The notes below the pieces were generated by a model, which searched no databases, had not been told where the DNA came from, and saw nothing but the letters and a program-made list of their open reading frames with translations. DNA of 64,000 bases, taken from an uncultured Chloroflexia bacterium (GTDB taxonomy: Bacteria > Chloroflexota > UBA6077 > JACCZL01). Position 1 is the first letter of the stretch. Every line of letters starts with the position of its first letter. This document shows positions 1 to 64,000 of this stretch, one piece after another. The translations under genes and the position numbers were made by a program. Location of the stretch: assembly GCA_963765765.1 (NCBI GenBank), contig CAVXYC010000015.1, forward strand, positions 544,001-608,000, written 5' to 3'.

Positions 1-286
1 TCGGGTTACCGGGCGACCAGATCGTGATCAGTAACGGCATGGTGTTTGTGAACGGCGAGCGCCTGGAACGAGCCATACGTCGAGTTCCCGCTACCCAGGA
101 ATTACAGCTACCCTGAGAATGGCCAGCCGATCATCATTCCCGGACGGATACTACTTCGTTCTCGGTGACAATCGCCCTAACAGCTTCGACTCCCGGCAGG
201 GCTGGCTGGTGCCGGTTGAGAATCTGGTGGGCAGGGTTTGGCTGTCCTACTGGCCGCCGTCCCGGTGGGGCGTCGTCGGCTCCTAG
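1..286 (+). CDS. lepB: Signal peptidase I, C-terminal part (5' end outside window; frameshifted)
   Basis: Manual translation gives GLPGDQIVISNGMVFVNGE... then, after indels, YFVLGDNRPNSFDSR...VGRVWLSYWPP (SPase I boxes D/E); TAG at 284-286. Confidence 0.85.
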
Positions 287-382
287 TAGCCGTGGCATGC
301 GCGAACTCGCGCTAGATTGCTATCGGTCGCCCAGGAGGGATTCAGGCGTTCGCGGATCAGCGCCGTGTCCGAATCGTTCGGA

Positions 383-2479
383 TCAAAGCTGAGATACTCT
401 TCCCAGAGCGCCACAACTTCGGCCGGTTCTCGCTCCGAGCTCCAACAGCAGGAACCCGAGATTTTTGTACGCTAATGGCTGCTCGGGGGCCAGTCGGATG
501 GCCGTTCGGTACATCTCGACCGCGTCCGCCGTGCGCCGGTCGGTCTGGAACACATAGGCGAGGTCCAGCGCCACCCGACCGTACTCATGGACCATGCCAA
601 ACTCCCAGCTCGTATCCGGGTACGCCTTACTAGGGAAGCGCGCCTGCTTGAAGATGTCAGCGTAGGTCCGTAGCATCACGAAGCGGTCGGAAACTATGCC
701 CGTGGGCAGCAGCCGATGGGCCAGTCCGACGGTGACCAGATCGAACGCCTCTAGAAAGCCGGCCTCATCCGGGGTGCCAAAAATGTACACCGGCCGTCGT
801 CCCCAGTTGGCCTCGACGAGCCAACCGAGCGAGTTTGTGCGCCCTCGGTCGTAGACTTCGAACGGTATCACCACGTCCGGATACCGACGACGGACCTGGT
901 CAACGTACCAGGGGAACGTGAGCTGCTCCATGTTGAGCGCGATCACGTCGGGTCGCTCACGCTCGACAAGCTGGACGTATGGCACGCCGAAGTTCGGGGT
1001 ATCGCCTTTCATGATGATCAGCGAACCGGGCTCCAGTGGCGCGATCAGGTCCTGGTTGAAATGCAGTGCGAGGTAATTGTCGCTCTGGTCCACGACACCG
1101 AAGTGCGCCGCGGCGGAGGCTGCGGGGAGGGCCAGCAGCGCGATACCGGCGGCCGGGGCGGCGAGGCGGGCGATCGGAGCCGGTAGCCGCAGCTTCCGTA
1201 GCCACAGCAACACCTGACAACAGCCGGCTCCGATGGCGATGGCGAACGGCAGCATCGGTAGGATGTAGAAGCGCTCAAGAATCCCGATCCACAGCCGCGA
1301 GAGCCACGAGCTGGTATCGAGCGCCGGGTTTGCATACGCGGCGAAGATCGGCCCGCTGATCAGGAATGCCAGCAGCAGGGCCAGCCCGGGGACAGCTCGC
1401 CGCTCGGCGAGCCACCACGCCCCTACGGCTGCCAGGAGGTAGCCCGCGGGCGTGAACCCATGATAGAGATTCCAGGCCAGAAACCCGGCCTGGTCGAGTG
1501 GGGAGCTTCCCTGCGCATTTTGCGACAGCAAGTGGAAGGTTCCGTACTGCGCCCTGGTCACGTGCCGGATGAAGTTCTCTAGCGTGCGCGGATCACCCCA
1601 GGCGTACGGCGGGTTCAGACTGGAAGCCACTGGTAAGTACAGATACGGCAGCAGCCCGACCAATAGGAGGCCGGTTGCTATCACCAGTTCGCGCCCGCCG
1701 ACGCCTCGGAGAGCCCACCAGGAATCGCTCCCGGACTGACGGAGTTTGAGAGCGCCCGACCCCAGCAGAACCATAAAGGCCGGCGCTAGCAGCACGATGG
1801 TGTGATGGTTGCTCGCGGCTAGGCCGCACCCGAGAGCGAACGCCCTCAGTAGGCCCACCCGCCACGGACGCCGTTCCCATTCCAGGAGTAGCAGCAACAG
1901 CAGCGCCGCGAACAAGCTGTTCAGCGGAAACACTTCCGCTACTAGCGAGTAGGCCCAGAAGGTCGTCGAGAACGCCAGCGCCAGGCCGCCCACGGCGCCT
2001 CCGATGGCCGCCTGCCACGGGCGCACCCCCGGCTCCGCTGCGGACCCCTTTCCCCAATCCGTCAGCAAGCGGTAGATAATGTGAGCCGTAAGACCCACTG
2101 TGGCAGCATGCAGGACCGCGGACAGCAGATTCAGCCGAAGCGCAGGCGAGCCAACCGGCACGAGGGCGGCCAGGTGGCCTAGCATCGTGTAAAGCGGATA
2201 CCCGGGCGGGTGCGGGATGCCCAGCACCCACGCGGCGGTGATCAGATCCCCACTGTCTCCTGTCGGAAGCGTGGGCGCTACGGTTCGCAGGTAAAGAAGC
2301 AACGCGACGAGCGCACAACTGAGCGCCACGCAAAGGTCAATTCTGGCGGCGTTCCAATCCAGGGTCGCGATTACCGCGGTCCGCGGCATCGGCACACCGG
2401 CTAGCCTGACGGCGCCAGCTCCGCGGCGCGACTTTCCCTCTCGAATCGCTCCTGTCGGCGAAGATCGCTGTGCTGTCAC
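383..2479 (-). CDS. DUF2723 (TMEM260-like) GT-C membrane glycosyltransferase with C-terminal TPR
   Basis: GDSGDLITAAWVLGIPHPPGYPLYTMLG signature, AEVFPLN, NHHT, many TM helices, TPR-like AVEMYRTAIRLAPEQPLAYKNLG; extreme C-terminus probably frameshifted. Confidence 0.85.
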   Translation of the reverse strand: MTAQRSSPTGAIREGKSRRGAGAVRLAGVPMPRTAVIATLDWNAARIDLCVALSCALVALLLYLRTVAPTLPTGDSGDLITAAWVLGIPHPPGYPLYTMLGHLAALVPVGSPALRLNLLSAVLHAATVGLTAHIIYRLLTDWGKGSAAEPGVRPWQAAIGGAVGGLALAFSTTFWAYSLVAEVFPLNSLFAALLLLLLLEWERRPWRVGLLRAFALGCGLAASNHHTIVLLAPAFMVLLGSGALKLRQSGSDSWWALRGVGGRELVIATGLLLVGLLPYLYLPVASSLNPPYAWGDPRTLENFIRHVTRAQYGTFHLLSQNAQGSSPLDQAGFLAWNLYHGFTPAGYLLAAVGAWWLAERRAVPGLALLLAFLISGPIFAAYANPALDTSSWLSRLWIGILERFYILPMLPFAIAIGAGCCQVLLWLRKLRLPAPIARLAAPAAGIALLALPAASAAAHFGVVDQSDNYLALHFNQDLIAPLEPGSLIIMKGDTPNFGVPYVQLVERERPDVIALNMEQLTFPWYVDQVRRRYPDVVIPFEVYDRGRTNSLGWLVEANWGRRPVYIFGTPDEAGFLEAFDLVTVGLAHRLLPTGIVSDRFVMLRTYADIFKQARFPSKAYPDTSWEFGMVHEYGRVALDLAYVFQTDRRTADAVEMYRTAIRLAPEQPLAYKNLGFLLLELGARTGRSCGALGRVSQL

Positions 2480-3840
2480 CGACTTATAGCTCTCCGCATA
2501 ATTCCTCGCTCCCCGCGTCAGGGCTTCGAAAGTCTACGGCTTCTTCCCGCCGTTTTCGGGTGGTCGTGGCGGCATACTAGCACCAACTCACATAGGGCAA
2601 CTTACCGCGACCGCGTCGACTCGGTCGCGGATCGAGAATCGCCTAGAACTCGGCAGCTTCGGGCAGCTCATCCCCATGCTGGAGTAGCCATATTCAGCGT
2701 TGGGGGCATTCAGCGCTGAGGCCAATCCGTAGCTCTGAAGGTTCAGAAAGTTGGAAATCGGTCGAACGGGAACTTAGGCCAAGCACTGCACCTGCTCGGT
2801 ATGCTTCGTGAAATAGCCAGGCTCTCGCCTCAGCATTCCGGTGGTCTTCCGCGGTGGCGCACAGCCGGGGACGTCGCGTGGAGCCTTCGGCTCAGCGGCT
2901 GGCTGGTCGCAGGTGGCGACGTCGGCGACTCGCCAGACAGCCCCTCTACGACCCTGACAGGCTACGGCCTGACAGACATTGGTGCGCATGCGAGGAGCCA
3001 GTCACTTCTATTGGTTCGCCAGCGAGTCCCGGATATCACGCGCCCAGTGCGCCTGGCGGTTGGAAAGGTACAACACAGCTCTTGCCCCAGCGCCTCGGGC
3101 GATTGCTTGGCCGCCCGACCGACTCCGCGCCGCAGGCTGCGCTTCACTTGACCGATCCAGTTTGATCAGCACGGTCGACCGAGTGTGCGACGTTACTGCA
3201 TCCGTCGGCCCAAACCCATGATCGATGTCGAGCGCATCGACGCTGACCGCCGACTCGATTGACACCGCGACGAACCGTTCAGACGACCACCCACTCGGGT
3301 CAAAAATGCCCCCGAATGCACTTGACCATGGCGCGAAGGCATCGGTAGAATGGCCGACCGAGGGCATGGCGCCACGCGGGAGACGGTGGAGCCACCGCTC
3401 GGACCACTGTGGAGTGCGGATTCCCCATAAGGGAGGGCGGGGAATAGATGCGTACAGCGTGGCCTTGTATCACTGTGCGCACCACCAGGTGCCCAGAGTG
3501 TGTAATATTCCACGCTCCCTCAGTCGTATGCCCGGAGCAGATGCCTGGCAGGTGGGACACGGCTGGTGAAGCATCGGCATGAGTGCGGTCCCAGATCTTT
3601 TGTCAAAGGGTCGACACGGCGAACAGGTGCGCCGTCATCACGACCGAACCTGTTTCAAAGGGAGAGGCAAACCCCTCGAAACGGTACGCCGGAGTAATGA
3701 ACGGGAGACTCGGACACGACTGACCGAGTCTCGACAAGGTGAAAGATGGAGCCGCGAACGCGATAGCTGGGGCAACGGAGCCGCAACTGCGAGGCGACCT
3801 TTCGTACAGGCGATATGCAAGCGACCAAGGAATGTCCCCA

Positions 3841-6800
3841 ATGAGCAATAACCCGACCCCGGATTTCGAGTTTATCGTCCTGACGCCGGCCGGTACGCCA
3901 AATCCGGCGCTGGCGATCGCGGGAAGTCGAGCGGGCGCACTCGGAATCCTGAATCTGGAATTTACTGGCGATAGTGAAGCATCCTTGTCTGCGCTGACCG
4001 AGTTGGCAAAGCACGCGCGGGGGCGATTCGGCGTTCTGCTGGATGCCGAATCGGAAGGTCTGCTCCAACTCGTGCTTGAACAAGCCCCACCCGGACTGGA
4101 GGTGGTTGCGCTTACGGCCAGCGCCCCGGAGCGGCTCGCGGGTCTTGTCGAGGCCATTCATGCCAACGGCAGGCGCACGTACGTTGTCATCACCAACTTG
4201 GACGAGGCGCGTGCTGGCCAGAATGCTGGCGCTGATGCCCTGATTGCCAAGGGCCACGAGGCCGGCGGGTGGGTGGGCGAAGAGACTTCCTTCGTCCTGC
4301 TTCAACGACTGCTCCAACACGTGAGCCTTCCCGTCCTCGTGCAGGGCGGTGTTGGCCTGCACACTACACCGGCCTGCTTTGTTGGCGGCGCCGCGGGGGT
4401 CGTTGTCGACAACCAGCTCTTGCTCACTCGTGAGACGCCGTTAGCCGATGACGTGAAAACGCGCATCGCGGCGATGGATGGCGGCGAGACCGTTCGGTTC
4501 GGTGCATCCTTCGGTGCGGGGTTCCGGGCCTACGCCCGGCCGGGCCTGCCCGGCGTCGACGAGTTGCGCCAGCTCGAGACGGCCTTGCTGCTTGAGAATC
4601 CATCGGAGTCCGACGCTCGACGCGCCTGGCGTTCCGAGGTTCGGCGACGTGTCGACTGGCGCAGCGCCGAGGCGGACGTCCTGGCGGTGGGTCAGGATGC
4701 TACGTTTGCCTCTGGCCTTGCCCGACGGTTCGTCACGGTCAGCGGCATCCTCGATGGCCTGCGGGAAGCCATTCAGGAGCATTGTCGGGATGCACAGCGT
4801 CTGCATCCTTTAGCTGAGGACGCGCCACTCGCTCAGTCTCACGGTACCCGTTATCCGATCGTGCAGGGGCCAATGACCCGGGTGAGCGACCGGGCGGAGT
4901 TCGCCGAGGCGGTGGCCGAAGGCGGCGCACTTCCTTTCCTGGCGCTGGCGCTCATGCGTGGGCCCGAAGTGAAGACATTACTGGAAGAGACGAAGCAACG
5001 TCTCGGTGCTCGACCCTGGGGCGTCGGTATCCTCGGATTCGTACCGCAGGAGCTCCGCACAGAGCAGTTAGCGGTGATCCGAGAGTGCCAGCCGCCCTTT
5101 GCCCTCATCGCTGGCGGTCGCCCGGATCAAGCTCAGGCCTTAGAGCGTGACGGCATTAGCAGCTACCTCCACGTCCCATCACCAGGCCTGCTCGAGATGT
5201 TCTTGCAGGACGGTGCCCGCCGCTTTGTCTTCGAGGGTCGTGAGTGCGGCGGCCATGTCGGGCCGCGGACCAGCTTCGTGCTGTGGGAGACAATGGTCGA
5301 CGTGCTACTAGCCAACCTGCACACCGGTGCAAACGCGGCCGAGTATCACGTACTCTTCGCGGGCGGTGTTCACGACGGCCGGTCCTCGGCGATGGTGGCG
5401 ACGCTGGCCGCACCGCTTGTCGAGCGCGGAGTGCGGGTCGGAGTCCTGATGGGGACCGCTTACCTCTTCACCGAGGAAGCTGTGCGAGCGGGGGCGATCC
5501 ATCCGGGCTTCCAGCAAGTAGCGGTCGAAACCGAGCAGACGGCACTTGTTGAGAGCGGGCCGGGCCATGCTACTCGCTGCGCCCCCTCGCCCTTCGTCGA
5601 GGACTTTGAGCAGGAAAAGCGCCGGCTGCTGCAGGGTGGCCTGCCCGCCGAGGAGCTGCGCAATCGCCTCGAAGAGCTCAACATCGGCCGCCTGCGCGTT
5701 GCCGCCAAAGGCGTCGACCGCGATCCCAACCCGGACGGGGAGCCGGGTGCCCGCAAGCTGATTGAGATCGGCGAGGAGGAGCAGTGGTCGCGGGGAATGT
5801 ACATGATCGGCCAGGTCGCCGCATTGCGCGACCGCGTTTGTACTCTTGCTGAGCTGCATCGTGAGGTCTCGGACGGCGGCGCGGAGCGCCTCGGCACAGC
5901 GTGGCAGACGGAGCTGGTGGCAGCCTCTCCTACTCCGGCACCAGCCGCCGTCGCGATCGTCGGCATGTCGGCCATCGTGCCAGGCGCCCCCGATCTGCAG
6001 ACGTTCTGGACGAACATCTTCAACAAAGTGGATGCCATCACTGAAGTTCCTGAAGAGCGCTGGGATTGGCATCAGTACTTCGATGAGGATCGCACAGCAC
6101 GCGACAAGATCTACTCTCGCTGGGGTGGCTTCATCGACCCCGTCCCGTTCGATCCTCTCGAGTTCGGCATGCCGCCCAACTCGCTCACGTCGATAGAGCC
6201 GTTCCAGCTCCTCGCACTGGCAGTGGCGCGAGAGGCGCTCAAGGACGCGGGCTATCTGGACCGTCCCTTCCCGCGTGAACGCACTTCGGTGATGTTCGGG
6301 GCCGGAGGCGGCGGTGGCGACTTGACGGGCGGCTATGTGACCCGCTCTATGCTGCCTACCTTGTTCGGAGAGAGTGCCGCTGAGCTCACTGAGAGCCTCA
6401 ACGGTGTGCTTCCAGAGTGGACCGAAGATTCCTTCGCCGGCATCTTGATGAACGTGGCGGCAGGCCGAGTTGCCAACCGCTTGGACCTTGGCGGAGTAAA
6501 TTTCACCGTTGATGCCGCCTGCGCCTCTTCTCTGGCAGCCGTTTACCATGCGGTGCGGGACCTCGAGGCGCGGACGAGCGACGTGGTCATCGTCGGCGGC
6601 GTCGACGCCATCCAGAATCCATTCGCCTTCCTCTGTTTCAGCAAGACGCACGCACTTTCGCCAAACGGCCGCAGTCGCCCTTTCGACGCCGAGGGTGACG
6701 GCATCGCGATCAGTGAAGGCTTTGCGGCGCTGGTTCTTAAGCGGTTGGAAGACGCCGAGCGAGACGGAGATCGGATCTACGCTGTCATCCGCGGTGTCGG

Positions 6801-9800
6801 TGGCTCGAGTGACGGGCGAGATCGGAGTCTCACCGCTCCCCGTCCAGATGGACAGACACGCGCGCTGCGGCGTGCCTACGCCCAAGCCGGCTTCTCACCG
6901 TCCACCGTCGGTTTGATTGAGGCGCACGGTACCGGCACCGTGGCCGGCGACCAGGCTGAGTTGCAGGCACTGACAACCTTCTTCAGCGAGTTGGGGGCAC
7001 CCACGCAAGGCTGCGCGGTAGGCTCTGTCAAGTCGATGATCGGCCACACCAAGGCCACGGCGGGCGTCGCCGGGTTAATCAAGAGCGCCCTGGCACTGCA
7101 CCATCGCGTACTGCCACCCACCCTCGGGGTTGCCCAGCCAAATCCGAAGGCGAACTTCCCGTCCAGCCCCTTCTACGTCAACTCCGAAACCCGCCCGTGG
7201 GTCCAGGCTGCCGGGTCCGACCCACGACGGGCCGGCGTCAGCGCTTTCGGTTTTGGCGGCACGAACTTCCACGTCGCGCTCGAGGAGTACACCGGAGATT
7301 ACCTGCCGAAGGAGCGCGCCACGCTCGACTCCTGGTCCGCCGAGCTTCTGGTCTGGCGCGGTCACTCGCCCGTGGAGATCCTGACGGCGGTCGATTCGCT
7401 GCTCAGCGATCTGGAGCAGGGCGCGGAGCCTCGGCTCGCCGATTTGGCCTACTCGCTCAGCTTGTCATCCAGCTCGCTCGAGGCAGGCCAGCCAACGCTG
7501 GCTATCGTAGCGACGTCGCTGGCGGACTTGGCGGACAAGCTGCGTGCGGCCCGAGACCTGCTTCAGAGCGGCGCTGAGCGCGGCCACATGCCGCAAGGTC
7601 TACACTACGCCGAGAGCCCCCTGGCGCGTGATGGCGAGATCGCCTTCTTGTTCCCCGGCCAGGGCTCGCAATATGTGAATATGGCGCGCGACATTGCGGC
7701 CGTCTTCCCGGAAGCACGGGCCTCATTCGATGAGGCCGACAGTGTCCTGTCCGAATTGCTGGAGCGGCCGCTGAGTCGTTGGATTTGTCCCCCACCAGCG
7801 TTCACGCCAGAAGAAGAGCAGCGACAACGGGCTGAACTGACTGAGACCAATATTGCCCAGCCAGCGCTCGGGGCGACGGACATCGCATTCTACCGTCTCC
7901 TACTTGCGCTCGGTGTGGAACCAGGGATGGTGGCCGGTCACAGCTACGGTGAGTTCGTCGCGCTGTGTGCAGCCGGGTGTTTCGACGAGGAAACGCTGCT
8001 CACCCTCTCGGAGGCCCGTGGTCGCTTCATCCGCGAAAGCGCCACTGACGACTCCGGGACGATGGCCGCCGTCGATGCGGCGCCGGACGCCCTGCAGGAG
8101 CTGCTTGCCGATCCAGAATTAACCCTCGCCAACCTCAACGCACCCCGGCAGACCGTTGTCGCCGGCACACGCACCGCGGTCGAACGCGCCATTGCCTGGT
8201 GTGCGGAGCGCGGCCTCCGCGCCCAACAGTTGCCCGTTGCCTGTGCTTTCCACTCGCCGTTGGTCGCGCCGGCCCAGCAGCGTCTGGCCCAGCTACTCCG
8301 CCAGACGTCGATCCGGCGACCTCGCATTCCCGTCTTTTCGAACACCACAGCGGCGATCTATCCCGACGAGGAGTCAGCGATCGGCGAATTGCTGGCCGAG
8401 CACCTCGTCCGCCCGGTGGATTTCGTTCGCGAGATCGAGGCGATGTACGAGGCTGGTGCCCGCATCTTCGTTGAGGTCGGCCCGCGTAGTGTCCTCACCG
8501 GGCTCGTTGACCGGATTCTCGGTGATCGCCCTCACGTCTGCGTTCCGTTGGACCAGCCCGGAAGGCCTGGTCTGGTCCAGCTGCTCCACGGCCTGGCGAC
8601 TCTCGTCGCCGAGGGCGTCCCGCTACAGGCCGAGCGACTCTACCGCGGCCGCACGGTCCGGCGCCTGGATCTCGCCGCACTCCGGCGCGAGACGCGCCAG
8701 CCGCAATACTCCTCGACGACCTGGCTGGTTGACGGGGGGCGAGCCTGGCCAACCCATGGTGAGAGCCACCAGAAACAGCGCGCGACCGTCCCATTGCAGA
8801 TGAAAGCCGCCGATGGCCCAACCACCGTCGCCAAGTCCAGCATCGACGCTACAACACTCGCTTCGGCAGAGCGCGAAGGCGCGCACGGCAATGGAACGGG
8901 CAATGGTCAGCACTCAGTATCGCAACTGCAGACTGCTGCCGCATACAACGGCCAGACACAGGTCAATGGCGCAAGCAGCTACCCGACGGTCCTGGGTCAC
9001 ACGCCCGCCGCGGTAGTGAGCCAGCCACCGGCTCCTGCCAAAACGTTGGAAACAGGGCCAGCGGTGATCTCCTCGTCACCGCTCGCCATCATCAATGACT
9101 CCACACCCGAGGTCATGCGCCAATTCCAGCAAGTCATGCAGCGCTTTCTCCAGACTCAGCAGAGCGTCATGCTGGCCTATCTGGGCGCGCCCGAGCACGG
9201 AGTCCAAGCCCCCACGTCGGAGTCTGGAGCATCAACCAACATCCAGGTGACCAGTGCGACGCGGCAGCCAATAACGGTCCAGACCCCGATCAGCCTAGGA
9301 GCCGCGATTGAGACGAATGGCATGGACACGTCGAGCGCGCTCGTGACGGGCCCGCCCGTCGCGGCCGACGCGCCTGCCAGACTTGCTAATGAGGTGCCGG
9401 TCGATGAACAGGGCAAGGAGCCGGCAGTCTCTGCGCCGATCGCGAACCCGGCCTCGTCCTGGGGTCGAGAGCAGATCACGGAGCAAGTCCTGGCCGTCGT
9501 CAGCGATCGGACAGGCTACCCAGCGGACATGCTGGGGCTCGATGTCGACATGGAAGCCGATCTAGGGATCGACTCCATCAAGCGGGTTGAGATTGCGGGG
9601 ACCGTTGTGCGGCTCCTGGCACTTACCATGGACGACTCTACCGATCTCGAGCGGTTGACGACCAGCCGCACCCTCCGGCAGGTCGTTGAAAATCTGGAGG
9701 CGCTGCTCGCGCCCGGCTCGAGAGTGGAACAGGGCAAGGAGCCGGCAGTCTCTGCGCCGATCGCGAACCCGGCCTCGTCCTGGGGTCGAGAGCAGATCAC

Positions 9801-12744
9801 GGAGCAAGTCCTGGCCGTCGTCAGCGATCGGACAGGCTACCCAGCGGACATGCTGGGGCTCGATGTCGACATGGAAGCCGATCTAGGGATCGACTCCATC
9901 AAGCGGGTTGAGATTGCGGGGACCGTTGTGCGGCTCCTGGCACTTACCATGGACGACTCTACCGATCTCGAGCGGTTGACGACCAGCCGCACCCTCCGGC
10001 AGGTCGTTGAAAATCTGGAGGCGCTGCTCGCGCCCGGCTCGAGAGTGGAAAGCTCTGAGCCGCTGGCATCGCCATCTCCGGGCGCGCCCGAGCGAACCGC
10101 TCCGCACGCGGAGTCTCTGCCGACCGGGCCGGCCATTGGCCGGTTCATCGTGCGGTCCGTCCCAGCTCCGCCGATCGTTGCTAGCGCCGACCTGGCTCGG
10201 GCCGGCGTCGTACTTATCGTGGACGACGGGACCGGCGTGGGGGCGAAGCTGGCGGAGCTCCTGGATTCGCGAGGCCACCGCACTGTGCGGGTTGTTCAGA
10301 CGGCCCAGGCGACCCTTGGCAGCGCGAGCACGCTGGCGATGGACGTGTCGCGACCCGACGAGATTGCACTCCTGGCCGACCGACTTCACGATCGTTTCGG
10401 ACCGGCGACCGCGCTGATCCATCTGGCGGCGCTGCGACCCGGTGCAGTTGAGGTGGGGCTGAGTCCAGAGTGCTGGCGGGACCGCCTGGATGGCGAGCTA
10501 AGGTCTCTCTTCCTACTGGCCCAAGCATTCCAGGACGATCTTGAACGTGCGGCACAAGCTGGCGGAGCCACCGTGCTGGCAGCGACGGCCATGGGCGGCA
10601 CGTTCGCTACCGATCACGCCGGCGGGGCGTTTTTCCCAGGTCAGGGGAGTATCGCCGGCTTGCTGAAAACGCTTGACCAGGAGTGGCCAGGCGTCCGAGT
10701 GAAGGCCGTCGATCTCTCGCCGGTCTCGCCGGACACAGTTGCCAACTGGCTACTGGCCGAGCTGATGGCGGCCGACGGAATTGTGGAAGTTGGCTATCGA
10801 GATGGGCAGCGGCAGCTACTCGAGTTGGTCTCTTCACCTCCGGAGGTCACGGTCGCCGACCCGCCGCTCGACAGCAACTCGGTTCTGCTTGTGACCGGTG
10901 GCGCCCGAGGAATCACGGCGGAATCTGCGCTGCGGTTGGCCGAGCGTTACCGTCCGACGCTCTTGCTTGTCGGTCGCACGCCTCTGCCGCCCGACGTGGA
11001 GGACCCGCTCACATTCAACCTATCCGAGCCGCTGGAGCTCAAACGGGCCATCATGGAACAGCGAAAGCAGGCCGGCCAGCCAGTCACGCCGGCGGCAGTT
11101 GAGGAAGCCTATCGGCTGCTCCTCCGCGAGCGCGAGGTGCGCGAGAACCTTGCGCGGCTGCGGCAAAGCGGAGCGCGGATCCAATATTTCCCGTGCGATG
11201 TGCGTGACGCGGGCGCATTCAGGACGCTGGTTAACGGGATCTACCAGACCCACGGCCGAATCGACGGCGTGCTCCATGGCGCCGGCGTGATCGAGGACAA
11301 GCTTATCCGCGACAAGAGGCTCGACTCGTTCGAGCGCGTTGTGCAGACCAAGGTAGACAGCGCGCTTGTCCTGGCCGAGGCGCTGCGCCCCGAGTCGCTC
11401 CGTTTCTTGGTCTTCTATAGCTCGGTCTCGGGTCGATTCGGCAACCGCGGCCAGGCGGACTACGCGGCGGCCAGCGAAGTGCTGAACAAACTCGCCCAGG
11501 ACCTCGATCGACGCTGGCCGGGTCGCGTCGTTTCGATCAACTGGGGGCCGTGGCTAAAGACCGGGATGGTCTCACCAGAGGTCCAGCGCCAGTTTGCTGA
11601 ACGGGGCGTGGCTCTGATCCCAATCGAGCTGGGCTGTCAGAAACTGGATGAGGAGCTGTGCTTCGGTCGCAAGGGCGAGGTTGAAGTATTGATCGGCGGC
11701 TCCACTGCCCTGACCGATCGTGCCAATGTCCTCGTCTCACAGGCGGCTGTGACCGCCCCGGAACCTGCGAGATCGAACGGGAGTGCGGCACAGGCATCCA
11801 TGCCCGTCCTGCCGCTACTGATCTCGAAGAGCGCGCTAATGCCGGGCACCGACGAGGGAGTCGAGATCCAGCGCACGCTGGACATCGAGCATGATCTCTA
11901 CCTCGACCATCACCGTCTCGATGGTCGACCGGTTTTGCCGTTCGCGATGGCCATGGAATTAATGGCCGAAGTGGCCACGGCTGGCTGGCCGGACCTCGAG
12001 GTGTTGGCCGTCCGGCAACTCCGGCTTTTGCGTGGTATCACCTTAGATGGGTCGGAGCAGACGATTCGGACAGTGGCCCGGCCCCTGGCGGACTCGCCGT
12101 TTACGACGAATGGCTCCCGCCAGAGCAAGGTTCTCGATCTAGCCATCACTTCCCAGACTGACCCCTCGCAAGTCCACTACCGGGCGCAACTAGAACTCGG
12201 TCCCATGATGGACGGGGACGGTTCCGCCTGGATCCCAACCTCCAATGGACCGACTGCGGCTCTGGGTGACGCCCGGCCGATGTCCATGAACCTAGAGGAG
12301 ATATATGGGGAATGGCTCTTCCATGGTCCGCTCTTCCAGGGCATCGAATCAATTGATGCGATCGGTCCAGCCGGAGCGATCGCCACACTGCGCCCATCCT
12401 CTCCTCGCGACTGCCTCGCCGGCAGTCCTTCGGGCGAGTGGCTCATCGATCCTGTCGTGATTGACAGCGGTCTACAGATGCTGGTCATCTGGGCACGCCT
12501 GCACTGGGACGTGACCTTGTTGCCGTCAGCATTCGAGAGCTATCGCCGATTCGGGCCGCTGGTCGACGCCTCAGGGCAGGGAATTCGCTACGAGCTGCGC
12601 ATCCGTCCGGAGAGCCAGTCCCCCATTTGCCACGCCGACCTTTATTTCTACACCCACGATGGTCACCTGTTGGGCGTCCTGACCGACATGCAGGGTACCG
12701 GGAGCAAGGCGCTAAACAGGCTTGCCGGCGCGAGCCGGCGGTGA
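3841..12744 (+). CDS. Iterative type I PKS (PfaA/HglE-like): ER-like x2, KS, AT, ACP x2, KR, DH
   Basis: 3001-aa ORF from 3739 (ATG 3841 follows AAGGA). Motifs: KGHEAGGW and EGRECGGH (FabK/NPD barrels), DAACASS/EAHGTGT/GHTKA (KS), FPGQGSQ/GHSYG/AFHS (AT), LGIDSIKRVEI x2 (ACP), TGGARGI/YAAAS (KR), HRLDGRPVLP/DSGLQ (DH). Confidence 0.95.
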   Translation: MSNNPTPDFEFIVLTPAGTPNPALAIAGSRAGALGILNLEFTGDSEASLSALTELAKHARGRFGVLLDAESEGLLQLVLEQAPPGLEVVALTASAPERLAGLVEAIHANGRRTYVVITNLDEARAGQNAGADALIAKGHEAGGWVGEETSFVLLQRLLQHVSLPVLVQGGVGLHTTPACFVGGAAGVVVDNQLLLTRETPLADDVKTRIAAMDGGETVRFGASFGAGFRAYARPGLPGVDELRQLETALLLENPSESDARRAWRSEVRRRVDWRSAEADVLAVGQDATFASGLARRFVTVSGILDGLREAIQEHCRDAQRLHPLAEDAPLAQSHGTRYPIVQGPMTRVSDRAEFAEAVAEGGALPFLALALMRGPEVKTLLEETKQRLGARPWGVGILGFVPQELRTEQLAVIRECQPPFALIAGGRPDQAQALERDGISSYLHVPSPGLLEMFLQDGARRFVFEGRECGGHVGPRTSFVLWETMVDVLLANLHTGANAAEYHVLFAGGVHDGRSSAMVATLAAPLVERGVRVGVLMGTAYLFTEEAVRAGAIHPGFQQVAVETEQTALVESGPGHATRCAPSPFVEDFEQEKRRLLQGGLPAEELRNRLEELNIGRLRVAAKGVDRDPNPDGEPGARKLIEIGEEEQWSRGMYMIGQVAALRDRVCTLAELHREVSDGGAERLGTAWQTELVAASPTPAPAAVAIVGMSAIVPGAPDLQTFWTNIFNKVDAITEVPEERWDWHQYFDEDRTARDKIYSRWGGFIDPVPFDPLEFGMPPNSLTSIEPFQLLALAVAREALKDAGYLDRPFPRERTSVMFGAGGGGGDLTGGYVTRSMLPTLFGESAAELTESLNGVLPEWTEDSFAGILMNVAAGRVANRLDLGGVNFTVDAACASSLAAVYHAVRDLEARTSDVVIVGGVDAIQNPFAFLCFSKTHALSPNGRSRPFDAEGDGIAISEGFAALVLKRLEDAERDGDRIYAVIRGVGGSSDGRDRSLTAPRPDGQTRALRRAYAQAGFSPSTVGLIEAHGTGTVAGDQAELQALTTFFSELGAPTQGCAVGSVKSMIGHTKATAGVAGLIKSALALHHRVLPPTLGVAQPNPKANFPSSPFYVNSETRPWVQAAGSDPRRAGVSAFGFGGTNFHVALEEYTGDYLPKERATLDSWSAELLVWRGHSPVEILTAVDSLLSDLEQGAEPRLADLAYSLSLSSSSLEAGQPTLAIVATSLADLADKLRAARDLLQSGAERGHMPQGLHYAESPLARDGEIAFLFPGQGSQYVNMARDIAAVFPEARASFDEADSVLSELLERPLSRWICPPPAFTPEEEQRQRAELTETNIAQPALGATDIAFYRLLLALGVEPGMVAGHSYGEFVALCAAGCFDEETLLTLSEARGRFIRESATDDSGTMAAVDAAPDALQELLADPELTLANLNAPRQTVVAGTRTAVERAIAWCAERGLRAQQLPVACAFHSPLVAPAQQRLAQLLRQTSIRRPRIPVFSNTTAAIYPDEESAIGELLAEHLVRPVDFVREIEAMYEAGARIFVEVGPRSVLTGLVDRILGDRPHVCVPLDQPGRPGLVQLLHGLATLVAEGVPLQAERLYRGRTVRRLDLAALRRETRQPQYSSTTWLVDGGRAWPTHGESHQKQRATVPLQMKAADGPTTVAKSSIDATTLASAEREGAHGNGTGNGQHSVSQLQTAAAYNGQTQVNGASSYPTVLGHTPAAVVSQPPAPAKTLETGPAVISSSPLAIINDSTPEVMRQFQQVMQRFLQTQQSVMLAYLGAPEHGVQAPTSESGASTNIQVTSATRQPITVQTPISLGAAIETNGMDTSSALVTGPPVAADAPARLANEVPVDEQGKEPAVSAPIANPASSWGREQITEQVLAVVSDRTGYPADMLGLDVDMEADLGIDSIKRVEIAGTVVRLLALTMDDSTDLERLTTSRTLRQVVENLEALLAPGSRVEQGKEPAVSAPIANPASSWGREQITEQVLAVVSDRTGYPADMLGLDVDMEADLGIDSIKRVEIAGTVVRLLALTMDDSTDLERLTTSRTLRQVVENLEALLAPGSRVESSEPLASPSPGAPERTAPHAESLPTGPAIGRFIVRSVPAPPIVASADLARAGVVLIVDDGTGVGAKLAELLDSRGHRTVRVVQTAQATLGSASTLAMDVSRPDEIALLADRLHDRFGPATALIHLAALRPGAVEVGLSPECWRDRLDGELRSLFLLAQAFQDDLERAAQAGGATVLAATAMGGTFATDHAGGAFFPGQGSIAGLLKTLDQEWPGVRVKAVDLSPVSPDTVANWLLAELMAADGIVEVGYRDGQRQLLELVSSPPEVTVADPPLDSNSVLLVTGGARGITAESALRLAERYRPTLLLVGRTPLPPDVEDPLTFNLSEPLELKRAIMEQRKQAGQPVTPAAVEEAYRLLLREREVRENLARLRQSGARIQYFPCDVRDAGAFRTLVNGIYQTHGRIDGVLHGAGVIEDKLIRDKRLDSFERVVQTKVDSALVLAEALRPESLRFLVFYSSVSGRFGNRGQADYAAASEVLNKLAQDLDRRWPGRVVSINWGPWLKTGMVSPEVQRQFAERGVALIPIELGCQKLDEELCFGRKGEVEVLIGGSTALTDRANVLVSQAAVTAPEPARSNGSAAQASMPVLPLLISKSALMPGTDEGVEIQRTLDIEHDLYLDHHRLDGRPVLPFAMAMELMAEVATAGWPDLEVLAVRQLRLLRGITLDGSEQTIRTVARPLADSPFTTNGSRQSKVLDLAITSQTDPSQVHYRAQLELGPMMDGDGSAWIPTSNGPTAALGDARPMSMNLEEIYGEWLFHGPLFQGIESIDAIGPAGAIATLRPSSPRDCLAGSPSGEWLIDPVVIDSGLQMLVIWARLHWDVTLLPSAFESYRRFGPLVDASGQGIRYELRIRPESQSPICHADLYFYTHDGHLLGVLTDMQGTGSKALNRLAGASRR
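9406..10050 (+). repeat. Perfect tandem duplication of a 321-bp unit (107 aa: linker plus ACP)
   Basis: 9406-9726 and 9727-10047 read identical, plus a shared GAA at the junction. Confidence 0.95.
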
Positions 12745-12856
12745 GGCCGCGACTCCCGCGTTTCATCCGGACGAAATGGTCAGTCCGCAGCGTCAGCATT
12801 GATCACGGAAGGACCATGAGCTCATCACATCCAATAAATAGGAACGAGAAAACTGG

Positions 12857-15800
12857 ATGACAATGGACCAGGCTCAGCGCGCAGGTTCGCGGGACGGGAT
12901 CGCCGTAATCGGAATGGCTTGCCTCTTCCCCGGCGCCCCGAATCTGGACGCGTACTGGCGGAACATTCTCGGCAAGGTCGATGCAGTTAGCGACCCGCCT
13001 CCGGAGGCCTGGGACACCGACATCTACTATGCTCCGGACTCGTCGGACACCGATCGAGTGTACTGCAAGCGCGGCGGCTACCTCGGCTCGCTCGTCTCGT
13101 TCGACCCTTTGGAGCACAACATCCCCCCGATTGCCGTGGGTGGCGAGCCCGACCAATGGCTCGCGCTGCAGCTTGCCCGTGACGCGATGGCCGACGCCGG
13201 TTATGCCGAGCTGGAAGAGCGTGTCCGCCAGCGAACGGCCGTGGTGCTCGGCAAGGGCACGTATCTCAATGGTGGCAATGCCATCGCCGTCGAGCGTGGT
13301 CTCGTCGTCGGTCAGACAATTGAGCTCCTGAAGCGGCTGCACCCGGAGTACACAGCGGAGCAGCTTGAGCTGCTCCGCCAAGAGATGAAGAAGGCACTGC
13401 CGCCGATGGGACCGGAAATTGTCCCCGGACTCATCCCGAACATCAGCGTCGGGCGTATCGCCAATCGCCTGGATCTCATGGGGCCCACGTACACCGTCGA
13501 TGCGGCCTGCGCCTCGTCGCTGGTCGCCATCCAGCTCGCCATGCGGGACCTGCGTGACGGCGAGTGTGATCTGGCCCTGGTCGGTGGCGCCCAGGTCTGG
13601 GTTCCGGTGCCTACGCTCAACGTCTTCTGTCAGCTCGGCGCGCTCTCCCGCCAGCAGCAGATCCGGCCCTTCGATGCGCGGGCCGACGGAACCCTCCTGG
13701 GCGAGGGCATCGGGATGGTTGTGTTGAAGCGGCTTGCCGACGCCGAGCGGGACGACGACCGCATCTACGCCGTCATCAGGGGTGTCGGGGTCGCCAGCGA
13801 CGGGCGCGGCGTGAGCGTGATGGCGCCACGCGTAGAGGGAGAGGAGCTGGCAATTCGACGAGCCTACGAGGCGGCCGGACTATCGCCAGACACCATTGGC
13901 TTGATCGAGGCCCATGGAACCGGCACGCCCGTCGGCGATGTTGTAGAGATCGAGGCGCTGACCCGGACCTTCGGCCAGCGCACCGGCGAACTGCCTCGGT
14001 GTGCACTGGGGTCGGTTAAGTCGATGATCAGCCACACCATGCCCGGCTGCCGGGATCGCCGCTCTCATCAAGACTAGCCTCGCGCTACATCACAAGATAC
14101 TGCCGCCCACCATCAACTGCGAAGAGCCGAATCCGAAGCTCGAGCTGGAGAAAACGCCCTTCTACCTGAACACCGAAACCCGGCCCTGGATCCACGGCGG
14201 GGCGGAACCCCGGCGGGCGGGCGTGAATGCTTTTGGCTTCGGCGGGATCAATGCCCACATGATCGTTGAGGAGCATGGCGGAACCCCGCAGTCTGCGAGG
14301 CCAGGGCAGCATGATGATGGCGTCGAGTCAAGCTCGCCACCGCTCGTCAGTCATGCGCCCGCCTGGGAGAGCGAGGTCTGCATCCTGGAAGCCGATTCCC
14401 CGGCTGAGCTGCTGCAACGGTCTATTCAGCTCGCGAGCTTCGTGGAGTCAGTCGTAGCGCGTGACGAGGTCGGGTTCAGCCTCGAAGACCTGGCCTTTAG
14501 CCTGAGTTGCGACTTCGGGCGTTCTCCGACGCCCTTCCGCCTCGCCATAGTGGCCACCTCGCTCGACGACCTCAAGCAGAAGCTTGCCCGGGCGACCGAG
14601 CGACTCGCCCAGCCCTCCTGCCGCCAGATCAAGGACGTTTCGGGCATTTACTATGCATCGGAACCGCTCGGCCGGAAGGGCAAGCTTGCGTTCATGTTCC
14701 CCGGGGAGGGTGCTCAGTACCCGAACATGCTGGCGGATCTCTGCCTGCACTTTCCTGAGGTCAGGGCCTGCTTCGATCGTACGGATCGGCTTCTGCGAGG
14801 CCACTCGCGAGGTTACCTCCCAAGCGACTATATCTTCGCGCGGCCGTCAGGCTCCGCGGACGAAAAAGCCTGGGCGGAAGAACGCCTTTCGGAGATTGAT
14901 GGTGCCGTCGAAGCGGTGCTGACCGCCAACTCAGCCATGCACGCACTCATGAAACGGCTAGGGCTGCAACCCGATGTGATCGTCGGACACAGCACCGGCG
15001 ATTATTCGGCGCTGAAGGCTGCGGGCGCGCTCGAGCTCGAAACCGACGAGCAGCTTACGAACTTCAGCCTGAAGATGAACCATCACTATGAGCAGGAGGC
15101 CTCTCGAAACGGGGTGCCACGCGCGGTGCTCCTGGCCGTGGGGGCCGCGCGCGAGCAGGTCGAAGCCATCGCCCGAGAAGCCGGTGGCCAAGTCTACGTG
15201 GCCATGGACAACTGCCCCCACCAGACGGTGCTGGTCGGCGAGCGCGAAGCGGTGGACCGGGCGCTCGAAATCGCGCGCCGCGAGGGCTTGATCTACGAAT
15301 ACCTGACCTTCGATCGAGCCTACCACACGCCGCTGTTCGCGCCGTATACGGACCACCTGCGTCAGATCTATGGTGAGGTGTCAATCCGGCAGCCACAATC
15401 ACCGGTCTTCTCGTGCACGAGCGCAGCCGCCTATCCGGATGCTCCGGAGGCGATCCGAGCACTGATGGTCGACCACTGGGTCGGTCCGGTCGAGTTTCGC
15501 CGGACCGTCGAGACCCTATTCGATGAAGGCGTACGACTCTTCGTCGAGGTCGGCCCGCGCGGGAACCTGAGTTCGTTCGTCGAGGACACGCTGCGGGGCC
15601 GACCCTTCTGTGCGATACCGGCCGACGTCCAACGTCGTTCCGGCATCACCCAACTCAATCACCTTGTCGGCATGCTGGCCGCCCAGGGAATAAGCCCCGA
15701 GCTGTCATGCCTGTACGAACGGCGCCATCCGCGGCGCGTGGCCTGGGAGGAGGGTGCGCGCACCCCCGCGACTCAAAAGGCCGGTCCGAAGCTCAGCCTT

Positions 15801-18577
15801 GCCAGTGGCTGGCCTATGCTGCGACTTTCAGACGAAGTGGCCCGCAAGGTCCGGGAGAGTGCCGCACTACCCAGCGTATCAGCTAATCGGCTTGCGCCAA
15901 CTGCTTCATTTGCTGAAGCCGCCAGCCGGACGCCGGAAATTGGTGGCCCGGCCGAGCCGACCGGTTCTGCGCCCGCAAATCCCGGTTTCTCGCCAGTCGC
16001 GGGCACTCGCGAGTGCCCGCGACTGGCGAGAAACCGTCCGTGGCCCCGCAGCCGCTGCAACCTGTCCTGGCTGACGGCGTTCAGCGCTCGGCGGCCGCCG
16101 GACCGATGCAGGATTACTTGCAGGTCATGGAGGAATTCCTGGTAACTCAGGAGCAGATCATGGGCGCCTTCCTCGGCTCCCGCACTGGGCAGGCGCAGAA
16201 CTCGCTGGGGACCTTCACCGGGCAACCAGCGATCGACACGGCAAGTGAGATCCGCACAACTTCACTCGCGACGGCCAACGACTCCGCAGACCGCGCCCGC
16301 GGCAACGGCTAAGGCCGAGGATACAGTAGCGCTGCAGCGAGGTTTGCCTGGCACGTCGCCAGAGTCCGCGACCCCGGCTCCGGAACCGATTCCGAGCGGG
16401 TGACGGAACAGCAGCAGATGAACCGGTGGATGAGGCTGACCCGCGAGCTCGTGTCGCGGCGCGGCTGCTGGGTCTGGTCAGCGAGCGGACCGGCTACCCG
16501 ATCGAAATGCTGGATATGCATCTCGATCTGGAAGCCGACCTGGGTATCGACTCGATCAAGCGGGTGGAGATCCTGGGCAGCTATCGGCAGCAGTTTGGAG
16601 AGATTGGAGATTCGGATCTCGAGCGGCTGACAACCCAGCGTACGCTCCAGCAGATTGTGGACACGTTGGCGTCGCCGGCACCGGCCGACGCCACTCCATG
16701 GGCTGCTCCGCCGGTTCGGGCCGAAGCTGCCCTCCTTGCCGAACCGTATGCGTCAGACGAAGCCGGCGCCCCGGGCGAAGCTGGGGTGTCGGACGAATTG
16801 CCATACCCATTACTGGGAAGCGTCGTCTCTCACGAGCCCGGGCAGCAGCTCGTGACCCGACGCAGGTTCGATCTGGCTGAGGACCTCTACCTGCGTGATC
16901 ATACGCTGGGCCACGCCGTCTCGGACTTTGACCCAGAGCTCCAGGCGTTAGCGGTAATGCCGTTGGCAATGAGCCTGGAGATCCTGGCCGAAGCGGCGGC
17001 CGCACTGCTCCCGGGCCGCACCGTCGTGGCCCTGCGCGACGTGCGAGCCAATCGCTGGCTCGCCTGGGACGATCGCCCCCAGACGCTCCAGGTGACGGCC
17101 CGCCGGCTGCCGATCGGGGAGCAGGTCGCCGTCCAGATCCGCAACCTGACCGAGGACGAGCGCAGCGATCATCCGTCGACGAGCCCAGCCGTCGAGGCCG
17201 TCGTGCACCTGGCGGAGAACTTCCCGGAGTCGCCGCCGGCCCAAGCCATTGTCCTTGCCGGATGCGCGAGTGTCTCGCTGGGCTGCTGACCGCCTCTATA
17301 CCGACGCCATGTTCCACGGTCCTGCCTGGCGGGGCGTCAACGCCGTCGAACAGACAGGCGCCACAGGCACGGTGGCCAGGCTACGGGTACTGCCCTTCGA
17401 CAGGTTCTTGCGCGGTTCCGCCCCGCGCTTCGTGCTGGACCCTGTCATGCTCGACGCCGCGGGCCAGGTGATCGGTTTCTGGACCATGGAACACCTGGAC
17501 AGCGGGAAGGTGATCTTTCCATATCATGTCGACGCGATCGAGCTGTATGGAGCCCATCGCGCGAGCGGCGACATGCTCACCTGCACCGCCAGCATCCAAC
17601 TCGTCGGCGAACAGCAGGTCCGGTCCGATATCGATGTCATCGGCTCCGGTGGCCGGGTGTGGATGCGGCTCCTGGGATGGGAGGATAAGCGCTTCGATCT
17701 GCCTGAGCGGTTTTACCCGCTGATACTGTCCCCTCGCCAGACCGAGATCTCGAGCGTCTGGGCCGAGCCGGCCGCGCAGTTCCCTCAACCGCGGCGCTTT
17801 GCGTGCCGAGCTGTGCCGCCGCTGTTCCGAACGGATCGGGCCTTCTGGAAGAGCGTCTGGGCGCAATGCATCCTCGGTCGTTCGGAGCGTGAGCAGTTCC
17901 GGGCACTGCGCACACCGGAGCACCGACAACTGGAATGGTTAGCGGCCCGCCACGCCGCCAAGGAAGCCGTCCGGCACCTCCTTCGGGCAGCCGATGGTCC
18001 AGACCTACCACTCGCGGACATCGAAATCCGCTCCGATGACCAGGGCCGCCCGCTGGTGGACGGAGCCTGGCGGCACTTGGTAGCTGGCCTGCCTGTCATA
18101 TCGCTGGCCCACACCGACGGCTGGGGCGTGGCGCTGGCCGGTCTCGTGCCCGGGGAGGAGACCGGTGTCTCCGGTACCGCGCGGATCGGCATTGACATCG
18201 AGCGACTTCGCAGCCTACCCGATGGCTTCGAAGATATCAGCTTCACCGCTGAGGAGCAGCAACTCCTCTGTGGCCTACCCGACGACAAATATGGGGAATG
18301 GGTCTTCCGTTGCTGGTGCGCCAAAGAAGCGGTTGGTAAAGCTCTGGGGCGCGGCCTGATCGAGGGACCACGATCCGTTAGCATTGCGTCGGTCGATGCC
18401 GACCGCGAAATCGTCATCGTGCATCTGACCGGTGAGCTCGCTGCATCGCACCCCGAGCTTGCGGCGGTTGGGCTTATGGCGCATACCAGCCGTCACGACG
18501 ATTTGATTGTGGCGGCGACACTCTGCGAGCCAATCAACGCGGTCGTGGCGAGCAGCGCCTCTGGACTAACAACGTAG
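12857..18577 (+). CDS. Type I PKS: KS-AT-ACP-DH with fused C-terminal Sfp-type PPTase (frameshifted into several ORFs)
   Basis: ORFs 12857-14077, 14223-16145, 16013-16312, 16426-17289 and 17249-18577 join collinearly: DAACASS/EAHGTGT/SHTMP, FPGEGAQ/GHSTG/AYHT, LGIDSIKRVEIL, YLRDH..P/DAAGQ, AAKEA/ISLAHT/GIDIE/WCAKEAVGKA. Confidence 0.88.
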
Positions 18578-18592
18578 GATGGGGAGCCTTTC

Positions 18593-18925
18593 TTGAGCCC
18601 AGAACGGGAAACTTTACAAACCATGGAGGGCGATTCGCAGGTCCTCACCGATGTCCTTGAACTGATGAGCGAATTGGCTGGGGATTGGGAGTACAGCGAC
18701 ACGATTACACCCGGGACGTATCTGCTCGGTGATCTGGGACTCGAATCTCTCGATTTGGTTGTCATCGGAACTGAGATCCAGCAGAGATACGGTCGGTTGC
18801 CCTTCGTCGAGTACCTGGCAGAGATTGGGCAACGACCGGTCCAGCAGCGAGATGTATCGGTTTCCGAGCTGGTCGCCTTCGTTTGCCGGCACCGGGGTCG
18901 ACGCGACAACGGAGGCGGGGAGTGA
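18593..18925 (+). CDS. Stand-alone acyl carrier protein
   Basis: Small acidic protein with DLGLESLDLV Ppant-site motif; GGGGAG before TTG start. Confidence 0.85.
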   Translation: MSPERETLQTMEGDSQVLTDVLELMSELAGDWEYSDTITPGTYLLGDLGLESLDLVVIGTEIQQRYGRLPFVEYLAEIGQRPVQQRDVSVSELVAFVCRHRGRRDNGGGE

Positions 18926-20535
18926 CCGAGGCGAAGACAGTACTGATCGGCCTCGATGGAGCGACCTTCTCGATTCTCGACCCGTTCATGGCCCGCGGGG
19001 TCATGCCATTCCTACGCGAGTTCCTTGAACGAGGCGTGCGGGCACCACTCCGCAGTGTGGTGCCCGCACTCACCCCACCCGGTTGGACGTCGCTAATGAC
19101 CGGCAAGCGGCCGGGACAACACGGTGTCTTTGACTTCTTTCAAAAGGAATCGCCGGAAAGCCAGTACTTCCGCATTGCTGACTCGCATGACGTCCACAGC
19201 GACACGATTTGGTCAATCGCCAGCGAGCAGGGGCAGCGTGTCACGGCACTCAACTTCCCGATCACTTATCCCGCGCCAATCGTCAATGGCTGCGTCGTTC
19301 CGGGTGGCTGGATGCCCTGGCGGCAGCTCCGGCTGGGCTGCCACCCGCCCGGCCTGTTCGATCGACTGAAGGCTCTCCCGAGCTTCAACGCGCGCGAGCT
19401 AGCTCTGGATATGGCACTCGAAGAGAAGGCCATCGAAGGGTGTGCGGCTGAAGAGTACGCCGACTGGATCACTCTCCACACGCGTCGGGAACAGCGCTGG
19501 TTCGAGCTCCTGCGCTATCTCATGCGCGAGGAGTCCGCGAATCTCACCGGCATCGTCTTCGATGGCGTAGACAAACTTCACCACCTGTGCTGGCGCTTCA
19601 TGGATCCCGCCTGCCAGTCGCCTAAGCCCTCCGACTGGGAACTGGAGATCACGCGACTCTGCGAGCGTTATTTCCGGCAGCTCGACGAGATCATCGCGGA
19701 GATCGTCGCTCTGGCCGGGCCGGAGGCCACCGTGATCATGGCCTCGGACCACGGTGGCGGGCGGACGTCTGAGATCTTCTATCTGAACGCCTGGCTCGAG
19801 CGGGAAGGATACTTATCCTGGACTGACGGCAACAGTGCCCCACCCGACTCGGTGCCCCAGCTTGGCTTCCGAAGCCTTGCTCGCCACGTCTACGAGCTGG
19901 ATTGGAAACGGACGGTGGCCTACGCTGCCACACCCAGTAGCCAGGGCGTCCATATTGTTCGGCGCTCTCCGGACGGCAGTAAAACCATGTCAGACGGTGA
20001 ATATCGTCGGCTCCAGGCTGAGCTTAAAGATGGGCTGCTCGGTGCTAAGGATCCGACCAACAGACGCCCGATCGTGACCGATGTGAGGCTCCGCGAGGAT
20101 GAATTTCCCGGCCCGTACGAAACGCTGGCTCCGGACCTTACGATCGATTTGGCCGACGGTGCGGTCGTCTCGATACTTCAAGCCGACGTGCCGGTCAAAC
20201 GGCGGCCCGAGGTCCTCGGCTCGCATCGCGCCGAGGGAATCTTCGCGGCGGCCGGACCAGGCATCCGCGCCGGTGTCAACCTGGACGAGCTGTCGATCGT
20301 CCAGGTTGCTCCACTTGTTCTCTACAGCCTCGGACTGCCCGTGCCAAGCGATATAACCGGCCGGGTGCCCGTCGAGGCGATCGAACCCGCACAATTGTCG
20401 CTGCGACCCCCGCGATCGGTAGTGAGCTCGCCGTCGATGCAGCCCATTGATACAGCCACACCAGTCGGCGCATGGGATGCCGAAGCGGAAGCGACCGTCA
20501 TGAAGCGACTGCGCGCGCTCGGCTACGTAGATTAG
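18922..20535 (+). CDS. Alkaline-phosphatase superfamily type I phosphodiesterase / nucleotide pyrophosphatase
   Basis: IGLDGATF, LTPPGWTSLMTG, DKLHH, SDHG, C-terminal RLRALGY; GTG overlaps the ACP stop (GTGA). Confidence 0.88.
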   Translation: MTEAKTVLIGLDGATFSILDPFMARGVMPFLREFLERGVRAPLRSVVPALTPPGWTSLMTGKRPGQHGVFDFFQKESPESQYFRIADSHDVHSDTIWSIASEQGQRVTALNFPITYPAPIVNGCVVPGGWMPWRQLRLGCHPPGLFDRLKALPSFNARELALDMALEEKAIEGCAAEEYADWITLHTRREQRWFELLRYLMREESANLTGIVFDGVDKLHHLCWRFMDPACQSPKPSDWELEITRLCERYFRQLDEIIAEIVALAGPEATVIMASDHGGGRTSEIFYLNAWLEREGYLSWTDGNSAPPDSVPQLGFRSLARHVYELDWKRTVAYAATPSSQGVHIVRRSPDGSKTMSDGEYRRLQAELKDGLLGAKDPTNRRPIVTDVRLREDEFPGPYETLAPDLTIDLADGAVVSILQADVPVKRRPEVLGSHRAEGIFAAAGPGIRAGVNLDELSIVQVAPLVLYSLGLPVPSDITGRVPVEAIEPAQLSLRPPRSVVSSPSMQPIDTATPVGAWDAEAEATVMKRLRALGYVD

Positions 20536-20553
20536 ACATCTGAGGGAGAGGGA

Positions 20554-21418
20554 ATGCCCAAGGCTCTTCTTAAGAGTGGTTTGAAGCTGCACTACCAGAT
20601 CACTGGCCAGGGGCCGGATCTGGTGTTGATCCACGGTCTGACGGGCAATCTCGCCATCTGGCACCTGAAGATCATTCCGATGCTCTGGGATCATTTTCGT
20701 GTCCTGAGCTACGATCTGAGGGGCCATGGCTACAGCGATATGCCACCCACCGGCTACACCGCCGGGGACATGGCTACCGACCTCGGCCAGCTCCTGGACG
20801 AACTGGGGATCGAACGGCCCTTCCTCGTCGGACATAGCTTCGGCGCGGATACGGCCCTTTACTTCGCGTTCCGCCACCCGGAACGGGTGAGGCGGGTCAT
20901 CGCGGTCGAAGCGGCGCTTCCCGCGCTAATCAGCCTCCGCAGCCGCGAGGAGTGGGAAGGCTGGGACTTCTGGTGCCGGGTGCTGAAGGAATCCGGCCAC
21001 ACGGTCCCGCCCGAGCGGCGGTGCGATATGGATTATCTCTTACGCACGAGCCTGCAAATGACGAAAAAATGGGGGCCGCTGAACGGTCTTCCGCGCAATC
21101 CGGAGCCATATCTGCGACTGCTCGACACGACCACGATCTCGCGAGATTACGATGTGGTCGGCGAGCTCACCCTCGAAAACATCGGCCGTATCCAACCACC
21201 GGTGGAGCTGATCTACGGTGACGGTTCGGCCTTTCTTGGCAGTTACGATTATCTGGGCGAACACCTGCCCAATGTTACCTCCATCCTCCTTCCCAAGTCG
21301 GATTTAGGGCACTTCGGGCCGTTGGAGCACCCTGAGATGGTGGCCGAGCATATCCTCACGGCCTTCGAAGGACTCGGAGACCGATCTCCGATGCAATGTC
21401 GCGACCAGAACGCGATGA
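20554..21418 (+). CDS. Alpha/beta hydrolase (candidate thioesterase)
   Basis: LIHGL oxyanion motif, YDLRGHG, GHSFG nucleophile, GHFG His; the ORF runs into the next SDR, and the end is inferred at an ATGA overlap. Confidence 0.8.
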
Positions 21419-22312
21419 AAACCGTGATCGAGAGCGGCGGGGCGCGGCCCGGGGACGCCGTCCTGATCACCGGTTGCTCGACCGGGCTGGGGCTCGAGAC
21501 GGCGCTGTATCTGGCCGGACGCGGGCTTACGAGTCTACGCGACGTATGCGAGACTTGAGCAAGCAGTCTCGACGGTGCTGGAGGCGGCGGAGCGGCGACG
21601 GGTCAGCCTGGAGGTGCTTGGACATCGACGTGACCGACCCGGCCAGCATCGACGCCGCGGTCGGCTCGATCGTGGCCGATTCGGTGCCATGTTCGGGCTC
21701 GTGAACAATGCCGGAATCGGACTGCGCGGCTGTCGTCGAGGACCTGACACTCGACGAGATCAGGGGGGTCTTCGAGGCGAACGTGCTCGGCACCTATGCG
21801 GTGACCCAGCGGGTACTCCCGCACATGCGCGAAGCCGGGCGGGGGCGGGTCATCACCATCTCCTCGGTCGCCGGCAAGATCGCCTCGTTCGGCTTGTCCG
21901 CGTATTGCGCTACGCAAGTTCGCCCAGGAGGGCTTCGCCGAGGCGCTCGCACTGGAGATCGAGCCTTTTGGCCTGAAATCCATCCTGGTGGAGCCGGGCA
22001 TCATCAAGACTTCTCGGTGGTTTGAACATCGCGGCACGGCCAAGCACGCGCTCAGCCCTACGAGCCCCTACGCCGGCATGTTCAATCGCCACGAGGAGAT
22101 CGCGGACGAGACTCGTGGAGCGGTCGAGGACGCGGCCGGCGGATGTGGCCAAGGCGGTCCACCGGGCGCTCACAGTGGACCGGCCACGCCTGCGCTACAT
22201 CGTCGGCCGGCCGGCATCCGCCGCGGTTAATTTTCGACGTCACGCGCCCGCCGCCCTCTTTGAGCGGCTGTATTTCGGGACACTGCTCCGCCGTCTCGCC
22301 CAGGAAGGGTGA
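21415..22312 (+). CDS. Short-chain dehydrogenase/reductase (frameshifted)
   Basis: TGCSTGLG, NNAG, ISSVAG, YC..K, EPGIIKT across several frames. Confidence 0.8.
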
Positions 22313-22442
22313 CTTCAGTGACAGTGCGCTCTGGTCACTCGCTTGCAGCCGTACGCCAGCTTCCGGGGGTTGATTAGCCTTCCTTGGCTAGGGACAGCGG
22401 ATGTTCCACTGATAGAGTTAGCCCGGTCACCTGGCATAGCCG

Positions 22443-23351
22443 GTGTCGGTGAACCGACATGAGGGCAGTGGGGCGCGCCCCGGGGACGCCGTCCTGATCA
22501 CGGGCTGCTCGACCGGGCTGGGGATGGAGACGGCGCTGTGTCTGGCCGAGCGTGGCCTACGAGTCTACGCGAGCATGCGTGACCTCGACCGGAAGGATGC
22601 ACTTCTGGAGGCGGCAGAACGGCGTCGGGTCAGCCTGGAGGTGCTTCAGCTCGACGTGACCGACCCGGCCAGCATCGAGGCCGCGATCGCCACCGCCGCG
22701 GCGGACAGCCTCTACGGCCTGGTCAACAACGCCGGCATCGGCCTGCGCGGCTGTCTGGAGGATCTGGCGCTCGACGAGATCCGCCGGGTCTTCGAGGTCA
22801 ACGTGCTCGGCGCGATGGCCGTCACCCAGCAGGTGCTGCCCCACCTGCGCACCGCCGGCCGCGGGCGCGTGGTGACCATCTCCTCAGTCGCCGGCAAGAT
22901 CGCCTCCTCGGTGCCTCCGCGTACTGCGCGAGCAAGTTCGCGCTGGAGGGCTTCGGCGAGGCGCTCGCCCTGGAGATCGCGCCGTTCGGGCTGAAATCTA
23001 TCCTGATCGAGCCCGGCATCGTCAAGACACCGCTCTTCACAACGAACCGCGGCATCGCACAGAATGCTCTGAACTCTGTTAGCCCCTACAGCAAGATGTT
23101 CCAACGGTATGAGATGCTCTCGAACGATATGGTGGAGCGGTCGAAGACGCGACCGGCGGATGTGGCGGAGGCAGTCCACCGGGCGCTCACAGTGGACCGG
23201 CCGGCGCCTGCGCTACCTCGTCGGCCGGACCGCCTCCGTCGGTGTATCCCTGCGGCGGTACTTGCCCGGTGAGACTTTCGAGCGGCTCTACTTCGGGTCC
23301 CTGCTCCGCCGCCTCACTCGCGGAAGGCAGCAGCATCGTGTCACGACCTGA
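22443..23351 (+). CDS. Short-chain dehydrogenase/reductase, paralog of the previous gene (frameshifted)
   Basis: TGCSTGLG, NNAGIG, YCASK, EPGIVKT; strong DNA similarity to 21415-22312. Confidence 0.82.
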
Positions 23352-23501
23352 GCTCAACCTGCCGGCGAGACAGGGATGAGCCGCGTCGCGAGGGAGCAGG
23401 ATCCAGGCTCCGGCGAGTAGCCGCGATCGATAAGCGAGCACGGCCAGCGGCCGATCAAGCTAGCTGACACAACGCGAATCCCGAAAGGAAAGAGGACTGG
23501 A

Positions 23502-24815
23502 GTGGCTCGATTCCTACTCACCATCTGGCCGTATGTGGGGCACGTGTACCCGTTCCTCAGTGTCGCCGAGGCATTGCGGTCGCGCGGCCACGAAGTTGCG
23601 TTCTACACCGGCGAGCGCGCCCGGTCCCTGCTCAAGCACGAGGGCTTTGGTCTCTTCCCATTGCGAAACGTTGACGAGAACAGAATCTGGGATCTCGTCA
23701 TCGAGATGGAGCGTGGCTCACCGGTCGATCGGCAGTCGCTCCGGCTGAAGCAACGAATATTCCGTGAGCTTCTGGTTGAGACTATTCCCGATCAAGTCAC
23801 CGATCTCCAATCGATCATCGCCGATTGGAGCCCCGACGTTGTGGTAACCGAAACAATGGTGTGGGGTCCCACAGTCGTGCTCAGAGAGACGCTCGGACTC
23901 CGCGTCGCACTGCTCTCGACCTTGATGGGCTGCCAGATTCCTGGCCCGGATGCGCCACCGCCGGGACTTGGACTGCCGCCACCTCGCACGCTGAAGACGC
24001 GACTGACCGCTCGAGCGGCCACGTTCGTGACCGACCTCGTGGCCGCCGGTCTGCGGCGACGCGTTGATCAGATTCGTGCCGGTTACGGCCTGCCGGCCCT
24101 TGGCTGCTCGGTGAATGCCTCCACCGCCCGGCTGCCACTCTGCATCATCCCGAGCCTGCCGGAGCTCGACTACAACCGCGGGGACCTTCCACACACGGTC
24201 CATTATGTTGGGCCCTGCGTCCGGAACAAGCCGTCCGAGGAACCCTCGCCTACCTGGTTGGACGAGTTGCCTGGGGACCGCCCCATCGTCCACGTGACGG
24301 AGGGCACGGCACATTACCAGGATCCGTTCGTCCTTCGTGCGGCCGCTCGCGGACTCGCGAACCTTCCCATCGAGGCGATCCTCACCACTGGACCACAACG
24401 GGACCCGGCCGAGCTTGGACTCGGGCAGTAGTCCTCCAACGTGCGACTCCAGCGCTGGGTGAGTCACGCTGACTTGCTGCCTCGTTGTGCCGTGCTGGTG
24501 ACCACTGGCGGCGCCGGGACCGTCATGGCCTCACTGCAGGCCGGCGTGCCGATGGTGGTCGTGCCTACCCACTGGGACAAAGTGGACAACGCCCAACGCA
24601 TCGTCGAGTCCGGCGCAGGTCTCCGTGTGGCACCTCATCAATGCACGCCAGATCGTCTCCGCGCCGCGGTCAATCGAGTGCTTGCGGAGCCAAGCTTCCG
24701 AGACAACGCTCGGCGACTCGCCCGCCGCCTAACAGAAACACCGGGTCCGCCCCGGGCGGCGGAACTCCTCGAAATACTGGCATCGGATGTGCCCATGCAT
24801 GTCCCTGTGGTATAA
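23502..24815 (+). CDS. GT1 (MGT/UGT-like) glycosyltransferase with in-frame TAG at 24429-24431
   Basis: GHVYP N-terminal motif, VHVTEGT; the same frame continues NVRLQRWVSHADLL..TTGGAGT..GVPMVVVP..D. Confidence 0.85.
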
Positions 24816-24885
24816 GGATGGGCTGCAATGCTCGGATGGTTCGTTTTATTTCGCGGCGAAAACTTTCAAGATAATCGGAGAAGCA

Positions 24886-27398
24886 ATGAGACATCGTGTT
24901 AGGGCGTGGACGCTTGCGGCGATCGTGCCATTGGTTGCACTGCTACTGTTCCAGGCAGCGCCTGGCCAGGCAGTCAACATCTTCGGACCATTCACGAAGA
25001 TCAATGAGACGGGTTTTGGCGACCCAGCGAATGACTTTGCTTGGTCGATGGCATGGTTCAAGGGCAAACTGTATGTCGGGGTCAGTCGCAACCAACTCTG
25101 CCAGGAGCGAGCGACGTACGAGTTTTACTACCCAGGGACCGGGCAGTATATTACCTCTCCCATGCCGGGCGTCACGTGCCCAGCTGATATGTATGACATG
25201 GATCTTGGAGCCGAGATCTGGCGCTACGACCCCGCGACCAGCGCCTGGACGCGAGTGTATCAATCGCCTAAAGACCTCGACAATCCGAAAGCCCCCGGGA
25301 AGAAGCTGCCGCGCGACTCCGGCTTCCGGGGAATGGGAGTGCTCAACGATACGCTCTACGTGGGCGGTATCACCACCAGGGAATGGATCAACGGGACGGT
25401 CACGACAGCCTCGCCCCCCAATCTGCTTCCGGGGCCGCGTCTGCTGAAGTCCACGGACGGCACCAACTTCGAGCCTATCGAGTTCAACGGCACCGTGCAG
25501 AACAACTGGAACCAATATGGCGTGTTCACCGAATATCCGATGGGCTTTCGCGTGGTGCTTCCTCACCAGGGACGGCTGTTCCTCACGACCAGCCTCAGCC
25601 TAACTGGCGATGGACCGATCGTGGAGTTTAACCCTTCAACGAACACCTTCACACAGGTCAGTCCCCCGAACCTCAGGCCCTTTGAGCTGGAGAGCTTCAA
25701 CAATCAGCTCTACGCGGGAACGGGCGACGACAAGACCGGCTATGGGGTGTGGAGATCGAATGCGGTCGCGACCGGTAGCTCGGGATACTTCTCCTTCACG
25801 CCTATTCTGACCGGCGGTGCGGCCGAGGCGCGAATATCACTTCGGTAGTCAGTATGCAACCCCACCAGGGTCGGCTCTACGTGGGCAGCAGTGGCTGGTA
25901 CAATAATTCACTCTTCCCAGCTTCTGAGCTCATTCGCGTGAACCCAAATGACACCTGGGACGTTGTCGTCGGCAACTGTCGCATCGTCGGGATCACCGGC
26001 AAGTGTCCGATCAGTGGGATGTCCGACGGCTACGGCAACATCTTCAATGCCCACTTCTGGCGGCAGCAGAGCCATGGGCCGACGCCCAGCACGGCCGCAC
26101 TCTATGTCGGCACCAACGATATCAGCTACCTCTACAACCTCGGCCTCAACCTCTTCGCATCCGAGAATGGATTCGATATGTACTCGAGTCTGGATGGCAG
26201 GTATTGGTTTCAGGAAACGCGGACGGGGTTTGGGCGCCCGAACAACTTCGGTGCCCGGACATTCGCCTCCGCGAGTACTGGAGCCGGACCCGCAGCCTCT
26301 TCGTGGGGAGCGCCAACCATGCGACCGCGACGGAGGTCTTCCGTGGTGCGACTGTTGCGTGTGCCACGGCGAGCGACAGCGCGCCTGGGCCGGACAAGCC
26401 GAAGAAGCCGAGGGAGAGCCTCCTCGACCTAGCCAGCCCGCTGCTAGGTGCACAGGCCTGGTTAGCTACTCAGACCGGGGACTCGCCGGTAGCGAATGCC
26501 GCCCCTGAAGCCGGGCCCACTGGGCTCCAGCGGGATCGGTCTGCTCTCCAGGGGCCAACCGAGCTGGAGGCCCGAGGTGCAGGGAGGGGTGCCAATCTTG
26601 TCCTGGATTCCCGCACCGGGGGCGACTCGGTACGAGATCTTCCGCGCTACCTACCATCGCGCCAAAGACGCCAATGTCCGTCGGGCTCAGAACGCGCCGG
26701 TACCACCTGAGAATGCTCGCCGACTAGGCGTGCCTGAGCTACCGTACAGCACGCCACCGGACGATGCCTGGATTGCCGGAGATTACAATCAGATCGGGAC
26801 CACCACGGAGACGTTCTTCCAGGATCGCAGCGCAAAGGACGACATCCAGTACGCCTACTACGTGCAGTCCGCGGGTCGGGGTGGAGACGACTCCGCCTCG
26901 TCCAATATGGTGATCGTGCCGTCCCTGGCCCCAGTGACCACTTTTGATCTGGTCGAATCGAAGATCAAAGATCTGGCTGACCACGGACAGATCAAGGATG
27001 GGGCCGTCGACGCGCACCGCAAGCTCCTGAGCGAGGGCAAGTCGGCCGCCGCGGCGGGCGATCTGCCCGGCGCGCGCGGGAAGTTGGAGGCCCTTAATCG
27101 CCAGGTAAATCAGAATCCGGGTAATGCGCTGGATACTCTGGCCGCTGAAGACCTGGATCTCGCGGTGTCGAGCTTGACTCGGCGGGTCAGGCTGGCTGAA
27201 GCTGGTGTCCTTACCCTCGAAGGGGTTCCGCAGGGGCAGCCGACTCTGACCCCAACGGCAACATCGACGTCCACTAGTCTTACCCCGACTTCAACGTCGA
27301 CGACCCCTACCCCGACTTCAACGTCGACGACCCCTACGCCGGCGCCACAACAGCCGACAGCAACGGCAACCGGGACACCCCGGGGACCGGGACGCTAG
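24886..27398 (+). CDS. Secreted beta-propeller-like protein with Fn3-like domain, helical (FIMAH-like) domain and Thr/Pro-rich tail (frameshifted)
   Basis: GGAG plus ATG, signal peptide, repeated F.G.LYVG blades, LSW.P..GATRYEIFR...YAYYV, TPTSTSTTP tail; ORFs 24787-25848, 25854-26432, 26496-27398. Confidence 0.7.
27281..27337 (+). repeat. 27-bp tandem repeat (x2) encoding TPTSTSTTP
   Basis: taccccgacttcaacgtcgacgacccc twice. Confidence 0.85.
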
Positions 27399-27547
27399 AT
27401 TTGCCACTTGGTCGGCCGGGCTTGAACTAAGAGATCCAGCCCGGCCAACGCGCATCCTCCTGCGTCCGGACCCACCACGTATGCAGGGGCGCCTGATCGA
27501 CTTCCCTATCCAGGGTCTCGGCATCCCACCGGCCTCGCGCCGCTGGG

Positions 27548-29064
27548 GTGCCCCCGGGCGGCAGATCATCGTCCGTGAGCTACACCGCGGTGGCAATGGA
27601 GGACTCTCTGGCCAGCATGATAGGCGAACGATCGGTACCACGACTCGGCCTGCTCGCGAGGGTGCTGTACGGCGTCGGAGAAATTACCGACTCGGTGAAG
27701 ATGGCGATCTTCGGAATCTTCGTCTTCTTCTTCTACACCACGGTCGTGGGACTCCCCGCTACACTTGTCGGCATCGCTTCCGGCATCGGTCTGGTCTGGG
27801 ATGCTGCTATTGATCCTTTCATCGGGTATTTCTCGGACCGCGTGCGTGTCCGCTTCGGTCGGCGCCATAGCTTCATGCTCGTCGGCGGGTCGACAGTGGG
27901 GCTCTTGTTCTGGGCCCTTTTTAGCCCTCCGCGAGATCTTCCAACCGAGGCGCTCTTCGCGTGGCTGCTGATTTCCAGCTTGCTGGTGCGTCTGGCTAGC
28001 TCGGTTTTCTTCATCCCGTATCGGGCGCTGGGAGCCGAGCTCAGCGGCGGCTATCACGACCGAACCACTCTGACCGGTGTACGCGCTGCCTGTGGTCTGC
28101 TGGGGGCGATGCTTGCCGCCAGTCTGTCATTCAGCCTCTTCTTTCCAAACCGCGTGCCCGGTCAGGATCCCAAGCTGGACTATGCTGGGTATCCCATCAT
28201 GGGGCTGGTGTTCGGGCTGGCGATGTCGCTGGCAGCGCTCGTCGCCACGGCGGCCACACTGCGATGGCGTTCAAACCTGCCGACGTCCGAAAGCACCCTA
28301 ACCGGGAACACACCTGGTTTCGCGTCGGGGACGATCGGCGCACTAAGGCACACCTCATTCCGGGTGTTATTCTTGTCCTTTTCCTTAATATTTCTCGGTC
28401 TTGTGATCACCGATACACTGTTTATTCACTATCTCACCTACTACGTGGAGATCATCGATAGCAGTGCTCTGAGCGGGTTGCAAGCAGTCTTTTACACGGC
28501 GGCGATCCTGGGTGTCCCAGTGTGGCTTCGGATCTCGAGAACGGCCGAGAAGCGAACCCTCTACCTGTTGGCCACCATCGCCACGGCGCTGCTCATACTG
28601 AGCGCTTTCTTGCTCCTGGGCAACGGCCGGCGATTCGGGACCGGCGACGCGCGGCCACTTATGGTCGGTCGAGCCATCGGTGGCTTCTTCGGCAGTCTCT
28701 TCTGGATATTGCCCACGTCGATGCTTGCGGACGTCGCCGACGAGGATACCTTGGCCACGGGCCAGCGCCGCCAAGGCATCTTCTTCGGCCTATTCAGCTT
28801 CGGCCAGCAGTTCGCCACCGGACTATCAGTGCTTATCGTCGGGGTCCTGATGGAGAGGTTTGCCGGGCTTGCGCCCGGGGAGGCTACCCAATCTCCGCGA
28901 CATCTGAGCGAATCGGTTTGCTCTTCAGTGTGCTACCGGCCGGGTTGTTGTTCGTCGGGGCTCTCCTTGTGACACCCTACGCTTTAGATCGTAGGCGAGT
29001 CTCGGCTATTCAGGCTCAGCTCCCACGGCCGGAGAGCACCGCGGCGGCGGCGACCGAAGTCTGA
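27548..29064 (+). CDS. MFS transporter, GPH/MelB-like family (frameshift near 28900)
   Basis: WDAAIDPFIGYFSDR..FGRR, IPYRALGAEL..YHDRT, SMLADVADED..RRQGIFFG; about 12 TM segments. Confidence 0.88.
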
Positions 29065-29561
29065 TGACGAGGCGAAGCGGGAGCGATTCACGACCGGACA
29101 ATGCAGGCCCGTGCGTGGAGGTGGCAGCATGGGCGCAGGGATTGTGCTCCTGCACCTGGCGGGCGCCGAAATGGCTCGCCAGCATCCTGGTCGCGTGCGA
29201 ACCAGCGTCTGGCCAGCGCCGCTGATCTTGCCACGTCTCACCAGCGGCCGCAGTCTGCGGCTCGGTTGGGTTGTTTATCGGCAGTTCTTGAGCCGAGTGA
29301 GGACACGACCGCTCTGATGAGCGGCTCCATTCTGACATCGGGTTGTTCCGCGAGCGGGTCATTGGGCGGCCATTGCGGCCATATCAGCTCGATCCGGCCC
29401 GTCGAATGCCGTGTGCCAAATTGGCACGCCGCTTGATGACAACTGGCATTGTGAGCTAAACGTGGCCGGGCCGAAGATCGAGAGGCGTCATGCTAATCCA
29501 CAATCCGCGTGGCGCAGACCGACCGGACGCGTCGGAATATGCTCGATTGAGGACGAATTTG

Positions 29562-30737
29562 ATGCGACATCGCAACGGAATTGCTCTCGCAATCCTGAGT
29601 CTGGGGCTGACGCTTATTGCTGTTATGCTCCTTACTGGCCCGCGAGAGGCGGAGGCCGCAGCGCTGGCCACCTCCTGCGATATCAAGGTGGCGCGCAAGC
29701 TCGCCGACGGCGGAGAGCCGGCCTGGTCCCCGGACGGTCAGCAGCTGGCCTACCACCGCTGGGACGACGACGGCGTCTACCAGCTGCGGATAATGGGCGC
29801 GGATGGCTCCAATGACCGCTGCCTGTCGTGCGCCGCCGCGCCTGGCTCCCCCTCAGGTTGACCGCCATAAGGTGCACCCAACGTGGCACGCCTCTGGCCG
29901 CTTTATGGTGGTGCAGGGTGAGATGGGCGGGAACGTGCTGTCCGGGGACCGCTCGAAGCTGGCCTCGGAGCTGTTCATCAATGGCATGTGGATGAACTTG
30001 TATGCCGTCACCCCCGACGGCCAGCAGTGGCACCGCTTGACTGACTACATCGCCATCGGCGCCAACGGGGCGATGATGCCGTACTTCTCCGCCGATGGCT
30101 CCAAGCTGCTCTGGTCCCGCCTGGTTCGGGCGGCATCCGCATGGGAACCGTGGGGCGCGTATCGTCTCATGCTGGCCGACTTCGTCATTGACAGCAGCGG
30201 CAAGCCGAGCTTGCAGAACATCCGCGGACCTCACCCCATCGTGGGGCGGCAGCTTCTTCGAGTCGCACGGGTTTTCCCCCGATGGGAAAGCAGCCATCTT
30301 CGCCTCCGATCGGGAAGCGCGAGACAAGTGGGGGATGGAGATCTGGACGATGGACCTCGCCAGTAGGGCACTGACGAACCTAACCAAGAGTCACCATTTT
30401 GAGGAGCACGCCAGGTACTCCCCGGACGGGAAGAAGATTGCCTTCATGTCCAGCGCACCTTACGACTGGCTGTTCATCACGTACCAGACTGAGTTGATGC
30501 TAATGAATCCCGATGGCTCGAATAAGCGGATGCTGACGCACTTTAACGTGTCCGGTCTTCCCCGATTCCGCAATCGACGGCGATCGGAATCGCTCGATGC
30601 CCATGAAGCCGGCCTGGAGTGCGGATGGCACGCGGATGGCCCTGACCCGCCAGCTCTCGGACTCGAACTACCCGACCCGCCAGCTCTGGCTGTTGACCTT
30701 CAACGGCCCCTGCGGCACCGATCAAAGCAGCGTATAA
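29562..30737 (+). CDS. Secreted TolB-like / PD40-repeat beta-propeller protein (frameshifted)
   Basis: Signal peptide, PAWSPDGQQLAY, FSADGSKLLW, FSPDGKAAIFAS, YSPDGKKIAFMS; TAA at 30735-30737. Confidence 0.75.
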
Positions 30738-30751
30738 GGTATCCTCGGTGG

Positions 30752-31258
30752 ATGGTCCTTCGCATCGTCGGGGCTGGTCTTGTCGGACTCAGCGTCCTCA
30801 TTCTGGCGGCCGACTGGGCAGCACGGGCTCTGGCCCGAGAGCTGCCGGCTCCCGCCGGTGCCTGCAGCATCAAAGAGATGGCCTATCTCACGGAGGGGGG
30901 AGAACAAGATTGGTCGCACGCCAATGATCTGCTCGTGTATGACAGGATGGACGCCGCCGGCGTCTACCAGCTCTACACGATTCAGCCGGATGGCTCCGAG
31001 GAGACGTGCCTCACCTGCGATATACCCGTCGGCTGGCACCGGCTAAATCCGGGCGTAATGGACCGGTTGTTTGCAGCCAACCGAATCGGCTGGGGCCACA
31101 CGGACTCGACTCGCTCGAATGTCTTATCGAAAGCGGGAAGGAGCAATGATTACGCGACGCAGAGGGCCCGGGAGCGCCAGGCCGACAGGCTTGCGGCGTT
31201 TGCCTTGCCCTCATGCCTGAACATTGCGTCTCCTCGGCACAAAAGCGACGACCAGTAG
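30752..31258 (+). pseudogene. Truncated paralog of the TolB-like protein
   Basis: Signal peptide then DWS..LLVYDRMDAAGVYQLYTIQPDGSEETCLTC, parallel to GVYQLRIMGADGSNDRCLSC; similarity lost after about 31030. Confidence 0.6.
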
Positions 31259-31422
31259 CCCGGCTTCAGACGTCTCGATGCCCCAGGGACCTAGCTTGGC
31301 TGCAGCAACCATGCTTCGGTGAGTCGACGGGAGACCATGCAGGCACATGTGCTTGAGTGAAGCGGGCGCCTGACTTCTTCACCGGAATCCGTCCAACTGA
31401 CAGCAGACCCTCACCGCCACCG

Positions 31423-32704
31423 TCAAAGCCTGGTCGCCACAACGTAGCGCTCGAAGGCCTCAACGGCCTGCCCGACGCCGTCCTCGGCCCGGATCCGTTC
31501 ACCCAGTGTGGCGGCCCGCCGACGCATTTGGTCATCGCCCGTTGCTTCCCGGATCGCCGCTGCCAGCCGTTCCGCAGTCAGCCTCTTGCGAGGGACGGGG
31601 CGCGGTCCGACACCGAGCTCGCTGATTCGCCGCGCCCAGAACAGTTGATCCCCGTAGTAGGGAACGACAACAGCCGGCAGACCCGCACGCAGGCCGACCG
31701 CGGTCGTGCCCGCCCCCCGTGGTGCACCAGGGCTGTCGTCCGCGGAACGAGCCAGCTGAGGGAACCTCGTCAACGGCGAAGACCGACTCGGGCAGCCTAT
31801 CAGACCCGTCCAGGCCACCCCAACCCGTCACCAACACCCCGCGCTGCCCGGCTGAAGCGAGAGCTTCCACTACCAGCCTGGTCGTCCGTGCCGGATCCCG
31901 ATCATTGACACTCCCGAAGCCAACGTAAACCGGCGGCGGGCCGTCCGCCAAGAACTCGGCCAACCCCACCGGGGGCTGCCAGTCGGGCGGATCATCCAGC
32001 AGCCAGTTGCCGGTCACATGGATCCGGTCCGGCCAGTCAGGCGGCTTCGGGGAGACGGCGGGACTAAAGCCGTACAGCAAGAGGCCACGCCTCCTATCCA
32101 GCTCCCTCAACGGATGTCGCCACGGTAGCGGTGGCAGATGGAGGACCTCACGCCGCGTGGTGTTGACCAGTGGGCGAAAGAGAAGCCATATGAACTGTCG
32201 GTAGACCATGTGGGTTAGCAAGTTGAAGTGGCCCCCCAGGCGCTCCCCGAGCGGCGTCAGGGACGTGTCGGCCGGGTAGTAGCGTGTCGGCGTCACCGGA
32301 GAAAGGAAAGCTCGGACCAGTGGCACACGCAGCCTTTCGGCGATGTGATAGCCGAGGAAGCTCCCGAGGACACCGGCGACGATGACATCGGCGTTCTGGC
32401 ATGCAACCCAACAATCGCTCGCGAGGTGGCGCGCGATAGGTGCCACCGTGCGGTGAAGCCCCCTCGCCCAGCGCAGAATGTCTCCACCGTCATCTACCCA
32501 ATCACGTGCCGCCTCGGTCCTCGAAATCTCAACGGGATCGGCTACGATCGGGAAGAAGTCCAGCTTTCGCTCGTTCACGAACGTCTTGAACATGGCGTGC
32601 GTTGCGATGCGTACGTCATGACCGGCTGCCTGCAAGCCCCGGCCCAGAGCGACATATGGCTCCACGTCGCCGCGTGAGCCCAGGGTCAGGATGGTCATGC
32701 GCAC
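31423..32704 (-). CDS. GT1 sterol-3-beta-glucosyltransferase-like glycosyltransferase (frameshifts near 31710-31760)
   Basis: GSRGDVEPY, P.DWP, PPVYVGFGS, GAGTTA.GLRAGLP.VVVPYYGDQ.FW. Confidence 0.88.
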
Positions 32705-33579
32705 TACTGTTCGACTTTTTGCAGGACGAACCGCAGGTACTGCAATGCCCCCGACCCGAACATCTCGAACGCTTTGCTGCCCTTGACGCCCGCGAACTCT
32801 CGGTATGATGGGCGCAGAGCCCTGGGAAGCCTCTGAATATTCGCCAGCCGGCGCCCGGTGTCGAGCTCGAGCGCGCGGAGTACGTTGGGGGTGATCCATT
32901 CTTCCTGGAGTATGACCAAGCCTGATCGCTCGAACTGCTGCCGTAAAGCATCTACTTGGTCCGTTGAGCGTAGATCTGCGAAAAGGAAATGTCCTTCTGG
33001 GCGCAGCACTCTTGCCACTTCACTGAGGAATTGCTCCATACGTGGATAACTATGCGATGACTCAATATTGATTACCGCATCAAATGAGTCACCTGCAAAT
33101 TGCAGATCTTCTGCGTCTCCTTTGGTGAATGATAACCCTTCAATACGATAATGATTTCTGCAAAACTCAATCGCTTTGTCAGAGAGATCAATTCCAATTA
33201 AAGTATGAGGATGAAAATATTCTGCTACAAATGCAGCACCACCACCTCTTCCACAGCCAATCTCTAGTACATTCTTATCGAGAATAGTGACACCATTGAT
33301 CACACGTCTGTAAAGTTGCACGCCATATGTGCTATTGTTGTATTGGTTACGAATTTCTTCATCAACATACGGAATTCCTGCGTTGGCATATCCATAATTC
33401 ATGAATGTTACCCTGGCCGTCTTGTCTCTCGCACTGACCGATTCGTATAGCCTTCGGATAAGCTCCTTCTGGAATCGGGTCCGTATTGGATCAATCCGCG
33501 AAATTGTGTCAAGTGCAAGAGAGAACATCAGTCCCGGAAAGTACCGAATCAGATACCGCAATCTCTTAGACATATACAT
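32704..33579 (-). CDS. Class I SAM-dependent O-methyltransferase (Rv2952 / fatty-acid O-methyltransferase-like)
   Basis: FMNYGY, VLEIGCGRGGG, GDAEDL.F, NIESSHSYP, VLRPEG; stop overlaps the GT start (TAGTG). Confidence 0.85.
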   Translation of the reverse strand: MYMSKRLRYLIRYFPGLMFSLALDTISRIDPIRTRFQKELIRRLYESVSARDKTARVTFMNYGYANAGIPYVDEEIRNQYNNSTYGVQLYRRVINGVTILDKNVLEIGCGRGGGAAFVAEYFHPHTLIGIDLSDKAIEFCRNHYRIEGLSFTKGDAEDLQFAGDSFDAVINIESSHSYPRMEQFLSEVARVLRPEGHFLFADLRSTDQVDALRQQFERSGLVILQEEWITPNVLRALELDTGRRLANIQRLPRALRPSYREFAGVKGSKAFEMFGSGALQYLRFVLQKVEQ

Positions 33580-33744
33580 TTCCGCCCCTCTTGAGAAACA
33601 TCAGTTGTCTGGGCGCCGTAATGCCCGATCAGAACACCTCAAGCATCTCCACAGCGTCGCTATGCTGACCATCGCGCAAGCGGCATATGATTGCGGCGGC
33701 TGCTTCCGCCGCAGCCATGGCACCCTCCCGCCCGGCCGGGATAG

Positions 33745-33957
33745 TCATCTGATCCGTGAGGAAAGGGGGAGCCTAACCACCGGGAAGCGAAGCTGCGTGT
33801 ACTTGGCGGCTGCCCAGTGTACCATCCCCTCCGCCGCGCACTTAGCAGTGACGTAGTGCGGCCAAATTGCGGTGGGAGAATTTACTGCGCTCGACGATAT
33901 CAAGACGATCCAGCCGAGCCGGTCTGATAGCGATTCGAGGAAGGCGGCCATCGACAC
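33745..33957 (-). pseudogene. SDR C-terminal fragment
   Basis: IVLISSSA...WPHYVTAKCAAEG (YxxxK) with no N-terminal Rossmann part. Confidence 0.5.
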
Positions 33958-34389
33958 GCCGACCAGCGCCAGGCTCGTACTGGCAAACGCCTGCCCGCCG
34001 GGAAGGGCAGCTTTCGGCGTTCCCTTTCACGAATGACAGACCCTATGGCGAGCGGCCGTGATGGCAAGGAGATAGGCCACACGGAGGAGTCGCTCGATTG
34101 CGGGAAGACTGCGGGACATCGTCACTGCTTCTCAATGTCCACCGTCTCTTTTCGCCGGGCCAGAGGTCGCTGTGGGAGCGGGTTTATCGCCGTGGTCGCA
34201 GCCTCCATCCCTCGGATCCCCTCCAACCATCTTACCGACCGCGGTTGGGGTCTCTCTGTCAGGGGCGGGCACACTGTGGGACGTCATCCAGCCCTAACGA
34301 CACCCATTTGAGCGGTGCGCAGCCCAGGTGGGTAGACGTGCTCAGCCAGACGTGCACGCGTAACTATGGCTCGATGACCATGCCTGGGG

Positions 34390-35334
34390 TCACGACTTAG
34401 CTTCTCGTCGATGCCCCGTTGGCATTATGAACCGATCGACAAGCCGCTCGGGAATCGGCCCAGCTCGAAGAAGGTCGGCGAGCCTTGCGCCTCGCCCGAC
34501 GAGGTACCGTGCCTTCGGCTTCCTGGCCGTAAGCGCGTGCTCGACCGCGACGGCGATGACATCGGCCGGAACTCGGATGGTGCTCGACTTCTCCTGAGAC
34601 TGTCGATTGTGGGCAGCAGCTGACTGATACAACTCCTGTGCGTCCCGCGGGAGCTGGCTGAGGATCCGGTCGAGCCCGCTGCTCGCCTTATCCCAAATGG
34701 GAGTCGCGACTAATCCGGGCATTACAATGGAGACCTCGATGCGCCAGGGCCGTAATTCTGAGCGCAGCACCGCCGTGAGGGTCCGCAGGGCGCTCTTCGA
34801 GGCAGAGTAGGGACCACTCAGCGGGACACCCAAACCTCCGATTGCTGATCCTATCATCACGACCCGGCCGCGCCCCTGGCGGAGGAGCGGCAGGAACGCC
34901 TGCGTCACCGCGATCTGCCCGATCACGTTCACCTCGAATTGCTCCCGGAGCGCCTCGAGAGGGAGGAACTCGAGCGGCCCTAGGACGGAGATCCCGGCGT
35001 TGTTGACCAGACCTACCAACCCGACCTCGCCGACTTCGGCGGTAATCGCATCGGCCGCCTTCGCGATCGATGTCGAGTGGGTGACGTCCAGGTCGACGAC
35101 GCGCAGCCGCTCGGACGCCTCATCCCGCAGGCGACGGTCGTCCTCGCCCGGCAGCACGCCCGCGAAGACCCGGAAGCCGTGCCGGTCGAGCCGCCGCGCG
35201 CACGCCAGGCCGATGCCGCTCGATGCGCCGGTAACCACCACGCCGCCCCGCTCAGCACGTCGGGCCGTCAAATCGCCGTCGCATGGTGTGCACTGGTCGA
35301 TCGGTTGCTTCCCACCACGAGATGGTAATTGCAC
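34390..35334 (-). CDS. Short-chain dehydrogenase/reductase
   Basis: TGASSGIG, NNAG, YSASK, PG.VATPIW. Confidence 0.9.
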   Translation of the reverse strand: MQLPSRGGKQPIDQCTPCDGDLTARRAERGGVVVTGASSGIGLACARRLDRHGFRVFAGVLPGEDDRRLRDEASERLRVVDLDVTHSTSIAKAADAITAEVGEVGLVGLVNNAGISVLGPLEFLPLEALREQFEVNVIGQIAVTQAFLPLLRQGRGRVVMIGSAIGGLGVPLSGPYSASKSALRTLTAVLRSELRPWRIEVSIVMPGLVATPIWDKASSGLDRILSQLPRDAQELYQSAAAHNRQSQEKSSTIRVPADVIAVAVEHALTARKPKARYLVGRGARLADLLRAGPIPERLVDRFIMPTGHRREAKS

Positions 35335-36415
35335 CGCTCCGACTCAGACAATGGAACCCGTGCAAGTGATCGATAACCGAGGCGAGAATGGATATGCATC
35401 ACACGGAGCCCTCGGCACATGAGGTGTCTGGCGTTGGCTGCGCTGGATGTCACCACGGAGACATCACAGGTGCACCGCATGTCGAGTGAGGTACGAATCC
35501 GGTAGCCATCGAGGTCGGTGGATGTTCAAGTCAGGTCTTCTACTTTTCCTCGGGCTGCGTCATACCCTGACCTACGCAGTGCTTGTGCAGCCATCCAATC
35601 AAGCGCTCCGTCTGGCAGAGGTATCCGTCTGCCGAATTCGCTGACCCTTGCGCCCAGCCCGAGGACGTAATGGGACTTCGGTGTGCTGGCTGCAAGCGCG
35701 TGCTCCACTGCAGTGGCGACGCCCTCCGGGGACAGAGGCAGGCTGCGTTTCGAATGCGAGGCTACTCCGGTGAAGGCGCGATCCAGTCGATACATCTCGC
35801 GAGCTTCAGAGTGCAACTGGCGAGCCATGTCATCCAGTCGACGGAAGCCCTTCTCCCAGATTGATGTCGTGACTTCACCTGGGATGACAATCGAGACCCG
35901 AATGCCCCAGGGATGTAGCTCCGCGCGCAGCACCGCCGTGAGGGTCCGCAGGGCGCTCTTGGAGGCGGCATACGGGCCGGTAAGGGGGATCGGTAGCCAA
36001 CCGGTCTGCTGATCCTATCATCACGACCCGGCCGCGCCCCTGGCGGAGGAGCGGCAGGAACGCCTGCGTCACCGCGATCTGCCCGATCACGTTCACCTCG
36101 AATTGCTCCCGGAGCGCCTCGACAGGGAGGAACTCGAGCGGCCCTAGGACGGAGATCCCGGCGTTGTTGACCAGACCCACCAACCCGACCTCGCCGACTT
36201 CGGCGGTAATCGCATCGGCCGCCTTCGCGATCGATGTCGAGTCGGTGACGTCCAGGTCGACGACGCGCAGCCGCTCGGACGCCTCATCCCGCAGGCGGCG
36301 GTCGTCCTCGCCCGGCAGCACGCCCGCGAAGACCCGGAAGCCGTGCCGGTCGAGCCGCCGCGCGCACGCCAGGCCGATGCCGCTCGATGCGCCGGTAACC
36401 ACCACGCCGCCCCGC
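34843..36415. repeat. Near-identical ~409-bp direct repeat (34843-35251 and 36007-36415)
   Basis: Constant offset of 1164; four mismatches seen by eye. Confidence 0.9.
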
Positions 36416-36432
36416 CGAGGCTGTCCGTCCAT
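35526..36432 (-). CDS. Short-chain dehydrogenase/reductase paralog (frameshift near 36005)
   Basis: TGASSGIG, NNAG, YAASK after the shift; AGGAG before ATG at 36432. Confidence 0.85.
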
Positions 36433-36649
36433 CACCCGACTCTCCTGCGCCCCTGATGAGTTGAGACCTGGGCGCTTGCCGATGATACGGCCCATGGCCA
36501 AGTCAGTCCCAGGCTGGGGCACCCGCGGGCCGCCTGTTACCCGCAACAGGACCTGTGCTACGCTCTCGCCGCACCTGCCGGACCCATCTCAGCATACCGT
36601 CGAGTCGCTGCCACACCGTCGCGCACTGAGAGTCGGGGACCCTAGCTGG

Positions 36650-37667
36650 ATGCTGCCGATGCTCACTGGAAACAACACGCCCCGCCCCAGCTCAAGTCGC
36701 CGACCGGTCAGTGTGGGTCTGGTGCTGCCACTCGTCGAGGGGCAGCGGGCCGGGTCGACGGCGCGCTGGTCGGACCTTCGCGCGATGGCAGTGCGAGCCG
36801 AAGAGGTCGGCTTCGACTCGATCTGGGTCGTCGACCACCTGCTTTTCCGCTTCAACCTTCGCTTTGGCCGCGAGGTGCGGCTCGGGGCCTGGGAGTGCTG
36901 GAGCCTGCTCTCCGCGCTCGCGGCCGCGACGCAGCGCGTTCAGCTCGGCACCATTGTGGCCTGCACCGCGTTTCGCAACCCCGCCATGCTGGCTAAAATG
37001 GCCGACACCGTGGACGAGATCAGCGGCGGGCGCCTGATCCTGGGACTCGGGGCCGGTTGGCACGAGCCCGAGTTCGACGCCTTCGGCTATCCCTTCGACC
37101 ACCGGGTGGGCCGATTCGAGGAGGCGTTGACGATCATCGCGACCCTCCTGCGCGAGGGGGCGATCGATTTCCGTGGGAAGTACTACCAGGCTCGCGACTG
37201 CGAGCTTCGCCCGCGCGGGCCGCGGCGGACCGGGCCGCCGCTGATGATCGGCGCCTCGGGCGAGCGGATGCTGAGCCTGACCGCCCGATTCGCCGATCTC
37301 TGGAACGCATGGCTGATCTTCGGGCGCAGCCATCCCGACGAGATCCCGCAATTCCGAGCCAAGGTGGACGCGGCGTGCCAGCAGATCGGGCGCGATCCGG
37401 CGTCGCTCGGGCGCACTGTGGCGGTGCGGGTCGCCCCGGGCGGCTCATCCGGGCAGCTGCGCGCCAGCCTGCTGCAACTCGGGGCGCGGCTGGCGGGTCT
37501 CAAGGCTCGAGGCAGTGCCGCTGACCGGGTCACCAGCGGCCCTGGCGGAGGCGCTGCTCGCCTTCGCCGCCGAGGGCATCTCGCACGTCCAGGTCGAGCT
37601 CCAGTCGAACTCTCTGGCCGAGGTCGAGGCTTTCGCCAGCGTGCTCCAGGCGCTCGATCGGCGATAG
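36650..37667 (+). CDS. LLM-class (luciferase-like) flavin-dependent oxidoreductase (frameshift near 37510)
   Basis: GFDSIWVVDH, LAAATQRVQLGT, RNPAMLAKMA.TVD.ISGGRL.LGLGAGW. Confidence 0.9.
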
Positions 37668-38369
37668 CCGGCTGAGGTGGGTCCCACGCCGTCCACACCG
37701 CTTCTCTGGCTGGTTCGGCCCGTGGTGCGATCGAGGAATTGAAGTATATCAAGGCAACTACATCACGGTGGGCGCAGCCCACCAGCTTCTCAAGAATTCA
37801 AAGACCGCGCCACGCGGCCGACCCACCAACTGGTGCGACCACCAGAGACCACACCGCTCTCGATATGTCTCATCAACAGGTGCGATACAAGAAAATCGCC
37901 TGTCACGACGAATATATCGACCATGGGATTGTCTCAGATAGTAGGTCCATGGGGCGATCGCCGGCGACCTACATATAACCCAGTCGCCGGCCGAAACAAG
38001 CTACTTAGTGTCCACACGCTGTGGAAATGAATCATCCAGAGCGCGGAGATTGCCCGGGCCCGCCGACAGCCTTGAGGGTTGACGGCGGCCTGGACAAGCA
38101 AAAACCCTCTGCCAAACGGGGACGCCTTTAACATGCCGTGGAGAGCAGATCTGTGAGTCAGATGATCTACCGAATCTATGATTACTACGAGTCCGCTACG
38201 ACGTTTCTGACCTCTGCGGATAGGTCGAGACGGTATCACGGTCCGCGTCGTTATTGGGACGACGAGCACCTATAGCACGCGGGTACGCGGATCGGCACTC
38301 CATGGTAGAGCGCCTCCGGATCACCGAGAGCACGGCCCTAAGGCCTCGAGGCTCCGCGAGACACCGACC

Positions 38370-38934
38370 TCATCGCTGACCGGCAGGAACACCCTCGGCC
38401 CGCAAGCGCTGCAGGTAACCGCGCTGCCACCATGCGAACCAGGCCAGGCCGAGCAGCGGCGACAGCCCGATGAGATACCCAAGCCAGACGGGCGGTATCG
38501 CGCCCGGGGCCGCAACCGTGATCGGCACCTGTGTCGTCCCGCTGCCGAGCACCCCGCCACATCGTATCTCCAATCCCCAGGCGCCTCGTGTCCCGAGCGT
38601 TAGTTCGCCGGCGTAGGAGGCACGGTCGTGGGGCTCGGGCTCCAGGTCGACTGGGTGCGTCGGTGCCGCGTCGGTCTCTAGAGCTGGACGACCCGCCAAC
38701 GTAACCACGGCGCCACGGAGCGAGGAGCCACCGGGTAAGGCCCGAACTATGACCTCAAATGCCTGCCCCATACGAGGCAGATCGGGATAGACTTGGATCT
38801 ACAGTTCATATGGGCCGGCTCTCACCTGCTCAATTCGACCATCCACTGTCGTGCGCCGCAACCGGCACGGCTGCTGCCAGCGTGCTCAGCCCCAACAGGG
38901 ACAGCATCAGACCGCGCCTCAGCGTCTGTTCCAT
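38370..38934 (-). CDS. Exported protein with predicted N-terminal His, beta-sandwich (YtkA/FixH-like) body and C-terminal TM anchor (frameshift plus TAG)
   Basis: GGAGG plus ATG 38934; signal peptide ..AVPVAA/HDSG; AGPYEL..P; YAGELTL..GAW; IPPVWLGYLIGLSPLLGLAWFAWW. Confidence 0.6.
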
Positions 38935-40085
38935 CGCAGTACCTCCGCGAGTCCACTGCCAACCATGACGCTTACAATGCCCGCCGCAACCGTTACTGGC
39001 AGCGTTGGGACGGCAGCCGACGTCCACCCCAAGAGCGCGATCCCGAGAGCCCAGAGCAAGAGTCCAATGCTCGCGCCGCTCAGCACCAGCAACCGGCCGG
39101 GATTGTGAGCCTTCCCGCGATCGTCGGGTTGAAAGATCCAGAAGGAGTGCAGCCGCAAACAGACCGAGGTCGCGCCAGACGGGACCCAGATTGAACCCCG
39201 GCTCCGCTCCCGCCGCCAGCGCAAACTCGCGGAAGCTCAGACCTTCCACACCGCCCACATCCGAACTAGCCACGGCACCAGTAGCTGTAGCAGGATGTCT
39301 TGAAGCAGCACGATCCCCGCAACCAAGCTCGCGGCACCGGCAACGCGGACCACGCGGATCGCCGCCACGAACAGCCACGGGATGAGCAAAGCAACCAGCG
39401 GCGGGTACGTCATGAAGCGCAGCGGCCCGAAGTCCGCGATCGGATGAAACAACGCCCCCGAGCAACACTACGCCGACGAGCAATTGGCCAATCAAGGCCG
39501 ACATCGCAATCAACGTAGCCCACGCATCAGGGCTCAGACGCTCTGCGAGACCTCGGGGATCGAGAGTCTCTACCCGCAATGCCGCCCAGAAATAGATGAT
39601 ACCGAGTAGCGCAATCACCCCGCCAAGATCCAGCATTACATGAAAGGGCGCCCAAGCATCCGCATCAATTCCATACTGCTCGTGCCACCAGTTGTCGAGC
39701 GGGGCAGCGAACAACGCTGTCAGACAACCGACGCCGCCCAGCACGATGCCAAGGGGGACATGGAAGACTCCGAAGACGCACATCGAGTTGCCGTCGTGCA
39801 CCCCCAGGCCCCTTCGAGTAACGCACTGTTTCCAGCAGGGCCGTCGCGAGGCAGACCACGCCAGCGAGACCCGCCGCCAAGAAAATCACGACATGCGGGG
39901 CCTGGAAGAGCCCTTCGCGGCCAACCCAAATGTGCCATTGATTGTCCCAGAGCATCCCGACCGTCGCTTGCGTAGCGAGATAGATGAGCATCCAGCCTAC
40001 TACTCGCCGAAGCCGCACCTCGCTGTCTACCGTCGCGGACCGGCGCTTGGAAGGCGACTGTCGGTCCGCCCTCGAGATAGGCCAT
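38919..40085 (-). CDS. Polytopic membrane protein with two PmoC/AmoC-like D-x3-H-xn-H motifs (frameshifted)
   Basis: GGAGG plus ATG 40085; WDNQWHIWVGREGLFQAPH and LDNWWHEQYGIDADAWAPFH; multiple TM segments across ORFs 39665-40018, 38830-39801, 39237-39452, 38919-39224. Confidence 0.7.
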
Positions 40086-40257
40086 AGTGCCTCCGTTTTT
40101 ATTGTCCACCAGGAACCCGATCGGCCTAGTTTACTCTGCCGGCTCCATGATTAGCTCAACACGAGCCGTGCGTCGAGCTACTCCGAAAACACCGACGCTC
40201 TGAACACCTCGCACCCTACCAGAAGAGCCTTCAAGGAGAGCGGTCCGCGTCGGTGGG

Positions 40258-40552
40258 GCGTGCCAGCAAATCGGGCGCGACCCGCGTCACTCGGGCGCAC
40301 CGTGGCGGTGCGGGTCGCCCCGGGCGGCTCATCCGGGCAGCTGCGCGCCAGCCTGCTGCAACTCGGGGCGCGCCTGGCGGTCTCAAGGCCGAGGCAGTGC
40401 CGCTGACCGGGTCACCAGCGGCCCTGGCGGAGGCGCTGCTGGCCTTCGCCGCCGAGGGCATCTCGCATGTCCAGGTCGAGCTCCAGTCAAACTCGCTTGC
40501 CGAGGTCGAGGCTTTCGCAAGCGTGCTCCAGGCGCTCGATCGGCGGTAGCCG
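40258..40552 (+). pseudogene. Duplicated 3' end of the LLM gene (diverged copy of 37373-37670)
   Basis: Close DNA match ending in ..EGISHVQVELQSNSLAEVEAFASVLQALDRR*; no 5' part. Confidence 0.85.
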
Positions 40553-40686
40553 AGTCAGGCTGGGTCCGGTGCCGGGTCCGCTCGTGCTTTTCGGGCTGGT
40601 ACACCACGGGCGCGCCCGTTATGATGTGCGCCGAACTTGCGCGCCGCCAAGGATCGATTCGGAGCACGCGCGAGGAGGTGAGATCC

Positions 40687-41943
40687 GTGCGATACCTGTT
40701 CCGTCTCGTCCTGCTACTGACACTGTTCGGAAGCACCGTTCCATCAGCCGCGCCAGCAACGGCCCAGGCCGCGCCTGTTCCTGGCGCCTGCGTGCATGGG
40801 ACCCTGCCGCACAAAGCCTTGTCGCTGATCTGCATCCCGACGAGCGGCTGGAACGGCGACCTGGTGGTCTGGGCGCACGGCTACGTGGACTTCACCGAGC
40901 CAATCGGCTTCTACCACCTGGAGCTCCCCGACGGCACGAATCTGCCCGACCTGGTTCAGGGTCTGGGGTTCGCGTTTGCCACGACCAGCTATCGCCAGAA
41001 CGGCCTGGCCATTCTCGAGGGCATCGACGATATCGCCGAGCTTGTCGCGGCGTTCCGCCGCACGGCCGGCCGTACCCCCACCCATACGTACCTGGCGGGC
41101 GTCTCCGAGGGCGGGGCCATCACCGCCCTGGCCATCGAGCGGCGACCGGAGCTCTTCAGCGGCGGGCTCTCGGCCTGTGGCCCGATCGGGGATTTCAAGT
41201 ACCAGGTGGAATACGTCGGCGACTTCCGCGTCCTCTTCGATTACTTCTTCCCCGGAGTGATCCCCGGCGAGCCGACGAACATCCCGTCGGAAGTCATCAG
41301 TAATTGGGACGGTACGTACGTCCCGAGGATACGGCAGGCATTGGCCGCCAACCCGGGCGCGGCCCGCCAGCTGATCAGCACCTCGAAGGCCGCGACCGAC
41401 TCGGCCGACCCCTCAACGGTTGCGACCACCACGGAACACGTGCTCTGGTACAACGTCTTCGGGACCAATGATGCGGTCACCAAACTCGGCGGCAACCCGT
41501 TCGGCAACCGCGATCGCTGGTACTGGGGCTCGGACAACGACATACTGCTCAACGCGCTGGTCAGGCGCTTCAGCGCCGACGAGCGCGCGCTGCGCCAAGT
41601 CGGCCGCTATCAGACAACCGGGCCACTGACCCGACCATTGGTGACCCTGCACACCACCGGTGATGAGGTCATTCCTTTCTGGCATCAAGTTCTCTATGCT
41701 GGCAAAGCAAGTCCATCTGGCGGCGGCAGTCTGACGCAGCTTCCAGTGTTCCGCTATGGCCACTGCAACTTCACGCGGGACGACGCCCTGCTTGCATTCG
41801 GCCTACTGGCTCTGCAAGTGACCGGCAGCCAGCCGCAGGGCATCACCCAGCGGGTCGATGTGGAGCAGACGCGTCGCGACTTCGAGCGTGCGCAGCGGGA
41901 AATTCGTCCGAAGATGCCCACGACCAATCGCGGGCAGGAGTGA
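40687..41943 (+). CDS. Secreted alpha/beta hydrolase
   Basis: GAGGAGG plus GTG, signal peptide, WAHGY, GVSEGG nucleophile, LHTTGD, GHC. Confidence 0.8.
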   Translation: MRYLFRLVLLLTLFGSTVPSAAPATAQAAPVPGACVHGTLPHKALSLICIPTSGWNGDLVVWAHGYVDFTEPIGFYHLELPDGTNLPDLVQGLGFAFATTSYRQNGLAILEGIDDIAELVAAFRRTAGRTPTHTYLAGVSEGGAITALAIERRPELFSGGLSACGPIGDFKYQVEYVGDFRVLFDYFFPGVIPGEPTNIPSEVISNWDGTYVPRIRQALAANPGAARQLISTSKAATDSADPSTVATTTEHVLWYNVFGTNDAVTKLGGNPFGNRDRWYWGSDNDILLNALVRRFSADERALRQVGRYQTTGPLTRPLVTLHTTGDEVIPFWHQVLYAGKASPSGGGSLTQLPVFRYGHCNFTRDDALLAFGLLALQVTGSQPQGITQRVDVEQTRRDFERAQREIRPKMPTTNRGQE

Positions 41944-43217
41944 ACGATCGCGCGATCGACCGGACCGATTGCCGTCACGACTGAACGGCGAGGAGCCCGC
42001 TGCGGTTACTGGGCCAGAGCTGGCAAGCTCTTCCGGTAAACGCCCGGACCGCACGCAAGCGACCAGGGCTGACTGCACCCTGGCTGATCAGCACGGGCGA
42101 ATGTGCAAAGAGGAGAGGATCCCGGGAGCCGGTTATTGACGGTTTCGCCCCGTTTTTCCCGGCCGCCGCGACAGTAACCTTCGCGATGGTGTTATTCGAG
42201 CTCGAAGGGTGGTGAGTGACGATCGTTCCTTGCCCGGCGTAATCATCTGAGACCTGATCAACTCAATCTTGCTGACTCATAGTATTCTCAACCACACGCC
42301 CCCCTGGCGACGGTGGCGGATGAGCCGGGGCCTCGGCTCCCCGCCACCATCAGAGACCTGTCACCCCTTTTCCAGTGAGTGTGACCTCGCCAGTCCTGCA
42401 GCGACCATTTTGCTGACAACTGCCGACTGCTCTCGACCGCGCCCCGCGACCAGGCGAGTCCATACTCAAGCTGTCTTCCCGCGTCTGCTCTCGTGCCGTG
42501 CGGTACGAGCGGGCTCTGCCTCCTCGAGCATCTCAGTCGTCATGTGGACTCAGCCCGGATAGGTCGCCGCTCGGTTCAGCGGAACCCTGCCTCCTCGCTT
42601 GCTCCGAGATCCATCGCGCCTCGTCGTCCGAGATGCTCGTCTTCACGCCCTGAATGGCCCGGCACTTCACGTGCCGATATATCAGCCCAGACCCGATCAA
42701 GGCCGAGCTGATTGTTAACCGACAGTGACCGTATTCGAGCGTCGGGATCCGCGTCCGCGAACGCAGATCGGAGTCGTTACCGATCCCGGATTACAGCAAC
42801 GAATATCAGAAAGGTACGAGCGGCCCACGGTGGTGTGCATCGCGATTAACGGGGTTCGTGATACGCCGATCGGCGGAGCACCAGGATAGCCAAGCGCTAC
42901 TGAATCCGCGCGCTCCGCACGAACCTCGATGCGACCATACGAGAGTTGCATCCAACCCGCCGGATAGTGCCACTCGGCGTCGGAATACCGAGGGCCCGTG
43001 CCATGAGTGCTTCGCGCCGTTCATGCGGCTGCGAACCCGTATTTGAACGCGTAGCTGTTTCAAAGCTCAGCTATAGCTATCTCATGCACATCTGTGGTAG
43101 TTTGGCCCAGAGCGAGAGCTCCTCCGTTTCCATTCAGCCTCTGAGCAATTTCGACGTCCGAGCGGCTGTTTGGACGCGGGACCTTTCCCAGCACGTCGCT
43201 ACATAGGAGGTCGACTC

Positions 43218-44459
43218 ATGAGTGAGATGCGCGAGGCGAGCAGCAATCGGAACGCCTGTAGTCGGATACCGCGCCGTTCGCCTCCCTTACTCCTCATTCT
43301 CGCCCTTCTCGCGACGCTTCCCATGCTCGCTGCGGCGCCGGTTGTATCCGCGGAGGCAGCCGACGAGCTGTGCACTGACGTCGTCCCCGGCCCCGATTCG
43401 CGAAACTCCCCGGATATCAGTATGAATACCGCGGGAAGACACATTGCCGGCGCTACAGAGACGCTCAATCCAGCCCCGAGTTTCTTGCTGCGCATCGGGT
43501 TCCCAGCTGACCCGACTGATGCGGCCCAGGCTATCCGCCGAGAGCCGAACCGGATTGCTGACACATCCAGCCACAACGTATCTCGAGGCACGGTATCGGC
43601 CGCTCAGCAACTTACGACGTTCTGGGGAAGTTACTGGGGATGGAATCCATTCTCGCGTCAGTCCACCAGCCTCTATGGCATCTACGGAAAAGAACCTGCT
43701 GCGGATGGGCAGTATCCCGTTTTTATGTACTTTACGGGAGGGCTCTGGCCAGTGCAGGGTCTCTATTATGGCGGTGACGGTCAACGCATGGTGCAGGAGA
43801 TGGCCAGCAGAGGTTTCGTTGCTGTGTCCGTGGAATATGACAACGCGTCTACGCCGACGTGTTCAAGCCTTCCTGAGAAGAGCAGATCCATCTTTAATAA
43901 CAATGTTGGGTCGTCTGCAATTAGAAGTATATGTTCCAGGAGCAAGGCGGACTGCGCAAAAGGAATCGTCCTAGCGGGAGTATCTCAGGGCGCCCAGGTT
44001 GCCACTCTGGGAAAAAACTTCGACGATCGAGTACAAGCGGTGTACAGCATTGGTGGCGCCACCACACCTGATCCTGCACAAACTCTCGCGCCATGCCTGA
44101 ACGAGGGAAATCGAGCATTATCCGGCGATAGATTGCGGGCAGTTTCGGGCGAGAGTGATACCGTTATGACCGGGTTTTGGACGGGATTGAGAGATCCGAG
44201 CGTTGTGCGACGCAGTCTACAGCAGCTCACCGGCGCGAATTGTGCGTCTACCGACTCTTCCTGTTTCCGGAGCAATAACAGTGGCTGGTACATGGTCAGA
44301 GACAGTGAAGTTGAGGACCGAGTAGCTGACCATTGTTACTTCAACTCAGTGGGTGGCTGTCTATCTACACGATTAGACGTGGGCTTTATGCCGCCTGCAG
44401 CACACCAATGGTCTCTCAGCACAAACCTCAATTGGCTGCAGCAGTTCGTGAGGCCTTGA
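43218..44459 (+). CDS. Secreted Cys-rich alpha/beta-hydrolase-fold protein
   Basis: AGGAGG plus ATG, signal peptide, YPVFMYFTG, RGFVAVSVEY, GVSQGA, DHCYF. Confidence 0.7.
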   Translation: MSEMREASSNRNACSRIPRRSPPLLLILALLATLPMLAAAPVVSAEAADELCTDVVPGPDSRNSPDISMNTAGRHIAGATETLNPAPSFLLRIGFPADPTDAAQAIRREPNRIADTSSHNVSRGTVSAAQQLTTFWGSYWGWNPFSRQSTSLYGIYGKEPAADGQYPVFMYFTGGLWPVQGLYYGGDGQRMVQEMASRGFVAVSVEYDNASTPTCSSLPEKSRSIFNNNVGSSAIRSICSRSKADCAKGIVLAGVSQGAQVATLGKNFDDRVQAVYSIGGATTPDPAQTLAPCLNEGNRALSGDRLRAVSGESDTVMTGFWTGLRDPSVVRRSLQQLTGANCASTDSSCFRSNNSGWYMVRDSEVEDRVADHCYFNSVGGCLSTRLDVGFMPPAAHQWSLSTNLNWLQQFVRP

Positions 44460-44835
44460 CATTCAGCATGCCGACTAAGGATTCTGTAGACCCCTGAGCA
44501 GACTAGTGACCGGACGGGGTCCTGATCGAGCTTTTCACGTCATTTGTAGCGCATCGAGTTAGCCCTACGGTGACCGTTCCTGGGTGAGAGTCGCCTGCCT
44601 GCGCCTAATGTGCCTGGCGCGAAGTCTGCGGGTGCCGGCGGACGGGCAGTGAGGGTCCTAGTCTTTGCGCAAGTCTGGGCGTAAACGGGGGCGCGGGCTC
44701 AGTCGTACAAGCGCTCGTCCTACACCCTGTCGCGGCAGGCAGAGCGCAGAGCGGGCACTTTAGGAGTCGGCAACTTCCGGCTGGCGAACTATCCCCCCAT
44801 GGCCGTGGCAGCACCGCGGAAGACGGTACGACTGT

Positions 44836-45937
44836 TTACGGCTTAGTAGGCCCGTGAAGCATCGCACCGATCCAGGAATGGCGCACGAAAAGCCGGTACG
44901 TGCCGAGACTGAGCGCGAGCGTGCCGAACGCGACCAGCGTGTACTTGATCGGACCCCACCACGGCCACGGCGCCACCCAGACCTGCAGGAATACGCAGAT
45001 CGGAAGGTGCACCAGGTAGATCCAATACGCCGCGTCCGAGAGCCACGCCACCCAGGTCCGTTCCGCCGCCATGAAGCGAACGAAAATCCCGATGAACAAG
45101 CCTACAAGCGTCCATGTAAAGAAAGCGTAGAGGAGCGCTCCAGCCAGCCGAGGGGGGCCTCCAGTGCCCACATGGGACCCACTCCTTGAGCCAGCAGGAC
45201 CATGACGGCCAGACTCCCTACGGCGAGCAGAGCGCGAAGCGTCAGGTGCCGTCCGAAGTTTACGATCCGCTCAGGCGCGCGGTGCAGGAACCAGCCATAG
45301 GCGAAGAAAATCGCGTAGTAGGCGAGAATGCCGACGTCCGGTACGAACGTGGTGGGCGCCCAGAGCTGCCGCCTCTGAAGAACAACGACGGCCGTCGCCG
45401 CGACCAGCAGCCAGGGCCGGGCCGCGCAGTCCGCCCAGGGCTCGGCCTTGAATCGCGCGGCCAGAAAGGTGCCGATCGTGATCAGCAGCAGGTAGTAGAG
45501 GAACCAGAGATGAACCGGCGAGATGACGAGGTCGTATGCGTCCAGATCGACGTTGACATTGGAAGTCTGGTGCTGGCAGAGACCTCCCCCAGTGCGACAG
45601 AAGGAACAGCGACCCCGCAGCTGGCGGCCAGAATATCACGAGCGGCACCAGCAGGCGCTTGAGACGCTGCTTGAGGAATTTCGTTCGGCCTCGCCTCTCA
45701 ATCAGCAGCCGCGAGAAGAAGCCCGATAGGAGGAAGAAGACCGGGCATGCGAAAGGCGTGGCTAACAAACGCGAAGACGTCCGCGACAATGGACGTCGAC
45801 CCGTCCTGAACCGCCCATCCAACTGGCGTGGCCATGAACGAGATCGACGCGTGGTAGAACAGACCCAGCAGCATCGCCGCGGTGCGCGCGGCGTCCAGCT
45901 GGTGATATCGAACGGACTGAGAGCTTGCCCTTAACAT
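44836..45937 (-). CDS. Acyltransferase family 3 (OpgC/MdoC-like), frameshifted
   Basis: RYHQLDAAR..AMLLG..YH, HAFRMP.FFLLSGFF, HLWFLYYLL, LSDAAYWIYLVH. Confidence 0.8.
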
Positions 45938-46029
45938 GCAGTTGGACTTCCAAGACCACAGTCGAGGTAGGCGACAGTTTACGGTGGCTGGGGTAGCCCG
46001 TCAAGACCGCGAATTGCATCACAAGGTTT

Positions 46030-46345
46030 CTTCTCGAAAGGAGGAGATCGACCTGGTGGCCCATTGTGGCACCAGCTGCGCCGGCGAGTTTCTGTTCAAC
46101 CTCAGTGCTGTGGATATCGCCACCGGCTGGATGGGTCTGGAAGCTGTCCTGACCAAGGGCGAGCTGGCCGTCTTTGAAGCCTTAGGCCGCCTCCGGACAT
46201 GCCTGCCTTTCCCGCTCCAGGGGCTGGACTCGGACAACGGCAGCGAGTTCATCAACCATCATTTCGTTCGGTGTGTAGAACCGAGGGCATCACGCTGACC
46301 CCCTCGCGGCGTACCGGAAGAACGACAACTGCTTCATCGAACGGT
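46030..46345 (+). mobile_element. Fragment of an integrase-core (rve/DDE) transposase
   Basis: EIDLVAHCG, VDIATGW, GLDSDNGSEFIN, then frameshifted YRKNDNCFIE; no N-terminus or IS ends seen. Confidence 0.75.
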
Positions 46346-46884
46346 TCGCCAAACACCAAACGGGCCGCTCCCTCGGGGGCGCGCTCAGAATAGGATAGCG
46401 TCGAGATTCGACGACACCGCCGGTGCCGTGCGCGCCGACTTTCTGGGAATCACACGGCGCACGGCCTGCCGCCCCAGTTTCGGGCTGTGCTCTAGAATCC
46501 GGCTACGATTGAACGGGTCCGCTGTGTGCTTCGCAGCCAGCCTCATCCAGTTCGCTCGCCGACGTCGTGACATAGGCCCCGCTGTGGTAGCTCTTGAGCC
46601 CTGCTAGTCGTCGGGGCGGACCATGGGTCAAAGCCTGACTTATGAGGGTATGCTCCGTGTCGAGGAGGAACGGGATGTCCGGCGTCTCGGAGGCTGAGCC
46701 CCAGGGGATCAACCGCAGTTACTCTGATATACTCAACCGCTGGTAAAACGGTATCAATGCAGTTGTCTTTGGCGGCCATCCGAATCACAGCGCGCGGCAT
46801 CCCCGCCCGTCACCGGTCGGAGCGTCAATCGCTCCGAGCTGACGTGGCCAGCCACGCGCTCATAGGGCACCAAGAGGCGCTGTT

Positions 46885-49800
46885 GTGGGCCTGACCCGTG
46901 TTGCGATATCGCGCCCTGTATTCATGCTCATGGTCATTTTGGCCATGGTGCTGCTGGGCCTTGTCTCCTTTTTCCGACTGAACGCGGAGCTGTATCCGCC
47001 CACCAATACGCCGGTGGTCACCGTCCTCACCACGTACCAGGGCGCGGCGCCAGAAGACGTCCAACGACTCGTCACTGAGCCACTCGAGGACGCCGTAGCG
47101 GGCATAGCGAACGTCGATGTCATTCAGTCGTCCTCGTTCGAGGGGTCATCGCAGGTCACCATCACCTTTACGGATGTGGCCGATATCAATACGGCCGCCA
47201 CGGACGTTGAGCGTCGTATCAGCGCGGTGCGGGCAACGCTTCCGCAGGACGCTGAGTCGCCAACGGTTCTCAAACTTGACCCGACACAGCTTCCGGTACT
47301 CTACCTCACCTACACCGGCACGATGCCGCTCAACGAGCTATTCCGCATCGCCGACGATCGGATCAAGCCGAGTCTGGAGACTCAAAACGGCGTGGGATCC
47401 GTTGACATCACGGGCGGGCTGGAGCGTGAGATACAGGTTCAGGTCAATCCGGACCGATTGCGCGCCTACGGGGTTACGCTCGATCAGATCTCGCAGGCGT
47501 TGAGTCGCGAGAATCAGGGAATCCCTGGGGGATCCATCGAACGTGGTCGTCAGCAGACAAACCTGCGTCTGTACGGACTCATCCAGTCGGTGGACGAGCT
47601 GCGCAAGGTCACGATTCCCGGCACTCAGGCGTCGCCTCAGCTGGGCGACGTAGCGACGGTTGTCGATACCTACAAGCGCACCACTACCAGGACCTATCTC
47701 AACGGGCAGCCGGCTGTTGGCTTGACCGTGACCAAGCAGTCCGGAGCGAACGAGATTGCCACCGTTGATGCGCTACGCGCGGAGCTGACCCGCCTGAACG
47801 CGACGCTTCCAAACGGATCGTACATTTACACGATTTTGGATACCTCGACGTTCACCCGCAACTCGCTGAACGGTGTTCAGCGCAGCCTGATGGAAGCGGT
47901 GCTGTTGACAGGCCTGGTGCTCCTTGTCTTCTTGCACACCTTCCGCAGTACGGCCATCGTGCTGTTCTCGATTCCGACGTCGTTGATCTCCACGCTCCTG
48001 GTGATGAACTTCCTGGGGTTCACTCTCAACATCATGTCCAGCATGGCGCTGGTACTTGTTGTTGGCGTGCTTGTGGACGATTCGATTGTGGTGCTCGAGA
48101 ACATTTTCAGGCACCTCGAGCACGGCACAAACCCGCGCGAGGCCGCCATTCGGGGCCGCAGTGAGATTGGGCAAGCAGCCATTGCTATCACGCTCGTTGA
48201 CGTGGTCGTCTTTACGCCCGTCGCCTTTATGTCGGGCACAGTTGGGAGTTTCTTCCGCCAGTTCGGCCTCGTCATAGCGGCCGCGACGCTGCTGTCTCTA
48301 TTCATCTCGTTCACATTGACGCCATTGTTGGCCTCGCGGTGGCTGCAGCCAGCGGGGGTAGACGAACCGGATAATTTCCGGTGGCGCTGGAGTCGTGCGT
48401 TCGAGCGATTTATGGATCGCCTGCGACAGCGATATGAGCGAGCGCTCGGATGGGCGCTCCGCCACCGCCGGGTACCGCCGCTGGCGGCAGTGGCGATGCT
48501 CATCTTCTCGTGTGCTCTCATTCCGCTGGGCTACGTCAAGGGAGAGTTCATCCCGCAATCCGATAGCGGTTATCTGACGGTGACAATTGAGACGCCACCG
48601 GGCTCCTCATTGGATGCAACCGAGCAGGCGATTCGCGCCGTTGAGGCCCGACTGGCTGCCATCCCGAGATCCAGTACTACCTATCCACTCCCGGCACCGG
48701 CGGTACAAATTCAAACGGGCTCTCCTCGCGTAATGCACGATTCGGGCGCATCCAGATCGTACTCGTGGACCTGCATCATCGATCTCGGAGCGTATGGCAG
48801 ATTGCGGATCAGATCTCGGCTGAGACGCAGGCGATACCCGACGCGACGATTCGTGCATCGCTTTCAGGTGGCGGCGGAACAGCCCCTGTCCAGGTTCTCG
48901 TGACCGGCGAGGCGCCTCAGGAGGTCGAGTCACTGGCGGCGCGGGTAGAGGAGATGGTGCGTAACGTCCCGGGCACCCGCGACATTACCAACAGCGGCTC
49001 GCGGGCAAACCCTGAAACGAGACTCGTGCCAGACCGAGATCGGTTGTCCGACTTTGGTGTCTCGGCTCAGCAGGTGGCGCTGGCACTGAGGACGTCGGTT
49101 GAAGGCCAAGTGGTGACCGAGCTGCGTCCTGAGGGCGTACCCGAGGTGGACGTGCGTCTCATTGCCGAAGACGCCTCGCGAGATAGTCTGATGAACCTCG
49201 GCAGCTTACCGGTTGTGGGAACACGTCGCGGAGCACCTGTGACGGTGATGTTGAGTCAGCTCACGAGCATCGAGCAGGTCGTTGGGCCGGCCACAATCGA
49301 TCGTCGAAATCGACAGCCGGTGATCACTATCGGCTCGGGGCTGGCGGGCAACACGCCGCTTGGTGAGGTGACTGGGCCTATTCAGCGGGGCATCAATGAG
49401 ATGCGAGCGCGGGGTGAAATCCCCGGGGGCTATAACGTGCAATTCGGCGGTCAAGCCGCCGATCAAGCCAAGGCATTCGACCAGTTGCTCCTGGCACTTG
49501 GGCTCTCTGTCATCCTGGAGTACATGCTGCTCGCGGCGCTTTACGAGAGCGTCATCCTCCCGTTCGCTACGATGTTCGCGCTACCGCTAGCCATCATCGG
49601 CGCACTGCTAGCGTTGGCAGTCACGGGTAACACGCTGAACCTGCTGTCAATGATCGGCGTTGTGGTGCTCATGGGATTGGTTGGCAAGAACGGCATCCTG
49701 CTCGTGGACTACACCAATTCGCTACGGCGCGCTGGCGAGCCACGCCCTGATGCGTTGCGTCAGGCGGGGGGAGCGCGCCTCCGGCCGATCCTGATGACCA

Positions 49801-50112
49801 CGATGGCCTTGGTGTTCGGCATGATGCCACTGGCGCTTAAGCTCGAGGAGGGATCCGAGATCTACGTTGGTATGGCCACCGTAATCATCGGTGGCATGTT
49901 GAGCTCAACGTTTCTGAGCTTGCTCGTGGTTCCTTGCATGTACACGTACTTCGGACGATTTCCAGACCTTAATGGTGCCCCTGCTCCGCTGGCGCCCATT
50001 CCGCCGCCGTCCGAAATCTCCGCCGCCCGCGCCTAGCCCGTTCCCGACGACGCCATACTCCGAGCCCGCCCCGCGATTTGAGCGGGAGCACGTCGGTTCC
50101 GGCCGCAGGTAG
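46885..50112 (+). CDS. RND efflux permease, AcrB family (frameshifts near 48670 and 49953)
   Basis: ISRPV, GVLVDDSIVVLENI, GKNGILLVD, RLRPILMTT; ORFs 46885-48903 and 48765-50036. Confidence 0.9.
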
Positions 50113-50881
50113 GCGATGAGGTGACGCGTGGCGTGTGGGAGTGCCGCCTTCACTTCCGCGGAGGTTGTCAATCGGCCGGCTCAAGTGATCTGCTTGATTG
50201 AGCTCTCCTCATGGCGGCTTCGGTGTTGACGGGATCGGTGCGCTTACGGTGTGGAAGGATGCGCCTGAACTCGGAAGCGGAATGCTAATTGGCACGTCTT
50301 GGCTGAAACGCCGCGCTTCCGGTAGCACTCGCGCTGCTCCAGGAAGCGCCAGTCGCGCCCTGTAGATCGCCCCGAGGCTGGCGAGTGCCTTACGGGCAGC
50401 GGTAGGCATCCTCTCCGACGAGCCATTCGACGGACGAACGTAACCGGCCTCCGTCGACTTACTAGTTCTACCTCGATTGGTGGACGCTGGGGCCCGACTC
50501 GGCCCCGCGCAGTAGGCCCGAGAGCGTGCTGCTTCGGGTGACGGAGATGAGGGCCGGGCGCTTCTGGGCTGGGTCCTGGACAACGAAGTGACACTGGCGG
50601 CCCTCGAGCTGCGGGGCCAGGAGGCCATCGAGCGCGGGTTGCGGGAGCTCTACGACGCCGTGAAGGCGGCGGACCCCGCCACTGGGTCACGCACTCGAAC
50701 TGGCCGCTCACGAAGCAGTTGAACTTGGGTCCCTGGACATCGCCAGCTTCAATCTGTACCCGGTCCACCCCACCGGATGTGGCGGCGCTCGGGTACGAGA
50801 CGTACATCCGGGAATGTTGCGTCCGCTCACCGGTGACAGGCCACTCCTGCTGACCGAGCCGAAGCCGCCCGATCGGCGGGT

Positions 50882-51030
50882 GTGAGCGTCTCCGGTATGA
50901 AATCGCGGGTGCAACGTGGTCGCCGCTCGCTGCGCCAGCTCCTCACCGAGTGCTGCCGCGTGTGCACCGGGCCCGCGGGCAGAATCAGGGGCTACGAATC
51001 CGGCGCCGGCTGCGGCGGGAGTCGCCGCAG
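50882..51030 (+). pseudogene. sigZ: C-terminal remnant of a SigZ-type ECF sigma factor
   Basis: SVSGMKSRVQRGRRSLRQLLTECC...GRIRGYE..CG matches SigZ region 4 and its Cys-containing tail; region 2 absent. Confidence 0.6.
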
Positions 51031-51289
51031 CCGGCGGGGGCGGCGTCCCGGGCCACTGCGGATGCGCGGGCCCACCGCCGTGAGCCGAGGAGGCGCCGGC
51101 TAGGCCTTCCGGGGTCGAGCACCGCCCGGGCGGCGGGATCGTCGGCGAAGGCGTTCATCGAGCGCACGGGCGCACCGCCTGGGATCAAGTCACCGGGGGC
51201 GGCTCGAATTTGGAACGATCTGACAGCTTGCACCTTCCCAGCGTCGCGCGGTCAACGTGAGCTGCATCCGGAAGGCCATTGGCTCCTAG

Positions 51290-51503
51290 GCAGCGAGCGG
51301 TCGTCGGGATCGGCCAGGTCAGCCTGCACCCACCGCCGATCTGGCCAGCGCTGGCTCGCACGATCGGCGTCCCGACTCACACAGCGCACTCGCAGTCCGG
51401 CGGCATTCAGTGCGGGCCAAAGCCGGCTCCCGACGAAGCCCGCCGCCCCGGTGAGGAGCACGTCGGCCGGAGGGAGGTCAGGCACGCCCAGGACCGTGGC
51501 CAC
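51290..51503 (-). pseudogene. N-terminal fragment of a YbjT/NmrA-like NAD(P)-binding protein
   Basis: VLLTGAAGFVGSRL...VRCVSR...VQADLADP, then truncated. Confidence 0.6.
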
Positions 51504-52036
51504 GCGGTCAGAAGCGCGTCCGCCGGTCGGACTGCGACGACCATTCCCACTGCCTGCTGTGGATCCCTCGGGTGCATTCTATCTATATGGTAGGCCATAG
51601 CCTGCCTGCTGGCTGGAAGCTGCCACGCTCCGTGCTCCGCAACGCGACGGTCTCATTGTCAACGAGCGAGACCGGCGATGACGATTGGATCGGAGTGGAG
51701 ATACCGACGGAGATGCTATCGACAGACACTCCTGATGTTTCCCGTGCCTGGTGTGTCGATCTGTGGGGGGAGCCTCAGGACTAGGTCAGACTCACAACGA
51801 CCTGGAACGGAAGCCCCTGAGTGGCCTTTTCATTTACTGCGCAATATGCATCCGCATGCACATTCGATCCTGCAAAACCGGCACATGACCGGACTGCCGG
51901 TTTGGCGAGAGGTTGCGCTCGCAGCGAGCGAGGGTAGAAGAGATCGGCCTTAGCGCCAGCGTCGCCGCAAGTGGTTCAGCGACGTGCAAGCTGCACGGCC
52001 GCTACTGGGCTGTAACGCTCAGCGATTACTCAATCG

Positions 52037-52667
52037 TCATTGAATGGGGACCTCGAGGTTCGCGGCGACGGCGGAGGTCCGCACGGTCTCGTCGATGATC
52101 ACGGACTGGCCGCCGGCGCCGGTCGTCACCGCTCCGTGGTTGCCGGCGAACACGCCGGTGTTCGCGAACAGTTCCTGGACGACAACCGCGCCGGTCGAGC
52201 CCGGAGCTCCCGACGAGGGTATAGTCGTTCGACGTAAAGACGGCGTGGAGCGCGGCGAGCTGGCCGTTTGTGCCATCGATGACGTTGTTGGTGACGTGAA
52301 CGCTTTCGTACGGCGTGTCCAATGCGTTCACCTGCCCCAGGGCAAGCTGGCGAAGCGCCTCGATCATCCCCGTGGAGAGGAGCAGCTGGTTGAATCTGTT
52401 GTGGCGGATGTGAACGGTGCAAGCCATACCGTTAATCACCACGCGGTTCTTGAGTCGACTCCCAGGAGTCCGCGCTCGTCTACGTTGAGCGGCCGGCCAT
52501 CTGCCACACCGTACAGACTGATGTTTCCGGCAATCTCGTTGTCTACGATCGTGACCGTTCAGGGCGTGACATTCGAAGGATCGGTCAGCTTCTCCTGGAG
52601 GTCGTCAGGCGCGCCAATCTCCAGTGCAACGACGTCCGATTGCTGCGCCACCGCGGCCCTCAAGTAG
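52037..52667 (-). pseudogene. C-terminal fragment of a probable right-handed beta-helix protein
   Basis: Repeated I.DNEI.GN, HIRHNRF, VTNNVI, FTSN, FAGNHG segments broken by a stop and frameshifts. Confidence 0.4.
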
Positions 52668-53106
52668 CCGACCGCGCGCCACCGCCCCAGGGTCGCTTTT
52701 GGCACCGATCAAGGCGGACAAATATCTGAGTTGAGCCGTAACCTTCGCTGATAGTCCGGCGCTCTCGCTGGCGATCCCGCGGTCAAGGTCGCGTGTGAGC
52801 GCTCGGCGAGCGGAGGCGGAGAGTCCATCGATCTCGCGGGCCGGGCGGTTTGAATCGCTACTTATCCTGCCAGGGCGTCAGTGCCCCCAGAAGAGCGGGG
52901 CGATGTTGAATCCGTAAAGCAACTGCACCAACACACGCAAGCTGTGACAGAGCATCTTCAACAGTGGCTCATTCATCTGCCGGGTGGTGCTCGAGCTGCG
53001 CCACTTGCCCGCTAACTTTGCCGAAATGTTGGCGAGCACGCTCGCCAGCAGGGTGTCTCAGGCGTGCAGGGCCTGAGCTTGGAGCGTGGCTCAGAAGATG
53101 CTAACT

Positions 53107-53135
53107 TTGCGCCTGTTTGATTACGTCCGTATGAT
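53107..53135 (+). promoter_or_regulatory. Candidate sigma70 promoter of the Liv-type operon
   Basis: TTGCGC-N17-TATGAT, 45 bp before ATG 53181. Confidence 0.5.
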
Positions 53136-53180
53136 TCGACGCGCACGGGCGAGTTGCGACGCGTGATGGAGAGAAAGAGC

Positions 53181-54531
53181 ATGACACAACTGACATCCGG
53201 ACTCGGGCGTAGAGCTATCTGGCCGGTAACCTTGCTGGTCGCGGTCCTTGTCGCCTGCGCGCCCGCCGCACCGGCTGCACCGACTTCGGCACCCGCTAAG
53301 CCTACCGAGGCCGCGGCGAAACCGGCCGGATCACCAGCGGCTGCCGCTTCACCTGGCGCGGCTGCCTGCGGCATCACCGGCGGCTGCCGTTTCCCCCGCG
53401 GCTGCTGCGCCCGCCGCCCCGGCTGCTGCCAAGCCCACCGGGCCGGCCATCAAGGTCGGCAGCGTTCTTTCCACATCCGGACCCCCAGCCTACCTCGGCG
53501 ACAAAATGAAGAAGGGCGTGGAGCTGGCGATTGAAGAGATCAACAATGCTGGCGGCATCAACGGACGCCCCCTAGAGCCCACCTTTTACGACCCAGCGGG
53601 CGATTCTGCCGCGGCCGTTCAGCAGACCCGCCGGCTTCTTGAGCAGGACCGGGTTGACGTCATTGTTGGTGGCGGTAGCGCGAGCGGTATTGCTCTAGCG
53701 ATGGTTCCGCTGACCCAGGAAGCCGGCGTGCTGTTTATGTCCACCGAGGGCGCTCGGCAGATTACCGAGCCAGTGGATGAGCGCAAGCTCGTCTTCAAGG
53801 CGACACTCAACGACACCGAGGTGGTCAATCGTACGCTCGCATTCTGGAAGAAGAAGAACATCACGACGATCGGATTTCTACCGGATACATCAGGGTTTGG
53901 CCAATCAGCGGATGAAGTGATGAAGGAAGTCGCGCCGAAAGCGGGCATTCGGGCGGTGGTCGAGACGTTCGACCCCGGTGTCCAGGACATGACGCCGCAG
54001 CTCACTCGCATCGCGTCCCAGAATCCCGGCGCCGTTCTGGCCTGGACAGCCACGCCAGCCGGCGTCGTCTTCCTCAAGAACGCCGAACAGCTTGGGCTCA
54101 ATCAACGAGCCCTCATTCAGCACGGGTTCGGATTTGTCGATGACCGCTTTATGAGACAGGCTGGCACGGCGGCCAACGGATCGCTGCTCTCCTCACAGAA
54201 GGTGCCAGTGGTAGATCAGCTTCCTGACGCGGACCCGGCCAAGCGACGCATCACCCAGTTCTCCCAGGCGTATCGAGCTAAGTTCAATGAGGATCCCAAT
54301 ATCTACGCCGGCCAGACGTACGATGGCATCTACCTCGTTGCCGAGGCGCTCAGGAAGGCGAACAGCACGAAGGGAACCGATGTCGCCGCGGAGCTGGAGA
54401 AGATCACGGCCTTCAATGGCGCGACGGGCATCTTCAACTTCGGTCCGAATCGACATAACGGACTTGCCGAGAAGGACGTCGTCATCATCAAGTGGGATGG
54501 CGAGCGGTTCGTCCTCGAAGACTACGAGTAA
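53181..54531 (+). CDS. livK: Branched-chain amino acid (Liv) family ABC substrate-binding lipoprotein (frameshift near 53365)
   Basis: Lipobox LVAC, Ala/Pro linker, IKVGSVLSTSGP, EINNAGGINGRPLE, YDG, GATGIFNF. Confidence 0.85.
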
Positions 54532-54625
54532 CTGCGGACGCAGCTCCTGCAACCGATAACACGGCGGCCGCCAGCTCCGGCCGGTATTATCTCCCCATGT
54601 TGACTGGGGCTGGCGACCCGCGTTC

Positions 54626-55501
54626 ATGAGCGACCTCCTGCAGTTTGCGTTCGCGGGCCTCACAATCGGGTCAAGCTACGCGCTGGTTGCCCTCGGTTTC
54701 AGCATCGTGTATCGCGGGACCGGTGCGATCAACTTCGTGCAGGGCGAGTTTGTGATGGCTGCCGGCGTGCTCGCTGGCGTCGTTCATGAGTCGTTCAGTC
54801 CGCCGCTGCCACTCACGATTGTGGTGACGCTTACCCTGCTGATCGCGCTGGGAGTGCTCACCGAGGCCGTCAGCATGCGCCTCGTACGAGCGCGAAGCGC
54901 CGAGGCTCTGACCATCACCACGATCGGCCTTGCCGTGGTGCTCAAGGCTGCAGCGATGATGGCGACCGGCAAGCGCACGTTCTCGCTGCCGGCGTTTAGC
55001 GGTTCGGAGCCTATCCGCGTTGGAGCGGCCGCTCTCCTGCCACAGACCCTGTGGAATGTAGGACTAGTGGCATTGGCGGCCGTGCTGTTCACGCTGTTTT
55101 TTCGCTATACGCGTCGCGGCGTGCTGCTGCGCGCGGCCGCTGACGACGGCGAGGCCGCCTCGATGATGGGGGTGTCATTGCGCGAGACGACTACCTGGAC
55201 CTTCGCGCTCGCCGCGATACTCGGCGGGGTAGCCGGACTCATCCTCACCCCAGTGACGCTGATGTCGTTCGATTCCGGAACACTTCTCGGACTGAAAGGC
55301 TTCGCCGCGGCCATGCTGGGAGGAATTGGAAGCATGTACGGCGCCCTGGCGGGTGGATTGCTCCTTGGTCTAGCGGAAGCGATGACCGCGGGGTACGTCT
55401 CTAGTCAGTGGGCCGATGTGATGAGCTTCATCGTCCTACTGATCATTCTCTTCGTGCGGCCCACCGGAATCCTGGGCTTGCGCGGGGCTCGGCGAGTCTA
55501 G
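54626..55501 (+). CDS. livH: Liv-type ABC permease
   Basis: GSSYALVALGF, INFVQGE, GLKGFAAAMLGGIGS. Confidence 0.9.
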   Translation: MSDLLQFAFAGLTIGSSYALVALGFSIVYRGTGAINFVQGEFVMAAGVLAGVVHESFSPPLPLTIVVTLTLLIALGVLTEAVSMRLVRARSAEALTITTIGLAVVLKAAAMMATGKRTFSLPAFSGSEPIRVGAAALLPQTLWNVGLVALAAVLFTLFFRYTRRGVLLRAAADDGEAASMMGVSLRETTTWTFALAAILGGVAGLILTPVTLMSFDSGTLLGLKGFAAAMLGGIGSMYGALAGGLLLGLAEAMTAGYVSSQWADVMSFIVLLIILFVRPTGILGLRGARRV

Positions 55502-55502
55502 C

Positions 55503-56555
55503 ATGGCTCAGACTGCAACGAGCCCGGTTATTCGCGAGCGGCCCGCCTCACTGACGAGCCGCCTGGCCGGGGCGTTGAGCGGAGATTGGTGGGCTCTGGG
55601 TGTATTCGCACTCGTTCTCGCGATAGCGCCTCTCGTGCAGGGTACGTCCTACTATCACGGGATTCTGGTCACGTTCACGATCAACCTCATCCTACTGATC
55701 GGCCTGAATCTGATTGCCGGCTACGCCAATCAGCTTTCACTCGGTCATGCGGGCTTTTACGGACTCGGCGCCTACACTGCCGGCATCGTCTCAGTAAAAT
55801 TGGGCTGGCCCCCGATTCTCGGACTGCTTCTGGCACCACTCGTCGTAGCGGCGGTCTCGTTGCTCGTGGGCCTGCCAACGCTGCGCCTACGAGGTCTCTA
55901 TTTCTCAATGGCGACACTCGGGCTCGGAACAGTGCTCTTTCTAGGATTTGGTCGCGCGGTTCCGTTAACCGGCGGGCCTAACGGTCTGCTCGGCGTCCCA
56001 CGATTCAGTATTGGGGAATTTCCACTCATTGGCCCTCTCCCCTGGTATTGCTTCGGCGCGATCATCGCCTTTCTCGGGCTGGCCGCGACGCGTAATCTAC
56101 TCCGCTCGCGAGTTGGTCGGGGGCTACGAGGCCTGGGATTCTCGGAAGCGGCTGCCGCGGCAGTCGGCGTTGACGCGTTTCGCTCCAAGCTGGTCATCTT
56201 CACTGTTACCGCCGGGTACGCGGGAATCGCTGGCGCCATTCAGGTGTTCCAGGCGCGGTTCGTGAGCCCGGAGCCCTTCAATTTTTTCACCACCGTGATC
56301 CTCGTCGTGATGATGGTGCTCTCCGGAGCCGGAACCGTCTGGGGCCCAGTCGTCGGTGCGCTTATGTTGACCGGCCTGGATGAGGTCCTGACCGGCTACC
56401 AGGATCTGAAGCCGCTTGTGCTTGGGGTGGTGTTCCTCGTGGTGCTCCGGCTGTTCCCTCGCGGCATTGTTGGCGGGATCGAGCATGCGCTGGCCGTTCG
56501 CCGTGACCACGCGGCTGAGCGGGCGCGGGAGTCCGGCGTCGCGGAAGGTCGGTAG
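55503..56555 (+). CDS. livM: Liv-type ABC permease
   Basis: LSLGHAGFYGLGAY, LRLRGLYF, TGGPNG, GAGTVWGPVVGA. Confidence 0.9.
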   Translation: MAQTATSPVIRERPASLTSRLAGALSGDWWALGVFALVLAIAPLVQGTSYYHGILVTFTINLILLIGLNLIAGYANQLSLGHAGFYGLGAYTAGIVSVKLGWPPILGLLLAPLVVAAVSLLVGLPTLRLRGLYFSMATLGLGTVLFLGFGRAVPLTGGPNGLLGVPRFSIGEFPLIGPLPWYCFGAIIAFLGLAATRNLLRSRVGRGLRGLGFSEAAAAAVGVDAFRSKLVIFTVTAGYAGIAGAIQVFQARFVSPEPFNFFTTVILVVMMVLSGAGTVWGPVVGALMLTGLDEVLTGYQDLKPLVLGVVFLVVLRLFPRGIVGGIEHALAVRRDHAAERARESGVAEGR

Positions 56556-57337
56556 TGAGGAGGCAGAGTCTCGAGATCCGCGAGATCAGCAAGTCATTCG
56601 GTGGCGTTCGGGCGCTCCACAAAGTGAGCTTCATCGCCAAGCCAGGCCATGTCAACGCGCTCATCGGCCCGAATGGCGCCGGCAAGAGCACACTTGCCAA
56701 CGTCATCTCCGGTTTCACCCGGGCCGATAGTGGCGTGGTGCTCGTAGGTGACCGAGCCGTCACCGGTCTGCCGGCTCATAAGCGTGCCGAGCACGGGATT
56801 GGCCGCACGTTTCAGAACCTGGAGCTATTTGCCGGGCTGAGTGTGCTCGAGAACCTGATGCTCGGGGCCTATTCCCGTGGCCGGGCCGGGTTCGCGTCCG
56901 CGTTCCTCCGCCTGCCCTCGGTCCAGCGCGAGGACGCGGCGGCGCGAGAGATGAGTCTACGTGTGCTCGACTCGATCGGCCTCGGCGGTCTGGCCGCACG
57001 CCCCGTGGACTCACTGTCGTATGGACAGGCAAAGCTGGTTGAGCTCGGACGGGCGCTGGTAGGCGAGCCCGCGGTGCTCCTCCTCGACGAGCCCGCCGCC
57101 GGGCTCACTCCGGCGGAATCCCATGATGTCGGCCAGCGCATTGCGCGGCTGGCGGAGGGCGGCGTGACCGTGCTGTTGATCGAGCACAACATGCGTCTGG
57201 TAATGGGGATCTCGCACTGGATTACGGTCTTGGATGAGGGACAGGTCATTGCGGCCGGCCCGCCGGCTGAGATTCAGTCCAATGAGCGCGTCATTGAGGC
57301 GTACCTCGGCCGACAGAGTGCCGATAGCGCCGCATGA
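56555..57337 (+). CDS. livG: Liv-type ABC ATPase
   Basis: GPNGAGKS, RTFQN, LSYG, LLDEPAAG, IEHNM, AYLG. Confidence 0.92.
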   Translation: MRRQSLEIREISKSFGGVRALHKVSFIAKPGHVNALIGPNGAGKSTLANVISGFTRADSGVVLVGDRAVTGLPAHKRAEHGIGRTFQNLELFAGLSVLENLMLGAYSRGRAGFASAFLRLPSVQREDAAAREMSLRVLDSIGLGGLAARPVDSLSYGQAKLVELGRALVGEPAVLLLDEPAAGLTPAESHDVGQRIARLAEGGVTVLLIEHNMRLVMGISHWITVLDEGQVIAAGPPAEIQSNERVIEAYLGRQSADSAA

Positions 57338-58050
57338 GCCAGGCTGAGCTGGTTATCCAAGAACTGAAAATCGGCTACGGGCGCATTGAAGTAGTCCACG
57401 GATTGTCCCTGCGGGCTGCACCGGGCCGGGTCACCTCCCTGATCGGCCCCAATGGAGCCGGCAAGACCACCACCATTGCAAGCATCCTCGGGCTTGTTCC
57501 AGCCTGGTCTGGCGCAATTACCCTTGACGGCAGAGACCTGGTGCGCTTGCCAACGCATGAGCGAATTCGCCGTGGCATTGGGGTCGTGCCGCAGGGCCGA
57601 CGGATCTTTCCGACGCTGTCTGTGATTGAGAACCTCCGCATAGGTGCGAGCAGCCGTCGCGGTGGTTGGAACGACGAAGGAGCCATCGATCGCGTCCTCG
57701 AGACGTTCCCCGCGCTCGCACGAATGCGCGAGCGCCTGGGCGGCAGCCTCTCCGGTGGGGAGCAGCAGATGTTGGCCCTTGGGCGCGCCTTGATGGCCGA
57801 ACCCAGATTGCTGTTACTCGACGAGCCATCAATGGGTCTCTCCCCGCGCATGGTCGAGGTGATCTACGAAGCGCTCGCCGGCCTCCGTGATCGGGGAATG
57901 ACCATGCTTCTGGCCGAGCAGAACGCCCGCTCCGCCCTGGCGCTCAGCGATGATGCCTACGTCCTGGAGTCCGGTCGCGTTGAGGAAAACGGCCTCTCCG
58001 CTGAACTGCGCTCATCACCGCGAGTGCAGGAGATCTACTTCGGAGCGTAG
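57334..58050 (+). CDS. livF: Liv-type ABC ATPase
   Basis: GPNGAGKT, LSGGEQQM, LDEPSMGL, EQN. Confidence 0.92.
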   Translation: MSQAELVIQELKIGYGRIEVVHGLSLRAAPGRVTSLIGPNGAGKTTTIASILGLVPAWSGAITLDGRDLVRLPTHERIRRGIGVVPQGRRIFPTLSVIENLRIGASSRRGGWNDEGAIDRVLETFPALARMRERLGGSLSGGEQQMLALGRALMAEPRLLLLDEPSMGLSPRMVEVIYEALAGLRDRGMTMLLAEQNARSALALSDDAYVLESGRVEENGLSAELRSSPRVQEIYFGA

Positions 58051-58280
58051 GCGAACGACCGCGCGAGGGTAGGTCACCGGTCGTGTGATGCTCCTCGAGC
58101 TCGGCCACTGGTGGACCACATCGACCTCAGCGAAAATCGGCCAGAGGCGCAATTCCGTCCACCAGGCTACGTCGGATGGGTCCGAAGGGCCGACGAGGAC
58201 CCGTGAGACGAGAGTACCGTGTGCCAAATGCGCCGCGCAGTCATACGCGTGGCGATACCCAAAGCCGATGAGGGAGCGAC

Positions 58281-58709
58281 ATGGTGGACGAGCCAGGGGC
58301 GTGCTCTGAATGCGGTGCGCCAAGGGTAATGGGCCTGAGCTGCTGGGAGCAGCTCGGAGCCCTCATCGCGTGGGAGGGCAGTGATCCCGAGCTGCTCGCC
58401 GAACACTTCCTCACCGTCACTTGCTACAACCTTCAGCACCCGGCCCAGTTTACCGATGCGGCCCTGGCCAACCTGCGCGCCGCCATGATGGACCGGTTGG
58501 ACAAAGGGGTCGCCGTTGAAGAGCTGCGGCGCCGTGCGGCACGCCGCTTCGAGGGCAAAACGCGCGTCCTGAAACCTGCGTCCGAGCGACGTCCCGTCTT
58601 GCGCGAGTGGGGTATGACGATCGCGGACGTGTACACCCCCGAGCATCCGGACGGCGCTGCCGACAGGGTCAGAGCGTGGGCCGCCACTATTCGTCGGGAG
58701 CTGGGTTGA
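58281..58709 (+). CDS. DUF5946-like protein
   Basis: CSECGA..CWE, HFLTVTCYNLQHP, TIADV...VRAWA. Confidence 0.6.
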   Translation: MVDEPGACSECGAPRVMGLSCWEQLGALIAWEGSDPELLAEHFLTVTCYNLQHPAQFTDAALANLRAAMMDRLDKGVAVEELRRRAARRFEGKTRVLKPASERRPVLREWGMTIADVYTPEHPDGAADRVRAWAATIRRELG

Positions 58710-59111
58710 CCGCAAAGGTCTCAGATCAGCGGCAGCCACGCACGACCACGCCCATCCCACGACCGTATGATGCTCTAATTCGGGCCACCTGACATCATCC
58801 ACCCCGCCTTTGGGCTAGTAGTCCGGACGGCGCGCTTCCGCCCGTTGGCCTGGGACTTCGACCGGCCGCCGAAGACGATGATCAGGCTACATGACGTAGC
58901 GTTTGCCTGTCGTGCTGCGCACGCCGGTCTCCACCTACGTGCAGCCTTCACGACAAACTCTAGAGACTCAGAATGACATTGCGCTCGCGGAACACTTGAT
59001 CCCGTAGGGATGGTGGATCGCCGTGTGCCGCCTGTTGTCCACGATCTACCGTCCAATCTGGCGCCCGGTCCGCTCCGTCCGTCACCATTGCACTACGAAG
59101 CAGGAGGAACC

Positions 59112-59902
59112 ATGACGTTCAGTATTACCCCGATCATCATTGCCCGTGGTCCACACCGGGAGTGCAGCCGCTTTACGTACCTGAACAACTTTGGCGAGAA
59201 GGTAACGATCCCCTACGTTGCCTGGCTGATCCGTGGCAAGGATATGAACGTGCTGGCGGACACCGGCTGCACTGCCGAGCAGTACGCCAAACACATCCGC
59301 CCGATCGAGCGGCCAGCTCATGGTCGCCGGCGAAGCGTTCGCCGACGTCGAGGACGTTACGCCGCTCGATGAGGGGCTGAAGGCCAAGCGGCCTCACTCG
59401 TGACGACATCGACGTGCTCATTCAGACCCATCTTGATTGGGACCACTGTATGAACACTTCCGGCTTCAAGCGCTCCAAAGTCCTCATCCAGAAGACCGAG
59501 ATCGAGGATCTGCCGGTCCACCCGCTCTACGAGAAGACCCACGCCCCGGACTACATCTACGACGATATAAAGTCGCTCGACCTGCAGATCGTCGACGGGG
59601 ATCATGAGGTCGCGCCCGGACTCACCGCCCTCTACACGCCCGGGCACACCGCCGGCGGCATGTCAGTAGCGGTGGACACGAAGTCCGGCACACATGTCAT
59701 CACCGGTCTGTGCACGGTCAAGGCGAACTACTATCTGACCGACGAACAGAAGGAGCAGCTCGGTTACGAGGTCATCCCGCCGGGAATGCACCTGGATGCG
59801 CGCACGGCGTATGACAGCACGTTGCGGATTCTTCGCGTTGGTGGTGAGCACGTCCTGGCCAACCACGACCCATCGAACTTCAACCTGGTGACGATCGAGT
59901 AA
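59112..59902 (+). CDS. Metallo-beta-lactamase-fold hydrolase, N-acyl homoserine lactonase-like (frameshifted)
   Basis: AGGAGG plus ATG, AWLI..VLADTG, QTHLDWDH, TPGHTAG, ANHD. Confidence 0.8.
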
Positions 59903-59919
59903 CTCGACACATCCGGGTT

Positions 59920-62322
59920 TTATCTCACCGCGGGAGCACCCGGGCCAGCTTCACGAAGCTCCGTGAAGGGGGCAGAGTGCTCCCGCGTACTCTTTGCCAG
60001 ATTCCGGACTCGCTCGGGGGTCAGCGGCAGGCGCACGTCATCAGTCACCGGCAGTCCCAGCGCGTTCAGGACCGCGTTGGCTACCGCGGCTGGTGTTGCC
60101 AGGAGCCCGGATTCCCCCATGCCTTTGACGCCGCCCACGGTGAAGGGCGACGGCGACTCCAGGTGCTGGATGGACAGGTCCGTCATTTCGGTTGCTCCGG
60201 GCAGCAAGTAATCCATCATGCTGGCCGTGAGAAGCTGGCCTTCGTCGTCATAGATGATGTCTTCAAAGAGGGCGCCGCCAACCCCCTGGGCCACGGCGCC
60301 CTGGATCTGCCCCTCGACGATACTCGGATTGAGCACGGTGCCACAGTCTTCAGCCGCGCCGAGCTGAAGCAGCTGAACAAGCCCCGTCTCGGGATCCACC
60401 TCGCATTGCACCGCGATGCAGCCATTTGAATAGGTCGCCTTCGGATCGTAGAACGCCGTGGCACTCAGCATCGGCTCGGGATCGACCGCTCGAACCGCCG
60501 GCGAGAAGTACGCCGCTTCGGCGACCTGCATGAGCGTCACGCGTTGATCGGGCGCGCCCCGCACGTGGAACGCGGAGTCTTCCAGGACGACGTCATCCAC
60601 GCCCGCTTCCAGCAGGAACGCGGCAATGCGAACGAGCTTCTCGCGAACCTGCTGAGCGGCCCTGGTCAGCGCCCCGCCCGATACGACGGCGGTCCGACTC
60701 GCCCGAGCGCCAATGCCAAAGGGGGTTTGAGAGGTGTCACCCAGCAATACGGTGACGTTGCTGGGCTCGATGTCGAACACGTCCGCCACCACCTGCGCCA
60801 GGACCGTCTCGTGGCCCTGGCCCTGTGACGCCGTGCCGACCGCCGCGGTGACGTTGCCCGAAGGATCAACCGTCACACTGGCCAGGTCATGCGAGGCAAA
60901 CGGCCAGTTCGCCTGCGCGCCGCCCTCAGAGCCCCACCCGCCCGGCTCCACATAGGGGCTGAAGCCTACTCCGACGAGGCGTCCGTCTGCCTGCGTGCTC
61001 GTCGAGCCAATGGTCTCCACTGCCGCGTTCAGCGACTCGAGGTAGCTGCCGCTGTCGTACACCATGCCGGTGCAGGATCTGTAGGGGAATTCGTCCGACC
61101 GAATCATGTTCTTGCGGCGCAGCTCGATCGGGTCCAGCCCGAGGTCGTGCGCGACCCGGTCGAGCAAAAGCTCCCGAGCAACCTGCCCGGCCGTCCAGCC
61201 AACCCCGCGATACGGGCTGATCGGCGCCTTGTTCGTCAGCACCGCGACCACTTCATGCCGCACATCCTGAACGCGATACACGCCGGGCGTGAGCTGGGCC
61301 GCCAGATACGGCTCCACCAGCGCGCTGGCGCTGTTGAATGAGTACGCCCCAACGTCGCCGACATAGCGCGCCTTGAACGCGAGCAATGTTCCATCGGAGC
61401 GCGCGGCTACCTCGAGCGTGATGGTCTGCTCCTTCGCGTGGGTTCCAGCAACGAGGTTCTCGCGTCGATCTTCCAGCCAGCGCACCGGTCGGCCGAGCCG
61501 AATCGAGGCCGCCGCGATGACACCTTCTTCAGGGTGCATCGGTATCTTCTGACCGAATCCGCCGCCAACGGCGGGCGCAATGACTCGCACGCGATGCTCG
61601 GGGATGTCCAGCGTTCGAGCGAGACGATTTCGCAGCAGATGCGGGCATTGTGTTGACGACCACATCGTCAGGTCACCTGCCAGCGAGTCGTATGAGGCCA
61701 GGCATCCGCGTGGCTCCATCGGCATGGCCGCGAAGCGGTTGCCTCGATACGTCCAGGAAGCGGTGTAGTCAGCCTCCTCGAATGCCTTATCCGGTTCGCC
61801 TATGGTCGTGACCTGTCGAAAGATCGTGTTGGTGCCCAGGTCATCAAACAGCACGGGCGCCTCAGGTGCGCTAGCGGCATCCGGGTCCACGACCGCGGGT
61901 AGCGGCTCATAGTCCACTTCGACCAGCTCGGCCGCGTCTTCCGCCACGTAGCGGTCCTCGGCCAGCACCACGGCGACCGCTTCACCGGCAAACCTCGCGC
62001 GGTCACCGGCCAGCAGAGGCTGAGGAGTCTTGAGCAGCCCCTCCAGCCGCATTCGGTCGGTAAGCGGGACGCCGCGCACTTCGGCTGCCGTCAACACGAC
62101 CACGACGCCGCTCATGGCCATGGCTGCCGAGGTATCGATCGAGAGGATGCGCGCGTGAGCGTGCGGCGAGCGCACGAACGCGGCATGGAGCAGGTCCGTG
62201 CGTGTGAGATCACCGATGAACGTAGCTCGGCCGGTGAGCAGGCGTGGATCTTCACCGCGCCGAACGCGCGCGCCGATCCAGCGGCCCGCGCCGATCGGCG
62301 CACCGAGATCAGTCTGCGTCAC
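59920..62322 (-). CDS. Xanthine dehydrogenase family molybdopterin-binding subunit (CoxL/CutL-like)
   Basis: RGEDPRLLTG, VRSPHAHA, STQCPH, GGGFGQK, PYRGVG, QGQGHET, GQIQGAVAQG, KGMGE; GTG overlaps the upstream stop (GTGA). Confidence 0.92.
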   Translation of the reverse strand: MTQTDLGAPIGAGRWIGARVRRGEDPRLLTGRATFIGDLTRTDLLHAAFVRSPHAHARILSIDTSAAMAMSGVVVVLTAAEVRGVPLTDRMRLEGLLKTPQPLLAGDRARFAGEAVAVVLAEDRYVAEDAAELVEVDYEPLPAVVDPDAASAPEAPVLFDDLGTNTIFRQVTTIGEPDKAFEEADYTASWTYRGNRFAAMPMEPRGCLASYDSLAGDLTMWSSTQCPHLLRNRLARTLDIPEHRVRVIAPAVGGGFGQKIPMHPEEGVIAAASIRLGRPVRWLEDRRENLVAGTHAKEQTITLEVAARSDGTLLAFKARYVGDVGAYSFNSASALVEPYLAAQLTPGVYRVQDVRHEVVAVLTNKAPISPYRGVGWTAGQVARELLLDRVAHDLGLDPIELRRKNMIRSDEFPYRSCTGMVYDSGSYLESLNAAVETIGSTSTQADGRLVGVGFSPYVEPGGWGSEGGAQANWPFASHDLASVTVDPSGNVTAAVGTASQGQGHETVLAQVVADVFDIEPSNVTVLLGDTSQTPFGIGARASRTAVVSGGALTRAAQQVREKLVRIAAFLLEAGVDDVVLEDSAFHVRGAPDQRVTLMQVAEAAYFSPAVRAVDPEPMLSATAFYDPKATYSNGCIAVQCEVDPETGLVQLLQLGAAEDCGTVLNPSIVEGQIQGAVAQGVGGALFEDIIYDDEGQLLTASMMDYLLPGATEMTDLSIQHLESPSPFTVGGVKGMGESGLLATPAAVANAVLNALGLPVTDDVRLPLTPERVRNLAKSTREHSAPFTELREAGPGAPAVR

Positions 62323-63158
62323 GATGCGGCGTGCGACTCTTTGGGTGTGTTGGGGTCCGCGCCCCACTCGGACCAGGAGCCATCGTACAGCACGAGATTG
62401 TCATACCCGGCCAGGGTCAAGCCGATGAAGCTCGCGCTCGCCGATACACCCCCGCCGCAATACAGAACGATGCGCTCGGATGACGCATCAGCGCCTGCCG
62501 CCGCGGCCATCCGGGAAATCTCTTCTGCGTCGCGCCACCGGCCACCGGCATCCAGCAGACCGGGGCCCGGAAATCGGCGCGCTCCCGGAATGTGGAGGCC
62601 GGTTCCGAAGTAGGTGGCATCCATCCGACAATCCAGGAGCCGACCGTTCAGCTCACCCAGATCTCGCAACAGCTCCTCTTTGGTGGTGCGCATCTCCGGT
62701 CGTTGACGTGGCGTGAACCTGGCGCGAGGAGCTGTGGTCGTCGCCTGCTCGATCGGTCTTCCCTCGGCAATCCATCGATTAATGCCGCCATCGAGCACGC
62801 GCACCTGGTCGTGCCCGTAATAACGGAGCGACCACCACACCCGCGCCGCCATCGTCACTTGATTGTCATCGTAAGCAACGACCAGGGTCTGGTCACCGAT
62901 GCCGTTGCGCTCCATGGACTCGCGGAAGATCTCCGGCGGGGCGATCTGCCCTTCCACAGGATCGTCAGGATCAGAGAGGTCGTGGTGCCAATCGAGGTGC
63001 ACCGCGCCCGGAATGTGACCGTTGAGATACTGCTGCCGTCCATCCACGCCGCTGCTCACGCCGGGCAGCGCGAAGCGCGCGTCGACGATGCGTATGTTCG
63101 GATCATTGATATGGTCTGCCAGCCACTCTGTGGACACCAGGATCTCGTCGCGCTGCAT
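62319..63158 (-). CDS. sseA: Two-domain rhodanese / sulfurtransferase (SseA-like)
   Basis: LVSTEWL, GHIPGA, AARVWW, VLDGG, LYCGGGVSA, YDGSWSEW. Confidence 0.88.
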   Translation of the reverse strand: MQRDEILVSTEWLADHINDPNIRIVDARFALPGVSSGVDGRQQYLNGHIPGAVHLDWHHDLSDPDDPVEGQIAPPEIFRESMERNGIGDQTLVVAYDDNQVTMAARVWWSLRYYGHDQVRVLDGGINRWIAEGRPIEQATTTAPRARFTPRQRPEMRTTKEELLRDLGELNGRLLDCRMDATYFGTGLHIPGARRFPGPGLLDAGGRWRDAEEISRMAAAAGADASSERIVLYCGGGVSASASFIGLTLAGYDNLVLYDGSWSEWGADPNTPKESHAAS

Positions 63159-64000
63159 GAGCTTGTTCTCCCTCAGACCTGCCAATCATAGAAGAATTTC
63201 ACTCTGATAAAGCACGTCCCGGCCCAGCAATGGCGTTCGCTGAAATGGTCGTCAGACGACGCGCTTCTCGCTCAGGAATACCGCGATCTCACCAAGAACG
63301 TCAACCGGCGTCCGTGGACCAGGGTGCTGTAGAGCGATACGGCGCTGCTCGCTGGGAGACTCGTTGAGGCCATACGCCCGGCGCATTCTCCGCACGGTGC
63401 GCGTCTCCGCCATTTGATGATGTCGTCGTCCCAGAGCCGAGCGTTCGAAGAGCCTGAGAGCCCGCGCCACACCGGCCCAGGTGACCGAGATCTTCCAGTA
63501 GCTCGGACGCTCGATCCGTCTGGCGGCCTGCTGCCTCGCGGAGACCGGTTCCCAAGGCATCCGAACCATTCGTTCTGATACCGCATTTCCCAGAACCACC
63601 GGCGACGAACTTACTCTCGGAGTCGATCTTCGGGGTTCCCGATTCTGGCCTGTGACTGCGGTTATCGGAGCGGATTCTGGCCACACCGGGGGCTTGACAA
63701 CGCCGCTCCTCCGCCGGGCGACGCGTCCGATGTTCTGGGACCGACGGCACATTGGCGTTACAACGCCGCCGTTGCGTGGAACGTGAGGGCCGGCGCGAGG
63801 TTTTCATTTACCGGCAATATGCATCGGATGACGACGTGGGCGTTGAGTGGGCCAATGGGCCCTTAGATATAAAGCGATGTGGGCATAGATGTTGAATAAG
63901 TCACTCGGTTCTGATCTCGTCTAGGAAGGGGAGCCTCTTTAGGACAGAGAGCCGCTGTTGCGCTCGAGCGTCAGCGCCACGACGGGGATTTCTCCGTCCG

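Follow-up and report, generated by a model that had tools for sequence, protein, structure and literature searches.

The window (the whole 64,000-nucleotide stretch of DNA analysed here) contains a locus built around two PKS genes. On the + strand, PKS2 is followed by a free ACP, an AlkP-superfamily enzyme, a hydrolase, two SDRs, a GT1, secreted propellers and a GPH transporter; the − strand side carries a GT1, an O-methyltransferase and two SDRs, with a TMEM260-like GT-C gene divergent. All the genes that an earlier note had named were recovered in place by an ORF and domain scan. The features are as follows (some gene ends are approximate):

383..2479, − strand: TMEM260-like GT-C gene, within the range of the earlier note, outside the conserved cluster
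3739..12744, + strand: PKS1, conserved core; one open frame of 3001 aa, ArsA/PfaDA-like
9406..10050, + strand: ACP tandem duplication in PKS1; a perfect 324-nt repeat, 100% identical, giving two identical ACPs
12857..18577, + strand: PKS2, conserved core; KS, AT, ACP, DH and PPTase
18623..18925, + strand: free ACP of a family distinct from the PKS ACPs; 40/40 loci
18922..20535, + strand: AlkP-superfamily enzyme (PF01663), conserved core of the AlkP-bearing branch
20554..21558, + strand: alpha/beta hydrolase, Ser-Glu-His conserved; 36/36 loci
21430..22312, + strand: SDR copy 1, 17-beta-HSD1-like ketoreductase, 3-4 frame breaks; SDR in 34/36 loci
22443..23340, + strand: SDR copy 2 with 2 frame breaks; its DNA is 79% identical to that of copy 1
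23502..24815, + strand: GT1a glycosyltransferase, MGT/EryCIII-like, one in-frame stop (24429-24431); 35/36 loci
24787..27398, + strand: secreted beta-propeller protein with a C-terminal FnIII-like part, 2-3 frame breaks; 35/36 loci
27548..29030, + strand: GPH/MFS_2 transporter, accessory, 1 frame break; 1/36 loci
29530..31100, + strand: TolB-like propeller, accessory, 3 breaks, and a short truncated paralogue; 5/36 loci
31435..32707, − strand: GT1b glycosyltransferase, accessory, 2 frame breaks; 9/36 loci
32704..33579, − strand: O-methyltransferase, accessory; 8/36 loci
34390..36546, − strand: a pair of SDRs sharing 92% identity over 569 nt, one frame break in the second; association with the cluster uncertain

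Conservation and integrity of the cluster

The block of PKS, ACP, AlkP, hydrolase, SDR, GT1 and secreted propeller genes is syntenic across soil bacteria of six phyla (Chloroflexota, Planctomycetota, Actinomycetota, Acidobacteriota, Pseudomonadota and Thermodesulfobacteriota), far above chance. The earlier note had assigned the tailoring genes and the PKSs to one pathway, and this association is borne out for AlkP (PKS2 occurs in 39/40 AlkP-seeded loci, and AlkP lies beside 29 of the 30 PKS2 genes visible in hydrolase-seeded loci) and for the SDR (34 of 36 loci). For GT1 it holds in 35/36 AlkP-seeded loci but in only 12 of the 24 hydrolase-seeded loci with sufficient flank, and a distant sister branch retains AlkP with no GT1 seen. 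At six distant loci the hydrolase is followed by a B12 radical-SAM enzyme or a methyltransferase, and at one locus (L056) the tailoring block stands without PKS2 behind a recombinase-like ORF.

Some of the surrounding genes are optional or foreign to the cluster. The product had been described as methylated, a term too general for an O-methyltransferase found in 8 of 36 loci. The GPH transporter also appears in 2/8 regions farther downstream. The divergent GT-C gene is present as described, but its membership of the cluster does not stand (0/49 loci, 0/8 upstream regions). An LLM oxidoreductase (36164-37675) was rejected as a cluster member (0/49 loci; 37 other LLM hits in the genome). No Rfam match that could indicate a riboswitch in the PKS1 leader was found in the window or at 2450-3900, and the upstream regions of relatives gave none apart from a tRNA.

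PKS2 is carried by 2/66 class genomes and 3/401 phylum genomes searched. With only 2 of the 66 class genomes carrying the cluster, it is probably not a lineage-wide membrane-diol pathway, and the suggested link to the diol membrane lipids of Chloroflexota is unlikely; Roseiflexus is listed under another type, R. The branch is present in the cultured strains Micromonospora sonchi, M. qiuiae and Paludisphaera soli. One RNA run contains pieces of close relatives, which is not proof of transcription.

Over roughly 31 kb of coding DNA, the window copy is interrupted by about 18-20 breaks, a rate of about 0.6 per kb. PKS2 is split into four ORFs by three of them (near 14042, within 15875-16430 and near 17250), but the relatives L012, L014, L015, L021 and L024 have it as a single ORF of 1541-1926 aa. 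Also broken are both + strand SDRs, GT1a, both propellers, GPH, GT1b and one − strand SDR; the coding part of the hydrolase ends near 21400, its ORF continuing into the SDR. These breaks are probably assembly errors. If they were real, the cluster would be decaying and the pathway dead in the window strain, whatever the chemistry of the relatives. In favour of decay, the break rate exceeds that of the 57 control genes, which have 14 frame changes and 11 in-frame stops over 73.6 kb (0.19-0.34 per kb), and there is a remnant of an SDR at about 33.6-34.4 kb. However, 18/57 control genes elsewhere in the genome are also broken, the breaks in the cluster are nearly all frame changes with one in-frame stop, and PKS1, ACP, AlkP and hydrolase are intact, catalytic residues included. 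The extra base at 14042 (two runs) and 23203 (one run) is missing from short-read contigs of near strains, which are relatives and not the window strain. Decay is rather unlikely.

The two synthases and their class

PKS1, whose probable start is 3832 or 3841, encodes in order an inactive-looking ER, an active-motif ER, KS, a malonyl-type AT, two ACPs, KR and DH. Both ER barrels (n=2) are of the NMO/FabK type, and the first has no catalytic His. Full-length matches to the ER-ER-KS part occur in 8/10 related genomes. With 1328 bits against a cut-off of 1010, PKS1 passes as PfaA (TIGR02813), in agreement with the earlier assignment to the PfaA-family secondary-lipid synthases. The 324-nt ACP repeat is either a recent duplication or an assembly artefact; relatives' loci in view have a single ACP ahead of KR.

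PKS2 begins 113 nt after the end of PKS1. Its KS (KS2) has the Cys-His-His triad intact, and catalytic residues are conserved in KS2, both DHs, AlkP and the hydrolase. No KR was found among the PKS2 domains, and no CLF partner for KS2. The ACP of PKS2 (ACP2) is of the same family as that of PKS1 (ACP1) and is optional, being absent from the loci of 32/45 relatives. Ser and His of the second AT (AT2) are retained in 43/43 rows. The Gln of its GQG motif is Glu in 36/36 covered rows, the motif-I Gln is Val, Ile or Ala in 43/43, and Arg is missing in 43/43 (39/43 in a register shifted by one); AT1 keeps this Arg in 26/26 rows. PfaB is likewise without this Gln-Arg pair, and long chains are what it transfers (PMC12895367). 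In the position preceding the Ser, AT2 retains His and bacterial PfaB has Tyr. Judged from these sequences, PKS2 does not form a module of its own: the ACP is often missing and the AT has no malonyl-binding Gln/Arg pair. The reading of PKS2 as a non-reducing PKS of the fungal type, with a product-template domain, was rejected because the ACP is optional, the AT is not malonyl-type and the DH matches the ArsD-like DH.

A fused ER-KS-MAT-ACPn-KR gene, an adjacent KS-AT-PPTase gene and a neighbouring free ACP gene together make up the layout of Types M/N/O, which were catalogued with an uncharacterised product by Shulse and Allen (2011; PMC3098273). By its domain order, the core of the locus is of this layout, and the architecture is hence not unusual, contrary to the earlier note. 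The PPTase hShxH motif of Types M-T is present in the window copy and in the 45-row consensus. KS1 groups with Type P and M/O-like plasmid clusters (17 rows, support 95-96) in a tree without the named 2011 M/N/O proteins and PksE, so that no single letter M, N or O is assignable. KS2 grouped with the M-like KS2 in FastTree (support 97), a grouping not resolved in IQ-TREE with five long-branch rows removed. The Renibacterium cluster, one of Types M/N/O, was still termed uncharacterised in 2026. The earlier note had found no match to a characterised product, and there is none for the cluster or its layout in the literature searched, whose coverage leaves subscription papers and MIBiG outside. 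The locus is an AlkP-bearing variant of a known orphan synthase, and its product is likely a very long fatty chain to which sugars are then added.

Proposed chain assembly, release and glycosylation

In the reading that we favour, with about even confidence, the locus would encode a two-subunit iterative fatty-acid-type synthase that makes one saturated very long chain, passes it to the free carrier and releases it, with glycosylation as the last step in this branch. As their domains show, PKS1 supplies KS, malonyl AT, carriers, KR and one active-motif ER, and PKS2 supplies DH and PPTase, like ArsD. Neither Type P nor the M-like Streptomyces PKS1 has its own DH, and DH2 therefore fits the reduction cycle. 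KS2 may carry out late elongation on the same PfaA-type ACP pool, as PfaC does. AT2, by its active-site residues, is predicted to pass the finished long chain to the free ACP. The chain length may be about C22-C26, a value borrowed from Type P. Paludisphaera borealis, which has an AlkP orthologue (P0098, 59%), reportedly contains a hydroxylated C25:0 fatty acid; this report was not found in the literature searched.

The favoured reading has against it the lack of a CLF partner for KS2 and the His that AT2 keeps in place of the Tyr of bacterial PfaB. In addition, PfaB loads palmitoyl-CoA onto ACP in vitro (PMC12895367), and AT2 may transfer in either direction. The same loading reaction would suit a pathway in which AT2 and the free ACP import a preformed fatty acyl starter for a first extension by KS2, the hydrolase only edits, and AlkP recycles carriers or nucleotides and does not decorate the product. 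The nearest solved relatives of AlkP are indeed hydrolases (phosphonoacetate hydrolase and nucleotide pyrophosphatase). Such a pathway is distinctly unlikely, however: there is no other conserved release enzyme, and the Type M cluster of Actinosynnema has a separate ACS-ACP gene besides its free ACP (PMC3098273), which weakly suggests another role for the free ACP.

In the favoured single-chain pathway, the hydrolase (31.6% identical to that of the M-like Streptomyces cluster) would free the chain as a hydroxy- or oxo-acid, and an SDR would turn a ketone into a secondary alcohol. AlkP might act at the release stage, most likely by moving a phosphate- or sulfate-type group onto the chain. The M-like Streptomyces cluster is without AlkP or SDR, so neither is needed for release. 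The stop codon of the free ACP overlaps the AlkP start. In most loci AlkP has the ACP on one side and the hydrolase on the other, and it is retained where GT1 is not seen. The best PDB match of the free ACP, 2KW2 ('specialized ACP'), is weak (E 0.0024). AlkP has no hydrophobic leader, and its Thr nucleophile and metal ligands are conserved. In favour of a group-transfer role, AlkP-fold proteins are reported to be required for sugar sulfation in Halobacterium (PMC11980604); these are sulfatase-like and may not be orthologues of the window AlkP.

A bolder proposal, unlikely on the whole, is that free ACP, AlkP and hydrolase form an undescribed chain-release module, in which AlkP would modify the carrier-bound very long chain with a phosphate- or sulfate-linked group and thereby determine how the hydrolase releases it, yielding a new class of anionic very-long-chain glycolipids in six soil phyla. 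Genes for sulfate activation, sulfatases or sulfotransferases occur close to a minority of loci. APS kinase, present in 5/5 genomes tested and also in 11/14 controls, is uninformative on sulfation.

In the last step, GT1a would add a sugar, GT1b and the O-methyltransferase serving as optional decoration, and the product would be exported and meet the secreted propeller. The O-methyltransferase is most like mycobacterial enzymes that O-methylate phthiotriol (214 bits) or fatty acids (207 bits), although each score is under the cut-off; these best-matching families act on aliphatic lipid hydroxyls. The propeller at 24787..27398 has no Pfam family and a fold predicted at pLDDT 92.9 with an alignment (35 from the single sequence); its PDB matches are generic propellers among which none stands out (Z of 27.5 for the top match and 24.3 at rank 50; 7-16% identity).

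Glycosides of very long secondary alcohols, to which the sponge simplexides are likened, could also arise if KS2 joined two long chains head to head and the mid-chain ketone, once released by the hydrolase, were reduced by the SDR and glycosylated by one or two GT1s. The second active-looking KS, long-chain-type AT, separate carrier and ketoreductase-type SDR would all find a use in this scheme, as would the two GT1a copies of 20/36 loci. It is highly doubtful nonetheless, as no conserved carboxylase would activate the second chain (one carboxyl transferase lies near one locus), and L033 and L038 keep two GT1s with no SDR seen.

The favoured pathway leads to several sequence-based predictions: that AT2 is a long-chain transferase, that the ACP of PKS2 is dispensable, that DH2 serves PKS1, and that AlkP works with the free ACP and the hydrolase, not with the glycosyltransferase. 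Types M/N/O have had no product since 2011, and as this branch spans at least six phyla and includes cultured strains, the question is testable. What this AlkP subfamily does, and a new long-chain lipid from soil, would be of interest to lipid biochemists and in biomarker studies.

Comparison with known systems

Types M/N/O include clusters from Frankia, Streptomyces avermitilis, Renibacterium, Actinosynnema, Chitinophaga, Chryseobacterium, Dinoroseobacter, Parvularcula and Gloeobacter (PMC3098273). They share with the window the three-gene core of ER-KS-MAT-ACPn-KR, KS-AT-PPTase and free ACP (Table S1). The window adds a DH on PKS1, an optional ACP in PKS2 and conserved AlkP, SDR and secreted propeller genes; for DH and tailoring genes the named members are not comparable, as neither is listed in the 2011 table. 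The M-like Streptomyces plasmid cluster has the same layout as well as a hydrolase, a GT, an MT and an Arg-less second AT; it is without the AlkP, SDR and secreted propeller that are conserved in the window branch.

Type P (ars; Azotobacter vinelandii and Beijerinckia indica) provides a colinear backbone, with KS2-AT2 in place of its type III PKSs. Identities to B. indica are 36% and 56% for the ERs, 58.6% for KS1, 48% for AT1 and 39% for KR; its stand-alone DH-PPTase matches PKS2 at 40% and 29% (DH) and 33% (PPTase). The Type P protein with tandem ER-KS-AT-ACP2-KR is the best KS1 match among 1594 plasmid records (about 58%). Both parts of Type P, an ArsA-like synthase and a DH-PPTase unit, are thus found in the window, but its intervening type III PKS genes are not: none of the chalcone-synthase type was detected among 47 window ORFs scanned. 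The window instead fuses KS2-AT2 to DH-PPTase and adds a free ACP, a hydrolase and AlkP. KS2, free ACP and hydrolase might accordingly replace ArsB/ArsC, with unreduced extension, closure to an alkylresorcinol, resorcylate or pyrone, and glycosylation. KS2-AT2 sits where the two type III PKS genes lie, between the ArsA-like and DH-PPTase parts, PKS2 is without KR, and a glycosyltransferase follows in both the window and B. indica Type P. Conversely, AT2 is without malonyl-binding residues, DH2 is homologous to the ArsD-like DH and therefore need not be a cyclase, and the SDR and O-methyltransferase are like enzymes for aliphatic ketones and hydroxyls, which makes a ring-forming pathway quite improbable.

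The heterocyst glycolipid synthase (Type F, hgl) resembles the window in its PfaA-family KS/ACP style and in its logic of a long chain and a glycosyltransferase, but its KS-CLF-AT, stand-alone ER and ACP-fused terminal domain are all absent from the window, where the PPTase is fused. With the PUFA synthase PfaABCD, PKS1 shares a score above the PfaA family cut-off and AT2 the loss of the Gln-Arg pair seen in PfaB. Pfam detected no CLF or FabA-type dehydratase/isomerase domains, PKS2 having a single KS and a PKS-type DH; a polyunsaturated chain is therefore not expected. The enediyne PKS PksE carries KS-AT-ACP-KR-DH-PPTase in one chain, a layout that neither synthase of the window has, PKS2 being without KR and PKS1 without PPTase. 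By gene content, the core layout of the locus is already known, and what this branch adds to it is the conserved AlkP.

Gene content and reading frames

The window (G000:C15:544001–608000) holds every tailoring gene that the earlier note had listed, as confirmed by domain and family searches, together with two co-oriented synthases:

PKS1, 3739–12744: single frame of 3001 aa; two NMO/FabK-type ER barrels, KS, AT, two ACPs, KR and DH
PKS2, 12857–18577: four ORFs in the window; KS, AT, ACP, DH and PPTase

PKS1 passed the PfaA cut-off in a family profile search. Its two ACP domains form a 324-nt tandem repeat (9406–10050) of 100% identity at a position where the relatives in view have a single ACP; the pair is either a recent duplication or an assembly artefact. 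In relatives, PKS2 is one ORF of 1541–1926 aa, and 18–20 frame breaks were counted 3' of PKS1 in the window. The cluster could be decaying in this strain, since its break rate is two to three times background. However, when 57 control genes taken from a genome of the same genus were aligned, 18 proved broken as well (14 frame changes and 11 in-frame stops over 73.6 kb), and extra bases at 14042 and 23203 are missing from near-strain contigs. Assembly error is therefore the likelier cause, and decay the less likely one. Outside the cluster, the gene for an AcrB-family transporter (46885–50036) is split into two ORFs, a further frame break in the assembly. A lower-GC stretch (56% for 32001–34000) contains an SDR-like gene remnant on the minus strand (33580–34390), and a 314-nt end piece of the flanking LLM oxidoreductase gene (37372–37684) is repeated 2.9 kb downstream (40257–40567) with 94% identity.

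Conservation across loci

The cluster is real and conserved. A scan seeded with AlkP, the alkaline phosphatase-superfamily enzyme, returned 50 loci (L063 was removed as spurious) from Chloroflexota, Planctomycetota, Actinomycetota, Acidobacteriota, Acetobacteraceae and Thermodesulfobacteriota. Where at least 7 kb lay upstream, PKS2 was present in 39/40 and the free ACP in 40/40; with at least 8 kb downstream, so were the hydrolase (36/36), SDR (34/36), GT1a (35/36) and secreted propeller (35/36). The accessory genes were scarcer in the latter set: GT1b 9/36, O-methyltransferase 8/36, TolB-like propeller 5/36 and GPH transporter 1/36. The flanking GT-C and LLM genes occurred in 0/49 AlkP-seeded loci, and GT-C was absent from 8/8 regions upstream of PKS1. 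Within these loci, co-occurrence with the PKSs held for AlkP and GT1a, while the O-methyltransferase is optional and GT-C absent.

An independent hydrolase-seeded scan (80 of 88 loci kept, some near-duplicates) found AlkP in 57 of the 67 loci with upstream sequence and adjoining 29 of 30 visible PKS2 genes, whereas GT1a (12/24) and SDR (13/24) were less frequent in loci with at least 3 kb downstream. In six distant loci, the place of SDR and GT1a is taken by a B12 radical-SAM enzyme, by a methyltransferase or by ORFs without assignment. Based on the two sets of counts and these six loci, PKS1–PKS2–ACP–AlkP–hydrolase is the tightest unit of the cluster, and glycosylation sets apart the sub-branch to which the window belongs. 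Among the host's kin the cluster is rare, at 2/66 class genomes and 3/401 phylum genomes (own genome included, some genomes incomplete, and genome G006 counted only as negative).

Several outlying loci vary this plan. L169, L170, L175, L178, L179 and L189 form a sister branch in which the gene after PKS2–ACP–AlkP–hydrolase encodes a B12 radical-SAM enzyme or a methyltransferase, and neither SDR nor GT1 is in view. L056:7466–11600 is a tailoring block without PKS genes, immediately 3' of a recombinase-like ORF, and no orthologous PKS2 was found in that genome. A second, distant AlkP paralogue (23–29%) lies nearby in several clusters (L098, L099, L011, L017, L095, L106), some of which also have sulfate-activation, sulfatase or arylsulfotransferase genes. 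At L194:2544–7975 and L208:4561–11154, possibly other lipid cassettes, a related hydrolase adjoins a free ACP or a propeller without AlkP, and the neighbours are peptidase-like, HlyD, radical-SAM or sulfotransferase genes. A Rhodobacteraceae plasmid cluster of O-like layout (L068:9889–24743) has a TauD dioxygenase, a citrate-synthase-like gene and a methyltransferase between its two PKS genes; Pfam detected no KS in its AT-DH-PPTase protein.

Domain anatomy and proposed pathway

The catalytic His of the EAGGH-type ER motif is missing from ER1 in most aligned rows and kept in ER2, as in Type P (ars); one relative has it in both ERs, and the second ER is absent in one relative. In a thermodesulfobacterial locus (L075, G045:C2:160144–164601), the PKS1 copy ahead of PKS2 carries a single ER, the His-less one, and lacks a DH; its product may therefore be a different one. 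Catalytic residues are kept in KS2, both DHs, AlkP and the hydrolase (40–49 rows). PKS2's internal ACP is a member of the PKS1 ACP family and is absent in 32/45 loci, which argues that PKS2 is a partner subunit, not a self-standing module.

The free ACP differs in family from the PKS ACPs. Its best PDB match is 2KW2 ('specialized ACP', E 0.0024) and its sole NCBIfam match PRK06508 (E 1.7e-4), both of which we take to be AcpXL, a very-long-chain carrier. The SDR is nearest to 17-beta-hydroxysteroid dehydrogenase, and the O-methyltransferase to mycobacterial phthiotriol and fatty-acid O-methyltransferases, the latter match scoring below cut-off. The secreted protein is a predicted beta-propeller, for which comparison of the predicted fold gave no specific PDB relative.

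AT1 is malonyl-type (Arg in 26/26 rows). AT2 retains Ser and His and has lost the malonate-binding Gln and Arg, the Arg being missing in 43/43 rows, or 39/43 in the neighbouring register. The same Gln/Arg loss is described for PfaB, a long-chain terminal acyltransferase, in an excerpt of Lofeudo et al. (2026, PMC12895367), although PfaB carries Tyr in place of the His retained by AT2.

From the observed domain content, residues and synteny, we infer each reaction of the most likely route: PKS1 with DH2 and KS2 would build a saturated very long chain, AT2 would transfer it onto the free ACP, the hydrolase would release it, and SDR and GT1a would yield a glycosylated hydroxy-lipid. AlkP would act at the release stage, perhaps by transferring an anionic group; AlkP-fold proteins required for sulfation in Halobacterium (excerpt of PMC11980604) are a precedent at the level of fold. 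Rival readings of the locus are a head-to-head condensation, or the loading of a starter combined with editing.

Comparison with known synthases

The plasmid cluster of Beijerinckia, classed as Type P in the excerpt of Shulse and Allen (2011, PMC3098273), is colinear with the window but has two type III PKS-like genes at the place of KS2-AT2; a further rival is that an aromatic head is built here by enzymes standing in for ArsB/C. A Streptomyces plasmid cluster shares PKS1, KS-AT-DH-PPTase, ACP, hydrolase, GT and MT, but lacks AlkP. In a tree built without the named M/N/O proteins, HglE or PksE, KS1 clusters with the KSs of these two plasmids (support 95–96), and the PfaA-like KSs of split clusters stand apart. 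Type I PKS clusters are mentioned for Isosphaeraceae, with products not given in the excerpts of PMC5352709, PMC12078418 and PMC12402505. Types M, N and O comprise ER-KS-MAT-ACPn-KR, KS-AT-PPTase and ACP, with no product listed in the same excerpt (Shulse and Allen, 2011), and the Renibacterium cluster is still termed uncharacterised in the excerpt of a 2026 paper (PMC13291983). The present analysis adds a PfaB-like signature in AT2, the finding that the ACP of PKS2 is dispensable and a link between AlkP and the ACP–hydrolase step; the architecture, which the earlier note had called unusual, is a variant of this known orphan type with the Types M/N/O layout.
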